From an uncultured bacterium (lineage in GTDB: Bacteria > Planctomycetota > UBA1135 > GCA-002686595), in the NCBI GenBank assembly GCA_943787795.1, contig CALSNU010000001.1, positions 352,001 to 416,000 of the forward strand: a stretch of 64,000 bases of DNA, read 5' to 3'. This document shows, in pieces, positions 1 to 64,000 of this stretch. The position numbers and the translations under genes are program-made. Below the pieces are notes generated by a model. That model was given only the letters and a program-made list of their open reading frames with translations. It was not told the origin of the DNA and made no database searches. Numbering within the stretch: position 1 is the first letter of the stretch; each line of letters starts with the position of its first letter.

Positions 1-2
1 GG

Positions 3-44
3 ATCTGGCCCGAGGAGTTCGACCCGGGAAGGGGGATCCCTTGA
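3..44 (+). CDS. Possible 3' end of a gene entering from the left edge (partial)
   Basis: Frame 3 reads IWPEEFDPGRGIP* with GC-rich codon usage and a TGA at 42-44; too short to identify. Confidence 0.3.
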   Translation: MWPEEFDPGRGIP

Positions 45-100
45 GGAAAAGCCCGACAGGCGGAGCCCGGCAGCAGGCGCCTTACGGACGGAACCCGACA

Positions 101-156
101 GTTGGAGCCCAACCGTTGGAGCCCGGCAGTTGGAGCCCGGCAGTTGGAAGCGGGCA
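101..156. repeat. 14-bp tandem repeat x4 (GTTGGAGCCCGGCA)
   Basis: Units start at 101, 115, 129 and 143; two are identical and two degenerate. Confidence 0.85.
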
Positions 157-245
157 GGGTGAGCCCGCCGATGACGCTTCGGGGGAGCTGGCCCCTCGAC
201 GGATTCCAGGGAGCGGGTGCAGCTACCGGCCGGTGCCCGGAGGCC

Positions 246-1058
246 CTAGACCGGCTGCTCGACGACCTTCTGGATCCGGTCCAGGAGGTAGGTCTTCAGC
301 ATCCCCGTGCGAATGCACTCGGCTTCCAGGTAGCTCTTCTTGTGACGCTCGTAGAGCAAGCGCGGGAGGACCTGGAGGGGGGCGGGGGCTCCTGAGGTCC
401 CGCCGTACAGCAGCGTGACCTCATCCCCGTTGCGTACCGCCTCGGTCAGCGGGCGCAGCCTCGGCTTCATTCGAGCGGGGCCGGGCAGGAAGCCGGGGAC
501 GGTCACCGGGGTCCCGCAGTGGGTCAAGAGCTCCGCGGCGGACTCGGTCTCGGCTCGATCTGCGCACTCCTCGAGGACCTGCCAGCACCAGACGGCGTCG
601 GCGAGCGCTCGATGGTGCGTCCCGTCCTCGAGGTCCAGGTGCTGGCAAAGCGTCTCCAGCTTGTGATCCGGTGACTCTGGGATGAACTTGCGCGCCAGCT
701 TGAGGGTGCAGAGGAAGGGGGACGCCGAGAGGGCGACCTGGCTCCTCGCCTGCTCGAATCCGAACACGCGGGCATCGAAGCCCGCGTTGTGAGCGCAAAG
801 CCAGTCGTTGCCGGCCCAGTCCGCGAAGCGCTGAATGGCAGAGCTCGTCAGGGGCGCCGAGCGGATGTCCTCGTTGGTGATCCCGTGGATCTCGGTGGCC
901 TCGGGCTCGACCTCGATCGCCGGCGCCACGAGGGTCTCGAAGGAGTCGACCACCTCGCCGCCGACGACCCGCACCGCTCCAATCTCGAGGAGATGGGGAG
1001 CTCCGCTGAGGTTGGCGGTCTCCGTGTCGACGACGACGATGGGGCGATCGAGCGGCAT
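246..1058 (-). CDS. DEDDh 3'-5' exonuclease (DnaQ/epsilon-like) with C-terminal WYL-like domain
   Basis: ExoI DTET, ExoII HNAGFD, ExoIII HRALAD; C-terminus 'LTEAVRNGDEVTLLY...VLPRLLY...SYLEAEC...KTYLLDRI' fits the WYL pattern. Confidence 0.85.
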   Translation of the reverse strand: MPLDRPIVVVDTETANLSGAPHLLEIGAVRVVGGEVVDSFETLVAPAIEVEPEATEIHGITNEDIRSAPLTSSAIQRFADWAGNDWLCAHNAGFDARVFGFEQARSQVALSASPFLCTLKLARKFIPESPDHKLETLCQHLDLEDGTHHRALADAVWCWQVLEECADRAETESAAELLTHCGTPVTVPGFLPGPARMKPRLRPLTEAVRNGDEVTLLYGGTSGAPAPLQVLPRLLYERHKKSYLEAECIRTGMLKTYLLDRIQKVVEQPV

Positions 1059-1252
1059 GAGCGGTGGTAGCGAGGCAGGCTCGCCCGGCGCCAGGGTGGC
1101 GGTCGCGGCGAGGCGGGGACTCTAGTGGCCGGGGCCCGATCTCTCAACGTGCTGATTCGCCGCGTCCTGAGGGGGGTGGTGGGGCCCGTATCGTTTCGCG
1201 TTATGGGCGACGGGTCATTCTCGGGCGATCAAGAGCCGATAGACTCCCCGCG

Positions 1253-1675
1253 ATGGACCGCTCGTTTGAACATCACGATGCTCCCTTGCTCCTCTTCGAT
1301 GGGGAGTGCGGCCTGTGTTCCAGGGCGGTGCAGTTCATCCTCCGACGAGATCGGCGGCGTCGTATGCGGTTTGCTCCTCTTCAGACGGAGCTGGGGCGCG
1401 AGGTCATGGCCGTTCGAGGTCTCGATCCGTCCGATCTCACAACGATGGTCCTGCGCACGGAGCGTGGGGAGGTCCTGGTGCGGAGCGACGCAGCGCTCGC
1501 GGCGGCCGGCGACCTCACCTGGCCCTGGCGCTGGGCCGCGTCGCTGCGGTGGATCCCGAGGCCGATCCGGGACGCGGTCTACCGGCTCATCGCGCGGTAT
1601 CGGCACCGGATCTTCCGGCCGCCCGCGAGCTGCTTCATGCCGCAGCCCGAGGACGCTCACCGCTTCCTGGGGTGA
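1253..1675 (+). CDS. DCC1-like thiol-disulfide oxidoreductase (DUF393)
   Basis: LLFDGECGLC (DxxCxxC), FAPLQ, RDAVYRLIARYRH; ATG at 1253. Confidence 0.9.
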   Translation: MDRSFEHHDAPLLLFDGECGLCSRAVQFILRRDRRRRMRFAPLQTELGREVMAVRGLDPSDLTTMVLRTERGEVLVRSDAALAAAGDLTWPWRWAASLRWIPRPIRDAVYRLIARYRHRIFRPPASCFMPQPEDAHRFLG

Positions 1676-1684
1676 GCGTTGCCG

Positions 1685-3781
<2,097 letters not shown>

Positions 3782-3931
3782 CGGGGTGGGGGTGGGGCGC
3801 GGGTCGAGCCCGCCCAGACGATATAGGAACGACGGAGCCTTCCGACTACGGCATTCACCCTGGCCCTAAAGGTCGAGCGAGGAGGCCGGATTCCTGAACA
3901 GATGCGGACCGGAAGCGTCAACATTTCGGCC

Positions 3932-4702
3932 ATGTCACCCACAGGAGAGAGTCCCACCCCCCCCCGCGGCCGCGCAGCCGTGCTGGAGCCGTTCGAGCCC
4001 TGGGACTTCGAATCCCTGAGGCCACCGAGGAGCCGCTCCGCGGAATACAACGAGAAGCGGCTCGCAGCGCGTCGCCGTCTCGAGGCCATCGCCAAGGCGC
4101 TGACCAAGGCTTCCAGCGACGCGGCGAAGCTCGAGGTGAGGACCTCGATCCACAACCCGTTCCCGCCGGTCAACGGGGGCAGCGTGGAGCGGCTCTGGGC
4201 CTATCTCTCTCGTCCCAAGGCCCACAAGACCAAGCTCAAGCGGGAGCTCGGCGCTGACCTGGGCAAGGACCTCGATCAGGCGTACCGAAACGGATATCTT
4301 TGCGTCGCTCTCGAAGCAGATGCCCTTGAGGTGAGCTTTCGGATCCACCCCGATGCCTGGTTCGATGGGCGCAACCTGACGAGGAGGATCGATAAGGAGG
4401 GCCTGAGGCCGCTTCTCTCGCTCCTCAACGAGCTCGAGGGGTTCCGGCTGCAGCTCGCCGATTGGAAGGGCGAGTGGGTCTGCGGCGAGCTCGAGGTCGA
4501 GCGGCTCGAGGAGTTCCTTCGCTTCTACGAGCCCGGTGAGCATCTCTTGGCGGTCCAGCAACGGATGCCGGTACCGGAGTCCATGAGAGAGTCGCTCCTG
4601 ACACCGGAGTTGCCCGGCCATCTCGTCAGCGAGCTGTCGCGGCTGACCGCCCTGCGACATTATGTCTGCTGGGCGCCTGGGAACGACTTCCTGTTCAGCT
4701 GA
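3932..4702 (+). CDS. Hypothetical cytoplasmic protein
   Basis: Long ORF with genome-typical codon usage, divergent from the kinase; start could be 3902 or 3932. Confidence 0.7.
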   Translation: MSPTGESPTPPRGRAAVLEPFEPWDFESLRPPRSRSAEYNEKRLAARRRLEAIAKALTKASSDAAKLEVRTSIHNPFPPVNGGSVERLWAYLSRPKAHKTKLKRELGADLGKDLDQAYRNGYLCVALEADALEVSFRIHPDAWFDGRNLTRRIDKEGLRPLLSLLNELEGFRLQLADWKGEWVCGELEVERLEEFLRFYEPGEHLLAVQQRMPVPESMRESLLTPELPGHLVSELSRLTALRHYVCWAPGNDFLFS

Positions 4703-5016
4703 GGCTCATCCGGGGACAACTGTGTCCAGGGCCTTTCGGCATGGCCCTGTGGGAATGGCCGCAGGAAATTCTCTGCGAATCTCGGTCACGGTTGTGCGGC
4801 TTCCCGCCTGACATGCCATATTCGTCCAAGGTCAGGAGCAATCTTGATCGTTCTTTGACTCCGCATGGGACGAGCGTTGGCAGGCGCGACTCCCCAGCTT
4901 GGCAGGGCTGAACAGCGACCCGCAGGGTCGTGCGGAACGATGAACAGGCAGTGTTGGTGGGGGTCGTCACTCTTCGTGACGTCCCCCTCCTCTTCACCCC
5001 TTGCCAGGCACGGGGT

Positions 5017-5075
5017 CTCTGCAAGGGAGCGGGGAGGCTCTGCAAGGGAGCGGGGAGGCTCTGCAAGGGCGCGGG
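5017..5075. repeat. 21-bp tandem repeat x~2.8 (CTCTGCAAGGGAGCGGGGAGG)
   Basis: Units start at 5017, 5038 and 5059 (partial). Confidence 0.85.
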
Positions 5076-5214
5076 CCGTCCCGAACCCAGAGGTCTCCGC
5101 GGCCAGCTTGGATTGAGGGCGGGGTGGCCTCGCGGGGCCCCATCTCCACAGGGACTCAGGGATCCTGCGGGTCAAGCGCTCGTGATCCCGGGCCGACGAC
5201 CTACCCTCCGGGGC

Positions 5215-6630
5215 GTGAAGCGTGTCCTTTTTGGATTGATGCTGGTGGTCGCCGCTCTGCTGCTTCCGGATTGCAGCGGGCGGCGCCTGGGAGAGCTCGC
5301 GGCCGCGCCCCTGGGCGATCGAGACATGATCCTCGTGGTGGCTGACTCTTTCGATGGCAGCCACGCCGGCTTCGCGGGCTACGAGCTTGAGACGACCCCC
5401 TTTCTCGATGAGCTCGCGGCATCGGGCGCGTTCCTCGAGCGGGCGATCTCCCAGACCTCATGGACGCTCTCATCAGTGGTGAGCCTGTTCACCGGCGTCG
5501 AGCAAGAGACGCATGGGGTGATGCAGATCCAGGAGTCGCTGCCTGGGGAGGGACTCTCGACGCTCGGCGAGCTCTTCCAGCGGCGCGGCTACCGAACGGT
5601 GGGGCTGGTGCAGAACGCCGTGATCGCGGAGGGGACCGGACTCGGGAGGGGCTTCGATCGGTATGACTCCATGCCGTTCTCCGAGGAGGGCGCCGAGCGG
5701 CTGATCAAGGAGGTTCGAGCCCTCATGGCGTCAACGGAACGGGACCAGCCGCTGTTCCTCTACATCCACCTGGGGCCGCCGCACATGCCCTATCAACCGC
5801 CGGAGCCCTTCCGTTCACGCTTCTCGGGTGGGGCCCTTGATAGCCTGGTTGACGGTTCCATCCGCGATACCACCGACATCATGGTGGAGGGGAGCTCTCC
5901 TGGCCATCCGGATGTGGTCCGCCTCGTGGAGCTCTACGACGGCCACGTCGCCTACGCGGATTCGGTGATCCGACGCTCGGTCAGAGCCGTCGAAGCCGGA
6001 GACCGTCGCGAGCTCCCGGTGGTGCTCGTCACCTCGGACCACGGCGAGGCCTTCATGCAGCACGGAGCCGTCGGGCACAGCCTCTTCTGCTACGAGCCCA
6101 TGATCCGGATCCCGTGGATCCTCTCGGCGCCCGGCGTGCCGATCGACGGGCGCCGGGTCACCGGGACCGGGTCCCTGCTCGATGTCTTGCCGACCCTGGT
6201 CGAGCTCTTCGGGCTCCCGCGTCCCGACCAACCGATGTCCGGCGTCTCGCTCGTCCCGGAGCTACTGGAGGGAGGGCGCATCGAGGATCGACCGCTCCTG
6301 ATCTCCTCCCGGTACCCGCAGCCCGGGAAGGAGGCGCAGTTCGCCTTGGTCGAGGGTCCCTGGAAGCTCGTGGTGCGTCGGCGGGGTCAGTCGTCCCAGC
6401 TCTTCCATACGGCCGAGGATCCCGACGAGCTGACTGACGTCTTCGCCCTGCACCCGGCGCGAGCGGCTCGCATGGAGGCCGCCCTCGAGGCGCGCCGCGC
6501 CGAGTTCCGTGGCAGCGGACCCGCGGCGCGGCGGGAGCTCCCGGAGCATCTGCTGCGGGAGCTAGATGCCCTGGGATACGGGGGGCAGGAGGGGGACGGC
6601 GGTCAGCGTGGTTCCCTCAAGGGTCGTTGA
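5215..6630 (+). CDS. Exported sulfatase-like hydrolase/transferase (alkaline phosphatase superfamily)
   Basis: Signal peptide after GTG 5215; ILVVADS, TPFLD, SWTLSSVVSLFTG, PHMPY, TSDHGE, LLDVLPT, C-terminal LDALGY. Confidence 0.85.
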   Translation: MKRVLFGLMLVVAALLLPDCSGRRLGELAAAPLGDRDMILVVADSFDGSHAGFAGYELETTPFLDELAASGAFLERAISQTSWTLSSVVSLFTGVEQETHGVMQIQESLPGEGLSTLGELFQRRGYRTVGLVQNAVIAEGTGLGRGFDRYDSMPFSEEGAERLIKEVRALMASTERDQPLFLYIHLGPPHMPYQPPEPFRSRFSGGALDSLVDGSIRDTTDIMVEGSSPGHPDVVRLVELYDGHVAYADSVIRRSVRAVEAGDRRELPVVLVTSDHGEAFMQHGAVGHSLFCYEPMIRIPWILSAPGVPIDGRRVTGTGSLLDVLPTLVELFGLPRPDQPMSGVSLVPELLEGGRIEDRPLLISSRYPQPGKEAQFALVEGPWKLVVRRRGQSSQLFHTAEDPDELTDVFALHPARAARMEAALEARRAEFRGSGPAARRELPEHLLRELDALGYGGQEGDGGQRGSLKGR

Positions 6631-6653
6631 CCCGCCTCCCCCCGGCAGCACTC

Positions 6654-7370
6654 TCAGCTGGCGCGCTGCTCTGGAACCTGCAGCTCCTGACGCATGCGGT
6701 ACCCGACGGACCAGACGGTCTCGATGTGGTCGGAGTTGCCGTCGCTGTCGCCGAGCTTGGACCGGAGCCGGCGCACGTGGAGGTCCACGGTGCGCTCATC
6801 GCCGCGGAAGTCGTGGCCCCAGACATGGTCCAGGAGCTCAGCTCGCGTCCACGCGCGGCCCGGGTGGCGGAGCAGGAAGGAGAGGAGGTCAAACTCCCTC
6901 GGCTTCAGGCGCAGTATCCGCTCTCCGCGACCCGCCACGACGCGCTCCAGGTCCATCCAGAGGTCCAGGTGGCGCACGAACCCGCCGGTGGGCTTGCGTC
7001 CGGACCGGCGCAGGATGCTCCGGACCCGGGCGATGACCTCGCCGAGGTGATAGGGCTTGAGCACGTAGTCGTCGGCGCCAGCGTCGAGCCCGTCGATGCG
7101 GGCCTCGGGCTCCCGTCGTCCGCTCACGATGACGAGGGGAATCGAGCGGCCTGCCTTGCGCAGCTCGCGGCAGAGATCGATGCCGTCCCCGTCCGCGAGG
7201 GAGGGCTCCAGTACGATCGCGTCGAAGTGCCGCTCAAGGGCCTGGCGGGCGCTCTCAAGGTCCACGGCCGCCTCGGCGTCGTGGCCCTCTTTCCGGAGTG
7301 CGTCCATGAGTTCTGCGCGCTCGCGGGGATCTTCTTCCACCACCAGGACGCGGATGTTCGTCGTTACCAT
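6654..7370 (-). CDS. OmpR/PhoB-family response regulator (REC + winged helix), with Glu at the phosphoacceptor position
   Basis: GLDAGADDYVLKPY, REFDLL, RTVDLHVRRLRSKL, IETVWSVGY. Confidence 0.92.
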   Translation of the reverse strand: MVTTNIRVLVVEEDPRERAELMDALRKEGHDAEAAVDLESARQALERHFDAIVLEPSLADGDGIDLCRELRKAGRSIPLVIVSGRREPEARIDGLDAGADDYVLKPYHLGEVIARVRSILRRSGRKPTGGFVRHLDLWMDLERVVAGRGERILRLKPREFDLLSFLLRHPGRAWTRAELLDHVWGHDFRGDERTVDLHVRRLRSKLGDSDGNSDHIETVWSVGYRMRQELQVPEQRAS

Positions 7371-7502
7371 TTCAATTCTGGCCCCGGGAAGAGGGCTGCG
7401 AGAGTAGCTTGCGTGGCAGGCGTAAGCGTCACCGTGTAGGGGATGATACTTACCCCTGTAGGTATAAACTGGATCTGACTGTTCCCATCAAGTGTCCATC
7501 CG

Positions 7503-8084
7503 ATGAATCTGGAAACCCAATTTGAGACCGAGCCTGAGGGCCCCGAGAGCCCCGGTCTCGCGCTCTGGCAGAAGATCGCCCTCGCCTTCGCTCTGGTGAG
7601 CACCCTCGCGGGGTTGGCCCTCGGAGGATTCGGTTCCGAGCCGGCTGGCGTGAGCGCGGCGAGCCCGCAGAGCTCTCCATCGCAAGGCGCCGAGGCGCCG
7701 GGTCTCAAGGTGGACTCGTTCGCAGCTCAAGGGACCGATCCAGCAGCGCCTGCGGAGGAGCCCGAGGCCTCCGGCGTATGGGCCCCGCTGCTCGCCAAGG
7801 GGGGGCTGAGCTTCTTCCTCGCCTTCTGCGTGGGCTACGCCATGCGGGCCGCGCTGAAGATCCTCTTCCTCTCCGTGGGCCTCGCCACCCTGGCCGTCTT
7901 CGGGTTGCAGTACGCCGGCATCCTCAGTGAGGTCCAGTGGGACCGGTTGTCCGAGTTCTGGGAGGTCGGGGTGGCCGCGGCGAGGGAGCAGATGGATGGC
8001 CTGCAGGCCTTTGTCTCGGGCAAGCTGCCCTCCGCGGCTTCCGGTACGCTCGGACTCTTCACGGGCTTCCGCCGGACGAGCTGA
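7503..8084 (+). CDS. FUN14-like membrane protein
   Basis: 'GGLSFFLAFCVGYAMRAALKI...LQYAGIL..VQWDRL...GLFTGFR' pattern with several hydrophobic segments. Confidence 0.7.
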   Translation: MNLETQFETEPEGPESPGLALWQKIALAFALVSTLAGLALGGFGSEPAGVSAASPQSSPSQGAEAPGLKVDSFAAQGTDPAAPAEEPEASGVWAPLLAKGGLSFFLAFCVGYAMRAALKILFLSVGLATLAVFGLQYAGILSEVQWDRLSEFWEVGVAAAREQMDGLQAFVSGKLPSAASGTLGLFTGFRRTS

Positions 8085-8181
8085 GCAGCGCTCCCGGCGG
8101 GGTCCTCGACCCGGCCTGGGCGGGCGACCTCAGCGGGTCGTACCGGGTCCTGGCCCTCTCCGTTCCCCCGGGGTACCTCAA

Positions 8182-10062
8182 ATGCTCGCGCTCCTCTCGG
8201 CTCCCACCCTCCTCGGGTTCCCCGCCTTCCTGGGACTCCCCGCTCCTTTCGAGGCCGGGCACCCAGCGGCGAGCCCAGCAGCCTGCGCTTCGCAGGACGG
8301 GACCTCGATCCGGGCGGTGGTGACGTCTCCGGGGGGAGGCGCCGGCCTCGCGGCGAGCCTCAGGGCCGCCGGACTGGAGGTGCTGGGACGGTCGCCGCTG
8401 GATCGCGGAGGGGTGGAGGTCATCGTGACCCCCACGGAGCGTCGCTGGCTCGGGCTGCGCGGGCTCGATCTCGAGGTGCTGGAAGTGGGCCGCCCCTTTG
8501 CGGAGGTCATGGCCGAGCGGGCGGCGGCTGACGGAGTCCCCTCCGGCTACCTCGACTATCCCGCCGTCGTGGCAGAGCTCGCGGCCCTGGCGGCGAGTCA
8601 ACCTCAGCTCGCCGAGCTGGTGGACATCACGGCGCGCTATGGAACTCCTGCCACGGAAGAGGGGCGCCACCTCTACGCGCTGAAGATCTCGGACAACGTG
8701 GCGTCGGATGAGGATGAGCCCGCGTTCCTCCTCGTCTCGGCCCACCACGCCCGCGAGCTCGTCACCCCGGTCATCGCCCTTGACGCTGCAGCCAGGCTCC
8801 TCAGTGGCTATGGCACCGACCCCGAGGTGCGCGACGCGGTGGACGGCCATGAGATCTGGATCGCTCCGGTCTGGAATCCAGACGGCTACCAGCACGTCTT
8901 CACGGCGGACAACCTCTGGCGGAAGAACCGCCGACCCTTCTCCAGCGGGACGGGGGTCGACCTCAACCGCAACTATCCCGCGGGCTGGGCGTCGGGTTGC
9001 TCGGGCAGCACGAGTCCAGGGTCGGGCACCTTCAAGGGCCCCGCCGCGGCGTCGGAGGCCGAGACAGCGACGATGCTGGCGTGGACCGCAGACCGGCGCT
9101 TCGCGAAGGTGCTCGACCTCCACTCCCGGGGGAGGGAGACGCTCTGGGGATACGCCTGTCCGTCCTCGCCGGTGGACAGCCTGTGGCGATCCAAGGCGAT
9201 CGAACTGAGCCAGGCGGCGGGCTACGGCGCCACCGAGCGGCCTCCCAGCGCGGACGGTGAGCACTTCCAATGGCAGTTCGCGGCGCACGGCGCCATGTCG
9301 CTCCTGACAGAGACCCATGACCAGTTCCAGCCGTCGTACGCCTCGGCGGTCGCCGAGGCCGCGGCGGTCTGGGGCGGAGTGCTCTGGTTCCTCGGCGAGC
9401 CGCTGCCGCTCACGGGGCAGATCACAGACGCCTGCTCGGGCCATCCCCTGGAGGCGACCCTCACGGTTCAGGGGCTCGGATTCACCGAGGGCGAGGTGAT
9501 CCGCTCCTCGGCCGCGGCAGGCCGCTTCCACGGCTTCCTGCCGAGTGGGACTCACTCGTGCCTTGTCGAGGCGCCGGGCTTTCTCCCGGCCACCGTCTCG
9601 GTCCAGGTCCCCTCGATGGGGGGGGCGACGCTGGACGTTCAGTTGGACCCGGTGGGCGGGGGAGCTGTGAACTTCTGTCCGGCCACCCCGAACAGCCTCG
9701 GGCAGGTCCCGCTGCACTATCTCTCGGGGAGCGCCAGCGTCGGGCAGAATCAGTTCACGCTGTTCGTCGAGCGGCTCCCCGGGCTCCAGCCCCTGGTCTT
9801 CATGGCGGGGCAGAGCTTCATCCAGGCACCCTGCTTCAATGGTGTCCTGTGTCTCGGGCGCCCGAGCTATCCCCTCTCCCTTGGCGTTGCCGACATCTTC
9901 GGTACCGCCTCGGTGGTGGTGGACCTCTCCGCGCCGATCCACGCTCAGGTGATGTTCCTCGCGGGCTCCACATGGGGCTTCCAGGTCGCGTACCGCGACC
10001 CTCAGGCCGGCGGTGTTGGGCTCAACCTCAGCCCTGCGCTGCAGGTCCAGATCTGCCCCTGA
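8182..10062 (+). CDS. Secreted M14 zinc carboxypeptidase (carboxypeptidase T-like) with beta-sandwich domain and shared C-terminal domain
   Basis: HHARE (HxxE), NPDG, WRKNR, GVDLNRNY, DLHS motifs; GQITDA...VEAPGF regulatory-like domain. Confidence 0.9.
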   Translation: MLALLSAPTLLGFPAFLGLPAPFEAGHPAASPAACASQDGTSIRAVVTSPGGGAGLAASLRAAGLEVLGRSPLDRGGVEVIVTPTERRWLGLRGLDLEVLEVGRPFAEVMAERAAADGVPSGYLDYPAVVAELAALAASQPQLAELVDITARYGTPATEEGRHLYALKISDNVASDEDEPAFLLVSAHHARELVTPVIALDAAARLLSGYGTDPEVRDAVDGHEIWIAPVWNPDGYQHVFTADNLWRKNRRPFSSGTGVDLNRNYPAGWASGCSGSTSPGSGTFKGPAAASEAETATMLAWTADRRFAKVLDLHSRGRETLWGYACPSSPVDSLWRSKAIELSQAAGYGATERPPSADGEHFQWQFAAHGAMSLLTETHDQFQPSYASAVAEAAAVWGGVLWFLGEPLPLTGQITDACSGHPLEATLTVQGLGFTEGEVIRSSAAAGRFHGFLPSGTHSCLVEAPGFLPATVSVQVPSMGGATLDVQLDPVGGGAVNFCPATPNSLGQVPLHYLSGSASVGQNQFTLFVERLPGLQPLVFMAGQSFIQAPCFNGVLCLGRPSYPLSLGVADIFGTASVVVDLSAPIHAQVMFLAGSTWGFQVAYRDPQAGGVGLNLSPALQVQICP

Positions 10063-10078
10063 ACGCCCAGGGGCCGGG

Positions 10079-10170
10079 GCCCCCAACGGGGCCCCGTTGG
10101 GGGCTCTGTTGGGGGCTCTGTTGAGGCCCCTGTGGAGGCTCTGCCGGAACTCTGCCGGAACTCTGCCGGG
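10079..10170. repeat. Perfect 26-bp palindrome followed by 12-bp and 11-bp tandem repeats; probable terminator region
   Basis: GCCCCCAACGGGG|CCCCGTTGGGGGC at 10079-10104; GTTGGGGGCTCT x~4; CTCTGCCGGAA x3. Confidence 0.75.
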
Positions 10171-10496
10171 GAGGCGCCGATGGGGGGCAGCCCCCCAGCC
10201 ACTCCCCCGAACAGAGGCCAATTAGGTGTTCCGCGGCCTCCGCCCGCCGGGCGCTGGGGAGGGCCTCAGGTGAGGCGAGAGCACCACTGGGGGGGGTAAA
10301 GCCCCGGTCGCCGGCAGGATTGTAGAGAACTGGTATGGTCGATCTGTGCCGCAGAATAAGACGTCCTTGCGTCCTGCGATGAAGCGGCCCGACGCTCCCG
10401 TCACGGCTCCAGCCAGTTCGGGGGCGACGCTGAGCGCACCCTGAATGCGTTCAACCTCGTCGCTGTTTGTTCCTTCCTTGAACCACTTTCCTTCCC

Positions 10497-12809
10497 ATGA
10501 CTTTCCGAATCCTCTTGTCTACGGCCACGGCCATGGCTCTTGTCGCCAGCGCCGGAGCGCAGGTGAATCAGTACGTCGGGCCCTCGGCGAATGCACCGTC
10601 GGGCAACCTCGACTTCGACACCCCCCCCGTTCCGTCCGGGCCGATCTCTGGCACCGACCCTGCGTTCACGAGCGCAGGCGTCACCTCAGTGACACAGATC
10701 GGTCTCGGGTGGGTTGCCGCTGGCGACACCACGTCCCCGGGCATCTCGAACAACGCTCTCCAGGGGCTCCTGTCCCAGAACGGCGTCATGTCGGTCGGCG
10801 GTGACACCGCCGGCACGCCCCTCGACAACCCCGGCGCCGGCGACGGCTGGGAGATCACGCTCGCCGCTCCGGTGCTGGAGTTCCAGTGCATCTTCACCGA
10901 CCAGGTGAACATGAACTACGACGTGGAGCTCCTCTCCGGCGGAGCCTCGATCGGCTTCGGGTCGTTCAACTACTCCGGTGGCTTCCCGAACCCGCCGCAC
11001 TTCTGGCGGGGCACCGGGGCCTTTGACACGATCCGCATCACCTTCCCCGGTGGGTCGGGCGGTGTCGGTATCGACGAGTGGTCCTGGAACAGCGGACCCG
11101 GCCCGCAGCCGCCGGCCAACGACGACTGCGCGAACGCGACGCCTGCAGCGGTGGGCTCGAACGCTTTCAACAACCTGTTCGCGACCGCGAGCACGGCCGG
11201 CTCGAGCTGCGGTGCTGATGCCGCGGACGTGTGGTTCTCCTTCACGGTTCCGAGCGCGGGCAACTACCGCTTCGAGACCTGCGGGTCCACGCTCGACACG
11301 GTCCTCGAGGTCTACTCGGGTGCCTGTGGATCGGCGACGTCGCTCGGCTGCAATGATGACGGCTGTGGCGCGCAGAGCCAGCTCGACCTCGTCGGACTGA
11401 GCGCCGGTGACAACCTCCTTATTCAGCTCGGCGGCTTCAACAACGCTCAGGGCGCGGGTTCCCTCGACATTTCGACATTCTCGGCCCTCGGGAACGATGA
11501 CTGCGGCGGGGCCACCCCGGTGGCCTTCGGCGGCAATCTGATCGACAACAACTTCGCGACGACGAGTGCCACGCTCTCCGGCTGTGGCGCCGACCAGTCC
11601 GACGTCTGGTACTCCTTCACGGTCGCGACGGCCGGGGACTACCGGTTCGAGACCTGCGGTTCGCTGTTTGACACCGTCATCGAGGTCTACACCGGGACCT
11701 GCGGCGCGCTTGTCTCCCAGGGGTGCAACGATGACGTCTGCGGCACGGGTAGCCGTGTGGACGTGCTCGGTTTGAACGCTGGCGAGGTCGTCCTTCTGCA
11801 GGTCGGCGGATTCGGTGGAGCCCAGGGCACGGGTACGCTCACGATCGGCAACCCGCCGCCCCCGCCCCCCGCCAACTGCGCGACGACGCTCTTCGCGTCG
11901 AACAACGGTGGTGCGATCGGCGGCGCCGTGTACTTCGACATGACGCTGACCCAGGCCTCGTCCTTCGCCGGCCTGCTCACCAACACGAGCGCGGCCTCCG
12001 GAACGCCGATTGGTGTGTCCGTCTACACCTGTGTCGGCTCCTCCGCGGGCCAGGAGACGAACCCCGGGGCCTGGACCCTGGTGGCAGAGGATGACGGTTC
12101 GCCGATCAGCTTGGGGGATGACGTCGAGACCCCGGTGACCTTCGTGGCACCGTTCTCGCTTCCCGCGGGCCTCACGGGCATCGCTGTCGTGGGTGACAAC
12201 TTCACCACCGGCCTTCAGATGGACCACGACTACACCAACGGCAACGGCGCGAACCAGAACTTCGTGAGCGCCGATGGCGTGGTGACCCTGGACCTCGGGA
12301 CGGCGTCGAACGTGCCGTTCACTGGCGGGGTCTTCAGTCCCCGGGTGTGGAACGGGCAGTTCTGCCACGGTGGCGCTGTGGCGCCGGGCTCGAACTACTG
12401 CACGGCGAACGTCAACTCGACGGGCGTCGCGGGATCCATGGGCGCGTCGGGCTCCAACATCGTGGGCAACAACGACCTCGTGCTGGAGGCGAACGACCTC
12501 CCGGTGAGCTCGTTCGGCTTCTTCCTGACCTCGATGACCCAGGGCTTCGTTGCGAACCCCGGGGGCAGCCAGGGCAACCTCTGCCTCGGCGGCGCCATCG
12601 GGCGCTACGTCGGGCCGGGCCAGATTCAGAACTCCGGTTCTGCTGGCTCGATCGTCCTCGCCATCGACAACACCCAGGTGCCGCAGCCCACGGGCCTCGT
12701 GGCCGTCGTCACGGGTGAGACCTGGAACTTCCAGGCCTGGCACCGGGACGCCGTCATGGGCTCGGCGACGAGCAACTTCACCGACGGGTACGAGATCACC
12801 TTCCAGTGA
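10497..12809 (+). CDS. Large secreted multidomain protein with two Cys-rich PPC-like repeats and shared C-terminal domain
   Basis: Sec signal peptide (..ASAGA|Q); two ~125 aa repeats 'NDDC..ATP...DVW.SFTV..AG.YRFETCGS..DTV.EVY.G.CG...CNDD.CG'; Gly/Asn/Thr-rich. Confidence 0.88.
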   Translation: MTFRILLSTATAMALVASAGAQVNQYVGPSANAPSGNLDFDTPPVPSGPISGTDPAFTSAGVTSVTQIGLGWVAAGDTTSPGISNNALQGLLSQNGVMSVGGDTAGTPLDNPGAGDGWEITLAAPVLEFQCIFTDQVNMNYDVELLSGGASIGFGSFNYSGGFPNPPHFWRGTGAFDTIRITFPGGSGGVGIDEWSWNSGPGPQPPANDDCANATPAAVGSNAFNNLFATASTAGSSCGADAADVWFSFTVPSAGNYRFETCGSTLDTVLEVYSGACGSATSLGCNDDGCGAQSQLDLVGLSAGDNLLIQLGGFNNAQGAGSLDISTFSALGNDDCGGATPVAFGGNLIDNNFATTSATLSGCGADQSDVWYSFTVATAGDYRFETCGSLFDTVIEVYTGTCGALVSQGCNDDVCGTGSRVDVLGLNAGEVVLLQVGGFGGAQGTGTLTIGNPPPPPPANCATTLFASNNGGAIGGAVYFDMTLTQASSFAGLLTNTSAASGTPIGVSVYTCVGSSAGQETNPGAWTLVAEDDGSPISLGDDVETPVTFVAPFSLPAGLTGIAVVGDNFTTGLQMDHDYTNGNGANQNFVSADGVVTLDLGTASNVPFTGGVFSPRVWNGQFCHGGAVAPGSNYCTANVNSTGVAGSMGASGSNIVGNNDLVLEANDLPVSSFGFFLTSMTQGFVANPGGSQGNLCLGGAIGRYVGPGQIQNSGSAGSIVLAIDNTQVPQPTGLVAVVTGETWNFQAWHRDAVMGSATSNFTDGYEITFQ

Positions 12810-12924
12810 TCCCCGCCCCGGGCGCCTCGGCGCCTGATGCTCGCCCCCGCCCTATCCCCAGAGGATGGAGCGGGGGCGACCTTCGTTGGGGGCAGCTCGA
12901 GGGACCGGGAGAGGTCCAGCTGTA

Positions 12925-12984
12925 GCTGCTCTGGAGGGGGCTGCTCTGGAGGGCGTTGCCTCGGAAGGGGCTGCCCTGGAAGGC
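12925..12984. repeat. 15-bp degenerate tandem repeat x4 (GCTGCTCTGGAGGGG)
   Basis: Lies between convergent gene ends. Confidence 0.7.
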
Positions 12985-13089
12985 CCCGCGGCTCACTCGG
13001 TGGGAGGGGGCAACGCAGCGTCCCGAGGCGGCGTCCCGGCGCGGACTGTGTTCAGAACCGGGGTCTTGGGTTCATCGCGGTGCGCAGGC

Positions 13090-13761
13090 TCAGCGTTGGT
13101 CCTTGGGCGCTGGCGCTTCAAGCTCCGTGGCCGTGCTCGAGCGCGGCACGTCCGAGGGGGGAGGAGCCGTTCCCAGGAGCCGGTCGAGCAGCGGGTGGGT
13201 GACGCCGAACCAGTACCGCTCGTTCTTGAAGTGGTGCCAGAGGTGCTGGCGCTTCATGGATCGGCCCCAGGAGGTCCTCGGGCGATAGGGGACATGGGCG
13301 GCGAAGTGGGCGAGCTCGTAGGCCCCGAAGGCCAGACTGAAGCCCAACAGGGTGGGGAGCACCCCGGAGGGTCCCCCGATCGCGGCTCCCGCGGCGGCCG
13401 CCAGCAGGTGGAGGGCGAGCGCGCCCCACAGTGGCACCGTGAGGTTTGTGAAGTCCGTGGGGGCCTCGTGGTGCCGCCAGTGGAGGCGGTAGTGAAGGGC
13501 ACGCAGGCGGGCTCCCTTCGGCACCGGCATGTGCAGCAGCCAGCGGTGGAGGACGACCTCGAGAGTGAACCAGAGCAGCGCCCCGGCGCCGGCCATGGAG
13601 AGGAAATCCCACGGGGACAGGTCGATGACGGAGTCGGAGGCTCCTACGAGGGACGCCACGATCCCGATCAGGATGAGCGCCCACACCCTCACCTCCGGTA
13701 GGCGGGATGCTCTGGCGAGCAGCGTCGCCACGGTCCAACTTCCGGCGTGCTGCACGCTCAC
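13090..13761 (-). CDS. Sterol desaturase / fatty acid hydroxylase family membrane protein
   Basis: His boxes HRWLLH, HWRHH, HFAAH, HLWHH; FGVT..DRLLGT tail. Confidence 0.9.
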   Translation of the reverse strand: MSVQHAGSWTVATLLARASRLPEVRVWALILIGIVASLVGASDSVIDLSPWDFLSMAGAGALLWFTLEVVLHRWLLHMPVPKGARLRALHYRLHWRHHEAPTDFTNLTVPLWGALALHLLAAAAGAAIGGPSGVLPTLLGFSLAFGAYELAHFAAHVPYRPRTSWGRSMKRQHLWHHFKNERYWFGVTHPLLDRLLGTAPPPSDVPRSSTATELEAPAPKDQR

Positions 13762-13876
13762 CGGCCTGGGGTCATGGACGCCACGCTCATCGAGTCAGCG
13801 GTCACGCCTCATTGGGTGGGAGAAGGCCATGTTCATGAGTCCAGTGCTCAAGGGGTCGGCGCCGCGTGCGGCCAAG

Positions 13877-14569
13877 TCACAGGTCGAGGCCGAAGTTGGT
13901 CCAGACGGCGTCGAAGTGCCGCTGGACCTCCGCCCTCGAGCCGAAGTAGACAGGGTAATCCGATACGAGGCGGTGGCCCGCGCACCCGTTCGTCCCCTCG
14001 TTGGAGAAGAGGTGATTCCAGGTGTTCACGTGGAGGACTGGGCGCCCATCCTCGAGGTCGAAGCGCTCCCAGGGGATGGTCGCCGAGAAGTGGCGGGCGA
14101 GGAGGACATTCCAGCGCTGGTCGCCGCTGTAGGTGCCTGGGAAGCGGATCGCCGCGGGAGCGTCCTGCCGGACGGGGTCGAGTTCGATCACCAGGGTCTC
14201 CACGTCAGCGATCCGGCGATAGCCCGAGCGGCCCCTTGAACGGCGGAGGAACGGAAACGTCCTGGACGGCTCCACGAGGCCGAACCAGCGCTGGGCGTCG
14301 TAGAGCTGGTCCACGCCAGGGATGGGGTGGTCCTCGTCCGCGGTCACCACGTGCAGCTCCGCCGCAGCCGAGCCCTTCAGATCCACGAAGACCGCGAGGA
14401 TCGGGCAGTCGTCGTCCGCCGTCGGGACCCGGAAGACGGGGAGCGGGAAGGGCAAGCTCCCGGTGTCGGCCCGGGCGCAGGACCGGGCAAAGTCCGGGCT
14501 GGGACAGCTCACCGGAGGTCCGAAGGCCAGGAAGGCGATCAGGAGAAGGGCGTGGTGGGGGAGGAGCAC
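13877..14569 (-). CDS. Hypothetical exported protein
   Basis: Hydrophobic N-terminus after GTG 14569; plausible globular sequence (DEDHP, GRPVLHVNTWNHLF); start uncertain. Confidence 0.6.
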   Translation of the reverse strand: MLLPHHALLLIAFLAFGPPVSCPSPDFARSCARADTGSLPFPLPVFRVPTADDDCPILAVFVDLKGSAAAELHVVTADEDHPIPGVDQLYDAQRWFGLVEPSRTFPFLRRSRGRSGYRRIADVETLVIELDPVRQDAPAAIRFPGTYSGDQRWNVLLARHFSATIPWERFDLEDGRPVLHVNTWNHLFSNEGTNGCAGHRLVSDYPVYFGSRAEVQRHFDAVWTNFGLDL

Positions 14570-14839
14570 GTTGAGGGAGCCTTGAGAGGTCAAGCTACCA
14601 ACCGGTGCTCTTGGCAGTGCGCTTCCTCCCAGGACGCCGCGCAATTCGAGGCTCCCCCTTCAGGTCCATCGCCAGGAGAGCCGAACCCTCAGGGGCCGGC
14701 CCAGGGCGGGTCCAGAATTGAGGCCCTCAGGGAATACACTCATGAAATTTGGGCGACCGCGACTTGCAAGCAGCGGTTCCGGGTATGCTCTAGGACCTCG
14801 CACCTTTCATTTCTGCCGCGAGTGTTCCCTTTCACTGCC

Positions 14840-15118
14840 ATGTCTTTGAAGTCTTCCTCGGCGCCCCGCAAGCGCCTTCAACGATCCGCTCTCATCATCG
14901 GTGGCGCGCTCCTGCTCGTCACCGCGGTCGAGGCTCAGTCCAGGCAGAACCTGTCACGCATGAACCTGCGCCAGGCGATGCTTCGGTTTCAGACCTCCAA
15001 CGCGACGGGCGGCAATGGCGGCTCCACGGGTGGAAACGGCGGTGTGATCACAGGTGGTCGCCCTCGGCCCCTCTCCCGCCAGATCGTGATCAACCCCGGC
15101 GTCGCCCCGCCGCCCTGA
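14840..15118 (+). CDS. Small (92 aa) putative secreted protein with Gly-rich segment
   Basis: Basic N-region, hydrophobic core, AVEA|Q cleavage-like site, TGGNGG repeats. Confidence 0.55.
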   Translation: MSLKSSSAPRKRLQRSALIIGGALLLVTAVEAQSRQNLSRMNLRQAMLRFQTSNATGGNGGSTGGNGGVITGGRPRPLSRQIVINPGVAPPP

Positions 15119-15142
15119 TCCAACCGAGCACCCGTCGGCCTG

Positions 15143-16069
15143 ATGGCCAACGGCAAGGCCTCCACATTCAGGACCTTTCCCTTTCGGGGCGAGGTCCTGA
15201 AGCATAGTAGGCTGTACTGCGGACTCGCCACGATCGGACTTGCTGCCACACCCGCTCCGTTGAAGCCCCCCTCCAAGATCGCCGCCCTCTTCGGTGAGGA
15301 TCACGGAACAGTCGACGCGTTCGGCCTGACCCTCGTCGGGGGCCCGCTATCAGGCGACTCCCCGACGGCGTGTGCGATCAGCGCCGGCGGGGTCGGGATG
15401 CTGAGGAGAAAGGGAGCCTCCGCCGTGCTCAATGAGGACTGCGCGTTCGCCTTCGACGATGGGCGACGGGTGATCCACGCGATCGCCGATGGGCATCACG
15501 GGCATGAGGCCAGTCATCGGACGGTGGAGTTGCTGGCTGCCATGGTGGAAGGCTCGAAGGGGCTCATCACGCCCGAGGAGGCCCTCGCTCAGCTGCATGC
15601 GCTCTGGCTGGAGGCGGGCGGAGAGGCGGAGGCCGAGGGGGATGGGTCCCGTTGCACGTTGGCGATTCTCTCCATCGACCGTGGAGAGGGCGTCTTGGAG
15701 GGCGTCTGCCTCGGCGACTCAGGCATCTTCGTGGGCAACATGGAGGTCGGGATCCGTCGCGTGGTTCCACCGAATACCTTCTACATGGCCCCGTGGGATC
15801 GGGGGTCCCACGGCATTCCGCCAAGCACTCACTTCAAGGTCCCCGTCCGGAGCGGGGACTGGGTCCTGACCTGCTCGGATGGGATCCACGAGTGCAGGTA
15901 CGAGACGCCGGACGAGTCCATCGGGGCAGAGGAGCTCGAGTCGCTCATGATTCGTGCCGGGCGGAGCCCCGAGGCCCTCGTGGAGTCTGCGGTGATGCTG
16001 GCGCTCGCCGGCGTTCGCGGCCATCAGGGCGGCGAAGACAACCTGGCGCTGGTGGCCTCCATCGCCTGA
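15143..16069 (+). CDS. PP2C/PPM-family protein phosphatase
   Basis: NED, AIADG..G, LGDSG, CSDG, EDNLA motifs; true start may be downstream (~15260). Confidence 0.85.
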   Translation: MANGKASTFRTFPFRGEVLKHSRLYCGLATIGLAATPAPLKPPSKIAALFGEDHGTVDAFGLTLVGGPLSGDSPTACAISAGGVGMLRRKGASAVLNEDCAFAFDDGRRVIHAIADGHHGHEASHRTVELLAAMVEGSKGLITPEEALAQLHALWLEAGGEAEAEGDGSRCTLAILSIDRGEGVLEGVCLGDSGIFVGNMEVGIRRVVPPNTFYMAPWDRGSHGIPPSTHFKVPVRSGDWVLTCSDGIHECRYETPDESIGAEELESLMIRAGRSPEALVESAVMLALAGVRGHQGGEDNLALVASIA

Positions 16070-16304
16070 TCGCCTCTGCTACTACGGCTCGGACGCGGGC
16101 GGGGACCGTGCCCACCTTCGATACGCTCCGACGAGCGGCGCGGGCGTCCACGGCGAGCGGCGCCCGGAGCTCCACAGCATGTTAGCTTTGAATCTGCCAC
16201 CGGGGATCTCATCCGCGCCCTTGAGTCCCGACCCGAAACACTGATGCCAGTTTGGCCACCGAAGGCCAACGCTCGACGCGCGTGCGACCGCACGACCCAC
16301 TGCC

Positions 16305-18761
16305 ATGACGAACCAAGACGTTCAGGCCTCCAGCTTCGACGCCCCCGGAGATTCCGGCGGTGATGGACAGTTCGGAGAGTCGGACCTCTCCCTCCGCGGC
16401 CTCTTTGTCACCGCCTGGAGGGGGCGGTGGATCCTGCTCATCGCGACGGGGCTTGGGCTCGCCGCCGGCATCAAGCAGGTTGAGAAGGCGGTTGACGTCT
16501 GGAGAGCTCAGGCCACCGTGGTGATCTTGAACGGGAACCGGTCCTCGGAATACGTGGATGGGTTCATCGGAGGCGAGAGCGCGTTCATGAACACTCAGGC
16601 GCAGGTGCTGAAGTCGACCAGCCTCCTCCAGGCGGTCGCAGCACGCCCAGAGGTTGCCTTGGGCGCAACGGTGAGTCGTGCCAGCAACAAGGTGGCATTC
16701 CTTCGCAAGGGGGTCTCGGTGAACCCGGGGACCGGCACCGACATCATGACCGTCTCCATGCGCTCAACGGATGTGGACGAGGCCTGCGTCGTGGTCAACA
16801 CGGTGGTGGAGGAGTACCGGCTGCAGGTCGATCGCCAGGTCGCGTCATCAATCAGCGGCACGCTCAAGGTCTACGAGGAGCAGCGTACGATCCTGATGTC
16901 GGACCTCAAGCAGGCGCGCCTCGAGCGGGATGAGTTCCTCGCGGCCAATTCGATGGTGGCGCTGGACCCGGAGAGCGTGGGGCAGTTCGAGATCGAGCGG
17001 CTCAATCAATTCAGGACTGCGCTAGATGTCGCCGAGCGGAGAGCCTCGGAGCTGGCTGCCCGGGTCGAGGAGGCGGAGCTCTTGCGCGGAGACCTCCAAC
17101 TGCTTCGTGCCTTCGCCGGCGGCGGCTCGGGCGCCACCTCGGGGGCTCCCGTCGAGCCAGAGTTCGTGAAGCTCCTTGAGGATATTGGCGCAGCAGAGGC
17201 GGACTTGGAGCGCCTGAGGGATCAGCGACGTGAGGCCATTCGGGTCATGAAGATGACGCCCAGGCATGAGGCGATCGTCGAACTGGACGGACGCATCGCT
17301 GAGGTCGCGGAGCGCCTGGCCCGGTATGTCGGCGAGAGGGACGGGTCGACCTCCTCTTCGGTCAACAGCAGTGAGCGTGTCGAGAAGATCTTTGGTGTTC
17401 TGCGGGCGCAGGCGAAGGCGGCAGAGGAACAGGTCGTTGAGGAGCAGAGGCGGGTGGATGCTCAGCGCTCGGTGGCTGCGACGGCCGGCGACCTGCAGGC
17501 AGAGTTCCGCAAGCTAGAGGGTGAGGTTCAGCGGGTCCAAGGGATGGTGGATGAGAAGTCCCAGGCGATCCGCAGCATCGATGTCGCGGCGGCACAGAAC
17601 GAGCGGCTCGCAGAGCTCTCCGTGGAGGTACTCGATCCAGCTCTGCCCGCCACCGCGACGCTAATCAGCTCCAAGACCACGCTGCTGGCCCAATATATTC
17701 TCCTAGGCCTGCTGGCTGGCGCCGGCCTGACGTGGCTGCGAGAGGTCCTGGACCAGCGTTTGCGCTCCGAGGCCGACCTCGCCCAGGCGGTCCGTGCGCC
17801 GCTTCTCGGGGTCCTCCCGAGGACCCGGATCGACCATGATTCCCTGGACGCGATCCGCTCCTGGTCCGAGCACGGGCCGCTCGCCGAGGGCGCCCGCGGC
17901 CTCCGGACAGCGGTCTACTTCCGGCTGCCCCCGGAGGCGGGCAAGGTGATTCATGTCACCTCGCCGGAGAAGGGGGACGGCAAGTCCACCACGTCGGCGT
18001 ACCTGGCCATCGCCATGGCCAAGGCTGGACAGTCGGTCATTCTGGTGGACGCAGACCTCCGCTCGCCCAGTCAGCAGCAAGTGTTCGGGCTCAGCAACAA
18101 GGTGGGGCTCTCGGATCTGCTCTCTGACGCCCGAGCGCTCCTCCCTGGCCTGATCCAGAAGACCGAGCTGGGGGGGCTGGAGATCATCACGACGGGGCCG
18201 ATCCCCTCTTCGCCTGCGGAGATGCTCAACAGCCGCCGTTTCGAGGAGATCCTCGCGGCCCTGGCGGAGGAGTACGACCGGGTCATCGTGGACTCGCCGC
18301 CGGCGCTGGCAGTGACGGACGCCAGGATCGTCGCCGCACGTTGTGACGCCACGGTCCTCGTGGCTCGGGTGGACAAGTCGAAGCGTGACGTCATCTCCGC
18401 GGCGGCTGACAGCCTCCAGTCCGTCGGAGCCCGCCTGCTTGGCGTGGTGATGAATGCGATGCCCGCGGGCATCGGCTACGGCTACGGCTACGGCTACGGC
18501 TACGGCTACGGCTACGGATATGGTTATGGGTACGGAGAGGAGGCACAACCAAGCGCCGAGCAGCCCCTCCAGGCGTGGCAGGCCTCGGATGGAGCGGGGA
18601 GGTTCGTGAGCGGCCTCGCATCAGAGGGCCGGAAGGGCGGCTCCCCAGCGGACGACGCCACCGATTCCGGGCCGACCGAAGAGGGCAAGCCGGATGGGCC
18701 CCGAAGGGTTGACGTTGCCCCCTCGACCCGGCGTCGAGGATCGAAGGGCGGACCGTCATGA
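16305..18761 (+). CDS. wzc: Polysaccharide co-polymerase / tyrosine autokinase (Wzc-like)
   Basis: Two TM segments around a periplasmic coiled coil; Walker A SPEKGDGKST, A' VDADLR, B VIVDSPP; C-terminal Tyr cluster. Confidence 0.92.
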   Translation: MTNQDVQASSFDAPGDSGGDGQFGESDLSLRGLFVTAWRGRWILLIATGLGLAAGIKQVEKAVDVWRAQATVVILNGNRSSEYVDGFIGGESAFMNTQAQVLKSTSLLQAVAARPEVALGATVSRASNKVAFLRKGVSVNPGTGTDIMTVSMRSTDVDEACVVVNTVVEEYRLQVDRQVASSISGTLKVYEEQRTILMSDLKQARLERDEFLAANSMVALDPESVGQFEIERLNQFRTALDVAERRASELAARVEEAELLRGDLQLLRAFAGGGSGATSGAPVEPEFVKLLEDIGAAEADLERLRDQRREAIRVMKMTPRHEAIVELDGRIAEVAERLARYVGERDGSTSSSVNSSERVEKIFGVLRAQAKAAEEQVVEEQRRVDAQRSVAATAGDLQAEFRKLEGEVQRVQGMVDEKSQAIRSIDVAAAQNERLAELSVEVLDPALPATATLISSKTTLLAQYILLGLLAGAGLTWLREVLDQRLRSEADLAQAVRAPLLGVLPRTRIDHDSLDAIRSWSEHGPLAEGARGLRTAVYFRLPPEAGKVIHVTSPEKGDGKSTTSAYLAIAMAKAGQSVILVDADLRSPSQQQVFGLSNKVGLSDLLSDARALLPGLIQKTELGGLEIITTGPIPSSPAEMLNSRRFEEILAALAEEYDRVIVDSPPALAVTDARIVAARCDATVLVARVDKSKRDVISAAADSLQSVGARLLGVVMNAMPAGIGYGYGYGYGYGYGYGYGYGYGEEAQPSAEQPLQAWQASDGAGRFVSGLASEGRKGGSPADDATDSGPTEEGKPDGPRRVDVAPSTRRRGSKGGPS
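18474..18533 (+). repeat. (GGCTAC)7 plus 3 synonymous units encoding (Gly-Tyr)10
   Basis: Read directly from the sequence. Confidence 0.95.
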
Positions 18762-18837
18762 TCTCTCCCCGAGCGATGTGTTCCCGCTGACACGCCTCCC
18801 CCTCCGCTGAACCACCCGCAGCTGCCTCCTGCCAATC

Positions 18838-20343
18838 ATGTCGCTCTTCCTTGCCCTCCCGGTCTTCGCCTTCATCGCGGCGCTCCTGTTGACGCCGGTG
18901 ACGAGTCTGGTCGCGCGTCGGTACGGCTGGGTCGATCATCCGGGGTTGAGGAAAATCCACCATGAACCGGTGGCGTACCTCGGTGGAGCCGCGGTCATGG
19001 GGGGCTTTCTCTTGACGCTGGCCGCAGCGCCCTGGCTACCGGGCCTCGACCGTCTCGAGATCACGGTGGACCGTCAGCTGCTCGCGATCCTCCTCGGTGG
19101 CCTGATCATGTTCGCGGTCGGCCTGCGGGACGACATCCAGCGCCTCGGCGCTTTGACGAAGCTCGCGGCTCAGTTGGCGGCAGCGGGCCTCGTGCTCCTC
19201 AGCGGCGTCTCCATCGACGGGATCTGGCTCACCGAGTCGACGCGTCTGGACTTCGGGGTGTTCGGCATGGCGCTGACGGTGGTCTGGATCGTGGGGGCCA
19301 CCAACGCCATCAACATTATCGATGGGCTGGACAGCCTCTCGAGCGGCCTTAGCGTCCTCGCCTGCGCCGCCATCTCGTGGGTCGCCTTCCAGCAGGGGCA
19401 GGTCGCGGCCGGGCTCATGACCGTGGCCCTGATGGGGGCAATTGGCGGGTTCATGCCCCACAACCTCCATCCCGCCCGGGTCTTCCTTGGAGACGCCGGG
19501 AGCCTCTCCATCGGGTTTGTCTTGTCGGCAACAGCGGCGCTCGTTGCCTCCAGGGCGACGAGCCTTACGGGCTTCTCCGTCCCGCTCGTGGCACTCGGGA
19601 TTCCGATCATGGATACGAGCTTTGCCATGTCCCGGCGCTTCATCGAAGGGCGCTCGATGATGTCGGCTGACCGCAATCACATTCACCACCGGCTGATCAA
19701 GATCGGGCACGGGCAGCGCAGGGCGGTGGCGACCATCTGCGGCACCTCCCTCCTCGCGATCTCCGTCGTTGTCCTATGTCCGCTCCTTGGGCCCGAGCTG
19801 GAACTGGCTTCGCTCGCGGTCTCCCTCCTGATCCTGGGAGTCTTGTTCAGTAAGGCTGGGGCAATCAGGATCAAGGAGTCGCTGGAGGCGTTCCGCCAGG
19901 TCGCGTCGTCGGCGAGGTCCGTCAATGACGAGAAGCAGGCTCTGGACGAGCTGGCGCTCGCCTTCAAGGAGACGAAGTCTCTCGAGGAGTGGTGGGGCGT
20001 GGTGACCGCGGCGGCTGACGTGCTCGGCTTCGCAGAGCTGGCCATGGAGGGGGAGCGCCGCGACGGAAGTCCTTTCGCGCTCCTCTGGGAGCGGGAGGGC
20101 GAGGACATCGAGTCTGCCCCTCAGGGATTTGTGACGAGGATCCAGATCCCGGTCAATGATCGACGCGAAGGGTCTTGTCTGGTTCTCAAGGCTGCGGTCT
20201 CCCATGACTCGGAGACGGCGACGCTGGGTCGAAGGCTCGCGCTCTTCCACCCCTTCCTCTCGTTCAATGGGCTGGAGCGTCTGCCAGAACCAGAGGGCCC
20301 GGCCAGGTCCGCGGGTCCTGCTCCGAGCTTGGCGAGCCGCTAG
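18838..20343 (+). CDS. wecA: Undecaprenyl-phosphate GlcNAc-1-phosphate transferase (WecA/MraY family) with C-terminal extension
   Basis: RKIH..P..LGG, GLRDD, NAINIIDGLD, FLGDAGS, ADRNHIHH. Confidence 0.9.
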   Translation: MSLFLALPVFAFIAALLLTPVTSLVARRYGWVDHPGLRKIHHEPVAYLGGAAVMGGFLLTLAAAPWLPGLDRLEITVDRQLLAILLGGLIMFAVGLRDDIQRLGALTKLAAQLAAAGLVLLSGVSIDGIWLTESTRLDFGVFGMALTVVWIVGATNAINIIDGLDSLSSGLSVLACAAISWVAFQQGQVAAGLMTVALMGAIGGFMPHNLHPARVFLGDAGSLSIGFVLSATAALVASRATSLTGFSVPLVALGIPIMDTSFAMSRRFIEGRSMMSADRNHIHHRLIKIGHGQRRAVATICGTSLLAISVVVLCPLLGPELELASLAVSLLILGVLFSKAGAIRIKESLEAFRQVASSARSVNDEKQALDELALAFKETKSLEEWWGVVTAAADVLGFAELAMEGERRDGSPFALLWEREGEDIESAPQGFVTRIQIPVNDRREGSCLVLKAAVSHDSETATLGRRLALFHPFLSFNGLERLPEPEGPARSAGPAPSLASR

Positions 20344-20880
20344 GCTTGGTTTAGAGGGGCGGTCCGAAGAATGGTGCGGCTCGAAGTGGGGTGTTTGGGT
20401 CAAGCTGATGGAAGGCGAGATCGGCGTCTGGGGAGTGGTACACCCCCGGAGGCGCGAGCCTGCGCCCCGACGGGGGCGCTCTCATTTCGCTGGCGCCGGC
20501 GAATGAAGAGTCACGGCCCTGGCGGGCACGATGCTCCGACCCCAGAGCAGCCATCGGCTGCGCTGCCTTCCATGTGGACCGTTCCATGCGGGCTCAGAAG
20601 GTCTGGAATGCAGCTGCAGCACTCGTCCTCGAGCTCCATGTTTCGTTCAGCAGTCCCGAAGGGGCTCCGTCGGCCTTCGAGGTCGGGCCGGATGGGGATG
20701 GACCAGGATTCTGAACGCCTTTGGGTGACCATCGGCGGCGGCAGCGCGGACGCCGCATTCCTAGGACGCTTCGTTGCGGCAAGCGAACGGAGCAGACCAA
20801 CCGTCCTCACACCTGACCGTCGATGCGGGCCCCTTCCAATGGCCCGAGTCGAGACCCAGGACGCTCGACCAGGATGGCGG

Positions 20881-21957
20881 TCAGCGGTTGTTGACCCCAG
20901 GCGTGAAGAAGTAACCGATCTGGAGCGTGAAGACCTCTGACGCGAACTTCCGCGTCCAGGTCCCTGCGGTGTGGCCGAGCGAGATCACATCACCGGGCTT
21001 GATGGGGATCGTGATCGCGGTGCGAAGCGCTTCGCCCTTGATCTCGAACGTCGAGGCCAGGATCTCGCCAGTCTCATAATCCTTGCGGAAGATCGTCGCG
21101 TAGGGAGGGGCGGCTACGGGGTCAGGCCCGCCGGCCACCGCGATGGCTTCCAGGAGGTTCAGTTCCTGTTCGGGGGGTATTGGGAAGGCGCCCTGGCCTG
21201 CGACAAGGCCGAGCACGGTGAAGCTGAACGGCTCCCAGCGCTCCACCTCGATACGCTCGCCGCCTTCCAGGGGCATGTCATAGAAAGGGACGTTGAGGCC
21301 TCGGACGGGGAGGCCGACCACCTCCGGCCCGTCGCCTCGGCCTGGACGGTAGACGGTAATTCGCCGGGCGCCGCCGCCTTCGCCCACCAAGATGCCGCCT
21401 GCCGCAGAGAGCGCCGCGGAGAGCGTCAGCTCGTCGCTTCGCAGCCGATGGACGCCCGCGCTACCCACCGCCCCGTATATCGTGATCGAGCTCAGGGTCG
21501 CCTCCTGGACAGAGACCACGATGGACGGGCGTTCGCTCAGGAGCTCGGGGTAGACCTTGTCGGCGATCCGGGCCTCGACCTCCTGGACGGAGAGCCCGGC
21601 GACTTGGGTGGTCCCGGCGAGAGGGACCTCGATGGAGCCTTCCTTCGAGACGCGGGCGAAGTGCTCGAGGCTGGTCTGCGGCAGACCCTCCACGACAGAG
21701 GTGGCCATGGACGGCGGCACCCGGATTACCAGCAGGTCGCCGGGGACCACCGTGTAGACACCCGGGGGCTGAATGGAGTCAATGAGTCTCTGCTCGTCGA
21801 ATTCCGGCTGGATCGGGCCCGCCGCGTTGAACCGCGCGAGGCCCTCGGCGTCGGGGTGGTAGCGGGGTGCACTACACGACGCACCGGCGAGTGCCGTGAC
21901 GATGGCGAGGCATATCGGGATCGATCGACGGTTGCTGGAGCGGGGCAGGGTGCTCAT
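20881..21957 (-). CDS. wza: Polysaccharide export lipoprotein (Wza-like; Poly_export + SLBB domains)
   Basis: Lipobox-like AGASC; 'YTVVPGDLL...GSIEVPLAG..QVAGLS'; SLBB repeats 'AAGG', 'VAGG', 'IKPGDVI'. Confidence 0.85.
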   Translation of the reverse strand: MSTLPRSSNRRSIPICLAIVTALAGASCSAPRYHPDAEGLARFNAAGPIQPEFDEQRLIDSIQPPGVYTVVPGDLLVIRVPPSMATSVVEGLPQTSLEHFARVSKEGSIEVPLAGTTQVAGLSVQEVEARIADKVYPELLSERPSIVVSVQEATLSSITIYGAVGSAGVHRLRSDELTLSAALSAAGGILVGEGGGARRITVYRPGRGDGPEVVGLPVRGLNVPFYDMPLEGGERIEVERWEPFSFTVLGLVAGQGAFPIPPEQELNLLEAIAVAGGPDPVAAPPYATIFRKDYETGEILASTFEIKGEALRTAITIPIKPGDVISLGHTAGTWTRKFASEVFTLQIGYFFTPGVNNR

Positions 21958-22027
21958 GGGTTCACTCTATCGATTGAAGGCGCGGGCTACAGAGCTGTAA
22001 TTCAGGACGGGCGGGGCAGCTCTCCGC

Positions 22028-24526
22028 TCATCTCGCCCCGTCGGACTCGAGTTGCTCGAGGAGGCGGCTTGCGGCGGTCATCCCGGGGTGGAAGTTGAGG
22101 AGGTCCTTGAGCTCTCGCCGGGCGCCACGGGGGTCTCCCATCTGGACGAGGAGCCTCGCGTAGCTGAGCCGAGTCTTGGACGAGGGATCCAGGCCCAGGA
22201 CCCGGCGGAGCAGCGCGGCAGCCTCCTCGAGGTTGTCGCGAGACGCCTCGATAGCGGCGAGGCGCTGCAGGTCGCTGGCGGCAGCGCTCGGGCGGGCGCA
22301 GGCGGCGACGAGGAGCTCCTCGTAGGCTTCCTGCAGCCGCACTTTGAGCTCGCCGCGCGCCTCGTCGCCTTCGACCACGGCGAGCAGGCGGTCGGTGAGG
22401 ACCAGGTTGCCCTCGACGAATGGGAGGGCCAGCTCGGGCCGGTCCAGGCTGACGGCGAGCAGGTCCACGGCGGAGCTCGCGCCAGCTCCGATGCTCACGG
22501 CCCGTTCGATCTCGGCGACGCCCTCGGCTTCACGGTTCTTCCGCATGAGCTCGAAGGCCGACGCGAGGCACGTCTTGGGATGGTGGGGGGCCAGCTCGCG
22601 CCCACGGATGATCCACTCACCGGCCTCGTCGCTCTGATCGTCCAGCCAGACGCGGCGCAGCTGGCCTGCGACGGACCACGAGGGTCCATGGGTCGGAGCG
22701 ACGAGGAGAAGCTCCTTGAGCTCCTCGAGCATGATGCGTGCCTTTCCGGCCAGTGCCGGGTGGTCGAGGGGATTCACCGGCGGCCCCTCGGGGTCGAAGC
22801 TGCCGGCCTCAGCGACGGCTTGGTTCCAGCCCGCGAGGGCGGATTGGAACCGGTACTCAGCGTTGCCGGGCTCGCCCTCGACCGCGAGTGCGGCGTGTAG
22901 CACGAGGTCTGCGTGCTGCTCGGCGGTGCCAATCCCGCCGCTCTGTTCCATCTCATGCCGGAGCCGCTCCGTGTACGAGAAGTGGTCCCATGCGCTGGTC
23001 TCCCGGGCTGCTCCCGGGACACTCGCCGCGAGGCACACGAGGGCCACGGCGGCCGATCCCAGAGCGTAAAGTCGCCGCGGCAGGCTGGCCGAGGCGCTCT
23101 GCCCAGAGCAGGCCAGGGCAGCGCCAGCGAGCGTCGCGGCAGTGAGGCCGACCGCCGGGATCAAGAGGCCGAAGTCGGTCAACGAATGGAACCCCAACGC
23201 GGAGAGCCCGAACAAGACCCCGAAGACCCCCAGCGCGCTCCGGTTGGACCGGGCTCCCCGAAGGATCGCCAGGGTGAGCAGGCCGAGGAAGGCGAAGCCG
23301 AGCAGGGCACCGGTCAGACCCATCTCGGCGAAGAGTTCGGCGTAGATATTCTCGGCGTGCTCTGCGGTGCCTCGGCGGACGGCTGAATCGAACCCAGGGA
23401 AGGCCAGCGCGAAGGCCCCGAGCCCCGCCCCGGTTGCAGCGAAGGCTGCGCCCATGCTCGCAGAGTCGCGGATCAGCTCGAGTCGAGTGGTCATGTTGCT
23501 CCCCTCGTCAGCGTTCACGGCCTCGAACTTCTCGATGACCGGGTCGACCCCGAGGAACAGAAGCATGGCCGTGGCGGCGAGGCCGGCGGCGGCCATGGAC
23601 CAGCCCACGCCGTCGATCCTCCTGGAGTACTGCATGACCCCCGCTGTGACCGAGGCCGCGAAGACCATGGACATGAGGCCGTTGCGGGACGTCGACAGGA
23701 CGATGGCGACGGTGCCCAGCACGAGGAACAGTCGCAGGGTCTTCTCGCTCCTCGACGCGCGGCGCCCTGGGCCCCCGGTGAGGTCCCGGACGTCCACGGG
23801 GCGGCCCCGTGCGCGCCCGCCAGCTTCGATGAGCAGACACCCGAGGGCGCACCCCAATGCGAGGTTCAAGAACTCGGCGTAGTGGCTGTATGAGGCGAAG
23901 GGCGCGCTCAGGGTCGCGAAGCCTCCGCCGTCGAAGACTCCGTAGATGAGGGGCTCTCCCAGCGCGAAGTGCCCGAGGCCTACGAGGGTCACGACGGATC
24001 CGATCAAGGAGACACCCAGGATGAGCCTCCTGAAGGCCGCGGGATGGCGATAGATCGTCGAGGACACCAGCAGGAGCAGCGCGCCCATGATCAAGAGGTC
24101 CACGCGGATTCCCGTCCCGTTGGGGTAGACGCTCAGCGTCATGGAAGCCGGTTCGGTGCCCGCGGCCTTGTTGGCCTCCGCCCAGGCCTGGCCCGCCGCC
24201 GGGGAGACTTGTTGGACCAGTGCAGCAGGGAGCTCGATGATCTGGGCCAGGGCGAGGGCGACCAGCCCGAAGAAGGGCAGCAACGCCCGAGGCGTACAGA
24301 CCGCCTGGTCGGTCTCGGAGAGGCAGCGAACGGCGAAGCAGGCGCCGATCAGGGCTCCCATGCAGCCCATGACGACCCGGCTCATCGGCATGACACCGCC
24401 GAAGGCGAGCGGCAGGTAGAGGAGCAGGCCGAGGATCAGCGCCTCGATGACCTGGTCGATCCTCGGCGCCGGTGCGGGCTTGCTGCCACGGCGCTGGGCG
24501 GTTGCGTGGTCAGGACGCGGTGTCAT
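22028..24526 (-). CDS. O-antigen ligase / O-oligosaccharyltransferase-family membrane protein with C-terminal TPRs
   Basis: About 12 TM segments; LSTSRNG, GAGLGAF, EHAENIYAELFAEMG, HSLTDF; TPR-like C-terminus. Confidence 0.85.
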   Translation of the reverse strand: MTPRPDHATAQRRGSKPAPAPRIDQVIEALILGLLLYLPLAFGGVMPMSRVVMGCMGALIGACFAVRCLSETDQAVCTPRALLPFFGLVALALAQIIELPAALVQQVSPAAGQAWAEANKAAGTEPASMTLSVYPNGTGIRVDLLIMGALLLLVSSTIYRHPAAFRRLILGVSLIGSVVTLVGLGHFALGEPLIYGVFDGGGFATLSAPFASYSHYAEFLNLALGCALGCLLIEAGGRARGRPVDVRDLTGGPGRRASRSEKTLRLFLVLGTVAIVLSTSRNGLMSMVFAASVTAGVMQYSRRIDGVGWSMAAAGLAATAMLLFLGVDPVIEKFEAVNADEGSNMTTRLELIRDSASMGAAFAATGAGLGAFALAFPGFDSAVRRGTAEHAENIYAELFAEMGLTGALLGFAFLGLLTLAILRGARSNRSALGVFGVLFGLSALGFHSLTDFGLLIPAVGLTAATLAGAALACSGQSASASLPRRLYALGSAAVALVCLAASVPGAARETSAWDHFSYTERLRHEMEQSGGIGTAEQHADLVLHAALAVEGEPGNAEYRFQSALAGWNQAVAEAGSFDPEGPPVNPLDHPALAGKARIMLEELKELLLVAPTHGPSWSVAGQLRRVWLDDQSDEAGEWIIRGRELAPHHPKTCLASAFELMRKNREAEGVAEIERAVSIGAGASSAVDLLAVSLDRPELALPFVEGNLVLTDRLLAVVEGDEARGELKVRLQEAYEELLVAACARPSAAASDLQRLAAIEASRDNLEEAAALLRRVLGLDPSSKTRLSYARLLVQMGDPRGARRELKDLLNFHPGMTAASRLLEQLESDGAR

Positions 24527-24852
24527 GGGAGCAGTGGGGAGGCCGGGGTGCGGTGCAGATCACGGGCGCGACGGACTTGAGGCTGGTAGAGCGCAGGTCC
24601 AGCGCAGGGCGCGCGCCCTGCGGTTGGAGTCGATCGGGAGCACACCCCGTCGCCTGTCTATCGGCTCTCGAAGGTTCCGCGCGTGAATCCTATCCGCGTT
24701 CCAGAGGGGGACGATACGGCACCTGGCGCTTCAGCAGAGAGGGGTTCAACTCGCAAGGAAGTCCGATTAGGAAGGAGCGCGCCTCCGGCCATGCCGGGGG
24801 CGCGCTCCTTCCGGTCGCTCTGGCTCACGGGTGAGCCGAACCGGGACTCAAC

Positions 24853-26916
24853 TCACTGGAACGTCACCGACAGGGCGTCGGAGAAGTTGCTGGTACTGCC
24901 GACGTCCCGGAACCAGTACTGGAAGTTGTAGGAGTCACCGGGGAGCACGGCGATGAAGCCCGTCGGCTGCGGCCACATGTTGAGGTCCGTGGGGACAGAC
25001 ACCGTGGTGCCCGAGCCCGTGTTGACCACGTTGGCGATGAACCGGCCTACCGGGCCGCCGCCGATGCAGAGGTTTCCGACCGAGGCGCCCACGTTGGGGA
25101 CGAAGACCGACCCCTGTGAGACGAAGAAGTAACCGCTCGAGTTGTTGGGCAGGCACTCCGCGTTGAGCATGAAGGCGTTGTCCACGACCAGGTCGCTGCC
25201 GGTGCCGAACATGTGGGCGCCGAAGCCAGACGAGTTGAGCACGGCCGAGCAGAAGTTCGATCCGACCTCAGTCGATGCGCCGATGTCGTAGTCCAGCACG
25301 TAGTCGGCGCAGCTCTCGCCGGGCTGGAATGCGAAGGTGGCGACCTTGAGCACGTACGTCTGAGGCTGCCCCGACTTGTTCGTGTAGGTGATGGTCTCGA
25401 CCGCACCGACGGAGAACGAACCGGTGATGAAGCCGGCGTTGGAGTCACAGTTTGCGTCGTCCGTGAACAGGAGCAGGTCGAGGTCCGCCTGGGAGGGGTC
25501 GAGCAGCATCGAGACGTTGATGGTCTCGCCGGGGATCAGGCTGAGCCGGAAGTAGTCCGCCGGCACGAGGCAGTTGACGACCAGATTGATCGTCTGACCC
25601 GTGGATAGCGGGAACGCCGTGGCGCAGGAGACGTTGCCAGCCAGGGGGTCGTCCGGGCACGGCGCGGCAACGGACAACTCGAGGTCGTAGTCACTGCAGT
25701 CGCCAGCGCTTCCCGCGAAGACCGTGACCTCAAGCTTCACCGGGAGCGGGGCTGAGCCGCAGTTCGTGTAGGAGACGGTCTCGTTGTCGGTGACGGAGAA
25801 GCCGAAGTCGTAGGCACCCGTGCAGTCATCGTTGAAGAGGATGATGTCTACGTCGGCCTGGGCCTGGGAGAACAGCGCGTTCGCGGTGAGCGTCATCCCT
25901 GCGGGGATATCGAACGAGTAGTAGTCCGGGTCCGTCTTGGTGACCACGAGTCCAGAGTTGAAGCTCGGAACAGCAAGGGGCGCCGCGGAGTTGCAGTCGT
26001 CGTTGTCCTCGAACACATCGTCGAGGCGGGCCAGGCAGCCTGAGCAATCAAAGCCAAGGTCGGCGCCGAGGACGAGCCAGAAGGAACCGAACGCGGGGTT
26101 GTTCGTGGCCGGGTCATACCCGCCTTCGTTGAAGCACTCGGTGCTCCCGGTGCCCAGGGTGAGCTCGAACCACTGGTCCAGCGTGCCGAGTCCGGAGCCG
26201 ACGCTGCCGGGGTTCTGGAAGACCGTGCCGTCCCCAGTGGGCGCGAGAGGACCGGGACGCGCGCCGATCAGCGGGCCCATCATCGAGCCGGGGTCGGCGG
26301 ACATCAGCAGCCCGAATCCGAACCGATCCACGTCGCCGTCGTCGTACTTGCCGTCCCCGTCTGCAAGCATGCAGAACTCGAAGCCGGTCATGTCGATGTC
26401 GAAGGTGTACGGCGTGATCTGCCCGGGGGTGATCGTTCCAGGGAGTCCGGAGATCGTCAGGTCTAGCAGCGGAGCGGAGCTCCCGAGCGGGTTGGTGCAC
26501 GAGTCGTACTGGGCGAGGATCGTGAGCCTCGCGTTACCGTCACCGATCGAGTCGGTGGCGTAGCCCAGCTGGATGTCGTCGATGCGGTAGCTGTCGGCCG
26601 TTCCCGTGACGCTCACCGGGCTCGAGGAGACCGGGGACGTCGTACTCGGGATCCGGCCCTCGTCGACCACGAGGCTCGAGCCGTTGATGTCGAGGAACAC
26701 CGCACCGTAGTGGTTGTTCGTGTAGACGTCGCCACCGGCACCCATGGCCGACTGTTGAGTCGGATCCGCGGGGATGAACTGTCCCGAGGCCGCGTGGAAT
26801 GTTCCCGCGTGGATCGGAGCCCTGGCAGGAATCCGGTGGAGTTGGGCAGTGGATTGACCGGGCGCGCCCTGGGCGAGGGCGACCGCTCCGATCAGGAGGG
26901 ATGCAGTCTTGAGCAT
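24853..26916 (-). CDS. Large secreted protein with two PPC-like domains and shared C-terminal domain
   Basis: Signal peptide MLKTASLLIGAVALAQG; 'DD.FEDNDDC..A', 'DYY.F', 'D.D..LF' PPC-like repeats. Confidence 0.87.
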   Translation of the reverse strand: MLKTASLLIGAVALAQGAPGQSTAQLHRIPARAPIHAGTFHAASGQFIPADPTQQSAMGAGGDVYTNNHYGAVFLDINGSSLVVDEGRIPSTTSPVSSSPVSVTGTADSYRIDDIQLGYATDSIGDGNARLTILAQYDSCTNPLGSSAPLLDLTISGLPGTITPGQITPYTFDIDMTGFEFCMLADGDGKYDDGDVDRFGFGLLMSADPGSMMGPLIGARPGPLAPTGDGTVFQNPGSVGSGLGTLDQWFELTLGTGSTECFNEGGYDPATNNPAFGSFWLVLGADLGFDCSGCLARLDDVFEDNDDCNSAAPLAVPSFNSGLVVTKTDPDYYSFDIPAGMTLTANALFSQAQADVDIILFNDDCTGAYDFGFSVTDNETVSYTNCGSAPLPVKLEVTVFAGSAGDCSDYDLELSVAAPCPDDPLAGNVSCATAFPLSTGQTINLVVNCLVPADYFRLSLIPGETINVSMLLDPSQADLDLLLFTDDANCDSNAGFITGSFSVGAVETITYTNKSGQPQTYVLKVATFAFQPGESCADYVLDYDIGASTEVGSNFCSAVLNSSGFGAHMFGTGSDLVVDNAFMLNAECLPNNSSGYFFVSQGSVFVPNVGASVGNLCIGGGPVGRFIANVVNTGSGTTVSVPTDLNMWPQPTGFIAVLPGDSYNFQYWFRDVGSTSNFSDALSVTFQ

Positions 26917-27472
26917 TTTGCTCTCGGTGGCTGAGGAAATAAAAGGGCAGTGAGGGGCGAGCCGAGCGGGTAGAACCGCACAGGCCACTGCGGGACTTCC
27001 CTATCAGGAAATCACCGCCGCGGGCCGGCGCCACGACAACCGTCAGAGTGTACCTCAGGCGCGGGGTGCTGAAGGGATGGAGGGACCATTTAGAGGGTTG
27101 TCCAGGGTCGAGACACTCGGATCGGCGGCTGGGGGCTCCGAGGTCGAGGGCCCAGGACGTGTCCTGGACGGAGTTGGCGTCCGGCGGTCAGGCAGCGGCT
27201 TCGACGAGACCTGGGCGGCCGAACGCGTGGTCGCCGATTCCCCGCGGCCTTACCCAAGGCAGAGCCAGCGGCGGTGCTTCCAGCGGCGACATTGTCAGCC
27301 GCAGTGTTCTTAGCTGTAGAAGGCCCAGCTTTAGGCCTGCCAGCCGCAGTCTCCCCGACGGCCGTGTCCTCGGCGGCAGCCGCCCCTCTCAGCCGGGTGC
27401 CTTGATGACCCGACCGGGCGTTCCGCCCGTTCGAGGCTGGATCGCTGAATCGCTGGAGGCTGGCCAGGTGAG

Positions 27473-29116
27473 CTAGAGCGCGGGGCGCCGAGCGGTGACC
27501 GCGCGGATGGCGCGCTCCAGCTCGTCCTTCGAGAAGGGCTTGGAGAGGTAGAAGCTCATCCCAGCATCCAGGCAGACCTGCTCGTCCCCCTCGATCGCGT
27601 TCGCCGTGAGGGCCACGATCGGCAGTTGGCTCCCGGGCCCCGGGGTCGCCCGGATGCGGCGCGTCGCCTCGAGGCCGTCGAGGACAGGCATGTTGACGTC
27701 CATGAGGACGATGTCGGCCCCGCCTCGCTCCACGGCCTCGATGGCTTCCAGACCGTTGGAGACCATAGTGACCTCGTGGCCGAGCTTCTCGAGCAGGCCC
27801 TGCGCCACCCTCTGATTGACGATGTTGTCCTCCGCCACGAGCACTCTCATGGAGGGGCTGGCGACCATGGGCTGAGGGGCGTCCGGGGTGGGGGAGAGGG
27901 CCGCCTGGCTCGTCCGTTGGAGGCGGAGCGTGAACTCGAAGCTGGACCCCTCACCGGGCGTGCTGGAGGCCGAGATTTTGCCGCCCATGCCTTCCACGAG
28001 CAGCTTCGAGATCGTCAGCCCGAGCCCCGTGCCGCCATAGCGTCGGCTGACGCTCGAGTCGGCCTGCGTGAAGGCCTCGAAGAGGCGCTCGAGCTCGGAG
28101 GCCTCGATGCCGATCCCGTTGTCGATGACCCGGAAGGTGAGGACGGCGTGGTCCTCCTCATCGTCCCTGCAGCGGACCTGGATCCGGACGAGCCCGCCCG
28201 GGGTGAACTTCAGGGCGTTCCCAGCCAGGTTCGTGAGCACCTGCTGGATGCGGTGGTGATCCCCCAGCACGAGGTCCGGAAGCTCGTCGGGCAGCTCGGC
28301 CTCAAGGCGCGCGGAGGACTGCCTGGCGGCGGCACCGAGGGTGGCGATCACGCCCCGCACGGTCTGCTGGACGGAGAAGGGGACGCTCTCAAACTCCACG
28401 GCGCCGTTCTCGGCCTTGCTGAGGTCGAGGACGTCGTTGATGATCCTCACGAGCGTCTCCCCGGTGTTCTCGATCGTCGAGACGAAGTTCGACTGCTCCT
28501 CGTCGAGCTGGGTGTCCTTGAGCAGCGCCGCCAGCCCGAGGACCCCGTTCATCGGGGTGCGGAGTTCATGACTCATGACCGCGAGGAACATGGCCTTGTC
28601 CTCGGCGGACGACTCGGCGCGGGCGAGGGCCTGGTCGCGCTCGGTCTGGTCGAGGGCGAGGATCGTGAAGCTCGGGCCCGCCTTGGGGCGGTGCATCAAC
28701 AGCAGGAAGGAGCGTGCCTCCCCGCGGACTTGGACAGGTATCGAGCAGGGGTCGGAGCGGTACTGGGCGGACCCGGCGAAGTCGGAGACGGCTGCGGTCC
28801 AGTCGGGTCCCTCGCCCAGGGAACCAACAGGTTGATCGAGGACCTGGTCGACGCTCCTGCCCAGGCTGGAGACGAAGTACGAGTTGGCGTCGATATAGCT
28901 CCCTTGATCGTCCACCCGCGCCACGATCCAGGGGGCCGACTCCACGAGATCGACGTAGCGGCCCTGGTGCTCGGAAATGGTCCGGAAGAGCGACGCCTTG
29001 GCGGTGATCTCCTCCGCGAGCATCGACTCGAGAGCGCCGAGGCGGGTCTGGAGTGAGCTGATCTCCTGGAGGAGTTGCTCTCGCTCCTCAGCGGGAGATC
29101 TGGGGATCGGCTGCAT
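27473..29116 (-). CDS. Hybrid sensor histidine kinase (PAS-HisKA-HATPase-REC), cytoplasmic
   Basis: MSHELRTPMNG, NLAGNALKFT, DNGIG, GGTGLGL, VLMDVNMP, KPF. Confidence 0.93.
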   Translation of the reverse strand: MQPIPRSPAEEREQLLQEISSLQTRLGALESMLAEEITAKASLFRTISEHQGRYVDLVESAPWIVARVDDQGSYIDANSYFVSSLGRSVDQVLDQPVGSLGEGPDWTAAVSDFAGSAQYRSDPCSIPVQVRGEARSFLLLMHRPKAGPSFTILALDQTERDQALARAESSAEDKAMFLAVMSHELRTPMNGVLGLAALLKDTQLDEEQSNFVSTIENTGETLVRIINDVLDLSKAENGAVEFESVPFSVQQTVRGVIATLGAAARQSSARLEAELPDELPDLVLGDHHRIQQVLTNLAGNALKFTPGGLVRIQVRCRDDEEDHAVLTFRVIDNGIGIEASELERLFEAFTQADSSVSRRYGGTGLGLTISKLLVEGMGGKISASSTPGEGSSFEFTLRLQRTSQAALSPTPDAPQPMVASPSMRVLVAEDNIVNQRVAQGLLEKLGHEVTMVSNGLEAIEAVERGGADIVLMDVNMPVLDGLEATRRIRATPGPGSQLPIVALTANAIEGDEQVCLDAGMSFYLSKPFSKDELERAIRAVTARRPAL

Positions 29117-29708
29117 GGCCCAGCAGGGTTTCGGTGTCAACGACCTCGGCGTAGAGAGGGAAGATACTCTCGCAGTAGAAGTCCTGCTCGGTCTCGTTTC
29201 GGCCAGCGGAGGCGTCGCTCACGATGGTGACTGCGAATCCTCGCTCCGTGGCGGCGCGCGCCGTCGAGTCGATGCAGATGGGAGTCACGACACCCATGAT
29301 GATGACGTGCTCCACGCCTGCGCCGCGGAGATGTTCCTCCAGGTCTGTGCCCAGGAACGCGTTGAAGCTCGTCTTGCCGGTGAGGTGCTGGATCCGGTCA
29401 CCGTACTCGAGGAGCTCGGGGATCGTCCGCCCGCCTTTGGTGTCGCGGCGGAAGGCGCCGGCGTCCCGGATCGCCGCCAGGAGACCGGTCGGTTGCCCCA
29501 GCTCCTCATAGCCCGGGCTGAAGTGAATGGGGAGATTGATGATCGGGGTCTCTCCACCCATGACCGCGCTCAGCACGCGCTGCGTGTTGGCGAGCACGTT
29601 GTTCTGGCGGGCGTTCTCCTCGATGACGGCGTGCATGGCCCCGTCAGGAGAGAAGTAGTCGTTCTGGAAGCCAACCAGGAGGATGGCGGAGCGGCGAGCG
29701 TTGGACAT
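29088..29708 (-). CDS. Cysteine hydrolase / isochorismatase-family protein (first catalytic Asp replaced by Gly)
   Basis: LLVGFQNDYF, GKTSFNAF..TDL, GVVTPICIDSTAR.A.ERGF. Confidence 0.88.
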   Translation of the reverse strand: MSNARRSAILLVGFQNDYFSPDGAMHAVIEENARQNNVLANTQRVLSAVMGGETPIINLPIHFSPGYEELGQPTGLLAAIRDAGAFRRDTKGGRTIPELLEYGDRIQHLTGKTSFNAFLGTDLEEHLRGAGVEHVIIMGVVTPICIDSTARAATERGFAVTIVSDASAGRNETEQDFYCESIFPLYAEVVDTETLLGHAADPQISR

Positions 29709-29727
29709 ATCGGTGGGCCTAAGCGGG

Positions 29728-31773
29728 TCAGGGGAGCTGCGTGGCGGCCGCAAGCACCTGGGTTCGGATGTCGTCGAGGCAGAACGGTTTGGTCACCACA
29801 GCATCGAAGGCTGAGTCACCTTCCTCTAGCGGCAGAGCGTTGAGGACATCAGCGGTCACGGCGACGATACGCGTATTCACGGCGCTGGGTCGAGCCTTGA
29901 TCTCTTCGGCGGCGGAGGCGCCGCAGCACTTCGGCATCTGCAGGTCGAGCAGGATCAGGTCGAAGGAGTCACGGCAGGCCGCGTCGACGGCTGCCCGCCC
30001 GTCCTCGACCAGCTCGAAGTCCACTCCGAGCTCCTTCAGGAAGTGAGCGAGGATCCGCCGGTTGACGGCGTTGTCATCTGCGGCGAGGACCTTCAGGGCA
30101 GGGCTGTCTCTACGGCCCGCCGTGGGGTCGCCGGACGCAGACTCCATTGGGCTGACCTCCGAGTCTGAGGGGTTGAACTCGGAGTCCACCGGGGGGGCGG
30201 CGTGGCAGTGCGTCCCTTTGCCGGATCCCTCGCCGGATTCCTCGCTGAGACCCTCGTCGGACCCCTCGCTGGGACCCTCGCTGGGCCCCTCGCTGGGCCC
30301 CTGTTCAGGGGCCGGCTCTTCGCGGGCCACCGGAATGCACACGTCGAAGCGGCTGCCCTCCCCACGCACGCTCTGGACCTCGATCGTGCCGCCCATGAGG
30401 TGGACGAGCTTCTGCGTGATCGTGAGGCCCAGCCCGCTCCCCCCGTAGTTGGCGGCGATCGTCGAGTCCTCCTGCTGAAACACCTCCCAGATCCGCTCGG
30501 GGTGGCTCATGCCCCGTCCGGTGTCCTTGACGGAGGCGCGCAGGCGCAGGGGCGACTCGTCGGTCCACATGTCAAACTCGACGTGGCCCTCTTCGGTGAA
30601 CTTGACCGCGTTGGAGAGCAGGTTGCTGAAGACCTGAAGGAGACGGTGGGGGTCTCCGATCAGCCGCGTCGACTGGCCGGCGCGAGCGGCCCTTCGAAGC
30701 GTCACTCCCTTGGACGAGGCTTCACCCTGGAAGAGGCTGTGGAGGTCTTGGGCGAGCACGTCGAGATCAAATGCCTCCTCGCGGAGCTCCAGATTGCTCG
30801 ACTCCAGCCGTGTGACCTGAAGGACCTCGTCCAGCACGACGCGCAGGTGATCACCGCAGCGCTTGATCAGCTCAGTATGGTCTCGCTGAGCCGCGGACAT
30901 CCCCGTGGACTCGAGGACCTCGACCAGGCCCATGATTCCGCACAGAGGGGTGCGGATCTCGTGACTCATGGTGGCGAGGAACTCCGACTTGATCCTGCTC
31001 GCGGCCTGCGCCGCGAGCTCGGCCTCTCGCTGTGCGGAGATGTCGGTGTGGGTTCCGGTGAAGCGGATGGGCTGCCCGCTGGCGTCACGCTCCACGACCC
31101 GGCCTCGGTCGAGAATGTGGACCCAGTGACCGTCCTTGTGCCGCATCCGGTGGACGTTCTCGTAGAAGGGGGTCTCGCCGCTCAGGTGCGCCTCGATCGC
31201 CTCGAAGCAGGGCGCGAGGTCATCCGGGTGAACCCGCTCCTCCCACTCCTCGAGGCGGAACTCGATCTCGCTGAGTGAGTATCCGAGCATCTGCGCCCAG
31301 CGCTCGTTGAAGCAGACGTCACCCGACTGGGGGTTCCAGTCCCAGGTCCCCAGGCGGGTGCCCTCGATCACGAGTTCGAGCCGGTCGGACTTCTCCTTCA
31401 GCGCCCGCTGGGAGTCGATGAGTCCGTTGATATCAACGAAGGTGGCGACCACCTGGTCTCGCTGGCCGCTGGGCTCGCTGGCGAGCGCGGTGAGGTGGAA
31501 CCAAGCGGCCTGCCCCTCGCCGAGATGGAGCTCGACGGGCCCGAGGTCGGAGCCGCCACGGTCATGGAGGAGGTCACAAATGGCGTCCTGGAGCCTCTCG
31601 CGGTCCTCCACTCCGAGGACCTCATCGAGGCGCTCGACGCCCAGGGCCTCGAGCTGCCTGGCCAGGTTGCCCGAGGACTCCAGGATCTCCCTGCCTTCCG
31701 CTTCTTCCCAACGGACCAGCGAGACGGGGCCGATGTCGAAGAGTCGGCTGGTTGGCTCCTTGGAGGGCTTCAT
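29728..31773 (-). CDS. Hybrid sensor histidine kinase (PAS/PAC-HisKA-HATPase-REC), cytoplasmic
   Basis: PAS3 'GTWDWN...VHPDD...RMRHKDGHW'; MSHEIRTPL, NAVKFT, GGSGLGL, LLDLQMP; EGPS repeat linker. Confidence 0.93.
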   Translation of the reverse strand: MKPSKEPTSRLFDIGPVSLVRWEEAEGREILESSGNLARQLEALGVERLDEVLGVEDRERLQDAICDLLHDRGGSDLGPVELHLGEGQAAWFHLTALASEPSGQRDQVVATFVDINGLIDSQRALKEKSDRLELVIEGTRLGTWDWNPQSGDVCFNERWAQMLGYSLSEIEFRLEEWEERVHPDDLAPCFEAIEAHLSGETPFYENVHRMRHKDGHWVHILDRGRVVERDASGQPIRFTGTHTDISAQREAELAAQAASRIKSEFLATMSHEIRTPLCGIMGLVEVLESTGMSAAQRDHTELIKRCGDHLRVVLDEVLQVTRLESSNLELREEAFDLDVLAQDLHSLFQGEASSKGVTLRRAARAGQSTRLIGDPHRLLQVFSNLLSNAVKFTEEGHVEFDMWTDESPLRLRASVKDTGRGMSHPERIWEVFQQEDSTIAANYGGSGLGLTITQKLVHLMGGTIEVQSVRGEGSRFDVCIPVAREEPAPEQGPSEGPSEGPSEGSDEGLSEESGEGSGKGTHCHAAPPVDSEFNPSDSEVSPMESASGDPTAGRRDSPALKVLAADDNAVNRRILAHFLKELGVDFELVEDGRAAVDAACRDSFDLILLDLQMPKCCGASAAEEIKARPSAVNTRIVAVTADVLNALPLEEGDSAFDAVVTKPFCLDDIRTQVLAAATQLP

Positions 31774-31896
31774 CTAGTGTTCGCTATCGAAATGCCGAGC
31801 AATGACCTGAAGGGGGCTTTTCGAATCTCCGAGCTCATGGGGGGCTGGGGCGCCCCTGGGCTGGACCGTCTCGCGCTCCCTCTTGGCTCTGCCGTG

Positions 31897-31955
31897 CCTG
31901 TGGCCCGGCCGTCCTGTGACCCGGCCGTCCTGTGACCCGGCCGTCCTCTGGCCCG
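31897..31955. repeat. 16-bp tandem repeat x~3.5 (CCTGTGACCCGGCCGT)
   Basis: Units start at 31897, 31913, 31929 and 31945 (partial). Confidence 0.85.
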
Positions 31956-32101
31956 TGGCCCGGAGTCTCTGGGGCGCCAGGGCGGGCAGGAGGCGATGTC
32001 GAGCGTGTGTCGGTGCCCCTGCGATCCGGGTCCGGCAAGGGCGCGTTTCGGAGGGGAGACAGCCCGCCGGATCCGCCGAGTCCTTCCGGGGTCCAACGGT
32101 G

Positions 32102-32815
32102 ATGACGCGCGCTGGTCACGGACCGCCCCGAGCTTCTTCCGCGCCCGCATGGCTCGTGGTGCCATGCCTCGCGAGGAACTCCACCGGGACCTCCTCCTAC
32201 TGCGAGGCGAGAGCTGGCGACGACCCTCTCACCTTCGGCGCTCTCGCAGCCAGCGTGGCGGGAACGCTCTCTCTGGGGGGCTGCGCCGAGGATGGACCGC
32301 TGATCGGGTTTGTGCAAGACGGGCGATCAGGGCTTGAGGGTGTTGAGGTGGCCGGGAGGTCCTGGAAGGAGCTCAGGGGCGGGATGGCCTTCGGTCTCTC
32401 GATCACCAACACGACCTCCGCAGAGCTAGGCGGCGTACGGGTGGTTCTCAACGATGAGTATCGCTGCGGGCTCGAAGCGCTCATGGAGTACGGGGGGGGC
32501 TTCGCGGGCACGGTCCCCCACGGGCGGTCCACGCTGCGGCCGAACGAGTCCATGAGGTTCGAGGTGAATCACGACACGTCGAACGGCCGGGTCATGCGCA
32601 ATGCGAGTCAGCAGCCGCTACCTGATGACCTGAAGCTTGCTAGCGTGACCCTCGAGGCTGGCGGTTCATCCGGGCGGTTCATCCGGGCGGTTCATTCGGG
32701 CGGTGGGTCCGACCCGGGGAGTGAGCCTCTCGCGACGATGCTGAGCGCGGGCACGGCGAGGGGGCAAGCACCGTCGAGTCCGCAGGTCGCTTCCCTGGGG
32801 CCCAACGTGAGGTGA
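32102..32815 (+). CDS. Hypothetical protein, possibly a lipoprotein
   Basis: Lipobox-like 'LSLGGC' followed by a beta-rich region; start and N-terminal frame uncertain. Confidence 0.4.
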   Translation: MTRAGHGPPRASSAPAWLVVPCLARNSTGTSSYCEARAGDDPLTFGALAASVAGTLSLGGCAEDGPLIGFVQDGRSGLEGVEVAGRSWKELRGGMAFGLSITNTTSAELGGVRVVLNDEYRCGLEALMEYGGGFAGTVPHGRSTLRPNESMRFEVNHDTSNGRVMRNASQQPLPDDLKLASVTLEAGGSSGRFIRAVHSGGGSDPGSEPLATMLSAGTARGQAPSSPQVASLGPNVR

Positions 32816-32981
32816 ACCCAGGTCGCCGGCGTGCGACGTCAAGACCCGGGGTGGGCCCTCAAGGCTCGCGGTCGATGGCGGCGGAGACCCGGAGCGTTCG
32901 CAAGACCCCGTCCGGTTGATGGGGTCGCCGAGCGGAGCACGTGAAGCGCGCGCGAGGGAGAGGTGACGACCGCCGTGACGG

Positions 32982-33467
32982 TCAGCTCGGCGGGTCACCG
33001 AGCGCCTTGATCACCTCAGGTGGCGCCTGCACGAGCTCGAGGAGGACGCCGGTGGCGCCGATGGGGGAGGCTTCGTTGCCCTTCGGGTGGACGAAGCAGA
33101 CATCGTGTCCCGCAGCTCCGGGGCTGATCTCACCGAGGACGCGAACTCCCTCCTGTTTCAGCCACTCGACGGCGGCGGTGAGGTCGTCGACCCACAGGCC
33201 GATGTGGTTGAGGGCTGGAGAGTTGACGCGTGGGCTCTGGTTTGCATTGACGGGCTCCATCAGGTCAATCTCGACCGCGTGGGGCCCTGCGCCGAGGGTG
33301 AGGATGTCTTCATCCACGTTGTGGCTCTCGCTGCGGTATGAGCCGGTCTTCGGGATCCCGAGGAGACCGCTCCAGAACGCGCGAAGGGCGCCCTTGTCGT
33401 CACCGCCGATCGCGATCTGCTGGACGCCGAGGACTCTGAAGGGGCGAGCGGGGGGGCGGTGGCTCAT
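32982..33467 (-). CDS. VOC/glyoxalase family protein (methylmalonyl-CoA epimerase-like)
   Basis: [36 protein letters not shown]. Confidence 0.88.
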
Positions 33468-33498
33468 CGGACGGGGGGCCGGCTCAGCCGGAGGGCGA

Positions 33499-35025
33499 TC
33501 AGGGGATGATCGACCAGCGAGCGAAGGAGCCCGCCGTTTCGAACAGGCTCAGCGTGCCGGTGGGCGCGTCGTAGCACCAGCGGGCGGCTCCTGGCCCGTT
33601 CGCGCAGACGTTTGCGATCAGGAGGTTGTTGCGCCGGACGCTCGACGGGGGGGCGGTCAGCCCTGAGACTGAGATCTCCGTGGCGTTCCCGTCGATGGCG
33701 TAGGTCTGGATCTCGAGGCCAAGATTGGCGTCCAGCTGGAGCTCGTCGACGTTCAGCGTCACGCGCTGGATGTTCTCTCGACCAAAGATCTCGACCATGC
33801 CGGCCGCGGTGGTGCCGGGGAGCACGCGGTAGTCGAAGGCCGCGAACTCGCCGCTGCCATGGGCGATCACATCAAACCCGTTCCACCGCCCGTCCCGGTC
33901 CGCAAGGACCTTCCCCGCAGCGGTGAGGGGCGCGAGGCTCTGCATCTCGAGCCAGTCGCAGACCTCGGACTCGATCAGGAGATCCCAGCAGTGACCCGGG
34001 AGGCCTGTCACGCCGCACGGCTGCGAGGTCATCTCGACGAAGAGTTCGTGCGAGAGGCTCGGCTCGCCTGACATGAACCGGTCCAGCTCGTCGGATTGGC
34101 TCCGCAGGTAGGCCTTGGGGTCGTTGACGTAGTAGTACGTGCGGACCGGAACCCCGGTGAGGTTGACGGCCATGTGGCGGCCAGCGGGGAGCAGGCTACC
34201 GTCGGTCAGCGAGAGGTCGATGGAGGCCGCCCGCTGGTACTCGAAGCGCGGGGGAGGTCCTCCGAAGGTGGCCTCGAGGGGCGTTCGAATCGCGGGTTCG
34301 TGGCTCCACACGTCCGAAGGGCTCACGGCGCCGGTGTGGTTGACGACGGCCGCAAAAGCGCCGGTCTTCCGGTCGCGGTGACGCGCGGCGTAGCTGAGGG
34401 CATTGCCGCCACCCATGGAGAAACCGATGCCGTAGATCCGGTCCAGGTCGATCGGCCATTCGTCGAGGACGTAGTTCAGCACATACTCGACGTTCAGCTG
34501 GCTCTCCGCCGAGCCGAAGCTGATGTCCCCGGTGTTCAGGACCGGGTTGATCTGGATCGGCGCGAGGACGAACCAATCGCGGGCGGCGGCCTCCGCGAGG
34601 AATTCCGTGTTGTAGTAGGAGAAGTCGAGGTGGGAGACTCCGAAGCCGTGGAAGCCGACGATCATCGGCCGGGCCTGCCCGGAGGGCGAGCTGGGCACGT
34701 AGAGGGTGAAGAGTTCGTCGGTCCCCGTCGCGGGAACGAACAGGCGGAGGACGTACGCCGTCCCGCCGATTCCCGGGATCAGCTTGGGGGCCGAGAGCGC
34801 AGGGACCGCGATGCTCGTGAGCCAGGCGGTGGTCGCTTGACCGACGCGCAGCTGCTGCGGGGTCATCGCGGACGGATTCCCGCCCGGACGGCCGAGGAGC
34901 GTCCGGAGCCCGACGCCGGGGAGCGAGCGGCCTCCGTTGCGTTGCGGAGTCGCGAACCCTGCAGACGTCAGCACCATGGCCAGGAGCAGCCAAAGGGTGG
35001 TGAGGTGGGCGGGGCGGGTGCGCAT
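33499..35025 (-). CDS. Secreted alpha/beta-hydrolase (esterase/peptidase S9-like)
   Basis: Signal peptide; [22 protein letters not shown] nucleophile elbow; PGHCW. Confidence 0.82.
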
Positions 35026-35360
35026 GGTGCAGCGGGCTCGTCGGGTCGGCGGGTGCGAGCCGCCTTCGCAGGAAGACTATCCCGCTGAGCTACGGCCGTC
35101 TTCGTAGAAGAAGGTAGTCGGGCAGAAGGGTCGACCAAGAGGACGGACTTCTGGCTCGATACGAGTCCGTTCGGGGGGCCAGGGGAGAGGCTCATGGGGC
35201 CGCCGAATCAGCCTTGTCTCAATATAGGACAAATGTGGCCGCGTGTGGCTCAGGAACGGAGCATGCCCAGCGCTTGTGCTCCCGCGGCGCCCTCCGCCCG
35301 CGCTGCCCGTCCCTTGATGTCCTCAGGCTCGCCTTGGGCAGTGATCCCGGACGGCCACGC

Positions 35361-36968
35361 TCAGGGATTGGGGGCGACCTTGTGCTGCTCGGCGGTCTCC
35401 GGCTGCAGCTGGGCGTACTCCTCGGAGAGGTCCTCTTGCGTCTGGCCCGTGGCGCGGACGTAGAGGTCGAAGAGCTTCTGCTCGACCGGGAACCCGTAGG
35501 CGCCCCGTTCGAGGCGACGGCCGGCGATGCGAGAGAGGAGCTTGCGCATCCACATGGGCCCCTCTTGCACGTGCATGTCGTAGATCGCGGCCGTGTTGTT
35601 GTAGCGCGCCCACGTGTTGCGGATCGACTCGGGCAGCGGGGTGTTCTGCGAGTTGTACTTGTACTCGAAGCAGTTGCCCCACTCGTCGAAGTTGGTGGGG
35701 GCCTCATAGCCGAGCTTGACCGCGTGGTCGAAGTCCTCGGTGCCCGGGATCGGCCGGAACGGATAGACGTCCGAGCCCGCCGCGGGATAGAGGTACTTGA
35801 GGTGAGCCGCGGCCTTGAGCGTGGCGGCCATGGACTCCTCGGTCTCGCCGGGGTAGCCGATGATCCAGAAAGTACCGGGCACGATGTTGCGCTTCACGAG
35901 CTCGCCCACGGCGATCGGAATATGGTCGATCCCGATGTGCTTCTTGATGCGCTCCTGCATGTCGGCGGTGCCGGTCTCGGCGCCGAGCCACAGCAGGTGG
36001 CACTTGGACTCTTCAAGGAGATCCAGCGTCGTCTCCTTGTAGCGCATGATCGTCTCGATCTCGATCGTGCCGTTCCAGTGGATCGGCACCTCGAGGTTGA
36101 CCAGCTCCTGGCAGAACTCCTTGGTGCGCTTCTCGGCGACCCCGAAGTTGGCGTCCTGGAAGCGCAGCACGTCGAAGCCGAAGCGCTGCTGAAGCTCCGC
36201 GACCTCCTCGGCGAGCGCCTTGCCCGAGATCGCCTTCCAGCGGCGACCTGTGAGCTTGGGGGAGCAGCAGAAGGTGCACGGCTCGGGGCACCCGAAGCTC
36301 GAGAACATGCTGAAGCCCTTGGGCGGATTGTCCGGCGTCCAGTGCCCGGGGAGCGGGAACCGGTGGCGGACCTTCATGTTCCCGGAGGGGGCGAGCTGCA
36401 GCTCGACGTAGCGGTCGTACTCGAGGAGGTGCCAGGGCACCGGCTCGAACTTCTCGAAGCCGACGACGGGCCGGTGGTCGGTGTAGACCGGCTTGCCGTC
36501 GCGGTTCACAACGAGCCCGGGGACCTCCTCGAGGTTCCCGCCGCTGGCCACGCAGTTCACGACATCCCTGAAGGTGAGCTCGCCCTGGCCGATCCCGACG
36601 GCGTCGGCGATGCCCTGCTCGATGTAGAGCTCAGGCGTGACGCTGGGGAACCAGCCGCCCCAGATGATCGGGAGGTCGGGGTGCTTCTCCCGGACCATCT
36701 TCGCGGCGACGTAGCCGTCGTAGACCTGGTAGCCGAGGATGCACGAAGACGCGAAGAGCAGGGCGCCCTCGCAGGCCTCGTCGATCTTCCGGAGGTAGTC
36801 CGGCTCGATCATCGCGTCGATCATCACCACCTCGAACCCGTCGGCCACCGGGCCGGACGCGATCTGCAGCAGCTCGAGCGGCAAGAGGTCGGCGCTGAAC
36901 CGCTCACCGCGCGAGGGGTCAGCGCGGTGGGGGAGGAACAGGACGATCTTGTTCTTGCGTTGGATCAT
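35361..36968 (-). CDS. Cobalamin-binding radical SAM protein (class B), paralogue 2
   Basis: B12-binding N-terminus (PLELLQIA, IIWGGWFPS, GQGE); CPEPCTFC; FQDANF, GAETG, IIGYPGET. Confidence 0.92.
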   Translation of the reverse strand: MIQRKNKIVLFLPHRADPSRGERFSADLLPLELLQIASGPVADGFEVVMIDAMIEPDYLRKIDEACEGALLFASSCILGYQVYDGYVAAKMVREKHPDLPIIWGGWFPSVTPELYIEQGIADAVGIGQGELTFRDVVNCVASGGNLEEVPGLVVNRDGKPVYTDHRPVVGFEKFEPVPWHLLEYDRYVELQLAPSGNMKVRHRFPLPGHWTPDNPPKGFSMFSSFGCPEPCTFCCSPKLTGRRWKAISGKALAEEVAELQQRFGFDVLRFQDANFGVAEKRTKEFCQELVNLEVPIHWNGTIEIETIMRYKETTLDLLEESKCHLLWLGAETGTADMQERIKKHIGIDHIPIAVGELVKRNIVPGTFWIIGYPGETEESMAATLKAAAHLKYLYPAAGSDVYPFRPIPGTEDFDHAVKLGYEAPTNFDEWGNCFEYKYNSQNTPLPESIRNTWARYNNTAAIYDMHVQEGPMWMRKLLSRIAGRRLERGAYGFPVEQKLFDLYVRATGQTQEDLSEEYAQLQPETAEQHKVAPNP

Positions 36969-37001
36969 CGGGAGGGCAGGGGCGTCAGGCGAGAGGACCG
37001 G

Positions 37002-38636
37002 TCAGGACCCCGGACGGTTGTAGACAGGGGCGCTGGTGGTCAGGCCGACGGTCTGATCGAGGCCCGGGGCCGCGATCTCCTGCGCCGCCGCGTTCAGCTT
37101 GTCAGCCTTCGTCTGCTTGGTGAGCTTGACGTAGGTGTGGAAGGCCTTGTGCTCGAGCGGGAAGCCGTAGTTGCCCGTGCGAAGCCGCCAGCCAGAGATC
37201 TTCTTGAGCGCCGCGCGGAACCACTCGGCGCCCTCCATGGCGAGGCCGTCGTAGAAGGTCGAGGCCACGCCGTAACGCTTCCAGGTGCGGAGCACGTCCT
37301 CGGGGATCTGGATGTCATCGAAGGACTCCCGGTACTCAAGGCAGCCGCCCCACTCCTCGAGGGTGCGCGGGGCCTTGTAGCCGAGCCGGACGGCCTTGTC
37401 GAAGTCCTCGGTTCCGGGGATGGGCCGGAAGGGGAAGACATCCGAGGCGGCGCGGGGGAACTTCAGCTTCATCTCTGCGGCGCGGCGCAGGGTCGAGAAC
37501 ATGGACTCCTCGGTCTCGCCGGGGTAGCCGATGATCCAGGAGCAGCCCGTCGTGATGTTGCGCTCGTACATCGCGCGCAGGCTGGTCTCGAAGTGCCCGG
37601 TGTCGATGTTCTTCTTGATGACCGCCTGCTGCTCGGCAGAGCCGGCCTCGGCGCCGAGGCTGACCATGTGGCACTTGGACTCCTGGAGCTTGTCCAGGGA
37701 CTCCTTCTTGTAGCGTGCGATGGTCTCGATCTCGTAGCAGCCCGACCACCAGAACGGCGAGCCGTGCTCGATGAGCGTCTCGGTGAACTCGTTGGAGCGC
37801 TTCTCCGCGACGCCGAAGTTGGCGTCCTGGAAGCGCATCACGTTGAAGTTGAAGCGGTCCTGGAGCTCGAGGAGGTCCTCGGCGAGCTTCTTGCCGGGGA
37901 TGGCCTTCCAGCGCCGGCCCGTGACCATGGGGGAGCAGCAGAAGGTGCAGGGCTCCGGGCAACCAAAGCTCGAGAAGTAGCTGAAGCCGCGGACCTGGGT
38001 CCCGGCGGGCATGTCCCAGGGGTCCGGGTACTTGTGCCGCATCTTCCACGGCCCCGGGTTCTGCTGGCGCTCGACGTACTCCTCGAAGTCGATCAGGTGC
38101 CACGGGGCGTCGGGGAACTTGTCGAAGCCGACCACCGGGCGGTGGTCCGTCATGATCGTCTTGCCGTCGCGCTCCACCATGAGGCCGGGGACCGTCTCCA
38201 GGCTCTCGCCGGAGTCGATGGCCTGGACGACGTCGCGGAAGGTGAGCTCCCCCTGGCCGAGGCCGACGGCGTCGGCGATCCCCTCCTTGAAGAAGAGGTC
38301 GGGAGCCACGCTTGGGAACCATCCGCCCCAGATGATCGGCAGGTCAGGGTGTCGTTGGCGGATCGCCTTGGCGACGCGCGCTCCGTGGGCGACCTGGAAG
38401 CCGAGGATGCAGGAGCTCGCAAAGAGCAGTGCCCCGTCGCAGGCTTCCATCAGCCGGTCCATGTAGTCGTCGTGGACCATGGCATCCACGATCACGACCT
38501 CGTAGCCCTCTTGCACCGGCCAGGCTGCAATCTGGAGCAGCTCGAGCGGGAGGAGGTCGGCCGCAACGCGTACACCCTCCTCCGGATCTGCCCGATGGGG
38601 CATGAACAGCACGATGCGTTTCTTGCGCTGGATCAT
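37002..38636 (-). CDS. Cobalamin-binding radical SAM protein (class B), paralogue 1
   Basis: Same motifs as its neighbour; start at MIQRKKR by alignment with the paralogue. Confidence 0.92.
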   Translation of the reverse strand: MIQRKKRIVLFMPHRADPEEGVRVAADLLPLELLQIAAWPVQEGYEVVIVDAMVHDDYMDRLMEACDGALLFASSCILGFQVAHGARVAKAIRQRHPDLPIIWGGWFPSVAPDLFFKEGIADAVGLGQGELTFRDVVQAIDSGESLETVPGLMVERDGKTIMTDHRPVVGFDKFPDAPWHLIDFEEYVERQQNPGPWKMRHKYPDPWDMPAGTQVRGFSYFSSFGCPEPCTFCCSPMVTGRRWKAIPGKKLAEDLLELQDRFNFNVMRFQDANFGVAEKRSNEFTETLIEHGSPFWWSGCYEIETIARYKKESLDKLQESKCHMVSLGAEAGSAEQQAVIKKNIDTGHFETSLRAMYERNITTGCSWIIGYPGETEESMFSTLRRAAEMKLKFPRAASDVFPFRPIPGTEDFDKAVRLGYKAPRTLEEWGGCLEYRESFDDIQIPEDVLRTWKRYGVASTFYDGLAMEGAEWFRAALKKISGWRLRTGNYGFPLEHKAFHTYVKLTKQTKADKLNAAAQEIAAPGLDQTVGLTTSAPVYNRPGS

Positions 38637-38923
38637 GGGATGGACGCGGGGGAGGAGACCCTCTGTGAATAGATCGGCTCTGAGGAGGGGTCCGGTGAGG
38701 GGGGATCTCTGCGAAACCTCACCCTGCCGCTGGTTGGCACACCTGCTCTGCACCTCAGGTTACCCGAGCCCGACGAGTGGGGGGACGGCTGACGCGCGAC
38801 CGCGGCACAGGCTGCGGGCAGCGGACGTGGTTTATTGCCCCATGTCCCGCAGGGAGACCGCGGCAGGGGCGGGGTGCTTGCGCTCCCTGCGCCGGACCGG
38901 GGCTCTTGGAGCTAGGGGAGTCC

Positions 38924-40168
38924 CTAGTATGTTTCTTCGACCCACGCCTTCCAGCTGCGGTCGAACTGGGCGTAGCTCATGCCCAGTTCGTCGCGAAACA
39001 GGGACCTCTGGACGTCGGGGAGCGTCGTGGCGTCGTCGATATGCTGGTCGTTCTTGATGCCCGAGATCGTCGCCAGGTAGGTCTTCAGGAACTCGGGGTG
39101 AACCTCGACGAGGTAGTCGAAGATCGACCACGTGGCGAGGTGGTGGGGCTTTTCCAGCTCCGCGAAGGTGCGCATCTTCACCATGGAGGCGAAGGAGGGC
39201 GCGTCGCTGGACTTCACCAACTTCAGGGTCGGGCCCTTCCAGTCGGACTTCTTGAACATCTGTGCGGCAGAGCCCTCCGAGGAGTCGAAGGTGTTGAAGC
39301 GCGGGTTGAGGTTCCTCTCGAACCAGTGCGCCGCCCCCTCGCGGATCCAGATGGGCTTGTCGTACGAGTAGTGCTTGTACCCGTTCATCATCATCTGAGT
39401 GACGTTGAATACGACGTGGCCGTGCATCCCCTCGTCGACGTTGAGCTGACCTTGTCCGCCGTGGGCGATGAAGCAGAGGGCGTCGCGATCGCGGATATTC
39501 CAGCGCTGGCTGAGCTTGGTGGTCAGCCCGAGGCGGGCGGTGAGGAAGCGCGTCGACCACTTCTCCGAGGGGAGCAGCAAGACCTCGAACTTCCCCATCT
39601 GACCCATGTAGGGGCCGATACCGAAGTAGGGCGTCCCGATGTCCCAGATCTCCTTGTTGGACGCGAAGGTCTCGTCGGTCACGCCTAGGAGCTCTTGCAC
39701 GCGGTCGTAGTGCTCTTCGAGGCGCTGCGCATAGAGGTGCGCCCGCAGCCACGGGTCCAGGATCTTGGTGTCCGGCTTCACCACGGGGAGGGCGGCCTGG
39801 AGCTTCGTGAGCTCGGCCTTGACCTTCTTGCGCTCCTCCTTGGTCACTTTGACCTTGGGGAGGGCGATGCCGAGCTCGAAGTGGGGCGTCTCGATCCACC
39901 GGATGTCGAGACCATCGAGGAGCGCGGCGACCTCCTTGGTCGTGTCCGGGGCCGCGCCGAACTCGAAGCCGCCCATGGAGACGTATCCAGCGGCCTCGAT
40001 GTACTTCTGCTTTCCACCGCGCGTGTAGGGGTCGTTCGCCGGGTCCGTGAGGGGCTTGGAGCGATCGAGCGGCTTCTGGGCCCCGGCGATGGCGGTGAGG
40101 GCGATCACGCCCCAGAGGCCCGTGGCGAAGAGGCGTATTAACTTGGGTGCACGAGTCATGGTCTTCAT
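38924..40168 (-). CDS. Hypothetical exported protein with a zincin-like 'WxxEGxA' segment
   Basis: Signal peptide ending AIAGA|Q; WIREGAAHWFE; no HExxH seen. Confidence 0.75.
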   Translation of the reverse strand: MKTMTRAPKLIRLFATGLWGVIALTAIAGAQKPLDRSKPLTDPANDPYTRGGKQKYIEAAGYVSMGGFEFGAAPDTTKEVAALLDGLDIRWIETPHFELGIALPKVKVTKEERKKVKAELTKLQAALPVVKPDTKILDPWLRAHLYAQRLEEHYDRVQELLGVTDETFASNKEIWDIGTPYFGIGPYMGQMGKFEVLLLPSEKWSTRFLTARLGLTTKLSQRWNIRDRDALCFIAHGGQGQLNVDEGMHGHVVFNVTQMMMNGYKHYSYDKPIWIREGAAHWFERNLNPRFNTFDSSEGSAAQMFKKSDWKGPTLKLVKSSDAPSFASMVKMRTFAELEKPHHLATWSIFDYLVEVHPEFLKTYLATISGIKNDQHIDDATTLPDVQRSLFRDELGMSYAQFDRSWKAWVEETY

Positions 40169-40172
40169 GAGG

Positions 40173-41207
40173 TCAGAGCCGCGCCTTCCAGCGCTTTGCA
40201 TGCTCGATAGCGTCGAACGAGGACATCCGCTTCAGGGGGGGCTCCCCGTCAACGATCATCCTCAGGGCATTGATTGAAGCCACCTTGACGTGGTTCTGCT
40301 CGGCGTCGAGCAGGAGGACCACGGGGGCGATCTGGTCTTCGGAGGCCGCGTAGGTGATGAGTCGCAGCAGCACCACCCGATCGCCGGGCGTCGTGGACCT
40401 GGAGAGCCTCTGTGACAGCTCCGCGCCGATCTCGGGGCCCGCGGACCTGGCGTGGGCCGAGGCCTGCTCGATGGCCGGGCTCCAGGACTTCCACGGCTCC
40501 GGAGCCGCCAGGCTGATCACGCGTTCGAGCCCCTTCGGAGAGCCGGCGGAGAGGCACAGGACGGCGGCGAGGTCGAGATCCACGGCCTCGACCGGCTGGC
40601 GTGCCCGCTTGTTGGCGGCCTCTGCCGTGAGGGCAGCGAGGTGCGCCTCGGACCGCTCGCGCAGGCCAGGATCGCCGAGCTCGGCGATCCTGCGTGCGGC
40701 GTAGCGACGGGGCGGGCGGGCGCTCTCGTCGAGGATCTCAGCGAGGAGCCGCGTGTGTTTCGGGCCGGTGACGGAGTCGAGGGCCGCCTCCAGACGCGCG
40801 CGGGCCTCGGCGTCCTTCTCGGACTTGAGGGACTTGAGGAGCAGCGGGGCCGCGGCCGGGCCAATCTCCTCCAGCCGCTGTGCTCCCTTGATCGCCATCT
40901 CCTCGGTGCGCGCCTTGCGGACCTGCGAGATGCTCTTCTTGAGCTCGGCCTTCTTGGCGAACTCGGGCCACGCCGTCGCTCGCTTGACCTCGTCCCCTGT
41001 AGCTGGATCTTCTGTAGCTGGATCTTCCGTAGCTGGATCTTCCGGAGCTGGATCCCCAGCTGTGAAGGGCCCCGCTGCGGGTGACCCATGCTTGGGTGAT
41101 TCAGCTGCGGCTGACTCAGCCGTCGAGACCTCGGTCGGAAGGGGGGCGGCGAGGGGCGCAGCTGCGGCCCAGATCGGGTGGGCGGCGAGGAGGAGCTGGG
41201 AGATCAT
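40173..41207 (-). CDS. HEAT-repeat protein, probably exported
   Basis: Helical repeats (LEEIGPAAAPLLLKSL, AARRIAELG); ATG 41207 overlaps the upstream stop (ATGA); EDPAT repeats. Confidence 0.75.
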   Translation of the reverse strand: MISQLLLAAHPIWAAAAPLAAPLPTEVSTAESAAAESPKHGSPAAGPFTAGDPAPEDPATEDPATEDPATGDEVKRATAWPEFAKKAELKKSISQVRKARTEEMAIKGAQRLEEIGPAAAPLLLKSLKSEKDAEARARLEAALDSVTGPKHTRLLAEILDESARPPRRYAARRIAELGDPGLRERSEAHLAALTAEAANKRARQPVEAVDLDLAAVLCLSAGSPKGLERVISLAAPEPWKSWSPAIEQASAHARSAGPEIGAELSQRLSRSTTPGDRVVLLRLITYAASEDQIAPVVLLLDAEQNHVKVASINALRMIVDGEPPLKRMSSFDAIEHAKRWKARL

Positions 41208-41893
41208 CGAGGGCCTCGGGTCGGATACAGGAAGGCCGGAGGCACCATGGGCTCCCACTCGGGGTCCACGATCTCGATCTTGAAGCCCTGAACCGCGTCC
41301 TGAACCAGGTCACGGACGCCCTCGGGCGGAAGATAGGGCACGTCGTAGCGGAGGATCGTGACCTCGGATTGGCCTCCGAATTCGCCCGGCGGGTCCGTGG
41401 TCGCTGTGAGCTTGAAGAACGTCCAGTTGCCGGGCGTCTCCTGGAGGTCGGAGACAGTCAGCGGCTCCATCTGGCTCGCGATCGCCCAGGGGATCAGCCC
41501 GACCTCCTTGAAGGTCCCGCTCATGACCCGCGGCTCCGGCGCGTCGGGCGGCATCTCACCGGTCTCGCGCAGCGCGGACAGGAGGCTCTGGGCCTGCGCG
41601 AAGGCCTCCTCCCGGGCGCTCGGGTCCAACGCCGCGCCGGCGGCTAGCGGAATGGAGATGTTGCTGAGCACCTTGCGGCGGTGATCGCGAAGGACGAACT
41701 CGGGTTCAATCCGGGCGATGGCTTCCACGAAACGGTCCACGTCCGCGGCGAGCACGGGCTGGTCATCGACGAGGAGGATCGTGCCCTCGGGGTACGACCT
41801 GGGGGTCGGGGCGTCGGGTGTCGGCTCGGAGCAACCCGCCGAGCAAAGGACCGGGGTCAGGAGGAGAACTGTTCTGAACATGGGGTGGTTCAT
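41204..41893 (-). CDS. Hypothetical lipoprotein
   Basis: Lipobox-like CSAGC; 'LLVDDQPV...DVDRF' resembles the start of a SurA N-terminal domain. Confidence 0.7.
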   Translation of the reverse strand: MNHPMFRTVLLLTPVLCSAGCSEPTPDAPTPRSYPEGTILLVDDQPVLAADVDRFVEAIARIEPEFVLRDHRRKVLSNISIPLAAGAALDPSAREEAFAQAQSLLSALRETGEMPPDAPEPRVMSGTFKEVGLIPWAIASQMEPLTVSDLQETPGNWTFFKLTATTDPPGEFGGQSEVTILRYDVPYLPPEGVRDLVQDAVQGFKIEIVDPEWEPMVPPAFLYPTRGPR

Positions 41894-41901
41894 CCTCCGC
41901 C

Positions 41902-42615
41902 CTACGACTCGTCGGGGGGGGTGTTTCGACCTCCTTCTCTTCGATCGAAGCTGGAAATGAAGGGCAGGACACGCCCGGCGAGGAAGTCGTAGGTCTTCAG
42001 CACGTTCTGCTCGAGCGCCTCGAGCCCACCGGCGGGGTCGGCGGGTCCGAAGGTGCCGTGCACCTCGATATAGAGGGAGCGAAGATCAGCGCTGTACGAC
42101 TCGATCCGGAGGCCGAATGCGCTGTCATCCCCGGGCTCGGGGCTGAAGCCCAGGCGCAGGCCCACCAGCTGGGACGTCCGGCCGAGCGTCTCCAACTCGT
42201 CGCCGAAGCCGAAGACGCGGTCCTTCAGGAAGGCGCGCGTGTCGGTCTGCGTGCGCGGATTGACCAGGCTCTGGAGGACCACCTGCTGGGCTGACAGCGT
42301 CGTGATGCCCCGCAGGGGGGCGGCGCGCTCGGCGATCTCGCGGACCCGGGCGGCGAAGGCCTCATGGGTGAGCGTGCCCTTCTCCTCCCGGAATTGGATC
42401 CGATCGGCCAGGAAGGCCACCTGCGACACTGCGCCCGGGGTCGCCATCGGGTTGGAGAGGATGGGGCCGATCGGGCTCACCTGGAAGCCCGCATAAGCGG
42501 GCTGGCCGCCCTCGAACATCTCATTATGAAGCCGCTGGATGGGCCTCGGGTCGGGTGCGATCGCCGGGTGAAGAAGCTCGCAAAGGAGGGCAATTGTGCG
42601 CGTGGGATAGGCCAT
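41902..42615 (-). CDS. Hypothetical protein, first gene of a four-gene operon
   Basis: ORF with genome-typical codon usage; 8-bp gap to the next gene. Confidence 0.75.
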   Translation of the reverse strand: MAYPTRTIALLCELLHPAIAPDPRPIQRLHNEMFEGGQPAYAGFQVSPIGPILSNPMATPGAVSQVAFLADRIQFREEKGTLTHEAFAARVREIAERAAPLRGITTLSAQQVVLQSLVNPRTQTDTRAFLKDRVFGFGDELETLGRTSQLVGLRLGFSPEPGDDSAFGLRIESYSADLRSLYIEVHGTFGPADPAGGLEALEQNVLKTYDFLAGRVLPFISSFDRREGGRNTPPDES

Positions 42616-42854
42616 GGAATGCCGATCAACCTACCCGGGAGCGACCCTCTCTGCTTGGACTCGCCCGCGTCCCTTCGCGCCACAAGCGCCAGCGCCCAAG
42701 GACCCTGCAACCCAGTTCCCGCTTTCTTCTCTCACGACGGGAGTGGCTCCGTAGGATCCTGTCCCGAAAACCCATCTGATTGACCCGCGCGACCCGGCCC
42801 GCCCCTCGAATCGGGCCCTCACCACCGCGCAGTCTGCTCAACCTCTCTGGACCG

Positions 42855-44669
42855 ATGAAGAATCGCCTCCTCCTCACTCTCCCGCTCCTCGGCCTCGCCG
42901 CTCCTGCCGCCCACGCTGAGCCGCTGGTCCCTGTCACCGTTCCCCAGGCCGATGACGCCGCGGCCGCGACCTCCGAGTTCGGCGAGCCCGTCTTCGTGAA
43001 TGGGGTGCGCATCTCCGACATGGCGATCAAGCGCTTCCTCGTCTACGGCCCTGGCCGCAACGGGCTGGACGCGCGCAAGCTCCAGATCCTGATGGACCAC
43101 GAGCGTGAGATCCGCGTGGATGAGGTCCGCGAGGTGGTGGCCGCCGACATGGCGGGCGCCAGCGACGAGGCGGTCGCCGCTGAGGTCGCCAAGCGCATGG
43201 AGCGCTTCGACCTCGACACGTCCTTCGTGGACCGCCGGCTCGCGGCCGAGAAGGCCAGCTTTCAGGAGCGCTTTCCGACGCTCGACCATGAGGTCGAGCT
43301 GCGGCGCGCGTACGGGTCGGGGGACTGGTATCGAGACCAGGTCCGTCAGACCATGGAGTTCGATCGGCTCTTCTTCCCGGAGCACCCCGACAGCTGGCCG
43401 ATGCTGTCCGTCGAGGCGATCCAGGGCGGCTCTCCCCAGGTGGACCTGATCGCGGACTACGCGCGGGAATTCGAACGCCGCCTCGCCGTCTCCGAGGAGA
43501 CCGGCGAGCCGATCGTGGCCGAGCAGGAGATGATGATGTCGCTCCTGCGAGACTTCGTGATGCAGGCTCTGTGGAGCCTCGCTGAGGTCAAGACGGCGAC
43601 GCAGGGGATCCCCGAGGAGCTCGCCATGGTCATCGACGGCGGCGACTGGAGCGCCGAGGTCAAGACCCAGGGGGTGTTCGACGAGATGCGCGTGGCCTTC
43701 AGCGCCCAGGACATCGAGGACGCCAAGCTCTGCCTCGCGCTCCTCGAGGCGGCCCGTCAGAAGCTGGAGGCCGAGGGTGTCCTCAGCAGCGATGAGGAAT
43801 TCCAGACCATGGTCGCGAGCATCCGCGAGCAAATGGCGAACTCCATGTTCAACATGGACTTCCTCGCGCTCCAGGGCCACGGCTTCCCCTCAGCGGAGAC
43901 CTACGAGCAGCACCTCCGCTTGGTGGACTCCTTCAAGTCAGGCCGCACGGCCGCGCTCGAGATCGGTGACAACGGTGAGCTCGGAGCCGAGCTCCAGGCG
44001 CACCTCCCGATCGCCAACGGGATCATGGGGCTCGCGAAGGCGCGGGCGGAGATCCTCATGGTCTCGGCCTTCGACTTCCCTTCGTTCTCGTGGAAGGAGA
44101 ACGGCTGGGAGGACGCCTACGAGCAGGCCACCGCGCTGCGCGGCCAGGTGGACGCTTACCTCGCCGCCCTCGCGACCGAGGCCGACGCCCGGGCGGCGGC
44201 TGCAGAGAAGGGTGAGAACTTCGCCCCCGAGCAGGAGCTGCTCCCGTTCGATCGCTGGTGGACGGACCTGCTCCGTCAGAACAGCGACTACTGGGACCCG
44301 CCCCTGCCGGCCACCGGGAAGCAGCCGCCCGCCATCGGTCTCAAGAACTTCGGCGCCTTCAACGAGGAGCCGATGACCCGCAACGACATGAAGCGGGCGA
44401 TCGGAGAGTCCGAGTACGAGCACTTCCTCGCGAACGGAGCCCTCGTCGACACCATCTTCTTCGACATGGAGCCGGGCACCGTCGCCGGGCCCTACCGCGG
44501 GCCGAAGGGCTTCTACCTCATCTACCTGAAGGGGCGTACTCGCCCGACCAATCCGCTCAACCTGCGGACCGAGCGGCACCGGCAGATGATCCAGGAGGAC
44601 TGGGTCCGCAAGGCCTTCCAGGCTTACGCGCACGAGGCCCTGGCGTCAGCCGAGACGAGCGGCCTCTGA
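42855..44669 (+). CDS. Exported SurA/parvulin-like chaperone (divergent)
   Basis: Signal peptide AHA|E; VFVNGVRIS; ARAEILM; 'FFDMEPGTVAGPYRGPKGFYLI' rotamase C-terminal pattern. Confidence 0.65.
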   Translation: MKNRLLLTLPLLGLAAPAAHAEPLVPVTVPQADDAAAATSEFGEPVFVNGVRISDMAIKRFLVYGPGRNGLDARKLQILMDHEREIRVDEVREVVAADMAGASDEAVAAEVAKRMERFDLDTSFVDRRLAAEKASFQERFPTLDHEVELRRAYGSGDWYRDQVRQTMEFDRLFFPEHPDSWPMLSVEAIQGGSPQVDLIADYAREFERRLAVSEETGEPIVAEQEMMMSLLRDFVMQALWSLAEVKTATQGIPEELAMVIDGGDWSAEVKTQGVFDEMRVAFSAQDIEDAKLCLALLEAARQKLEAEGVLSSDEEFQTMVASIREQMANSMFNMDFLALQGHGFPSAETYEQHLRLVDSFKSGRTAALEIGDNGELGAELQAHLPIANGIMGLAKARAEILMVSAFDFPSFSWKENGWEDAYEQATALRGQVDAYLAALATEADARAAAAEKGENFAPEQELLPFDRWWTDLLRQNSDYWDPPLPATGKQPPAIGLKNFGAFNEEPMTRNDMKRAIGESEYEHFLANGALVDTIFFDMEPGTVAGPYRGPKGFYLIYLKGRTRPTNPLNLRTERHRQMIQEDWVRKAFQAYAHEALASAETSGL

Positions 44670-44695
44670 GCTGCAATCGAGGCCATCGGCCGCCC

Positions 44696-44740
44696 CGCGA
44701 GGCGCCCCCGGATGACCCGGGGGCGCCTCGCGCCCGTTTT
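44696..44740 (+). terminator. Perfect 16-bp stem hairpin followed by a short T tract
   Basis: CGCGAGGCGCCCCCGG-ATGAC-CCGGGGGCGCCTCGCG then CCCGTTTT. Confidence 0.7.
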
Positions 44741-44790
44741 GAACCGATTCCGGGTGGAAGCCTGCATGAAGCGCCCTAGCTTCGCGCCCC

Positions 44791-46806
<2,016 letters not shown>

Positions 46807-46924
46807 GGGGCTGCCGGGCAGTCTTCTGCCCCGAGGGCGGTCAGGCGTGAGCGGCGAGCTCGCGCAGCGAACGCGAGCGCGCCGCCCGGCGGTGACGACG
46901 TCGCGCGGCCGCGAGAGACATCCC

Positions 46925-48886
46925 TCAGCGTACGCGGCGTAGCTCGACCTCGCCGAGGGACGGCGGCTTCTCGAAGGGGCCGCCCGCGAACTCGATGCGC
47001 AGGGTGCCCACGGGCACCGGCTTCTTGAGGCTGATCGTGGTCTTCACCCGGCGGTCAGGGTCCATCTTGCCTGTGATGGCATCCCGGTCCTTGCCGTTGA
47101 TCGTGATCTTGAACGCTCCGAAGCGGGGGCTGCCGGGGCGCCCATGGCTGAGCACGATTTGATTGGTCTTGAGCTTCTTCCGGGTGGTGATCTCGACCCA
47201 GGGGGCGGCGTCCGTGGGGGTGGGGCTCCAGCCCACGCCGGTCATTCGATCGATGACACCCGCGGCCTTGCCCTGGGCGCCGGTCCCCTCGGAGGACGCG
47301 GTCGCCTGGACCTTGACCATCCGGAGCAGGTTCAGGTCCATGTCCGTCGCGTACTCATCCCACTCAGGTCGGTCCTTCATGCCCACCCGGATGCGCAGTG
47401 GCTTGGACTTCAGGGGGTCGGACTTGCCCTCGACGAAGACGTGTGCGGTGACGTCGCACATGCGCGGTCCGTCGAGGTCGCACTGGATGGCGTAGCGCTG
47501 CCGCGCCATGGCGCCGTCATCGTCCGCGACGATCGAGGCGATGAGGACCTGACCGGCCTCTCCCTCGAAGGGCGGCCGCCAGTACTCGACGCGCTCGACC
47601 CCAACGGGGCCGTCGCCGTCCTCTCCTGACGCATACTTGAAGGAGGCGTCTTTGCCGAAGGACGAGATCCAGATCGTGGTCTTGGAGCGGCCGTTGGCTC
47701 GCAGGGAGACGTCCGACTTGGGGTCATCTTCGCCGAAGGCCCAGCGGTTGCCCTTGACCGCCTTCGTCTTGCCAGAGATCGGTCCGAAGGACCCCGTGGC
47801 GCGAGAGAGGAAGAGCAGCGAGAAGGCTGTCTCCGCCTCGTTGCCCCAGCGCCCCTGTTCGTTCTGCTTCGCGACGAGGCTCTCGGCGCCGAGCTGGTAC
47901 CAGGGCTTGCCGCCGATGAGTCCGTCCTTGAGGAGCGAGCCGACCCGCTCGATGCCGTAGAGGTAGTAGTAGAACCGCCCCATGGATCCCGACTCCGAGG
48001 TGGGGACCGGATTGCGCTCGGTATCGAAGTGCACATCAATCCAGTGCTTCCCCTCCGCAAGGGCACGCTCATACGGGCCCTTCCGGCCCCTCATCTGCTC
48101 GATGCAGATCGCGAGCACCGCGACGCCCGCGGCCGTCATGCTGCCCGTCGCGTGTTCCGCGTTGGTCGTGTAGCGAAAGCCCCGCGCGCGGAGGCCACTC
48201 TCGACACCCTTCACTGGCTCGGCATAGTCGAGCACGGCGTCAGCGAGGCGCTTCCAGACCTTCGAGGGGATGGAGACTCCGGCCGCTGCCGCCGACCGCA
48301 GGGCCATGGCGGCGTACTGGGTGTTCGAGAGGTCGGGGTGACTGGTCGGGTACGCCCACCCCTCGTTGACCTGGGTATCGAGCAGCTCCTCCACCAGCTG
48401 CTCCATCCACTCCTCGTCTTGCTTGAGCCCGCGGGTCGCGACCGCGAGCAGGACGCAGGACCGGCTGTAGGTCTTCTTCGCCGGGTGGCGCTCCATGAAC
48501 GCGAAGCCTCGCCGGATCGCGGGATGCTCCTGGGGGAGGCCCGACTTCATCAGCGCATACAGGGCGAGTCCGGTCATTCCCGGGCCGTAGTTGTCCAGGT
48601 TCTGGAGCCACGAACCGTCGATGGATTGGAGCGTGAGCAGGTGCTCGATACCGAGGTCCAGGGACTTGCTGATGTCACTCTGGAGCTTGGCGGGGACCTC
48701 CCTCATGCCCGGTGCCGGCCCGTCCCCCTTGTTCTGGGCAAGGCTCGAAGGGGCCATGGCGACGAGCAGGACGGCGCCGCAGAGGCCGGTCAACAGCGCC
48801 CGCCAGGCGGCCGTTGACCGACGGGTCATCGACCGGAGGGGGGGCGTCGGCCAGGCCGTGGTCGTCGGAGAGGAGTCGATGGGCAT
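46925..48886 (-). CDS. Exported protein with prenyltransferase/terpene-cyclase-like alpha-barrel domain and C-terminal beta domain
   Basis: Q..DGSW, DLSNTQYAAMAL, GSMTAAG, YYYLYGIERVG, WY..GA..LV..Q...G.W; start uncertain (48886 or 48829). Confidence 0.7.
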   Translation of the reverse strand: MPIDSSPTTTAWPTPPLRSMTRRSTAAWRALLTGLCGAVLLVAMAPSSLAQNKGDGPAPGMREVPAKLQSDISKSLDLGIEHLLTLQSIDGSWLQNLDNYGPGMTGLALYALMKSGLPQEHPAIRRGFAFMERHPAKKTYSRSCVLLAVATRGLKQDEEWMEQLVEELLDTQVNEGWAYPTSHPDLSNTQYAAMALRSAAAAGVSIPSKVWKRLADAVLDYAEPVKGVESGLRARGFRYTTNAEHATGSMTAAGVAVLAICIEQMRGRKGPYERALAEGKHWIDVHFDTERNPVPTSESGSMGRFYYYLYGIERVGSLLKDGLIGGKPWYQLGAESLVAKQNEQGRWGNEAETAFSLLFLSRATGSFGPISGKTKAVKGNRWAFGEDDPKSDVSLRANGRSKTTIWISSFGKDASFKYASGEDGDGPVGVERVEYWRPPFEGEAGQVLIASIVADDDGAMARQRYAIQCDLDGPRMCDVTAHVFVEGKSDPLKSKPLRIRVGMKDRPEWDEYATDMDLNLLRMVKVQATASSEGTGAQGKAAGVIDRMTGVGWSPTPTDAAPWVEITTRKKLKTNQIVLSHGRPGSPRFGAFKITINGKDRDAITGKMDPDRRVKTTISLKKPVPVGTLRIEFAGGPFEKPPSLGEVELRRVR

Positions 48887-48984
48887 GGAGGATGGAGGAG
48901 GGCGCCGCGCTCCTCTGACCTTACCCACCTCCGCCGGATTCACCACAGGGGGCAAGCCCGGGTTCCACCTGGCCTCATCCAGCC

Positions 48985-49464
48985 TCAGATGGCCTCGAGC
49001 AGGCAGACGGCCTGGACGGCGACGCCCGCACCGTCTGCGAGGGCGCCCATGCCCTCGAGGGTCTTGCCCTTCACGTTGACCGCGCCGGCATCCACTCCTG
49101 AGAGCTCTGCGATCCGGGCACGCATGGCGGCTCGATGGGGCTTGATCCGCGGGCCCTCGGTCGCGATCACCACGTCGAGGTTCACCAGGGTCCAACCGGC
49201 GGCGTGGACCAGGCGGACGGCCTCCTTGAAGAGCGCCGCGCTGTCCGCGCCCTTCCAGCGCGGGTCGTCGTCGGGGAAGAGCGTGCCGATGTCATCCAGG
49301 CCAGCCGCGCCGGTGACGGCATCGGTGAGCGCGTGGAGGACGGCGTCCCCGTCAGAGTGTCCGGCGGGACCTGTGGGGTGCGGGAGCGTGATCCCGCCGA
49401 GAACACAGGGGCGTCCATCCTCCAGGCGGTGGAGATCGAAGCCCAGGCCGACGCGCATGCTCAC
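48985..49464 (-). CDS. ispF: 2-C-methyl-D-erythritol 2,4-cyclodiphosphate synthase
   Basis: RVGLGFDLH, GHSDGDAVLHA, DIGTLFPD, VNVKGKT. Confidence 0.95.
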   Translation of the reverse strand: MSMRVGLGFDLHRLEDGRPCVLGGITLPHPTGPAGHSDGDAVLHALTDAVTGAAGLDDIGTLFPDDDPRWKGADSAALFKEAVRLVHAAGWTLVNLDVVIATEGPRIKPHRAAMRARIAELSGVDAGAVNVKGKTLEGMGALADGAGVAVQAVCLLEAI

Positions 49465-50213
49465 GCGGCACCTCCGTCGGCGCCGTCGAGGAGTGCGGCC
49501 AGCGCCGCGCCGAGGACGAGGTCATCCGGAGCGGTCATCTTGACGTTGTTGCGGGAGCCTTCCACGACCCTGGAGGGCCCGTGGTAGTGCTCATGCAACC
49601 CCGCATCGTCGGTGGGGCGGAAGCCGTCTCGCTCAGCCCGGGCGAGGACATCGTGGAAGCGCGCGGCGCGCATGCCTTGCGGAGTCTGCGCGGCCCAGTA
49701 TTGGTCGCGGTCCATGGACTCCTCCGAGAGGAAGCCGTTGGGGACGTACTTGAGCGTGTCGCTGACCCGGGTCCCCAGGAGCGCGCTGCCGTGCTCGTAG
49801 GCGGCGCGAGCGACGGACTCCACATGGTCTGGCTCGACGAAGCACCGCGCCGCGTCGTGGACGAGGATGACGTCCACGTCGTCCGACGTGGCACGGACCC
49901 CCGCGTGCACGGAGTCTGTTCGCTCCGCGCCTCCTTCCACGAGGGCGTGGACCGAGCCGCGGTGCGCGTGCAGGGCCTCTTCGACCGCGCCGCGGTCTTC
50001 CTCCCGGATGACCACGACCAGCTCGACGACGGAGGGCGCGGCGAGCAGGGCGGCCGCGGAGCGCTCAAGGATCGTCCGGTCACCGAGCGTTCGCAGGGCC
50101 TTTGAGGTCTCGCCGCCCATGCGAGTGGACGCACCTGCAGCGAGGAGGACGGCAGCCGACCGGAGTTCCGGTCCTTCGTGTGGGTCTCTGAGCTCCATGG
50201 ATGTGGGCTGCAC
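49461..50213 (-). CDS. ispD: 2-C-methyl-D-erythritol 4-phosphate cytidylyltransferase
   Basis: LAAGASTRM, GGAERTDSV, VHDAAR, AQTPQ, TDDA, NVKMT; overlaps the ispF start. Confidence 0.93.
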   Translation of the reverse strand: MQPTSMELRDPHEGPELRSAAVLLAAGASTRMGGETSKALRTLGDRTILERSAAALLAAPSVVELVVVIREEDRGAVEEALHAHRGSVHALVEGGAERTDSVHAGVRATSDDVDVILVHDAARCFVEPDHVESVARAAYEHGSALLGTRVSDTLKYVPNGFLSEESMDRDQYWAAQTPQGMRAARFHDVLARAERDGFRPTDDAGLHEHYHGPSRVVEGSRNNVKMTAPDDLVLGAALAALLDGADGGAA

Positions 50214-50294
50214 GGCCCCTTTGCGGGGCGCGTTTCTCGACGCAGCGCCGATAACGTAGGCTCAAGCTCCGGCCGCCGCACGGTCGCAACGCCC

Positions 50295-50828
50295 ATGTCC
50301 ACCGCAGAACTTCCCCAGGTTCCCGAGGACCTCGCCTGGCCGGTGATCCTCGGGATCGACCCGGGGACGAGGCTGATGGGCTACGGCGCGATCATCCACC
50401 ACGCCGACGGGCCGAGGATGCTGGCTGCAGGGGCCATTCGAGGGGGGCCGTCCAAGGACGTCCCGACCCGGCTCGGCGAGATTCGACGCGAGCTGGACGT
50501 GCTGCTCGGTCGGCTTCGTCCCAGCGTCGTGGTGGTCGAGCACGCGTTCACCGCCATCAACATGCAGTCGGCGCTGCGGGTGGGTGAGGGGCGCGGGGTC
50601 GCGCTCTCCGCCGCGGTGGTGCACGGGGCCGAGGTCGTGCAGTACCAGGCGTCGGAGGCCAAGAAGTCGGTTGTGGGGGACGGGCAGGCCAAGAAGGAGA
50701 GGGTGGCGGCCATGGTCGCAGCCGAGCTCGGGCTGGAGGTCGTGCCCGAACCCATCGACGCCACGGACGCCCTCGCCCTCGCGCTGACCTACGTCCACCG
50801 ACAGCGGTTCGCGAACCGGCTCGGTTGA
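50295..50828 (+). CDS. ruvC: Holliday junction resolvase RuvC
   Basis: ILGIDPG...GYG, VVVEH, EGRGV, KKSVVGDG.A.K, DATDALALA. Confidence 0.95.
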   Translation: MSTAELPQVPEDLAWPVILGIDPGTRLMGYGAIIHHADGPRMLAAGAIRGGPSKDVPTRLGEIRRELDVLLGRLRPSVVVVEHAFTAINMQSALRVGEGRGVALSAAVVHGAEVVQYQASEAKKSVVGDGQAKKERVAAMVAAELGLEVVPEPIDATDALALALTYVHRQRFANRLG

Positions 50829-50920
50829 GCGTGGAGGGGGGCGTCCGCGCCGCCCCGGGCGCTGATCACTCCCCTGTGGGGCGGCCCCGTCTTCGTGGGA
50901 TGACCTCGTCCTTGTTGGAT

Positions 50921-50965
50921 GACTCTTTGTGGGGTGATTCTCTGTGGGGTGATTCTCTGTGGGAC
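50921..50965. repeat. 15-bp tandem repeat x3 (GATTCTCTGTGGGGT)
   Basis: Read directly, downstream of ruvC. Confidence 0.8.
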
Positions 50966-51246
50966 GATCCCGGCGAGTGGTGCAGCCGTCGGCCAACGCC
51001 AGAGCGCTAGCTGTGGCCAGATCGTGTCCGGGCAAAGGCCTGCGTGCGCCGCGGGCCTTCACGGGAGGTTGTCCGAGGGAATCGAGACAAATGAGCGTGA
51101 TTTGGGTGCGGAGAGCCCCCTCGCCCGCCGTTGACATCAGCAGGGAATGCCGCCGCCTACCTTGGGAGAGCGCATCCTGCAGGCCTCGTCGAGTGACGGG
51201 CCGTTCATAAAATCTGGCCCTCACTGGGAACGGGAGACGTGGAACG

Positions 51247-52200
51247 ATGAACCGCTGGGATCATGCGCGCCAACTGCTCCGGATCGGCCGCCGCGCCGAG
51301 ACCGGCGGGAGCCTTCCGGAGGAGCCCTTCCGGACGCCGATGGAGCGGGTCCAGCCAGGACCGCGCTCGGTCCGTTGCCGTTCCCTCTGCATCGCCAGCG
51401 GGAAGGGGGGGACGGGCAAGTCCTCCATGACGGCGGCGTTTGCTGACCTCCTCAGGGGCCACGGCAAGGTGCTCCTGCTGGACGCAGACCTCGGCTGCGC
51501 GAACGCCCACATCTTTCACGATGTCCACCCCGAGCACAGCTTCGCGGACGTGGTCGCCGGCGACCGCGGGGTGCATGAGATCGTGACGCCCTGCGCTCCC
51601 GGCCTCGACCTGCTCCCTGGCGGGTCGGGGGTCGGCCGCCTCGCCGGGCTACGGGAGTATGAGCTTGAGATGATCGGTCGGGGCCTCGCACGGGTCGAAT
51701 CGGACTACGACTTCCTCCTCGTGGACTCCGCCGCGGGCCTCTCCCGCCAGACGGTGGCCTTCGCCGCGGCATGCGACCAGACCGTCCTCGTGACGACCCC
51801 GGACGTCACGGCGATGACGGACGCGTACGCGTTCCTCAAGGTCTTCGTCCGGCAATGCGCCGCCCTTGGACAGCAGCGCGAGCTGCCTCTGCTCGTCGTG
51901 AACCGGGCCACCTCGGATCAGGAGGCCAAGGAGGTCGGCAGCCGGCTCCGTGATGTGACGGGCAAGTTCCTTGATCAGCGCCTCGAGGTGCTCGGCTGGA
52001 TCCCGGAGGACCGGGCGGTGTTCCGGTGCACGCAGCGTCGCCAATCGGTGGTCTCCGGCGAGCCGGAATCTGAGTTCGGGCGAGCGCTCGAGCAGGTGTC
52101 GAGCGACCTGCTGACCCGGCTCCAGGACAGCGATGGGACGGGCGCGGGTGAGCGACTCGAGGTGATGTCGACGCGGCCCGCCAAGACGCGGCGGGCCTGA
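51247..52200 (+). CDS. MinD/FlhG(FleN)-family ATPase
   Basis: Deviant Walker A ASGKGGTGKS, DADLG.AN, VDSAAG, TPDVTAMTDAYA. Confidence 0.9.
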   Translation: MNRWDHARQLLRIGRRAETGGSLPEEPFRTPMERVQPGPRSVRCRSLCIASGKGGTGKSSMTAAFADLLRGHGKVLLLDADLGCANAHIFHDVHPEHSFADVVAGDRGVHEIVTPCAPGLDLLPGGSGVGRLAGLREYELEMIGRGLARVESDYDFLLVDSAAGLSRQTVAFAAACDQTVLVTTPDVTAMTDAYAFLKVFVRQCAALGQQRELPLLVVNRATSDQEAKEVGSRLRDVTGKFLDQRLEVLGWIPEDRAVFRCTQRRQSVVSGEPESEFGRALEQVSSDLLTRLQDSDGTGAGERLEVMSTRPAKTRRA

Positions 52201-52221
52201 TCGGCGGCCTGACGGGCGGGC

Positions 52222-52260
52222 CAGCTAGGCGGAGCAGCTAGGCGGAACAGCTAGGCGGAT
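52222..52260. repeat. 13-bp tandem repeat x3 (CAGCTAGGCGGAN)
   Basis: Read directly, just after the ATPase stop. Confidence 0.8.
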
Positions 52261-52347
52261 CTGACGGGCGGGGACTTCTGATCGTTGCGCGTCGCCTTCT
52301 TCTCGTCCGGCCCGCGACGGGGCGAGCGCCCGTCCGTCTGATCGGAC

Positions 52348-52830
52348 GTGGAGCGTACACAAGGAGCGGACCCACGGCGGATGCCCGCTCGATCGCCGAG
52401 GGGGGTCGCGCGCGGCCGTGGGGGGAGCCTGGCCCTGATCTTGCTGGTCGGATGGTGGGGAGGGACCCTGGTGTCAGAGCACCGTGAAGCCCTCGCAGCG
52501 ACCCGGTGGTCGCAAGCCCTCGAGCTCGGGAGAGGCGCGCTCCCGGCGGAGTCCTGGCTGCCCCATCCCAGGGCCCTTCGTCGGGCCGCAGGGGTGGGGC
52601 CGAGGCGCTCGGTGGACCTGGCTCGATACCTCTGGGCTGAGGGTCCGGACGCCGACCTCGAGGCCCTCGCTGGCATCGGGCCCCGCACGGCCCGAGCGGC
52701 GCGCCAGGCCCTCGCCGAGGCTCCGACCGCGCCACTTGGGGCGCTCGGGCCGCCCTCGGCTGGATCACAGACGGGAACGGCGTCAGGTCATCAGGGCGGG
52801 AGCCCCTCCATGGTCGTGCCGGGTGGCTAG
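52348..52830 (+). CDS. Helix-hairpin-helix protein (ComEA-like)
   Basis: N-terminal hydrophobic anchor; two HhH motifs LRRAAGVGPRR and LEALAGIGPRTA. Confidence 0.6.
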   Translation: MERTQGADPRRMPARSPRGVARGRGGSLALILLVGWWGGTLVSEHREALAATRWSQALELGRGALPAESWLPHPRALRRAAGVGPRRSVDLARYLWAEGPDADLEALAGIGPRTARAARQALAEAPTAPLGALGPPSAGSQTGTASGHQGGSPSMVVPGG

Positions 52831-52901
52831 ACTATTCGGCGCCCTTGCGATGGGTCGCATCGGCAGCCCACCGTGCTCTCGGCACCGCGCTTCAGACGAC
52901 G

Positions 52902-54323
52902 ATGAACCCCGGAGATTTCAACCAGGCGCTCGACGAGGTCCTCTGCCGGGCGCTCTCCGAGGATCTCGGGATCGAGGTCAGGGCGGATACGCGGGTGGAG
53001 GACCTCGTCGGTCAGGACGTGACCACGCGCAACGCCGTGGGAGCGGGGGTCATCGGTCGGGCGACTCTGATCGCGAAGGAGGCCGGAGTCTTCGCCGGAG
53101 GGGCCATCTTCGAGCGCATCCTCCGGATGCTCGACCCCCGCTCGGCGGTGGACGCCGTCGTGCCCGACGGGCAGCTCATCGTCCCTGGAGACATTGTGCT
53201 CCATGCACGCGGTGAGGCCCGCGCGCTGCTCGTGGCCGAGCGAACGGCCCTCAACCTGGTGCAGCGCATGTCAGGCGTCGCCTCCCGGACCCGGGAGGCC
53301 GTCGACCAGGTCGAGGGGACGGGGGTCCGCATCCTCGACACGCGCAAGACGGCCCCCGGCCTCCGTCTCCTGGACAAGTACGCCGTGCGGGTCGGGGGTG
53401 GGGTCAACCATCGGATCGGGCTCTACGACGAGGCGATGGTGAAGGAGAACCACATCGACCTCTCGGGCCGGACCGTCGAGGTGCTCCTGGCGGATCTCCG
53501 CGCGGACGTCGGGCCCGCCGTGACGATCACCTGCGAGGCTCGTGACCCCGCGGAGGCCGAGGCCGCCGTGCGTGGGGACGCGGACGTTGTATTGCTCGAC
53601 AACATGACGCCCGACCAGATGTCCGCGCTGGTCCCTGCGCTACGAGAGCTGGCGGGCAGCCGTGGCCGCCCGGTCGCCCTGGAGGCGTCGGGGGGGATCA
53701 CCCTTGAGGCGCTCTCCGCTGTCGCTGGCACCGGCGTGGATCGGATCTCCATGGGAGCGCTGACCCACTCGCCAAGGGCCCTTGACCTCTCCCTCCAGCT
53801 GAGCTTCGTCGTCCCGGAGGAGGGGCCGAGCTCGGAGGTGCAGTGCGTTCAGTCCAGTGATGGCACGCTCGAGCTGGACCTCCCCGCCACCCACGCCCAC
53901 GGGCGGATGGCGCGGCGGGTCGCGACCCACTTCGCCGAAGAGCGAGGTCTCAGCAGCCAGCTGATCGAGACCTTCCAATTCGTGGTGGGGGAGCTCGTGG
54001 ACAACGCGATCGACCACGGCGGGGGGGACGCCGCGCATCACCTCTCCGACCTCGCGAGCGACGTGCGGGTGCGCATGGTTGTCCGGCTGGACGCTGATGC
54101 CGGGGACGGCCGCGCCTGGGCTGTCCGGGTGGACGATCAAGGGGGAGGAGACGTGGCCGCCGTCGAGGGCTTCATTCGACCCGAGAGTGGGTTCCCTGAC
54201 CTCGAGGACGAGCGCGGGCGCGGGCTGTTTCTGCTCGCAGAGATGGTCGACCACCTCGAGGTGACCCTCTCTCCGGACGGAAAGGGGCTCAGCCTGGAAG
54301 CCACCATGGACTCGAATGCCTGA
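52902..54323 (+). CDS. nadC: Quinolinate phosphoribosyltransferase fused to a C-terminal RsbW-like HATPase domain
   Basis: ERTALN, DTRKT.PG.R, NHRIGL, KENH, LLDNM, EASGGI, GALTHS; then ELVDNAIDHG, DQGGG, GRGLFL. Confidence 0.9.
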   Translation: MNPGDFNQALDEVLCRALSEDLGIEVRADTRVEDLVGQDVTTRNAVGAGVIGRATLIAKEAGVFAGGAIFERILRMLDPRSAVDAVVPDGQLIVPGDIVLHARGEARALLVAERTALNLVQRMSGVASRTREAVDQVEGTGVRILDTRKTAPGLRLLDKYAVRVGGGVNHRIGLYDEAMVKENHIDLSGRTVEVLLADLRADVGPAVTITCEARDPAEAEAAVRGDADVVLLDNMTPDQMSALVPALRELAGSRGRPVALEASGGITLEALSAVAGTGVDRISMGALTHSPRALDLSLQLSFVVPEEGPSSEVQCVQSSDGTLELDLPATHAHGRMARRVATHFAEERGLSSQLIETFQFVVGELVDNAIDHGGGDAAHHLSDLASDVRVRMVVRLDADAGDGRAWAVRVDDQGGGDVAAVEGFIRPESGFPDLEDERGRGLFLLAEMVDHLEVTLSPDGKGLSLEATMDSNA

Positions 54324-54888
54324 GACCACGTTGCCCTCCGCAGGTGAGAGGTGGCTGCGAGGCGCGGGGCAGGTGCTGCTGGCCCAGCCGCGATGGCTCT
54401 CCTGGCTCGCTCCCATCGCCTGGGCTGCCGCCATCTTCAGCCTGTCGGCGTCGGATGGCGTGCTGGAGGATCTCCCGGTCCTGCCCTTCCAGGGGTTCAT
54501 CTGGAACTTCGCGCACCCCGTCGTCTTCGGTGTGCTCGCCCTGCTGGTCGTCCCGGTGGCGCCGAGGCGGGTCGAGGGCGGTCGTCGCTGGACGGCCATG
54601 AGCGCCATCGGCGCCGTCTGGACCGTCGTCTTGGTGACGCTCTACGGGTTCACGGACGAGCTCCACCAGTCCACGGTGCCTGGGCGGGATGCCTCTCTCC
54701 TGGACGTGCTCTCCGACGGGGTCGGGGCCTCGGCGGTCATCGTGGTCGTGCTCTACCTGGGGCGGGATGAGCCCAATCCAGGCGGGCTGCGAATTCGCCT
54801 CCTGGGGGGCTTGATCGGCTGCATGGGCGCAGCCGCGCTCGCGACCGCTTGGGACATTCGTCACAGCGAAGGGCTCTGGCCGTTCTGA
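54316..54888 (+). CDS. VanZ-like membrane protein
   Basis: WAAAIF.LS, AH...FG.L, YGFTDELHQS.VPGR..S..D. Confidence 0.85.
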   Translation: MPETTLPSAGERWLRGAGQVLLAQPRWLSWLAPIAWAAAIFSLSASDGVLEDLPVLPFQGFIWNFAHPVVFGVLALLVVPVAPRRVEGGRRWTAMSAIGAVWTVVLVTLYGFTDELHQSTVPGRDASLLDVLSDGVGASAVIVVVLYLGRDEPNPGGLRIRLLGGLIGCMGAAALATAWDIRHSEGLWPF

Positions 54889-54931
54889 GCCCTCCCCCGC
54901 GAGCCGTGCGCGTAGACTCGCGCGCCGAATC

Positions 54932-56362
54932 ATGAGCGAAGAGCAGTACACCAGCCCACTTGGGGCGCGCTATGCCAGCCGGGAGATGCGCGCCAACTTC
55001 TCCGACCGCACCAAGTTCACGACCTGGCGTCGCCTCTGGATCGCCCTCGCGGAGTCCGAGCAGGAGCTCGGCCTCGCGATCAGCGATGAGCAGCTGGACG
55101 AGCTGCGAGCGCACGCCACGGACCTGGACCTTGAGCTCGCGGCGAAGTACGAGAAGGAGCTCCGCCACGACGTCATGGCCCACGTTCACGCGTGGGGCGA
55201 CGTCTGCCCGAAGGCGCGGCCGATCATCCACCTCGGGGCGACGTCTTGCTACGTCGGCGACAACACCGACCTGATCATCATGCGCGAGGGGCTGCGGCAG
55301 CTCCGCGGCCAGATGGTCGGCGTCCTGGCCGAGCTCGCGGCCTTCGCGCGCGAGTGGAAGGACCTGCCCACCCTCGGGTTCACGCACTTCCAGCCCGCGC
55401 AGGCCACCACGGTCGGCAAGCGAGCCTGCCTCTGGATCCAGGACCTCGTGCACGACCTCGACGACCTTGAGCAGGTCGAGTCCCAGATCCGCTTCCGGGG
55501 CGTGAAGGGGACGACGGGCACCCAGGCCAGCTTCCTCGAGCTGTTCGATGGGGATCACGGAAAGGTCCGCAAGCTCGATGAGCTGGTCACCGCCAAGATG
55601 GGCTTCGACCGCACCTTCGGCGTCACTGGACAGACCTACCCGCGCAAGCTCGACTTCCGCGTCCTGCAGGTCCTCTCCTCGATCTCGCAGTCGGCTCATA
55701 AGTTCGCGACGGACCTCCGCCTGCTGGCGAACAAGCGCGAGCTCGAGGAGCCGTTCGGTAGCAAGCAGATCGGCTCGTCCGCGATGCCGTGGAAGCGCAA
55801 CCCCATGCGCTCCGAGCGCATCTGCGCGCTCTCACGCTTCGTCATCGAGCTGGTGGGCAACGCGGCGCACACCGCGGCCAACCAGTGGCTCGAGCGCACC
55901 CTGGATGATTCTGCGAACCGCCGGCTCTCCATCGCCGAGGGATTCCTCGCCACGGACGCGGTGCTCAGCCTCTACTGCGACGTTGCGGGTGGCCTCCTCG
56001 TACATCCCCCGATCGTCGCCCGCCATCTGGACGCCGAGCTCCCGTTCCTCGCCTCCGAGGCGGTGATGATGGAGGCGGTCAAGGCCGGCGGTGACCGCCA
56101 GGATCTCCACGAGCGGATCCGGGTCCACAGCCACGCCGCCGCTGGAGAGCTCAAGGCGGGCCGGGAGCCGGACCTGCGGGAGCGGCTGGCGAGCGACCCG
56201 GCCTTCGAGGCCGTGGCTGGCCGTCTGGACGACCTCCTCGACGGCCGACGCTACGTCGGGCGGGCCCCGGAGCAGGTCGAGGAGTTCCTCGAGGCCGAGG
56301 TGGATCCGGTCCTGAGCAAGTACGCCGACATCGCCCGCCGTGAGGCCGAGATCCGGGTCTGA
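54932..56362 (+). CDS. purB: Adenylosuccinate lyase
   Basis: RHDVMAH, IHLGATS, GFTHFQPAQ, GSSAMPWKRNP, ERTLDDSA. Confidence 0.96.
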   Translation: MSEEQYTSPLGARYASREMRANFSDRTKFTTWRRLWIALAESEQELGLAISDEQLDELRAHATDLDLELAAKYEKELRHDVMAHVHAWGDVCPKARPIIHLGATSCYVGDNTDLIIMREGLRQLRGQMVGVLAELAAFAREWKDLPTLGFTHFQPAQATTVGKRACLWIQDLVHDLDDLEQVESQIRFRGVKGTTGTQASFLELFDGDHGKVRKLDELVTAKMGFDRTFGVTGQTYPRKLDFRVLQVLSSISQSAHKFATDLRLLANKRELEEPFGSKQIGSSAMPWKRNPMRSERICALSRFVIELVGNAAHTAANQWLERTLDDSANRRLSIAEGFLATDAVLSLYCDVAGGLLVHPPIVARHLDAELPFLASEAVMMEAVKAGGDRQDLHERIRVHSHAAAGELKAGREPDLRERLASDPAFEAVAGRLDDLLDGRRYVGRAPEQVEEFLEAEVDPVLSKYADIARREAEIRV

Positions 56363-56583
56363 GGCGGCGTGTGGCCCCCTCAGGGCGTTCCAGGAAGGGG
56401 GTGGGCTGAGTCATTTGTCGCAGGCCGCGTCGGAGTCCGATGCCACGGATTGACACACGCTCGGTCCGCTTGCAATCTCCCCGCGAGCAGACCGAGTGGC
56501 CTGGCCCGACCTGACCTCTGTCAGCCGGATAGCGTTTGCCACCACGAACCCTCGAGCGCACCCCCAGATCCCCCCCAACGCAC

Positions 56584-57510
56584 GTGACCAAGCCCGGAAT
56601 CCCCAACGACCTCGTCCTGTCGACGTCGTGCTACGGCCCACGGCTGCGTTCCATCGAGGACCAGGCGTTCTCGGCGGTGGCGATGGGCTTCCGGAGGCTG
56701 GAGCTGGGGCTCTCTGCGACGCCTCCGGAGCTGCGGGGGTGGGACGACGCTCGCCGTGAGACCGGGATCGAGATGTCCTGCGTCGTCGTGGGGTCGCTCA
56801 AGCCCAAGACCCCGTCCATGACGGGGAGCATGCTCGGCAGCCTGGACGCGGATCAGCGCGAGATGGCGCTCAACAGCTCGCGGCGTCACGTTCAGCTTGC
56901 CCAGAGTCTCGGCGCGCCGGTGGTCATCCTCCGCGGCTGCGCGGTGGAGGACGCCAAGCTCGAGCGCGAGGCGGCGAAGCTCCTCGACGAGCACTCCAGC
57001 ACCCACGTGGACGACCTCGACATCGTCAAGGAGCGTACGCGGGACTTCGTCCATCGCCTCCAGGCGAAGTCGCAGCGTCAGGTGGAGCACTTCTGCCGCT
57101 CCGTGCACACCCTGCGCACCGAGTTCCCTGAGACCTTCTTCGCCATCGCGCCGGGCAACGACCTCGACGACCTCTTCGGCTTCGAGGCGGTGCAGTGGAT
57201 CCTCGACGATCTGGCGGCTCACAAGGTCGGGTACTGGCACGACACGGCCCGGATTCATCGCCGCGGCAAGCTCGGGATTCCCGATCAGGGCGCCTGGCTG
57301 GAGGCCTTCTCGGGCCGTGCGCTCGGCGTGCACCTGCGGGACGCCACGGACTCCGATTTCGGGCTCCCGCCGAGCCTCGGCGAGGTGGACTTCAAGCTGG
57401 TCAGCGAGTACCTGCCAAAGGACTGCGCCCGGGTCGTCGATGTCGACCCGACCCACGGGCGACCGGAGGTCCTGGCGTCCGTTCAGTTCCTCCTGGGGCT
57501 GGGCTTCTAG
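56584..57510 (+). CDS. Sugar phosphate isomerase/epimerase-like TIM barrel (AP endonuclease 2 family)
   Basis: LSTS, GFRRLELG, GYWHDT, VHLRD, GEVDF. Confidence 0.8.
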   Translation: MTKPGIPNDLVLSTSCYGPRLRSIEDQAFSAVAMGFRRLELGLSATPPELRGWDDARRETGIEMSCVVVGSLKPKTPSMTGSMLGSLDADQREMALNSSRRHVQLAQSLGAPVVILRGCAVEDAKLEREAAKLLDEHSSTHVDDLDIVKERTRDFVHRLQAKSQRQVEHFCRSVHTLRTEFPETFFAIAPGNDLDDLFGFEAVQWILDDLAAHKVGYWHDTARIHRRGKLGIPDQGAWLEAFSGRALGVHLRDATDSDFGLPPSLGEVDFKLVSEYLPKDCARVVDVDPTHGRPEVLASVQFLLGLGF

Positions 57511-57716
57511 CCTCCGGTGACGCGCCCCGCGTGCTGGGGCGCCGGGATGGCCGGTCTCGCAACGGGCTGAATTCGCCAGTTGGCTAGAAGTCTCTTTGGC
57601 GTAAAGGCTTAGAGGTCAATGGGGGGCCAGTTCTCGGAGAGGGTCATGGCCTCGTCCCCCCCGAAGGCTCGATAATGCTCCGTCGCGCACCGCGTTCCTC
57701 GGTGCGCACATCTGCC

Positions 57717-58880
57717 ATGACCGAAACCTCCAATGGTCCGACGGCGGCCCCGGCCGACCGCCGGCTCGATCTGCCGCACCCGCTCGATGAAGGAGCCGCT
57801 CCTCGCTTCGGCGGGACGGCGCCGGTGGAGCACCTGCGTGGAGTCCTGTCCGCGTGCTGCGAGTCGAGCGCTTCGGAGGTCCGTGGGCGCTTCCTGATCC
57901 TCACCCACATGGGGCCGGACCCTGACGCGCTGGGGGCCTGCGAGGGCCTCCGGCTGCTCCTGGAGAAGGGGTTCGGGCACGACTGCGTGGTCGCCACCCA
58001 CGGCAAGGTGCACCGAGCGGAGAACGTGGCGCTGCTCGAGACGTTGGAGCTCGATCTGGCGGACTACGAGTCCACGGACGTGAGCGGCTTCTGCGGCGTG
58101 CTCCTGGTGGACACCCAGCCCGCGTTCCGGCACACGGTCGTCCCCGCCGCGCCCGCGGTCGTGGCGGTCTTTGATCATCACCGCTCGCCGCAGTCCGATG
58201 CCGGCGCGAGAGAGATCCCTCACGAGGACGTTCGTGTCGACCTCGGCGCCACGTCATCGATCCTCTTCGAGTACCTGCGTGACGCTGGCGTGGCGCTCGA
58301 CGAGCGCACCGCGTCCGCCCTGTTCTGCGGCATCCGGTACGACACCGCAGACCTGTCGAGGAACGCCTCTCCGCTCGACGAGGAGGCGTACATCGAGACC
58401 TTCAAGCTGGGGGACCGCCCCCGGATCGCGGCGATTGACAACCCGCCGCTCTCCCGCAGCTACTACCGGCACGTGGCCCAGGCGCTGACGACGGCCCGCC
58501 AGCACGGCCCGCTGATCATCGCGCTCCTCGGGCGGGTCGAGAACCCGGAGCACGTCGCGGAGATGGCCGACTTCTTCCTTCGGATGAAGGGCTGCTCCTG
58601 GGTCGTTGCGGGGGGGGCGTTCGAGGAGTCCTACGTGCTCTCGTTGCGGACCGACTACTCGTTCGGCAAGGCCTACCCCCTCATCGAGCGCGTGCTCGGA
58701 GACGAGGGGTCCTTCGGTGGTCATGGACACATCGCGGGTGGGCGGATCCCCATGGAGGACCCCGGGCAGAGCGCCATCGGGAGCATCGAGCGGCGGCTGC
58801 TCAAGAACGCGTTGGCGGTCATCTCAGCGTCCAGCGAGGACGGGGCCGAGGCCCCCGACGGTCGCCGGCTTGATGAGTAG
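57717..58880 (+). CDS. DHH-family phosphoesterase
   Basis: THMGPDPDA, LVDTQP, FDHH, GATSS, GIRYDT, GGHGHIAGG. Confidence 0.9.
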   Translation: MTETSNGPTAAPADRRLDLPHPLDEGAAPRFGGTAPVEHLRGVLSACCESSASEVRGRFLILTHMGPDPDALGACEGLRLLLEKGFGHDCVVATHGKVHRAENVALLETLELDLADYESTDVSGFCGVLLVDTQPAFRHTVVPAAPAVVAVFDHHRSPQSDAGAREIPHEDVRVDLGATSSILFEYLRDAGVALDERTASALFCGIRYDTADLSRNASPLDEEAYIETFKLGDRPRIAAIDNPPLSRSYYRHVAQALTTARQHGPLIIALLGRVENPEHVAEMADFFLRMKGCSWVVAGGAFEESYVLSLRTDYSFGKAYPLIERVLGDEGSFGGHGHIAGGRIPMEDPGQSAIGSIERRLLKNALAVISASSEDGAEAPDGRRLDE

Positions 58881-58913
58881 GTTCCGGCGCCCCGCGTCGG
58901 ATAGGCTCTGCCC

Positions 58914-59702
58914 ATGAGCAGAGCAGATGCAGCGTCCCTCCCCGAGGTGCTCCTGGTGGGCGGCGTGGACTCCTCCGGCGGCGCCGGCCTCGACGCAGAT
59001 CGGGAGGCGGCCCTCGCCCTCGAGTGCGCCTCCCACGAGGTCGCCAGCGCCATCACGGACCAGGACCTCTTCGAGGTGCGTCGGGTCGAGGAGCGGATGA
59101 TGTGGGCTGGAGAGGCGGAGGCACACCTGGACGGTGGCCAGCTCGCGGTCATGAAGTTCGGGCTCCTGCCCGGCGTCGCCTCGATCGTGGAGGCCGCGCG
59201 GCTCATCGCCCGGGGCCGTCACGGGGCCCGTCGGATCCCGGCGGTGGTCGATCCGGTCATCAAGGCGTCCAGCGGCTACAGGTTCTGGTCGGACCGAGAG
59301 ATCGTCCAGGCGCGGGACAGCCTCCTGGTCTCGGGGCCCATCCTGACTCCCAACCTCGACGAGCTCGCCGAGCTCACCTGGTCTGATCGCGCCGAGATCG
59401 ACCGTTCCCCCGACGCCCGGGTCCAGGCGGCGGACCGTCTTCTACGAGCGGGCGTGAGCGGGGTGGTGGCCACCGGGGGGCATGGATCGGACGGAGAAGT
59501 GGTGCGCGATCTCGTCCTGGAACCCGGAGCGGAGCCGATCTGGGTGGACCGCCCTCGGGTTCCGGGCGAGGGGATTCGCGGCTCGGGATGCCGGTTCGCG
59601 GCCGCCCTGGCGTGTGGCCTGGCCCGGGGAGCCCCCCTTGCCGAGGCCGCCCGCACCGCCGGAGACTTTGTCTCCGGCCGGATCAGGGAGTCGAACTCCT
59701 AG
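58914..59702 (+). CDS. thiD: Hydroxymethylpyrimidine/phosphomethylpyrimidine kinase
   Basis: GVDSSGGAGLDAD, KFGLL, VDPV, TPNLDEL, GGH, RGSGC. Confidence 0.88.
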   Translation: MSRADAASLPEVLLVGGVDSSGGAGLDADREAALALECASHEVASAITDQDLFEVRRVEERMMWAGEAEAHLDGGQLAVMKFGLLPGVASIVEAARLIARGRHGARRIPAVVDPVIKASSGYRFWSDREIVQARDSLLVSGPILTPNLDELAELTWSDRAEIDRSPDARVQAADRLLRAGVSGVVATGGHGSDGEVVRDLVLEPGAEPIWVDRPRVPGEGIRGSGCRFAAALACGLARGAPLAEAARTAGDFVSGRIRESNS

Positions 59703-59730
59703 GGGTTGGGCAGGTTCTTTGTGCTCGGGG

Positions 59731-59758
59731 TTGCCTCTCCCGGCTCGCGAGCTATCCT
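59731..59758 (+). promoter_or_regulatory. Putative sigma70-type promoter of the tRNA gene
   Basis: TTGCCT-N16-TATCCT ending 10 nt before the tRNA. Confidence 0.4.
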
Positions 59759-59768
59759 TCTCCGCGAC

Positions 59769-59843
59769 GCGGCTGTAGCTCAGTGGTAGAGCGCAACCTT
59801 GCCAAGGTTGATGTCGTGAGTTCGAATCTCATCAGCCGCTCCA
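59769..59843 (+). tRNA. tRNA-Gly (anticodon GCC), CCA encoded
   Basis: Acceptor stem GCGGCTG/CAGCCGC, D arm AGCTCAGTGGTAGAGC, anticodon arm CAACC-TTGCCAA-GGTTG, T loop TTCGAAT, 3' TCCA. Confidence 0.97.
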
Positions 59844-59854
59844 TCATCCAACAG

Positions 59855-59893
59855 AACGCCGTTCCGACCCTGGTCGGGGCGGCGTTTTGCTTT
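59855..59893 (+). terminator. Intrinsic terminator of tRNA-Gly
   Basis: AACGCCGTTCCGACC/GGTCGGGGCGGCGTT hairpin followed by TTGCTTT. Confidence 0.8.
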
Positions 59894-60015
59894 GCCCCGT
59901 AGCTTCCGCAGCCCCGCAGCTCCCGGAGCCTCGGCGCGCGTAGCGACTCGTGGGGCCCAGCGCTCGCGGGGGCCGGGCGGTGAGCCTTAGGCGCCGCAAG
60001 ACCCGGGTCCTTGAC

Positions 60016-60079
60016 TGAGTCGACGACATGAGCCGACGACATGAGCCGACGACATGAGTCGACGACATGAGTCGACGAC
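60016..60079. repeat. 13-bp tandem repeat x5 (TGAGYCGACGACA)
   Basis: Units start at 60016, 60029, 60042, 60055 and 60068. Confidence 0.9.
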
Positions 60080-60134
60080 TGAGCCTCAGCGCAGAACAGC
60101 GGCAGAGTCCTCGACCCTGGACCTGGCCGACAGC

Positions 60135-60953
60135 TCAGCCGACGTGGATGGTGCCGCGCAGGTAGATCCTGGCGCCGCCGGCCATCCGGACTCGATCGCC
60201 CTCGAGCTCGCACCGCAGCCGTCCGCCGCGGGCCGACACCTGCCGGGCCGTGAGCTCGTGCTTGCCCAGGTGGGCGGCCCAGTAGGGGACCAGCTGGCAA
60301 TGGGCCGAGCCCGTGACCGGGTCCTCGAGCACGCCGAGGGTGGGGGCGAAGAAGCGGCTGACGAAGTCCACGCCCGGTGACGCGCTCGCCGCGGTGGCGA
60401 TGATGGGGATCGCGGCGCGGCGCAGGTGGTCCTCCCGGGGATCCAGGGCGCGGACAGCCTCCTCGGAGGGGAGGACGGCGAGGGCGTAGCGGTGGAGGAA
60501 GACCGCCTCCACGGGCGCGTCGAGGGCGCGCTCGATCGCGTCGAGCTGGTCGGGGCCAGGGGCGCGGGTCGGGACCGCAGCGGGAAGGTCAATCTCCACC
60601 TGATCTCCGCCTCCGAGCGAGGCGGTCAGGGGGCCGCTCCGGGTGGAGAAGTGAACCTGCGTCGCGCCGTCGAGGGCTCCAAGATCTCGAAGCGCGGCGG
60701 CCGCGCCCAGGGTGGCGTGGCCGCAGAGGTCAACCTCGGTCGTGGGAGTGAACCACCGCAGGGCAAACGTGGGGGCGTCGCCCTCCGCGTCGGGGATGGG
60801 CGCCGTGAACGCGGTCTCCGAGAGGTTGTTCTCCTCGGCGATCTGCTGCATCAGCCCATCGTGGATGGGCTCCTCGAGGGGCACGACGGCGGCAGGGTTG
60901 CCGGTGAAGGGGCCTTCCTCGAAGGCGTCGACCTGAAACAAGGGGAGCTGCAT
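60135..60953 (-). CDS. PhzF-family isomerase
   Basis: QVDAF...GNPAAV, NLSETAF, RWFTP..EVDLCGHATL, EDPVTGSAH. Confidence 0.93.
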   Translation of the reverse strand: MQLPLFQVDAFEEGPFTGNPAAVVPLEEPIHDGLMQQIAEENNLSETAFTAPIPDAEGDAPTFALRWFTPTTEVDLCGHATLGAAAALRDLGALDGATQVHFSTRSGPLTASLGGGDQVEIDLPAAVPTRAPGPDQLDAIERALDAPVEAVFLHRYALAVLPSEEAVRALDPREDHLRRAAIPIIATAASASPGVDFVSRFFAPTLGVLEDPVTGSAHCQLVPYWAAHLGKHELTARQVSARGGRLRCELEGDRVRMAGGARIYLRGTIHVG

Positions 60954-60970
60954 GGGTACGATCGGCAGGC

Positions 60971-63037
60971 TCAGGCCTTCGATGCCTTGATGAGGAGGCC
61001 TAACCCGCCGACCACGAGGGCCTCCGAGCCAGGGGGGAGAACGGTCGTGCCCGAGTACTCCTCGATAATCGCCGGCCCCGTCACCCGGTTGCCCTCGGTC
61101 AGCCTGGCGCGCTCGTGGACGTCAACGGTCATGTGCTCCCCGCTGAAGACCACCGACCGTCGCCCGGCGGGCTCCGGCGTCGAGCCCGAGGCGACAGGGC
61201 TCGAGGGCTTGGGGCCGCGGCCCAGCACCTCCGTGGCCCGCAGGCGGACGTGGACCAGCTGCACCTCGTGATCCTCGAGGGTCCAGCCGAAACGAGCCTG
61301 GTGAGCGCGGTGGAAGGCACCCTCGGGGTCCTCGCAGTCGGGGATCGAGAGCTCGTAGGACTGACCTCGATAGCGGACGGAGAGGCTGGCCTCATGGCGG
61401 GGGGGCCGCTCGAGGAGGTCGCCGTCGGCGAGGGCGGCGTGGGCCTGGTGTCGGAGGTCCTCAATCAGCGCGGCTCGCTGGTCAGGCGACACCTCGCGGA
61501 GGGGCCGGAGGACCGAGGCGGAGCGGTCCACGGATCGCTGCGCCTCGGTCATCCCGTGGGCAGAGAGGACGCCGGGGGAGGCTGGAATGAGCGCTGAGGG
61601 CATGCCGAGACCCCGCGCGAGGTCTGCAGCGGCCAGCCCGCCTCCGCCCCCGAAGGCGACCAGGGGGGTCGAGCGCGGGTCCCGGCCGCGCTGCATGGTC
61701 ATCACGCCGAGGGCGCGGCGCATGGAGGCGTTGGCCGCGTCGATGACGGCCTCGGCCGCTCGGACGCGGTCCACCCCGAGGGCGGCCCCGAGGCGATCGT
61801 AGGCGCCCATGGCCGCGTCGATGTCAAGCTCGAGGGATCCCCCGAGGAAGCCACCCTCTGCGGTCCTGGGGGCGATCCGGCCAAGGACCACCTGGGCGTC
61901 TGTCACGGTGGGCTGGGTGCCGCCGCGACCAAATGCGGCGGGGCCAGGGGCGGCCCCCGCGCTCTCGGGGCCCACCCTCAGGACGCCCCCTGCGTCCACC
62001 CGCGCGATGCTCCCGCCGCCGCAGCCGACCGTGTGCATGTCGAGGGTGGGGACGGCGATGGAGTGGCCGGCGACCCGCACCTCCTCTGCCAATCCGGACA
62101 GCGCGGCGCCGGGGGAGTGGAAGGCGACGTCCGTGCTGGTGCCGCCCATGTCGAGGGTGGCGATCGCGTCCAGTCCGGCGGCCGCGGCAGCGCGCGCCGC
62201 CCCGACCACCCCGCCAGCTGGCCCGGACAGGAGGACCCGAACGGGCTCGCTGGCCGCGCGGGACGCCGAGAGGCCACCGCCGGAGCTCTGGAGCACCTCG
62301 AGCCGCGCCTCGGGCAGCGCCCCGTCGAGCCGCTCGAGGTAGGAGCGCACCACGGGGATCAGCACAGCATTGCAGGCGGCCGTCGAGAAGCGCTCGGCCT
62401 CTCGGTACTCCGCGATGAGCCCTGAGGACGTCGTGCACTCGAGCCCTCTTGCCCTGAGGGCGCAGGCGACGCGCTCCTCCGGCTCCGGGTCCGCGTAGCT
62501 GTGCAGCAGGCAGATGGCGACGCTCTGGACGCCGGACGCCACCACGCGGTCGCAGAGGTCAGTCAGCTCCTGCTCGGTGGGGCACACCGCTTGCTCCACC
62601 GCCCCTCCGGGCCCGGGTGAGGGCCAGCTTCGCTGGCGGAGCCCGAATCGTCGGTGTCGAGGGATGAGCGCGGCCGGGCGCTGGGGCTCCATGGCGTAGA
62701 GATCTGGCCGAGCCTGGCGGTCGATCTCCACGAGGTCCTCGAAGCCCTCGTTGGTGACGAGGGCGGCGTCTCCTGTCCTGCCGGTCAGGAGCGCATTCAG
62801 GGCGACGGTCGTACCGTGCACGATGGTCGCCCCTGGGGCGTTCGGGATGCCAAGCTGCCGCAGGCCCTCGAGGAGGGCCTCTCCGGGGTCCTCCGGAGTG
62901 GAGGCGACCTTGGCGATGCGTACGGGCTCCCCGGGCACCGCCAGGACCAGGTCCGTGAACGTCCCGCCGGTGTCGACACCCACGCGGGTGCCCTGGGGCA
63001 GAGGGTCGGAGGCGTGGTTCATGGGGGGCTCGGCCAT
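60971..63037 (-). CDS. Hydantoinase/oxoprolinase A subunit (ATP-dependent)
   Basis: GVDTGGTFTD, HGTTVALNA, SGPAGG, DMGGTSTD, GPESAGA.PGP, PTVTDA, RYRGQSYEL. Confidence 0.93.
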   Translation of the reverse strand: MAEPPMNHASDPLPQGTRVGVDTGGTFTDLVLAVPGEPVRIAKVASTPEDPGEALLEGLRQLGIPNAPGATIVHGTTVALNALLTGRTGDAALVTNEGFEDLVEIDRQARPDLYAMEPQRPAALIPRHRRFGLRQRSWPSPGPGGAVEQAVCPTEQELTDLCDRVVASGVQSVAICLLHSYADPEPEERVACALRARGLECTTSSGLIAEYREAERFSTAACNAVLIPVVRSYLERLDGALPEARLEVLQSSGGGLSASRAASEPVRVLLSGPAGGVVGAARAAAAAGLDAIATLDMGGTSTDVAFHSPGAALSGLAEEVRVAGHSIAVPTLDMHTVGCGGGSIARVDAGGVLRVGPESAGAAPGPAAFGRGGTQPTVTDAQVVLGRIAPRTAEGGFLGGSLELDIDAAMGAYDRLGAALGVDRVRAAEAVIDAANASMRRALGVMTMQRGRDPRSTPLVAFGGGGGLAAADLARGLGMPSALIPASPGVLSAHGMTEAQRSVDRSASVLRPLREVSPDQRAALIEDLRHQAHAALADGDLLERPPRHEASLSVRYRGQSYELSIPDCEDPEGAFHRAHQARFGWTLEDHEVQLVHVRLRATEVLGRGPKPSSPVASGSTPEPAGRRSVVFSGEHMTVDVHERARLTEGNRVTGPAIIEEYSGTTVLPPGSEALVVGGLGLLIKASKA

Positions 63038-63117
63038 GGGATCGAGACACGAGTGTACGCGCGGACGGGGGCGCGAATAACATGGCTGCCCCGCGTATCC
63101 CGCTCCGCCCCCCTTCC

Positions 63118-63768
63118 ATGCTCGCGCCCGCCCTCGCCATCCTCGCGTCCTACCTGTTGGGATCTGTTCCCTTCGGCCTTGTCATGGCGCGGGTCATCAA
63201 GGGCGTGGACCTGCGGGAGGTTGGCAGCGGCAACATCGGCGCGACCAACGCCATGCGCGTGCTGGGCAAGCCACTGGGTCTTGTGGCGTTCCTGCTGGAC
63301 TTCGGCAAGGGCCTCGTCCCCACCCTGCTCCTCGCGCCGCACGCCGCCGCGCTGAACGAGACCGCGCCGTCGCTCGCCGCGGCCCTCTGCGGAACCGCGG
63401 CTGTGGTGGGCCACTGCTTCCCGCTCTACCTCAGATTCAAGGGCGGCAAGGGCGTCGCGACGGGCTGCGGGGCGATCGTCGGGGTGGACCCGTGGATCTT
63501 CGTGCTCTCGGGGCTGGTGTGGTTGGCGTGCCTCGTCACGACCCGCTACGTGGGGCTCGCGTCCATCGCCATGGGGCTCGCCTTCCCGGTGGTCGCGGCC
63601 ATCCGCCTGGAGGACGCGGGCGCCTTTGTGTTCGCGTGCGGACTGCTCTCCCTGCTCGTTGTCGTTCGCCACCGCTCGAACATCAGGCGGATGCTCGCTG
63701 GAACCGAACCGCGCATGGGCCAGAAGGGGAGCGGGCCCCCTGCCCCTGAGAAGGACACCAAACCATGA
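63118..63768 (+). CDS. plsY: Glycerol-3-phosphate acyltransferase
   Basis: YLLGSVPFG, GSGNIGATN, GHCFP..L.FKGGKGVAT, RHRSNIRR. Confidence 0.95.
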   Translation: MLAPALAILASYLLGSVPFGLVMARVIKGVDLREVGSGNIGATNAMRVLGKPLGLVAFLLDFGKGLVPTLLLAPHAAALNETAPSLAAALCGTAAVVGHCFPLYLRFKGGKGVATGCGAIVGVDPWIFVLSGLVWLACLVTTRYVGLASIAMGLAFPVVAAIRLEDAGAFVFACGLLSLLVVVRHRSNIRRMLAGTEPRMGQKGSGPPAPEKDTKP

Positions 63769-64000
63769 CTGAACCGACCGCCGACACCGTGAAGAAGGCC
63801 CTTGTCATCGGCGACGGCTCCTGGGGCACCACCCTCGCTCTGCGCCTCGCGAAGAACGGGATCGACACCGTCCTCTGGAGCGCCTTTCCCGAGCAGGCCG
63901 CGGCGATGACCGCTGCGGGCTCGAACGAGGCTTACTTGCCCGGAGTTCCCTTCCCCTCCAATCTCGTCGCCAGCGCCGATCCGTTCGGCGCCGCGGAGGG
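63765..64000 (+). CDS. gpsA: NAD(P)H-dependent glycerol-3-phosphate dehydrogenase (5' part, runs off the window)
   Basis: MTEPTADTVKKALVIGDGSWGTTLA...N..YLPG; ATGA overlap with the plsY stop. Confidence 0.88.
   Translation, partial: MTEPTADTVKKALVIGDGSWGTTLALRLAKNGIDTVLWSAFPEQAAAMTAAGSNEAYLPGVPFPSNLVASADPFGAAE

Follow-up and report, generated by a model that had tools for sequence, protein, structure and literature searches.

Three genes in the 64,000-nucleotide window (the whole stretch of DNA analyzed, positions 352,001 to 416,000 of contig CALSNU010000001.1 from an uncultured member of the Planctomycetota) encode predicted secreted proteins that finish in copies of the same domain, here called the tail, as follows.

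8182..10062, + strand: cargo gene 1; its 626-aa product, an M14 zinc carboxypeptidase predicted to be secreted, has a carboxypeptidase-regulatory-like domain and the tail at its end
9670..10059, + strand: tail copy 1 (HMM, 105 bits), of the shorter subtype that closes with Cys-Pro; it lies 1 residue short of the stop
10497..12809, + strand: cargo gene 2; its 770-aa product, predicted to be secreted, has two galactose-binding-like GBD_T9SS_assoc domains and the tail at its end
12393..12806, + strand: tail copy 2 (HMM, 199 bits); main subtype, the copy used for folding
24853..26916, - strand: cargo gene 3; its 687-aa product, predicted to be secreted, has two PPC-like domains and the tail at its end
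24856..25257, - strand: tail copy 3 (HMM, 152 bits), ending at the stop; main subtype

Cargo gene 1 matches PF00246 (E 2e-47) and PF13620 (E 2e-7), and its start most likely lies at 8182, in agreement with database protein P0188 (626 aa, 100%). Cargo gene 2 matches PF23759 over two stretches (E 1.6e-10), cargo gene 3 matches PF04151 at an E value of 7.5e-5 that falls under the curated cutoff, and both have a signal peptide by our heuristic. An earlier note, made from the letters of the window, had placed homologous tails at 9670-10062 (+), 12393-12809 (+), and 25257-24853 (-) on three different passengers; these positions are right, each tail ends at a stop codon, and the passengers are mutually unrelated at an E value of 1e-5. 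Pairwise BLASTP in a three-sequence database aligns the tails over 126 to 138 residues at 28 to 42% identity (E 1e-7 to 5e-35), with copies 2 and 3 the closest pair (42%); in a separate comparison, copy 1 is 26 to 33% identical to the other two. The three-way alignment has 28 invariant columns, among them both cysteines that the note had called conserved. Two of the tails do finish in TFQ and have PQPTG in common; the hydrophobic residue with which the note had closed its terminal motif is present but is not the last, being followed by one or two residues (Q, or CP).

To count copies, an HMM built from the three tails was iterated on the 51,777 six-frame open reading frames (ORFs) of the genome. 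Its first round gave 103 domains spread over 102 ORFs, and it converged at 104 ORFs (most with E < 1e-20), much more than chance would give; a separate genome search with the tail gave 102 matches. The expectation of a genome-wide family thus held up, with 104 core copies and 7 divergent ones, one per protein, and tail-bearing genes make up about 3% of the predicted genes. A strictly C-terminal position, also expected, holds for 102 of the 104 core copies, which end no more than 2 residues before the stop, and the tail is likewise terminal in 149 of the 150 best database relatives and in all 86 copies in relatives' loci (two copies in one protein were seen in 0 of 150 cases), but it fails elsewhere in the family: the domain is N-terminal in a conserved signal-domain-(PKD)-cytochrome c protein present in 7 genomes and in P0143, and internal in L229. 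The domain is therefore C-terminal in about 99% of cases, yet strict C-terminal position is not obligate; the cytochrome c fusion implies that a free C terminus is not required, and such conserved architectures, which agree in part with an outcome that the note had named as refuting its inference, argue against an obligatory, cleaved terminal signal and may reflect a placement open to a binding module.

The domain is uncatalogued, being covered by no Pfam or NCBIfam model: the three window tails are unmatched at E values up to 1 and 39 divergent tails at values up to 0.1, sequence searches of the PDB gave nothing specific, and the match to a characterized family that would have told against the note's inference did not appear. 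Among the listings given by searches of open-licence papers, none describes the domain. Its matches amount to 19,588 clusters formed at 50% identity. AlphaFold2 models tail copy 2 as an all-beta sandwich (pLDDT, 97.8; pTM, 0.91), and the domain is predicted to be an Ig-like sandwich of about 125 to 140 residues. Lysine is nearly missing from it (0.2%), its last ten residues form an uncharged, predicted beta strand, and two conserved cysteines (Cys3 and Cys64 in copy 2) are a feature of the main subtype. A test for a disulfide between the terminal Cys-Pro and the domain start gave a p value of 0.09, although the interval tested took in the domain's first Cys in some rows, and a two-copy complex prediction scored 0.00, which says nothing either way.

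Fold searches returned nothing at an E value of 1e-3 or below and no match above the pack (identities of 4 to 18%). Generic Ig/Fn3-like sandwiches (LILR/KIR Ig, macroglobulin, and neocarzinostatin/macromomycin) leave the tail's extra hairpins and N-terminal arm unaligned, and no function can be transferred from them. The Ig-like fold against which the note had suggested comparison is thus predicted. No isolated T9SS CTD, its other suggestion, stands among the matches listed, nor does a cohesin or a pilin, an absence that does not count against them; CBMs appear at the fold level only in tied rows, and no Pfam CBM family matches the tail. In the ESM Atlas, the tail matches Planctomycetota clusters without a name at 0.97 to 0.98, and the nearest named clusters (CHRD, 0.79 to 0.83) are probably whole proteins bearing the tail.

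The note had pointed to similar tails in deep-branching planctomycetes, and divergent forms are indeed present in 65 of the 301 Planctomycetota genomes searched, the 17 other members of the same order all being among them; carriers are spread over about 60 genomes of many families, and one is cultured, Saltatorellus ferox Poly30, with at least 150 copies. Apparent loss of the tail in family members such as G196 was rejected upon detection of divergent forms in them, so that no loss within the clade is usable for profiling. The tail closes 29 of the 120 best homologues of the window's M14 peptidase; another 30 carry FlgD-Ig, which is a T9SS-type export tail, and 4 carry a dockerin detectable by Pfam (more by eye), with zero overlap. 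In close homologues, then, the tail fills the slot of known export or anchor domains.

The carriers were described as diverse proteins with signal peptides, and this description is sustained. Signal peptides, called by our own heuristic, are found in 82 of 97 carriers against a 36% background (835 of 2,331 other genes; an earlier, looser criterion, now superseded, gave 82 of 104 against 45%), and a stricter AxA-Gln pattern in 66 of 97 against 175 of 2,331. The mature N termini often begin with Gln. Since a lipobox occurs in only 2 of 97 carriers and a transmembrane helix after residue 45 in 1 of 97 (445 of 2,331 other genes), the carriers lack another anchor. Their passengers, 91 of which fall into 43 clusters, include, in a scan of 88 proteins, S8, M12, M14, M43, and trypsin peptidases, GH16, sulfatase, nuclease, lectins, FG-GAP, dehydrogenases, and cytochromes; choice-of-anchor B, L, and Q domains also occur. 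For the most part the cargo is of the adhesin, lectin, or polymer-hydrolase type and contains very little Lys and Arg; an Amidase_3 is also among it, from a family that is periplasmic as a rule. Tail identity hardly tracks passenger kinship (median, 47% versus 41%), and the tail is present on 32 of the 39 proteins of most extracellular-like composition, with at least 4 extracellular-type proteins lacking it.

Like the T9SS CTD (Por_Secre_tail, TIGR04183/PF18962) and FlgD-Ig (PF13860), the tail is a single beta-sandwich, predicted to be Ig-like, that ends many unrelated proteins with predicted Sec export, and its cargo overlaps with that of these systems in bacteria of the FCB group (GBD_T9SS_assoc, choice-of-anchor, C25, and M14). 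It differs from the T9SS CTD in its length (about 135 aa versus a 72-position model, with no profile match), in its scarcity of Lys and the two Cys of its main subtype, and in occurring also at N-terminal or internal sites. PorV (PF19572) was detected in none of 41 carriers (84 to 97% complete), whereas the positive control, Bacteroides thetaiotaomicron, matched. As to the SprA translocon and the PorU sortase, TIGR04189 matched none of 5 genomes, though the control also gave no match, and C25 peptidases are absent from this genome and present in 3 of 4 relatives, whose C25 proteins bear the tail themselves in 3 of 4 cases examined and so look like cargo. The lack of PorV in the 41 carriers and the N-terminal cytochrome c fusion speak against membership in T9SS, and the T9SS-like system that the note had drawn as a parallel is not upheld.

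Dockerin tails (PF00404) of other Planctomycetota likewise place one terminal module on exported proteins of many kinds throughout a lineage and, like the tail, are probably a noncovalent handle. Dockerins are small helical calcium-loop repeats, whereas the tail is modeled as an all-beta sandwich and has no PF00404 match, and cohesin (PF00963) was detected in 0 of 5 genomes, a search in which divergent cohesins could be missed. PEP-CTERM, GlyGly-CTERM, MYXO-CTERM, and LPXTG are also many-to-one C-terminal tags on varied cargo, but the tail is without their tripartite end of signature, transmembrane helix, and basic residues; its uncharged final strand and the near absence of later helices in carriers accord with the note's exclusion of PEP-CTERM and LPXTG. 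Exosortase (PF09721) occurs in 2 of 5 carriers and was not found in this genome. According to 10.1101/2023.06.07.544157, GlyGly- and MYXO-CTERM cargo gets to the surface via type II secretion (the T2SS).

In this genome, gspD, -E, -F, -G, -H, -I, and -J are clustered (GspD and GspE score just under the NCBIfam cutoffs) and a gspK is also found, whereas a search for GspC, -L, and -M identified none. Every one of 41 carriers has a GspD-like secretin, and so do 17 of 20 noncarriers, so that type II export is apparently independent of the tail. A second pseudopilin cassette includes a giant, 1,744-aa GspK-like subunit, whose gene is present in 40 of 41 carriers versus 6 of 20 noncarriers and is retained in genomes of 2.4 to 2.9 Mb, a pattern obtained with a single-protein query and confounded by kinship to that query. 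The same cassette encodes an Amuc_1101-like PilM (133 bits, below the cutoff), which points to a role in a pilus or in uptake. The note had proposed profiling for a co-occurring translocon or protease gene, but neither a dedicated translocon nor a sortase came to light. When 88 proteins that lack the tail but resemble extracellular ones in composition were searched, no repeated or anchored scaffold family appeared either. A conserved 1,004-aa lipoprotein is unsupported as a universal partner, being detected in 11 of 61 genomes in a single-protein search, all of them in the family except for 2. The genome also encodes several unannotated outer-membrane barrels.

We favor, at a probability of about one-half, the reading that the tail stays uncleaved and serves as a module for docking at the surface, its proteins having likely left through a type II system. 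Cargo is predicted from sequence to cross the inner membrane by Sec and to be cut by signal peptidase I; it would then fold in the periplasm, where, judging from conserved Cys and CxxCH motifs, disulfides would form and two cargos would acquire c-type heme. The folded cargo would likely cross the outer membrane via the T2SS, the sole route for folded proteins found in every carrier searched. The uncleaved tail would likely bind, through conserved Asn, Arg, Gln, and Asp positions, one lineage-wide envelope ligand, candidates being a surface glycan, a glycolipid, or an unrecognized scaffold protein, in a role akin to that which dockerin tails seem to have in other planctomycetes. The note had considered a targeting or surface-attachment domain of an uncharacterized system; the evidence suggests that attachment fits better and a new secretion machine less well. 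Several points nonetheless count against docking. Export signals are terminal and single and glycan-binding anchors are often repeated, so that the largely terminal placement and strict single copy suggest an export signal; in M14 homologues, the tail's place is most often taken by FlgD-Ig and not by dockerin (30 versus 4 by Pfam); no partner was found, whether cohesin, a scaffold family, or the narrowly distributed lipoprotein; and the heuristic basis of the signal peptides, with its high background, the Amidase_3 cargo, and the missing GspC, -L, and -M suggest further caution.

The main rival, unlikely on balance, is the tail as a portable type II recognition label, a folded domain recognized in the periplasm, where the pseudopilus tip of the second cassette with its giant GspK-like subunit is a possible reader, after which cargo would be released or displayed. 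A folded label would be workable at either end and would suit the single copy and terminal bias, interchange with FlgD-Ig, coverage of most extracellular-like proteins, and heme-bearing cargo, which has to exit folded. We know of no universal T2SS signal domain; the secretin in every carrier and the skewed distribution of the giant gene are what such a label would call for, but the T2SS of most noncarriers, the confounding by kinship, the hint of a pilus or uptake from PilM, and the tail-less extracellular-type proteins weigh against it. That other sorted proteins require a T2SS to get to the surface, as outlined in 10.1101/2023.06.07.544157, is in its favor.

Substrate binding is a less probable role, in which a CBM-like accessory domain would let released enzymes and adhesins stick to particles or to, e.g., an algal polymer; the same domain on proteases, nuclease, lectins, dehydrogenases, and cytochromes alike, its failure ever to occur in tandem, its spread over many families, and the lack of a CBM family match make this quite improbable. 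A C-terminal signal that is cleaved and belongs to a translocon in the outer membrane and a sortase, both undescribed and together a functional equivalent of T9SS made from unrelated parts, would account for the restriction to a clade, the frequent mature Gln, and the parallel in architecture and fold class to the T9SS CTD (PMC4804311), and the unannotated barrels could be enlisted; N-terminal and internal copies, the absence of a conserved cleavage-type linker, the lack of PorV in 41 carriers, and C25 proteins that are missing here and mostly tail-bearing in relatives render it more improbable again. Retention within the envelope, by binding of peptidoglycan or of the outer membrane's inner face, for instance, would leave cargo periplasmic and is highly unlikely: sequence predicts Sec export only, Amidase_3 and cytochrome c cargo is usually periplasmic, and periplasmic digestion has been proposed for planctomycetes (PMC11131199), but the adhesin-, lectin-, and hydrolase-rich cargo with its low Lys and Arg and the outer-membrane export tails of homologues elsewhere speak for the outside of the cell.

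The domain outlines the set of proteins that a little-studied, shape-shifting planctomycete group likely displays on its surface. If the tail is a docking handle, as we favor, evolution would have given planctomycetes another way, besides dockerin, of assembling enzymes on the surface; as a type II label, it would allow the old question of what guides the selection of folded substrates by type II systems to be tested with one small domain. A bolder and doubtful view is that a whole branch of the Planctomycetota labels most of its exported proteins with a folded, position-independent tag read by a dedicated, undescribed export-and-display machine, which may be the type II system with the giant GspK-like tip or a new translocon. 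Were this true, the tail would be a portable tag by which folded proteins that contain heme and disulfides are moved to a diderm cell's surface.

The three tails of the window (C1:352001-416000, on a contig of the source genome, which spans 4.71 Mb with 70% GC and is 85% complete) lie where the earlier note placed them and are indeed homologous, with 28 to 42% identity over 126 to 138 residues and 28 columns invariant among the three, both cysteines included. They end the following cargo genes:

8182..10062 (+), gene 1, M14 peptidase
10497..12809 (+), gene 2
24853..26916 (-), gene 3

An HMM iterated from these tails and searched against 51,777 six-frame ORFs converged at 104 ORFs (the core), with a single copy in each, bearing out the expectation that the domain recurs genome-wide. 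With the iterated model, a stop codon falls within 2 residues of the tail end in 102 of the 104; about 10 are remnants or short ORFs, and at least two of these follow a longer gene in a different frame. Broader profiles added 4 copies, and 3 more scored above reversed-sequence controls, for a total of 111; 2 further candidates score within noise.

Two features of the window adjoin the cargo genes. Long ORFs that run antisense over genes 1 and 2 (8059-10221 and 10686-12743, both on the minus strand) are probably by-products of high-GC codon use. Between genes 2 and 3 lies a polysaccharide export locus, with no evident connection to the tail:

16305-24526, Wzc-like kinase with a Gly-Tyr repeat cluster, GT4 initiating transferase, Wza-like export protein, and O-antigen ligase-TPR fusion

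Of 604 candidate stretches from a scan of the GTDB contigs, 575 were confirmed as tails. Sources among the 80 loci listed are Planctomycetota MAGs, “uncultured bacterium” records, Saltatorellus ferox Poly30 (388 candidates, with all 150 that were scored beyond an E value of 1e-40), and one Paracoccaceae-labeled record (L049, from genome G373), which has at least 100 strong copies and seems likely to be a mislabeled or mixed bin. A 147-row tail profile matched 19,588 representatives at an E value of 1e-3 and, across the phylum, 19 of 301 genomes. A profile built from 16 divergent tails matched 65 of these 301 Planctomycetota genomes, five of them with just one or two matches. The latter profile matched all 17 other genomes in the source order and every sampled genome in several further families, and it matched no genome in samples of 16, 16, 11, and 11 from four other families. 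An apparent absence of the tail from some genomes was overturned by divergent tails on their M14 and C25 peptidases.

A profile comparison between the core alignment and 26 tails missed by the core model gave a probability of 97.3% (E value of 2.7e-11 over 124 columns), whereas none of 15 shuffled or reversed controls exceeded 0.4%. Because 18 of the 26 had been gathered with a profile containing borderline members, the comparison is not wholly independent. Within the divergent set, Gly, Pro, and the Gln in the penultimate strand hardly vary, and the main subtype additionally conserves Cys3/Cys64, Asn8, Arg71, Arg118, Asp119, and Asn128. The tail is a real, uncatalogued, clade-wide domain. Our literature search found no description of it, though supplementary genome annotation tables could mention such a domain; in the main text of one source (doi 10.1101/817700), neither “secret” nor “S-layer” occurs.

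The cargo is probably exported, judging from predicted signal peptides. Within our own gene model (3,446 genes), a hydrophobicity heuristic, used instead of SignalP and with a background of 36%, predicts signal peptides in 82 of 97 carriers of at least 250 residues versus 835 of 2331 other genes. Under a stricter pattern, with Gln directly after the predicted signal peptidase site, the counts are 66/97 (68%) and 175/2331 (8%). This pattern resembles the pyroglutamate “Q-rule” of Bacteroidota. Lipoboxes (2/97) and later transmembrane helices (1/97) are rare. In a ranking of all genes by extracellular-like composition, the tail occurs on 32 of the first 39 and on 69 of the first 98. Among the top-ranked genes that lack it are porins, lipoproteins, frameshifted genes, and a few secreted proteins. 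Four secreted, tail-less relatives of cargo proteins (S8, M43, and GBD; loci L274, L275, and L276) have other terminal modules, and a profile built from these four found no further members.

Passengers are diverse, with 43 BLAST clusters from 91 sequences; Lys and Arg are scarce in them, and two contain CxxCH heme motifs. A Pfam scan of 88 out of roughly 100 carriers of full length detected peptidases (S8, M12, M14, M43, and trypsin), GH16, sulfatase, endonuclease I, esterases, Amidase_3, lectins, FG-GAP propellers, and GBD_T9SS_assoc, and about half of the 88 have no Pfam match. In an NCBIfam scan of the same 88, choice-of-anchor B, L, and Q domains, which, judging from the family names, presumably go with varied anchors, score at or above the cutoff. 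Because tails on unrelated passengers reach 75% identity, with medians of 47% for related and 41% for unrelated passenger pairs, the tail behaves like a module shuffled among passengers.

The best functional evidence comes from its interchange with other C termini. Among the 120 best homologues of the window M14 peptidase region (52 to 100% identity), 29 end in the tail, 30 carry FlgD-Ig, and 4 carry a Pfam dockerin, without any co-occurrence, and the remainder end in other modules or short tails, so that the tail fills a slot taken elsewhere by docking modules or export signals. Other M14 homologues, one named Vicinamibacterales, have a short terminal Pro-x-x-Pro-x-Asn/Gly-Leu-Arg-Ile motif (P0235, P0255, P0261, P0263, P0277, P0279, P0280, P0292, and P0304-P0306), possibly a further lineage-specific sorting signal.

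The earlier note's proposal of a sorting or anchoring domain holds insofar as the tail works like one, but membership in the T9SS, CTERM, or dockerin systems failed on the features tested. PorV was found in none of 41 carrier genomes in a search whose control worked, and SprA in none of 5 genomes in a search without a working control. The source genome yielded neither a C25 peptidase nor an exosortase, and a single marginal TIGR04183 match. A 1280-residue BNR/PDZ protein (L261:2693-6532, +), from a genome in which the PorV search was negative, has one FlgD-Ig or marginally T9SS-type domain toward its end. Whereas the T9SS CTD is cut off by PorU (PMC4804311), the tail domain also occurs in nonterminal positions, including directly after a signal peptide:

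C6:243720-244538 (L154:9269-10087, -), signal peptide, tail domain, c-type cytochrome

This order is retained at loci of six other genomes (L168-L173), three with a PKD-like spacer as read by eye; the monoheme cytochrome part has no Pfam match, and the protein is a candidate for surface electron transfer. Further nonterminal domains occur in protein P0143 and locus L229. A signal that must have a free C terminus and is removed by cleavage is hard to reconcile with these arrangements, and we regard a cleaved signal serving a new translocon as improbable.

As to the export route, the source genome has six secretins: one in a gspD-E-F-G-H-I-J cluster, an orphan beside gspK, one in a Tad locus, PilQ, and a twin pair around ExbBD-like genes (Tad and ExbBD assignments were read by eye). 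A GspD-like gene occurs in 41/41 carrier and 17/20 noncarrier genomes, a distribution compatible with type II export but unspecific. Of 61 Planctomycetota searched, 46 share a second pseudopilin cassette:

C1:921941-935817 (L272:2442-16315, +), Amuc_1101-like PilM, TPR protein, GspG/H/J/I-like genes, 1744-residue GspK-like protein

Its GspK-like protein is present in 40/41 carriers versus 6/20 noncarriers, a comparison confounded by kinship to the query, and its Amuc_1101-like PilM suggests another role for the cassette. The partner search found neither a cohesin nor a repeated scaffold. Several Big_5 lipoproteins of 1000 to 1200 residues lack the tail (L237:566-3577, +; L253:2906-6409, -; L260:2535-6164, +); one is single copy in 9/9 family members searched, and in at least four its distance from the orphan secretin is about 6 to 8 kb.

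These findings on route and partner underlie our preference among the readings. That the tail retains proteins in the periplasm seems very remote, and that it binds substrates, quite unlikely. A role as the label by which type II secretion recognizes its cargo is rather doubtful, and it does not exclude the reading we favor, at a probability of about 50%: that the tail is an uncleaved docking module on proteins exported by type II secretion.
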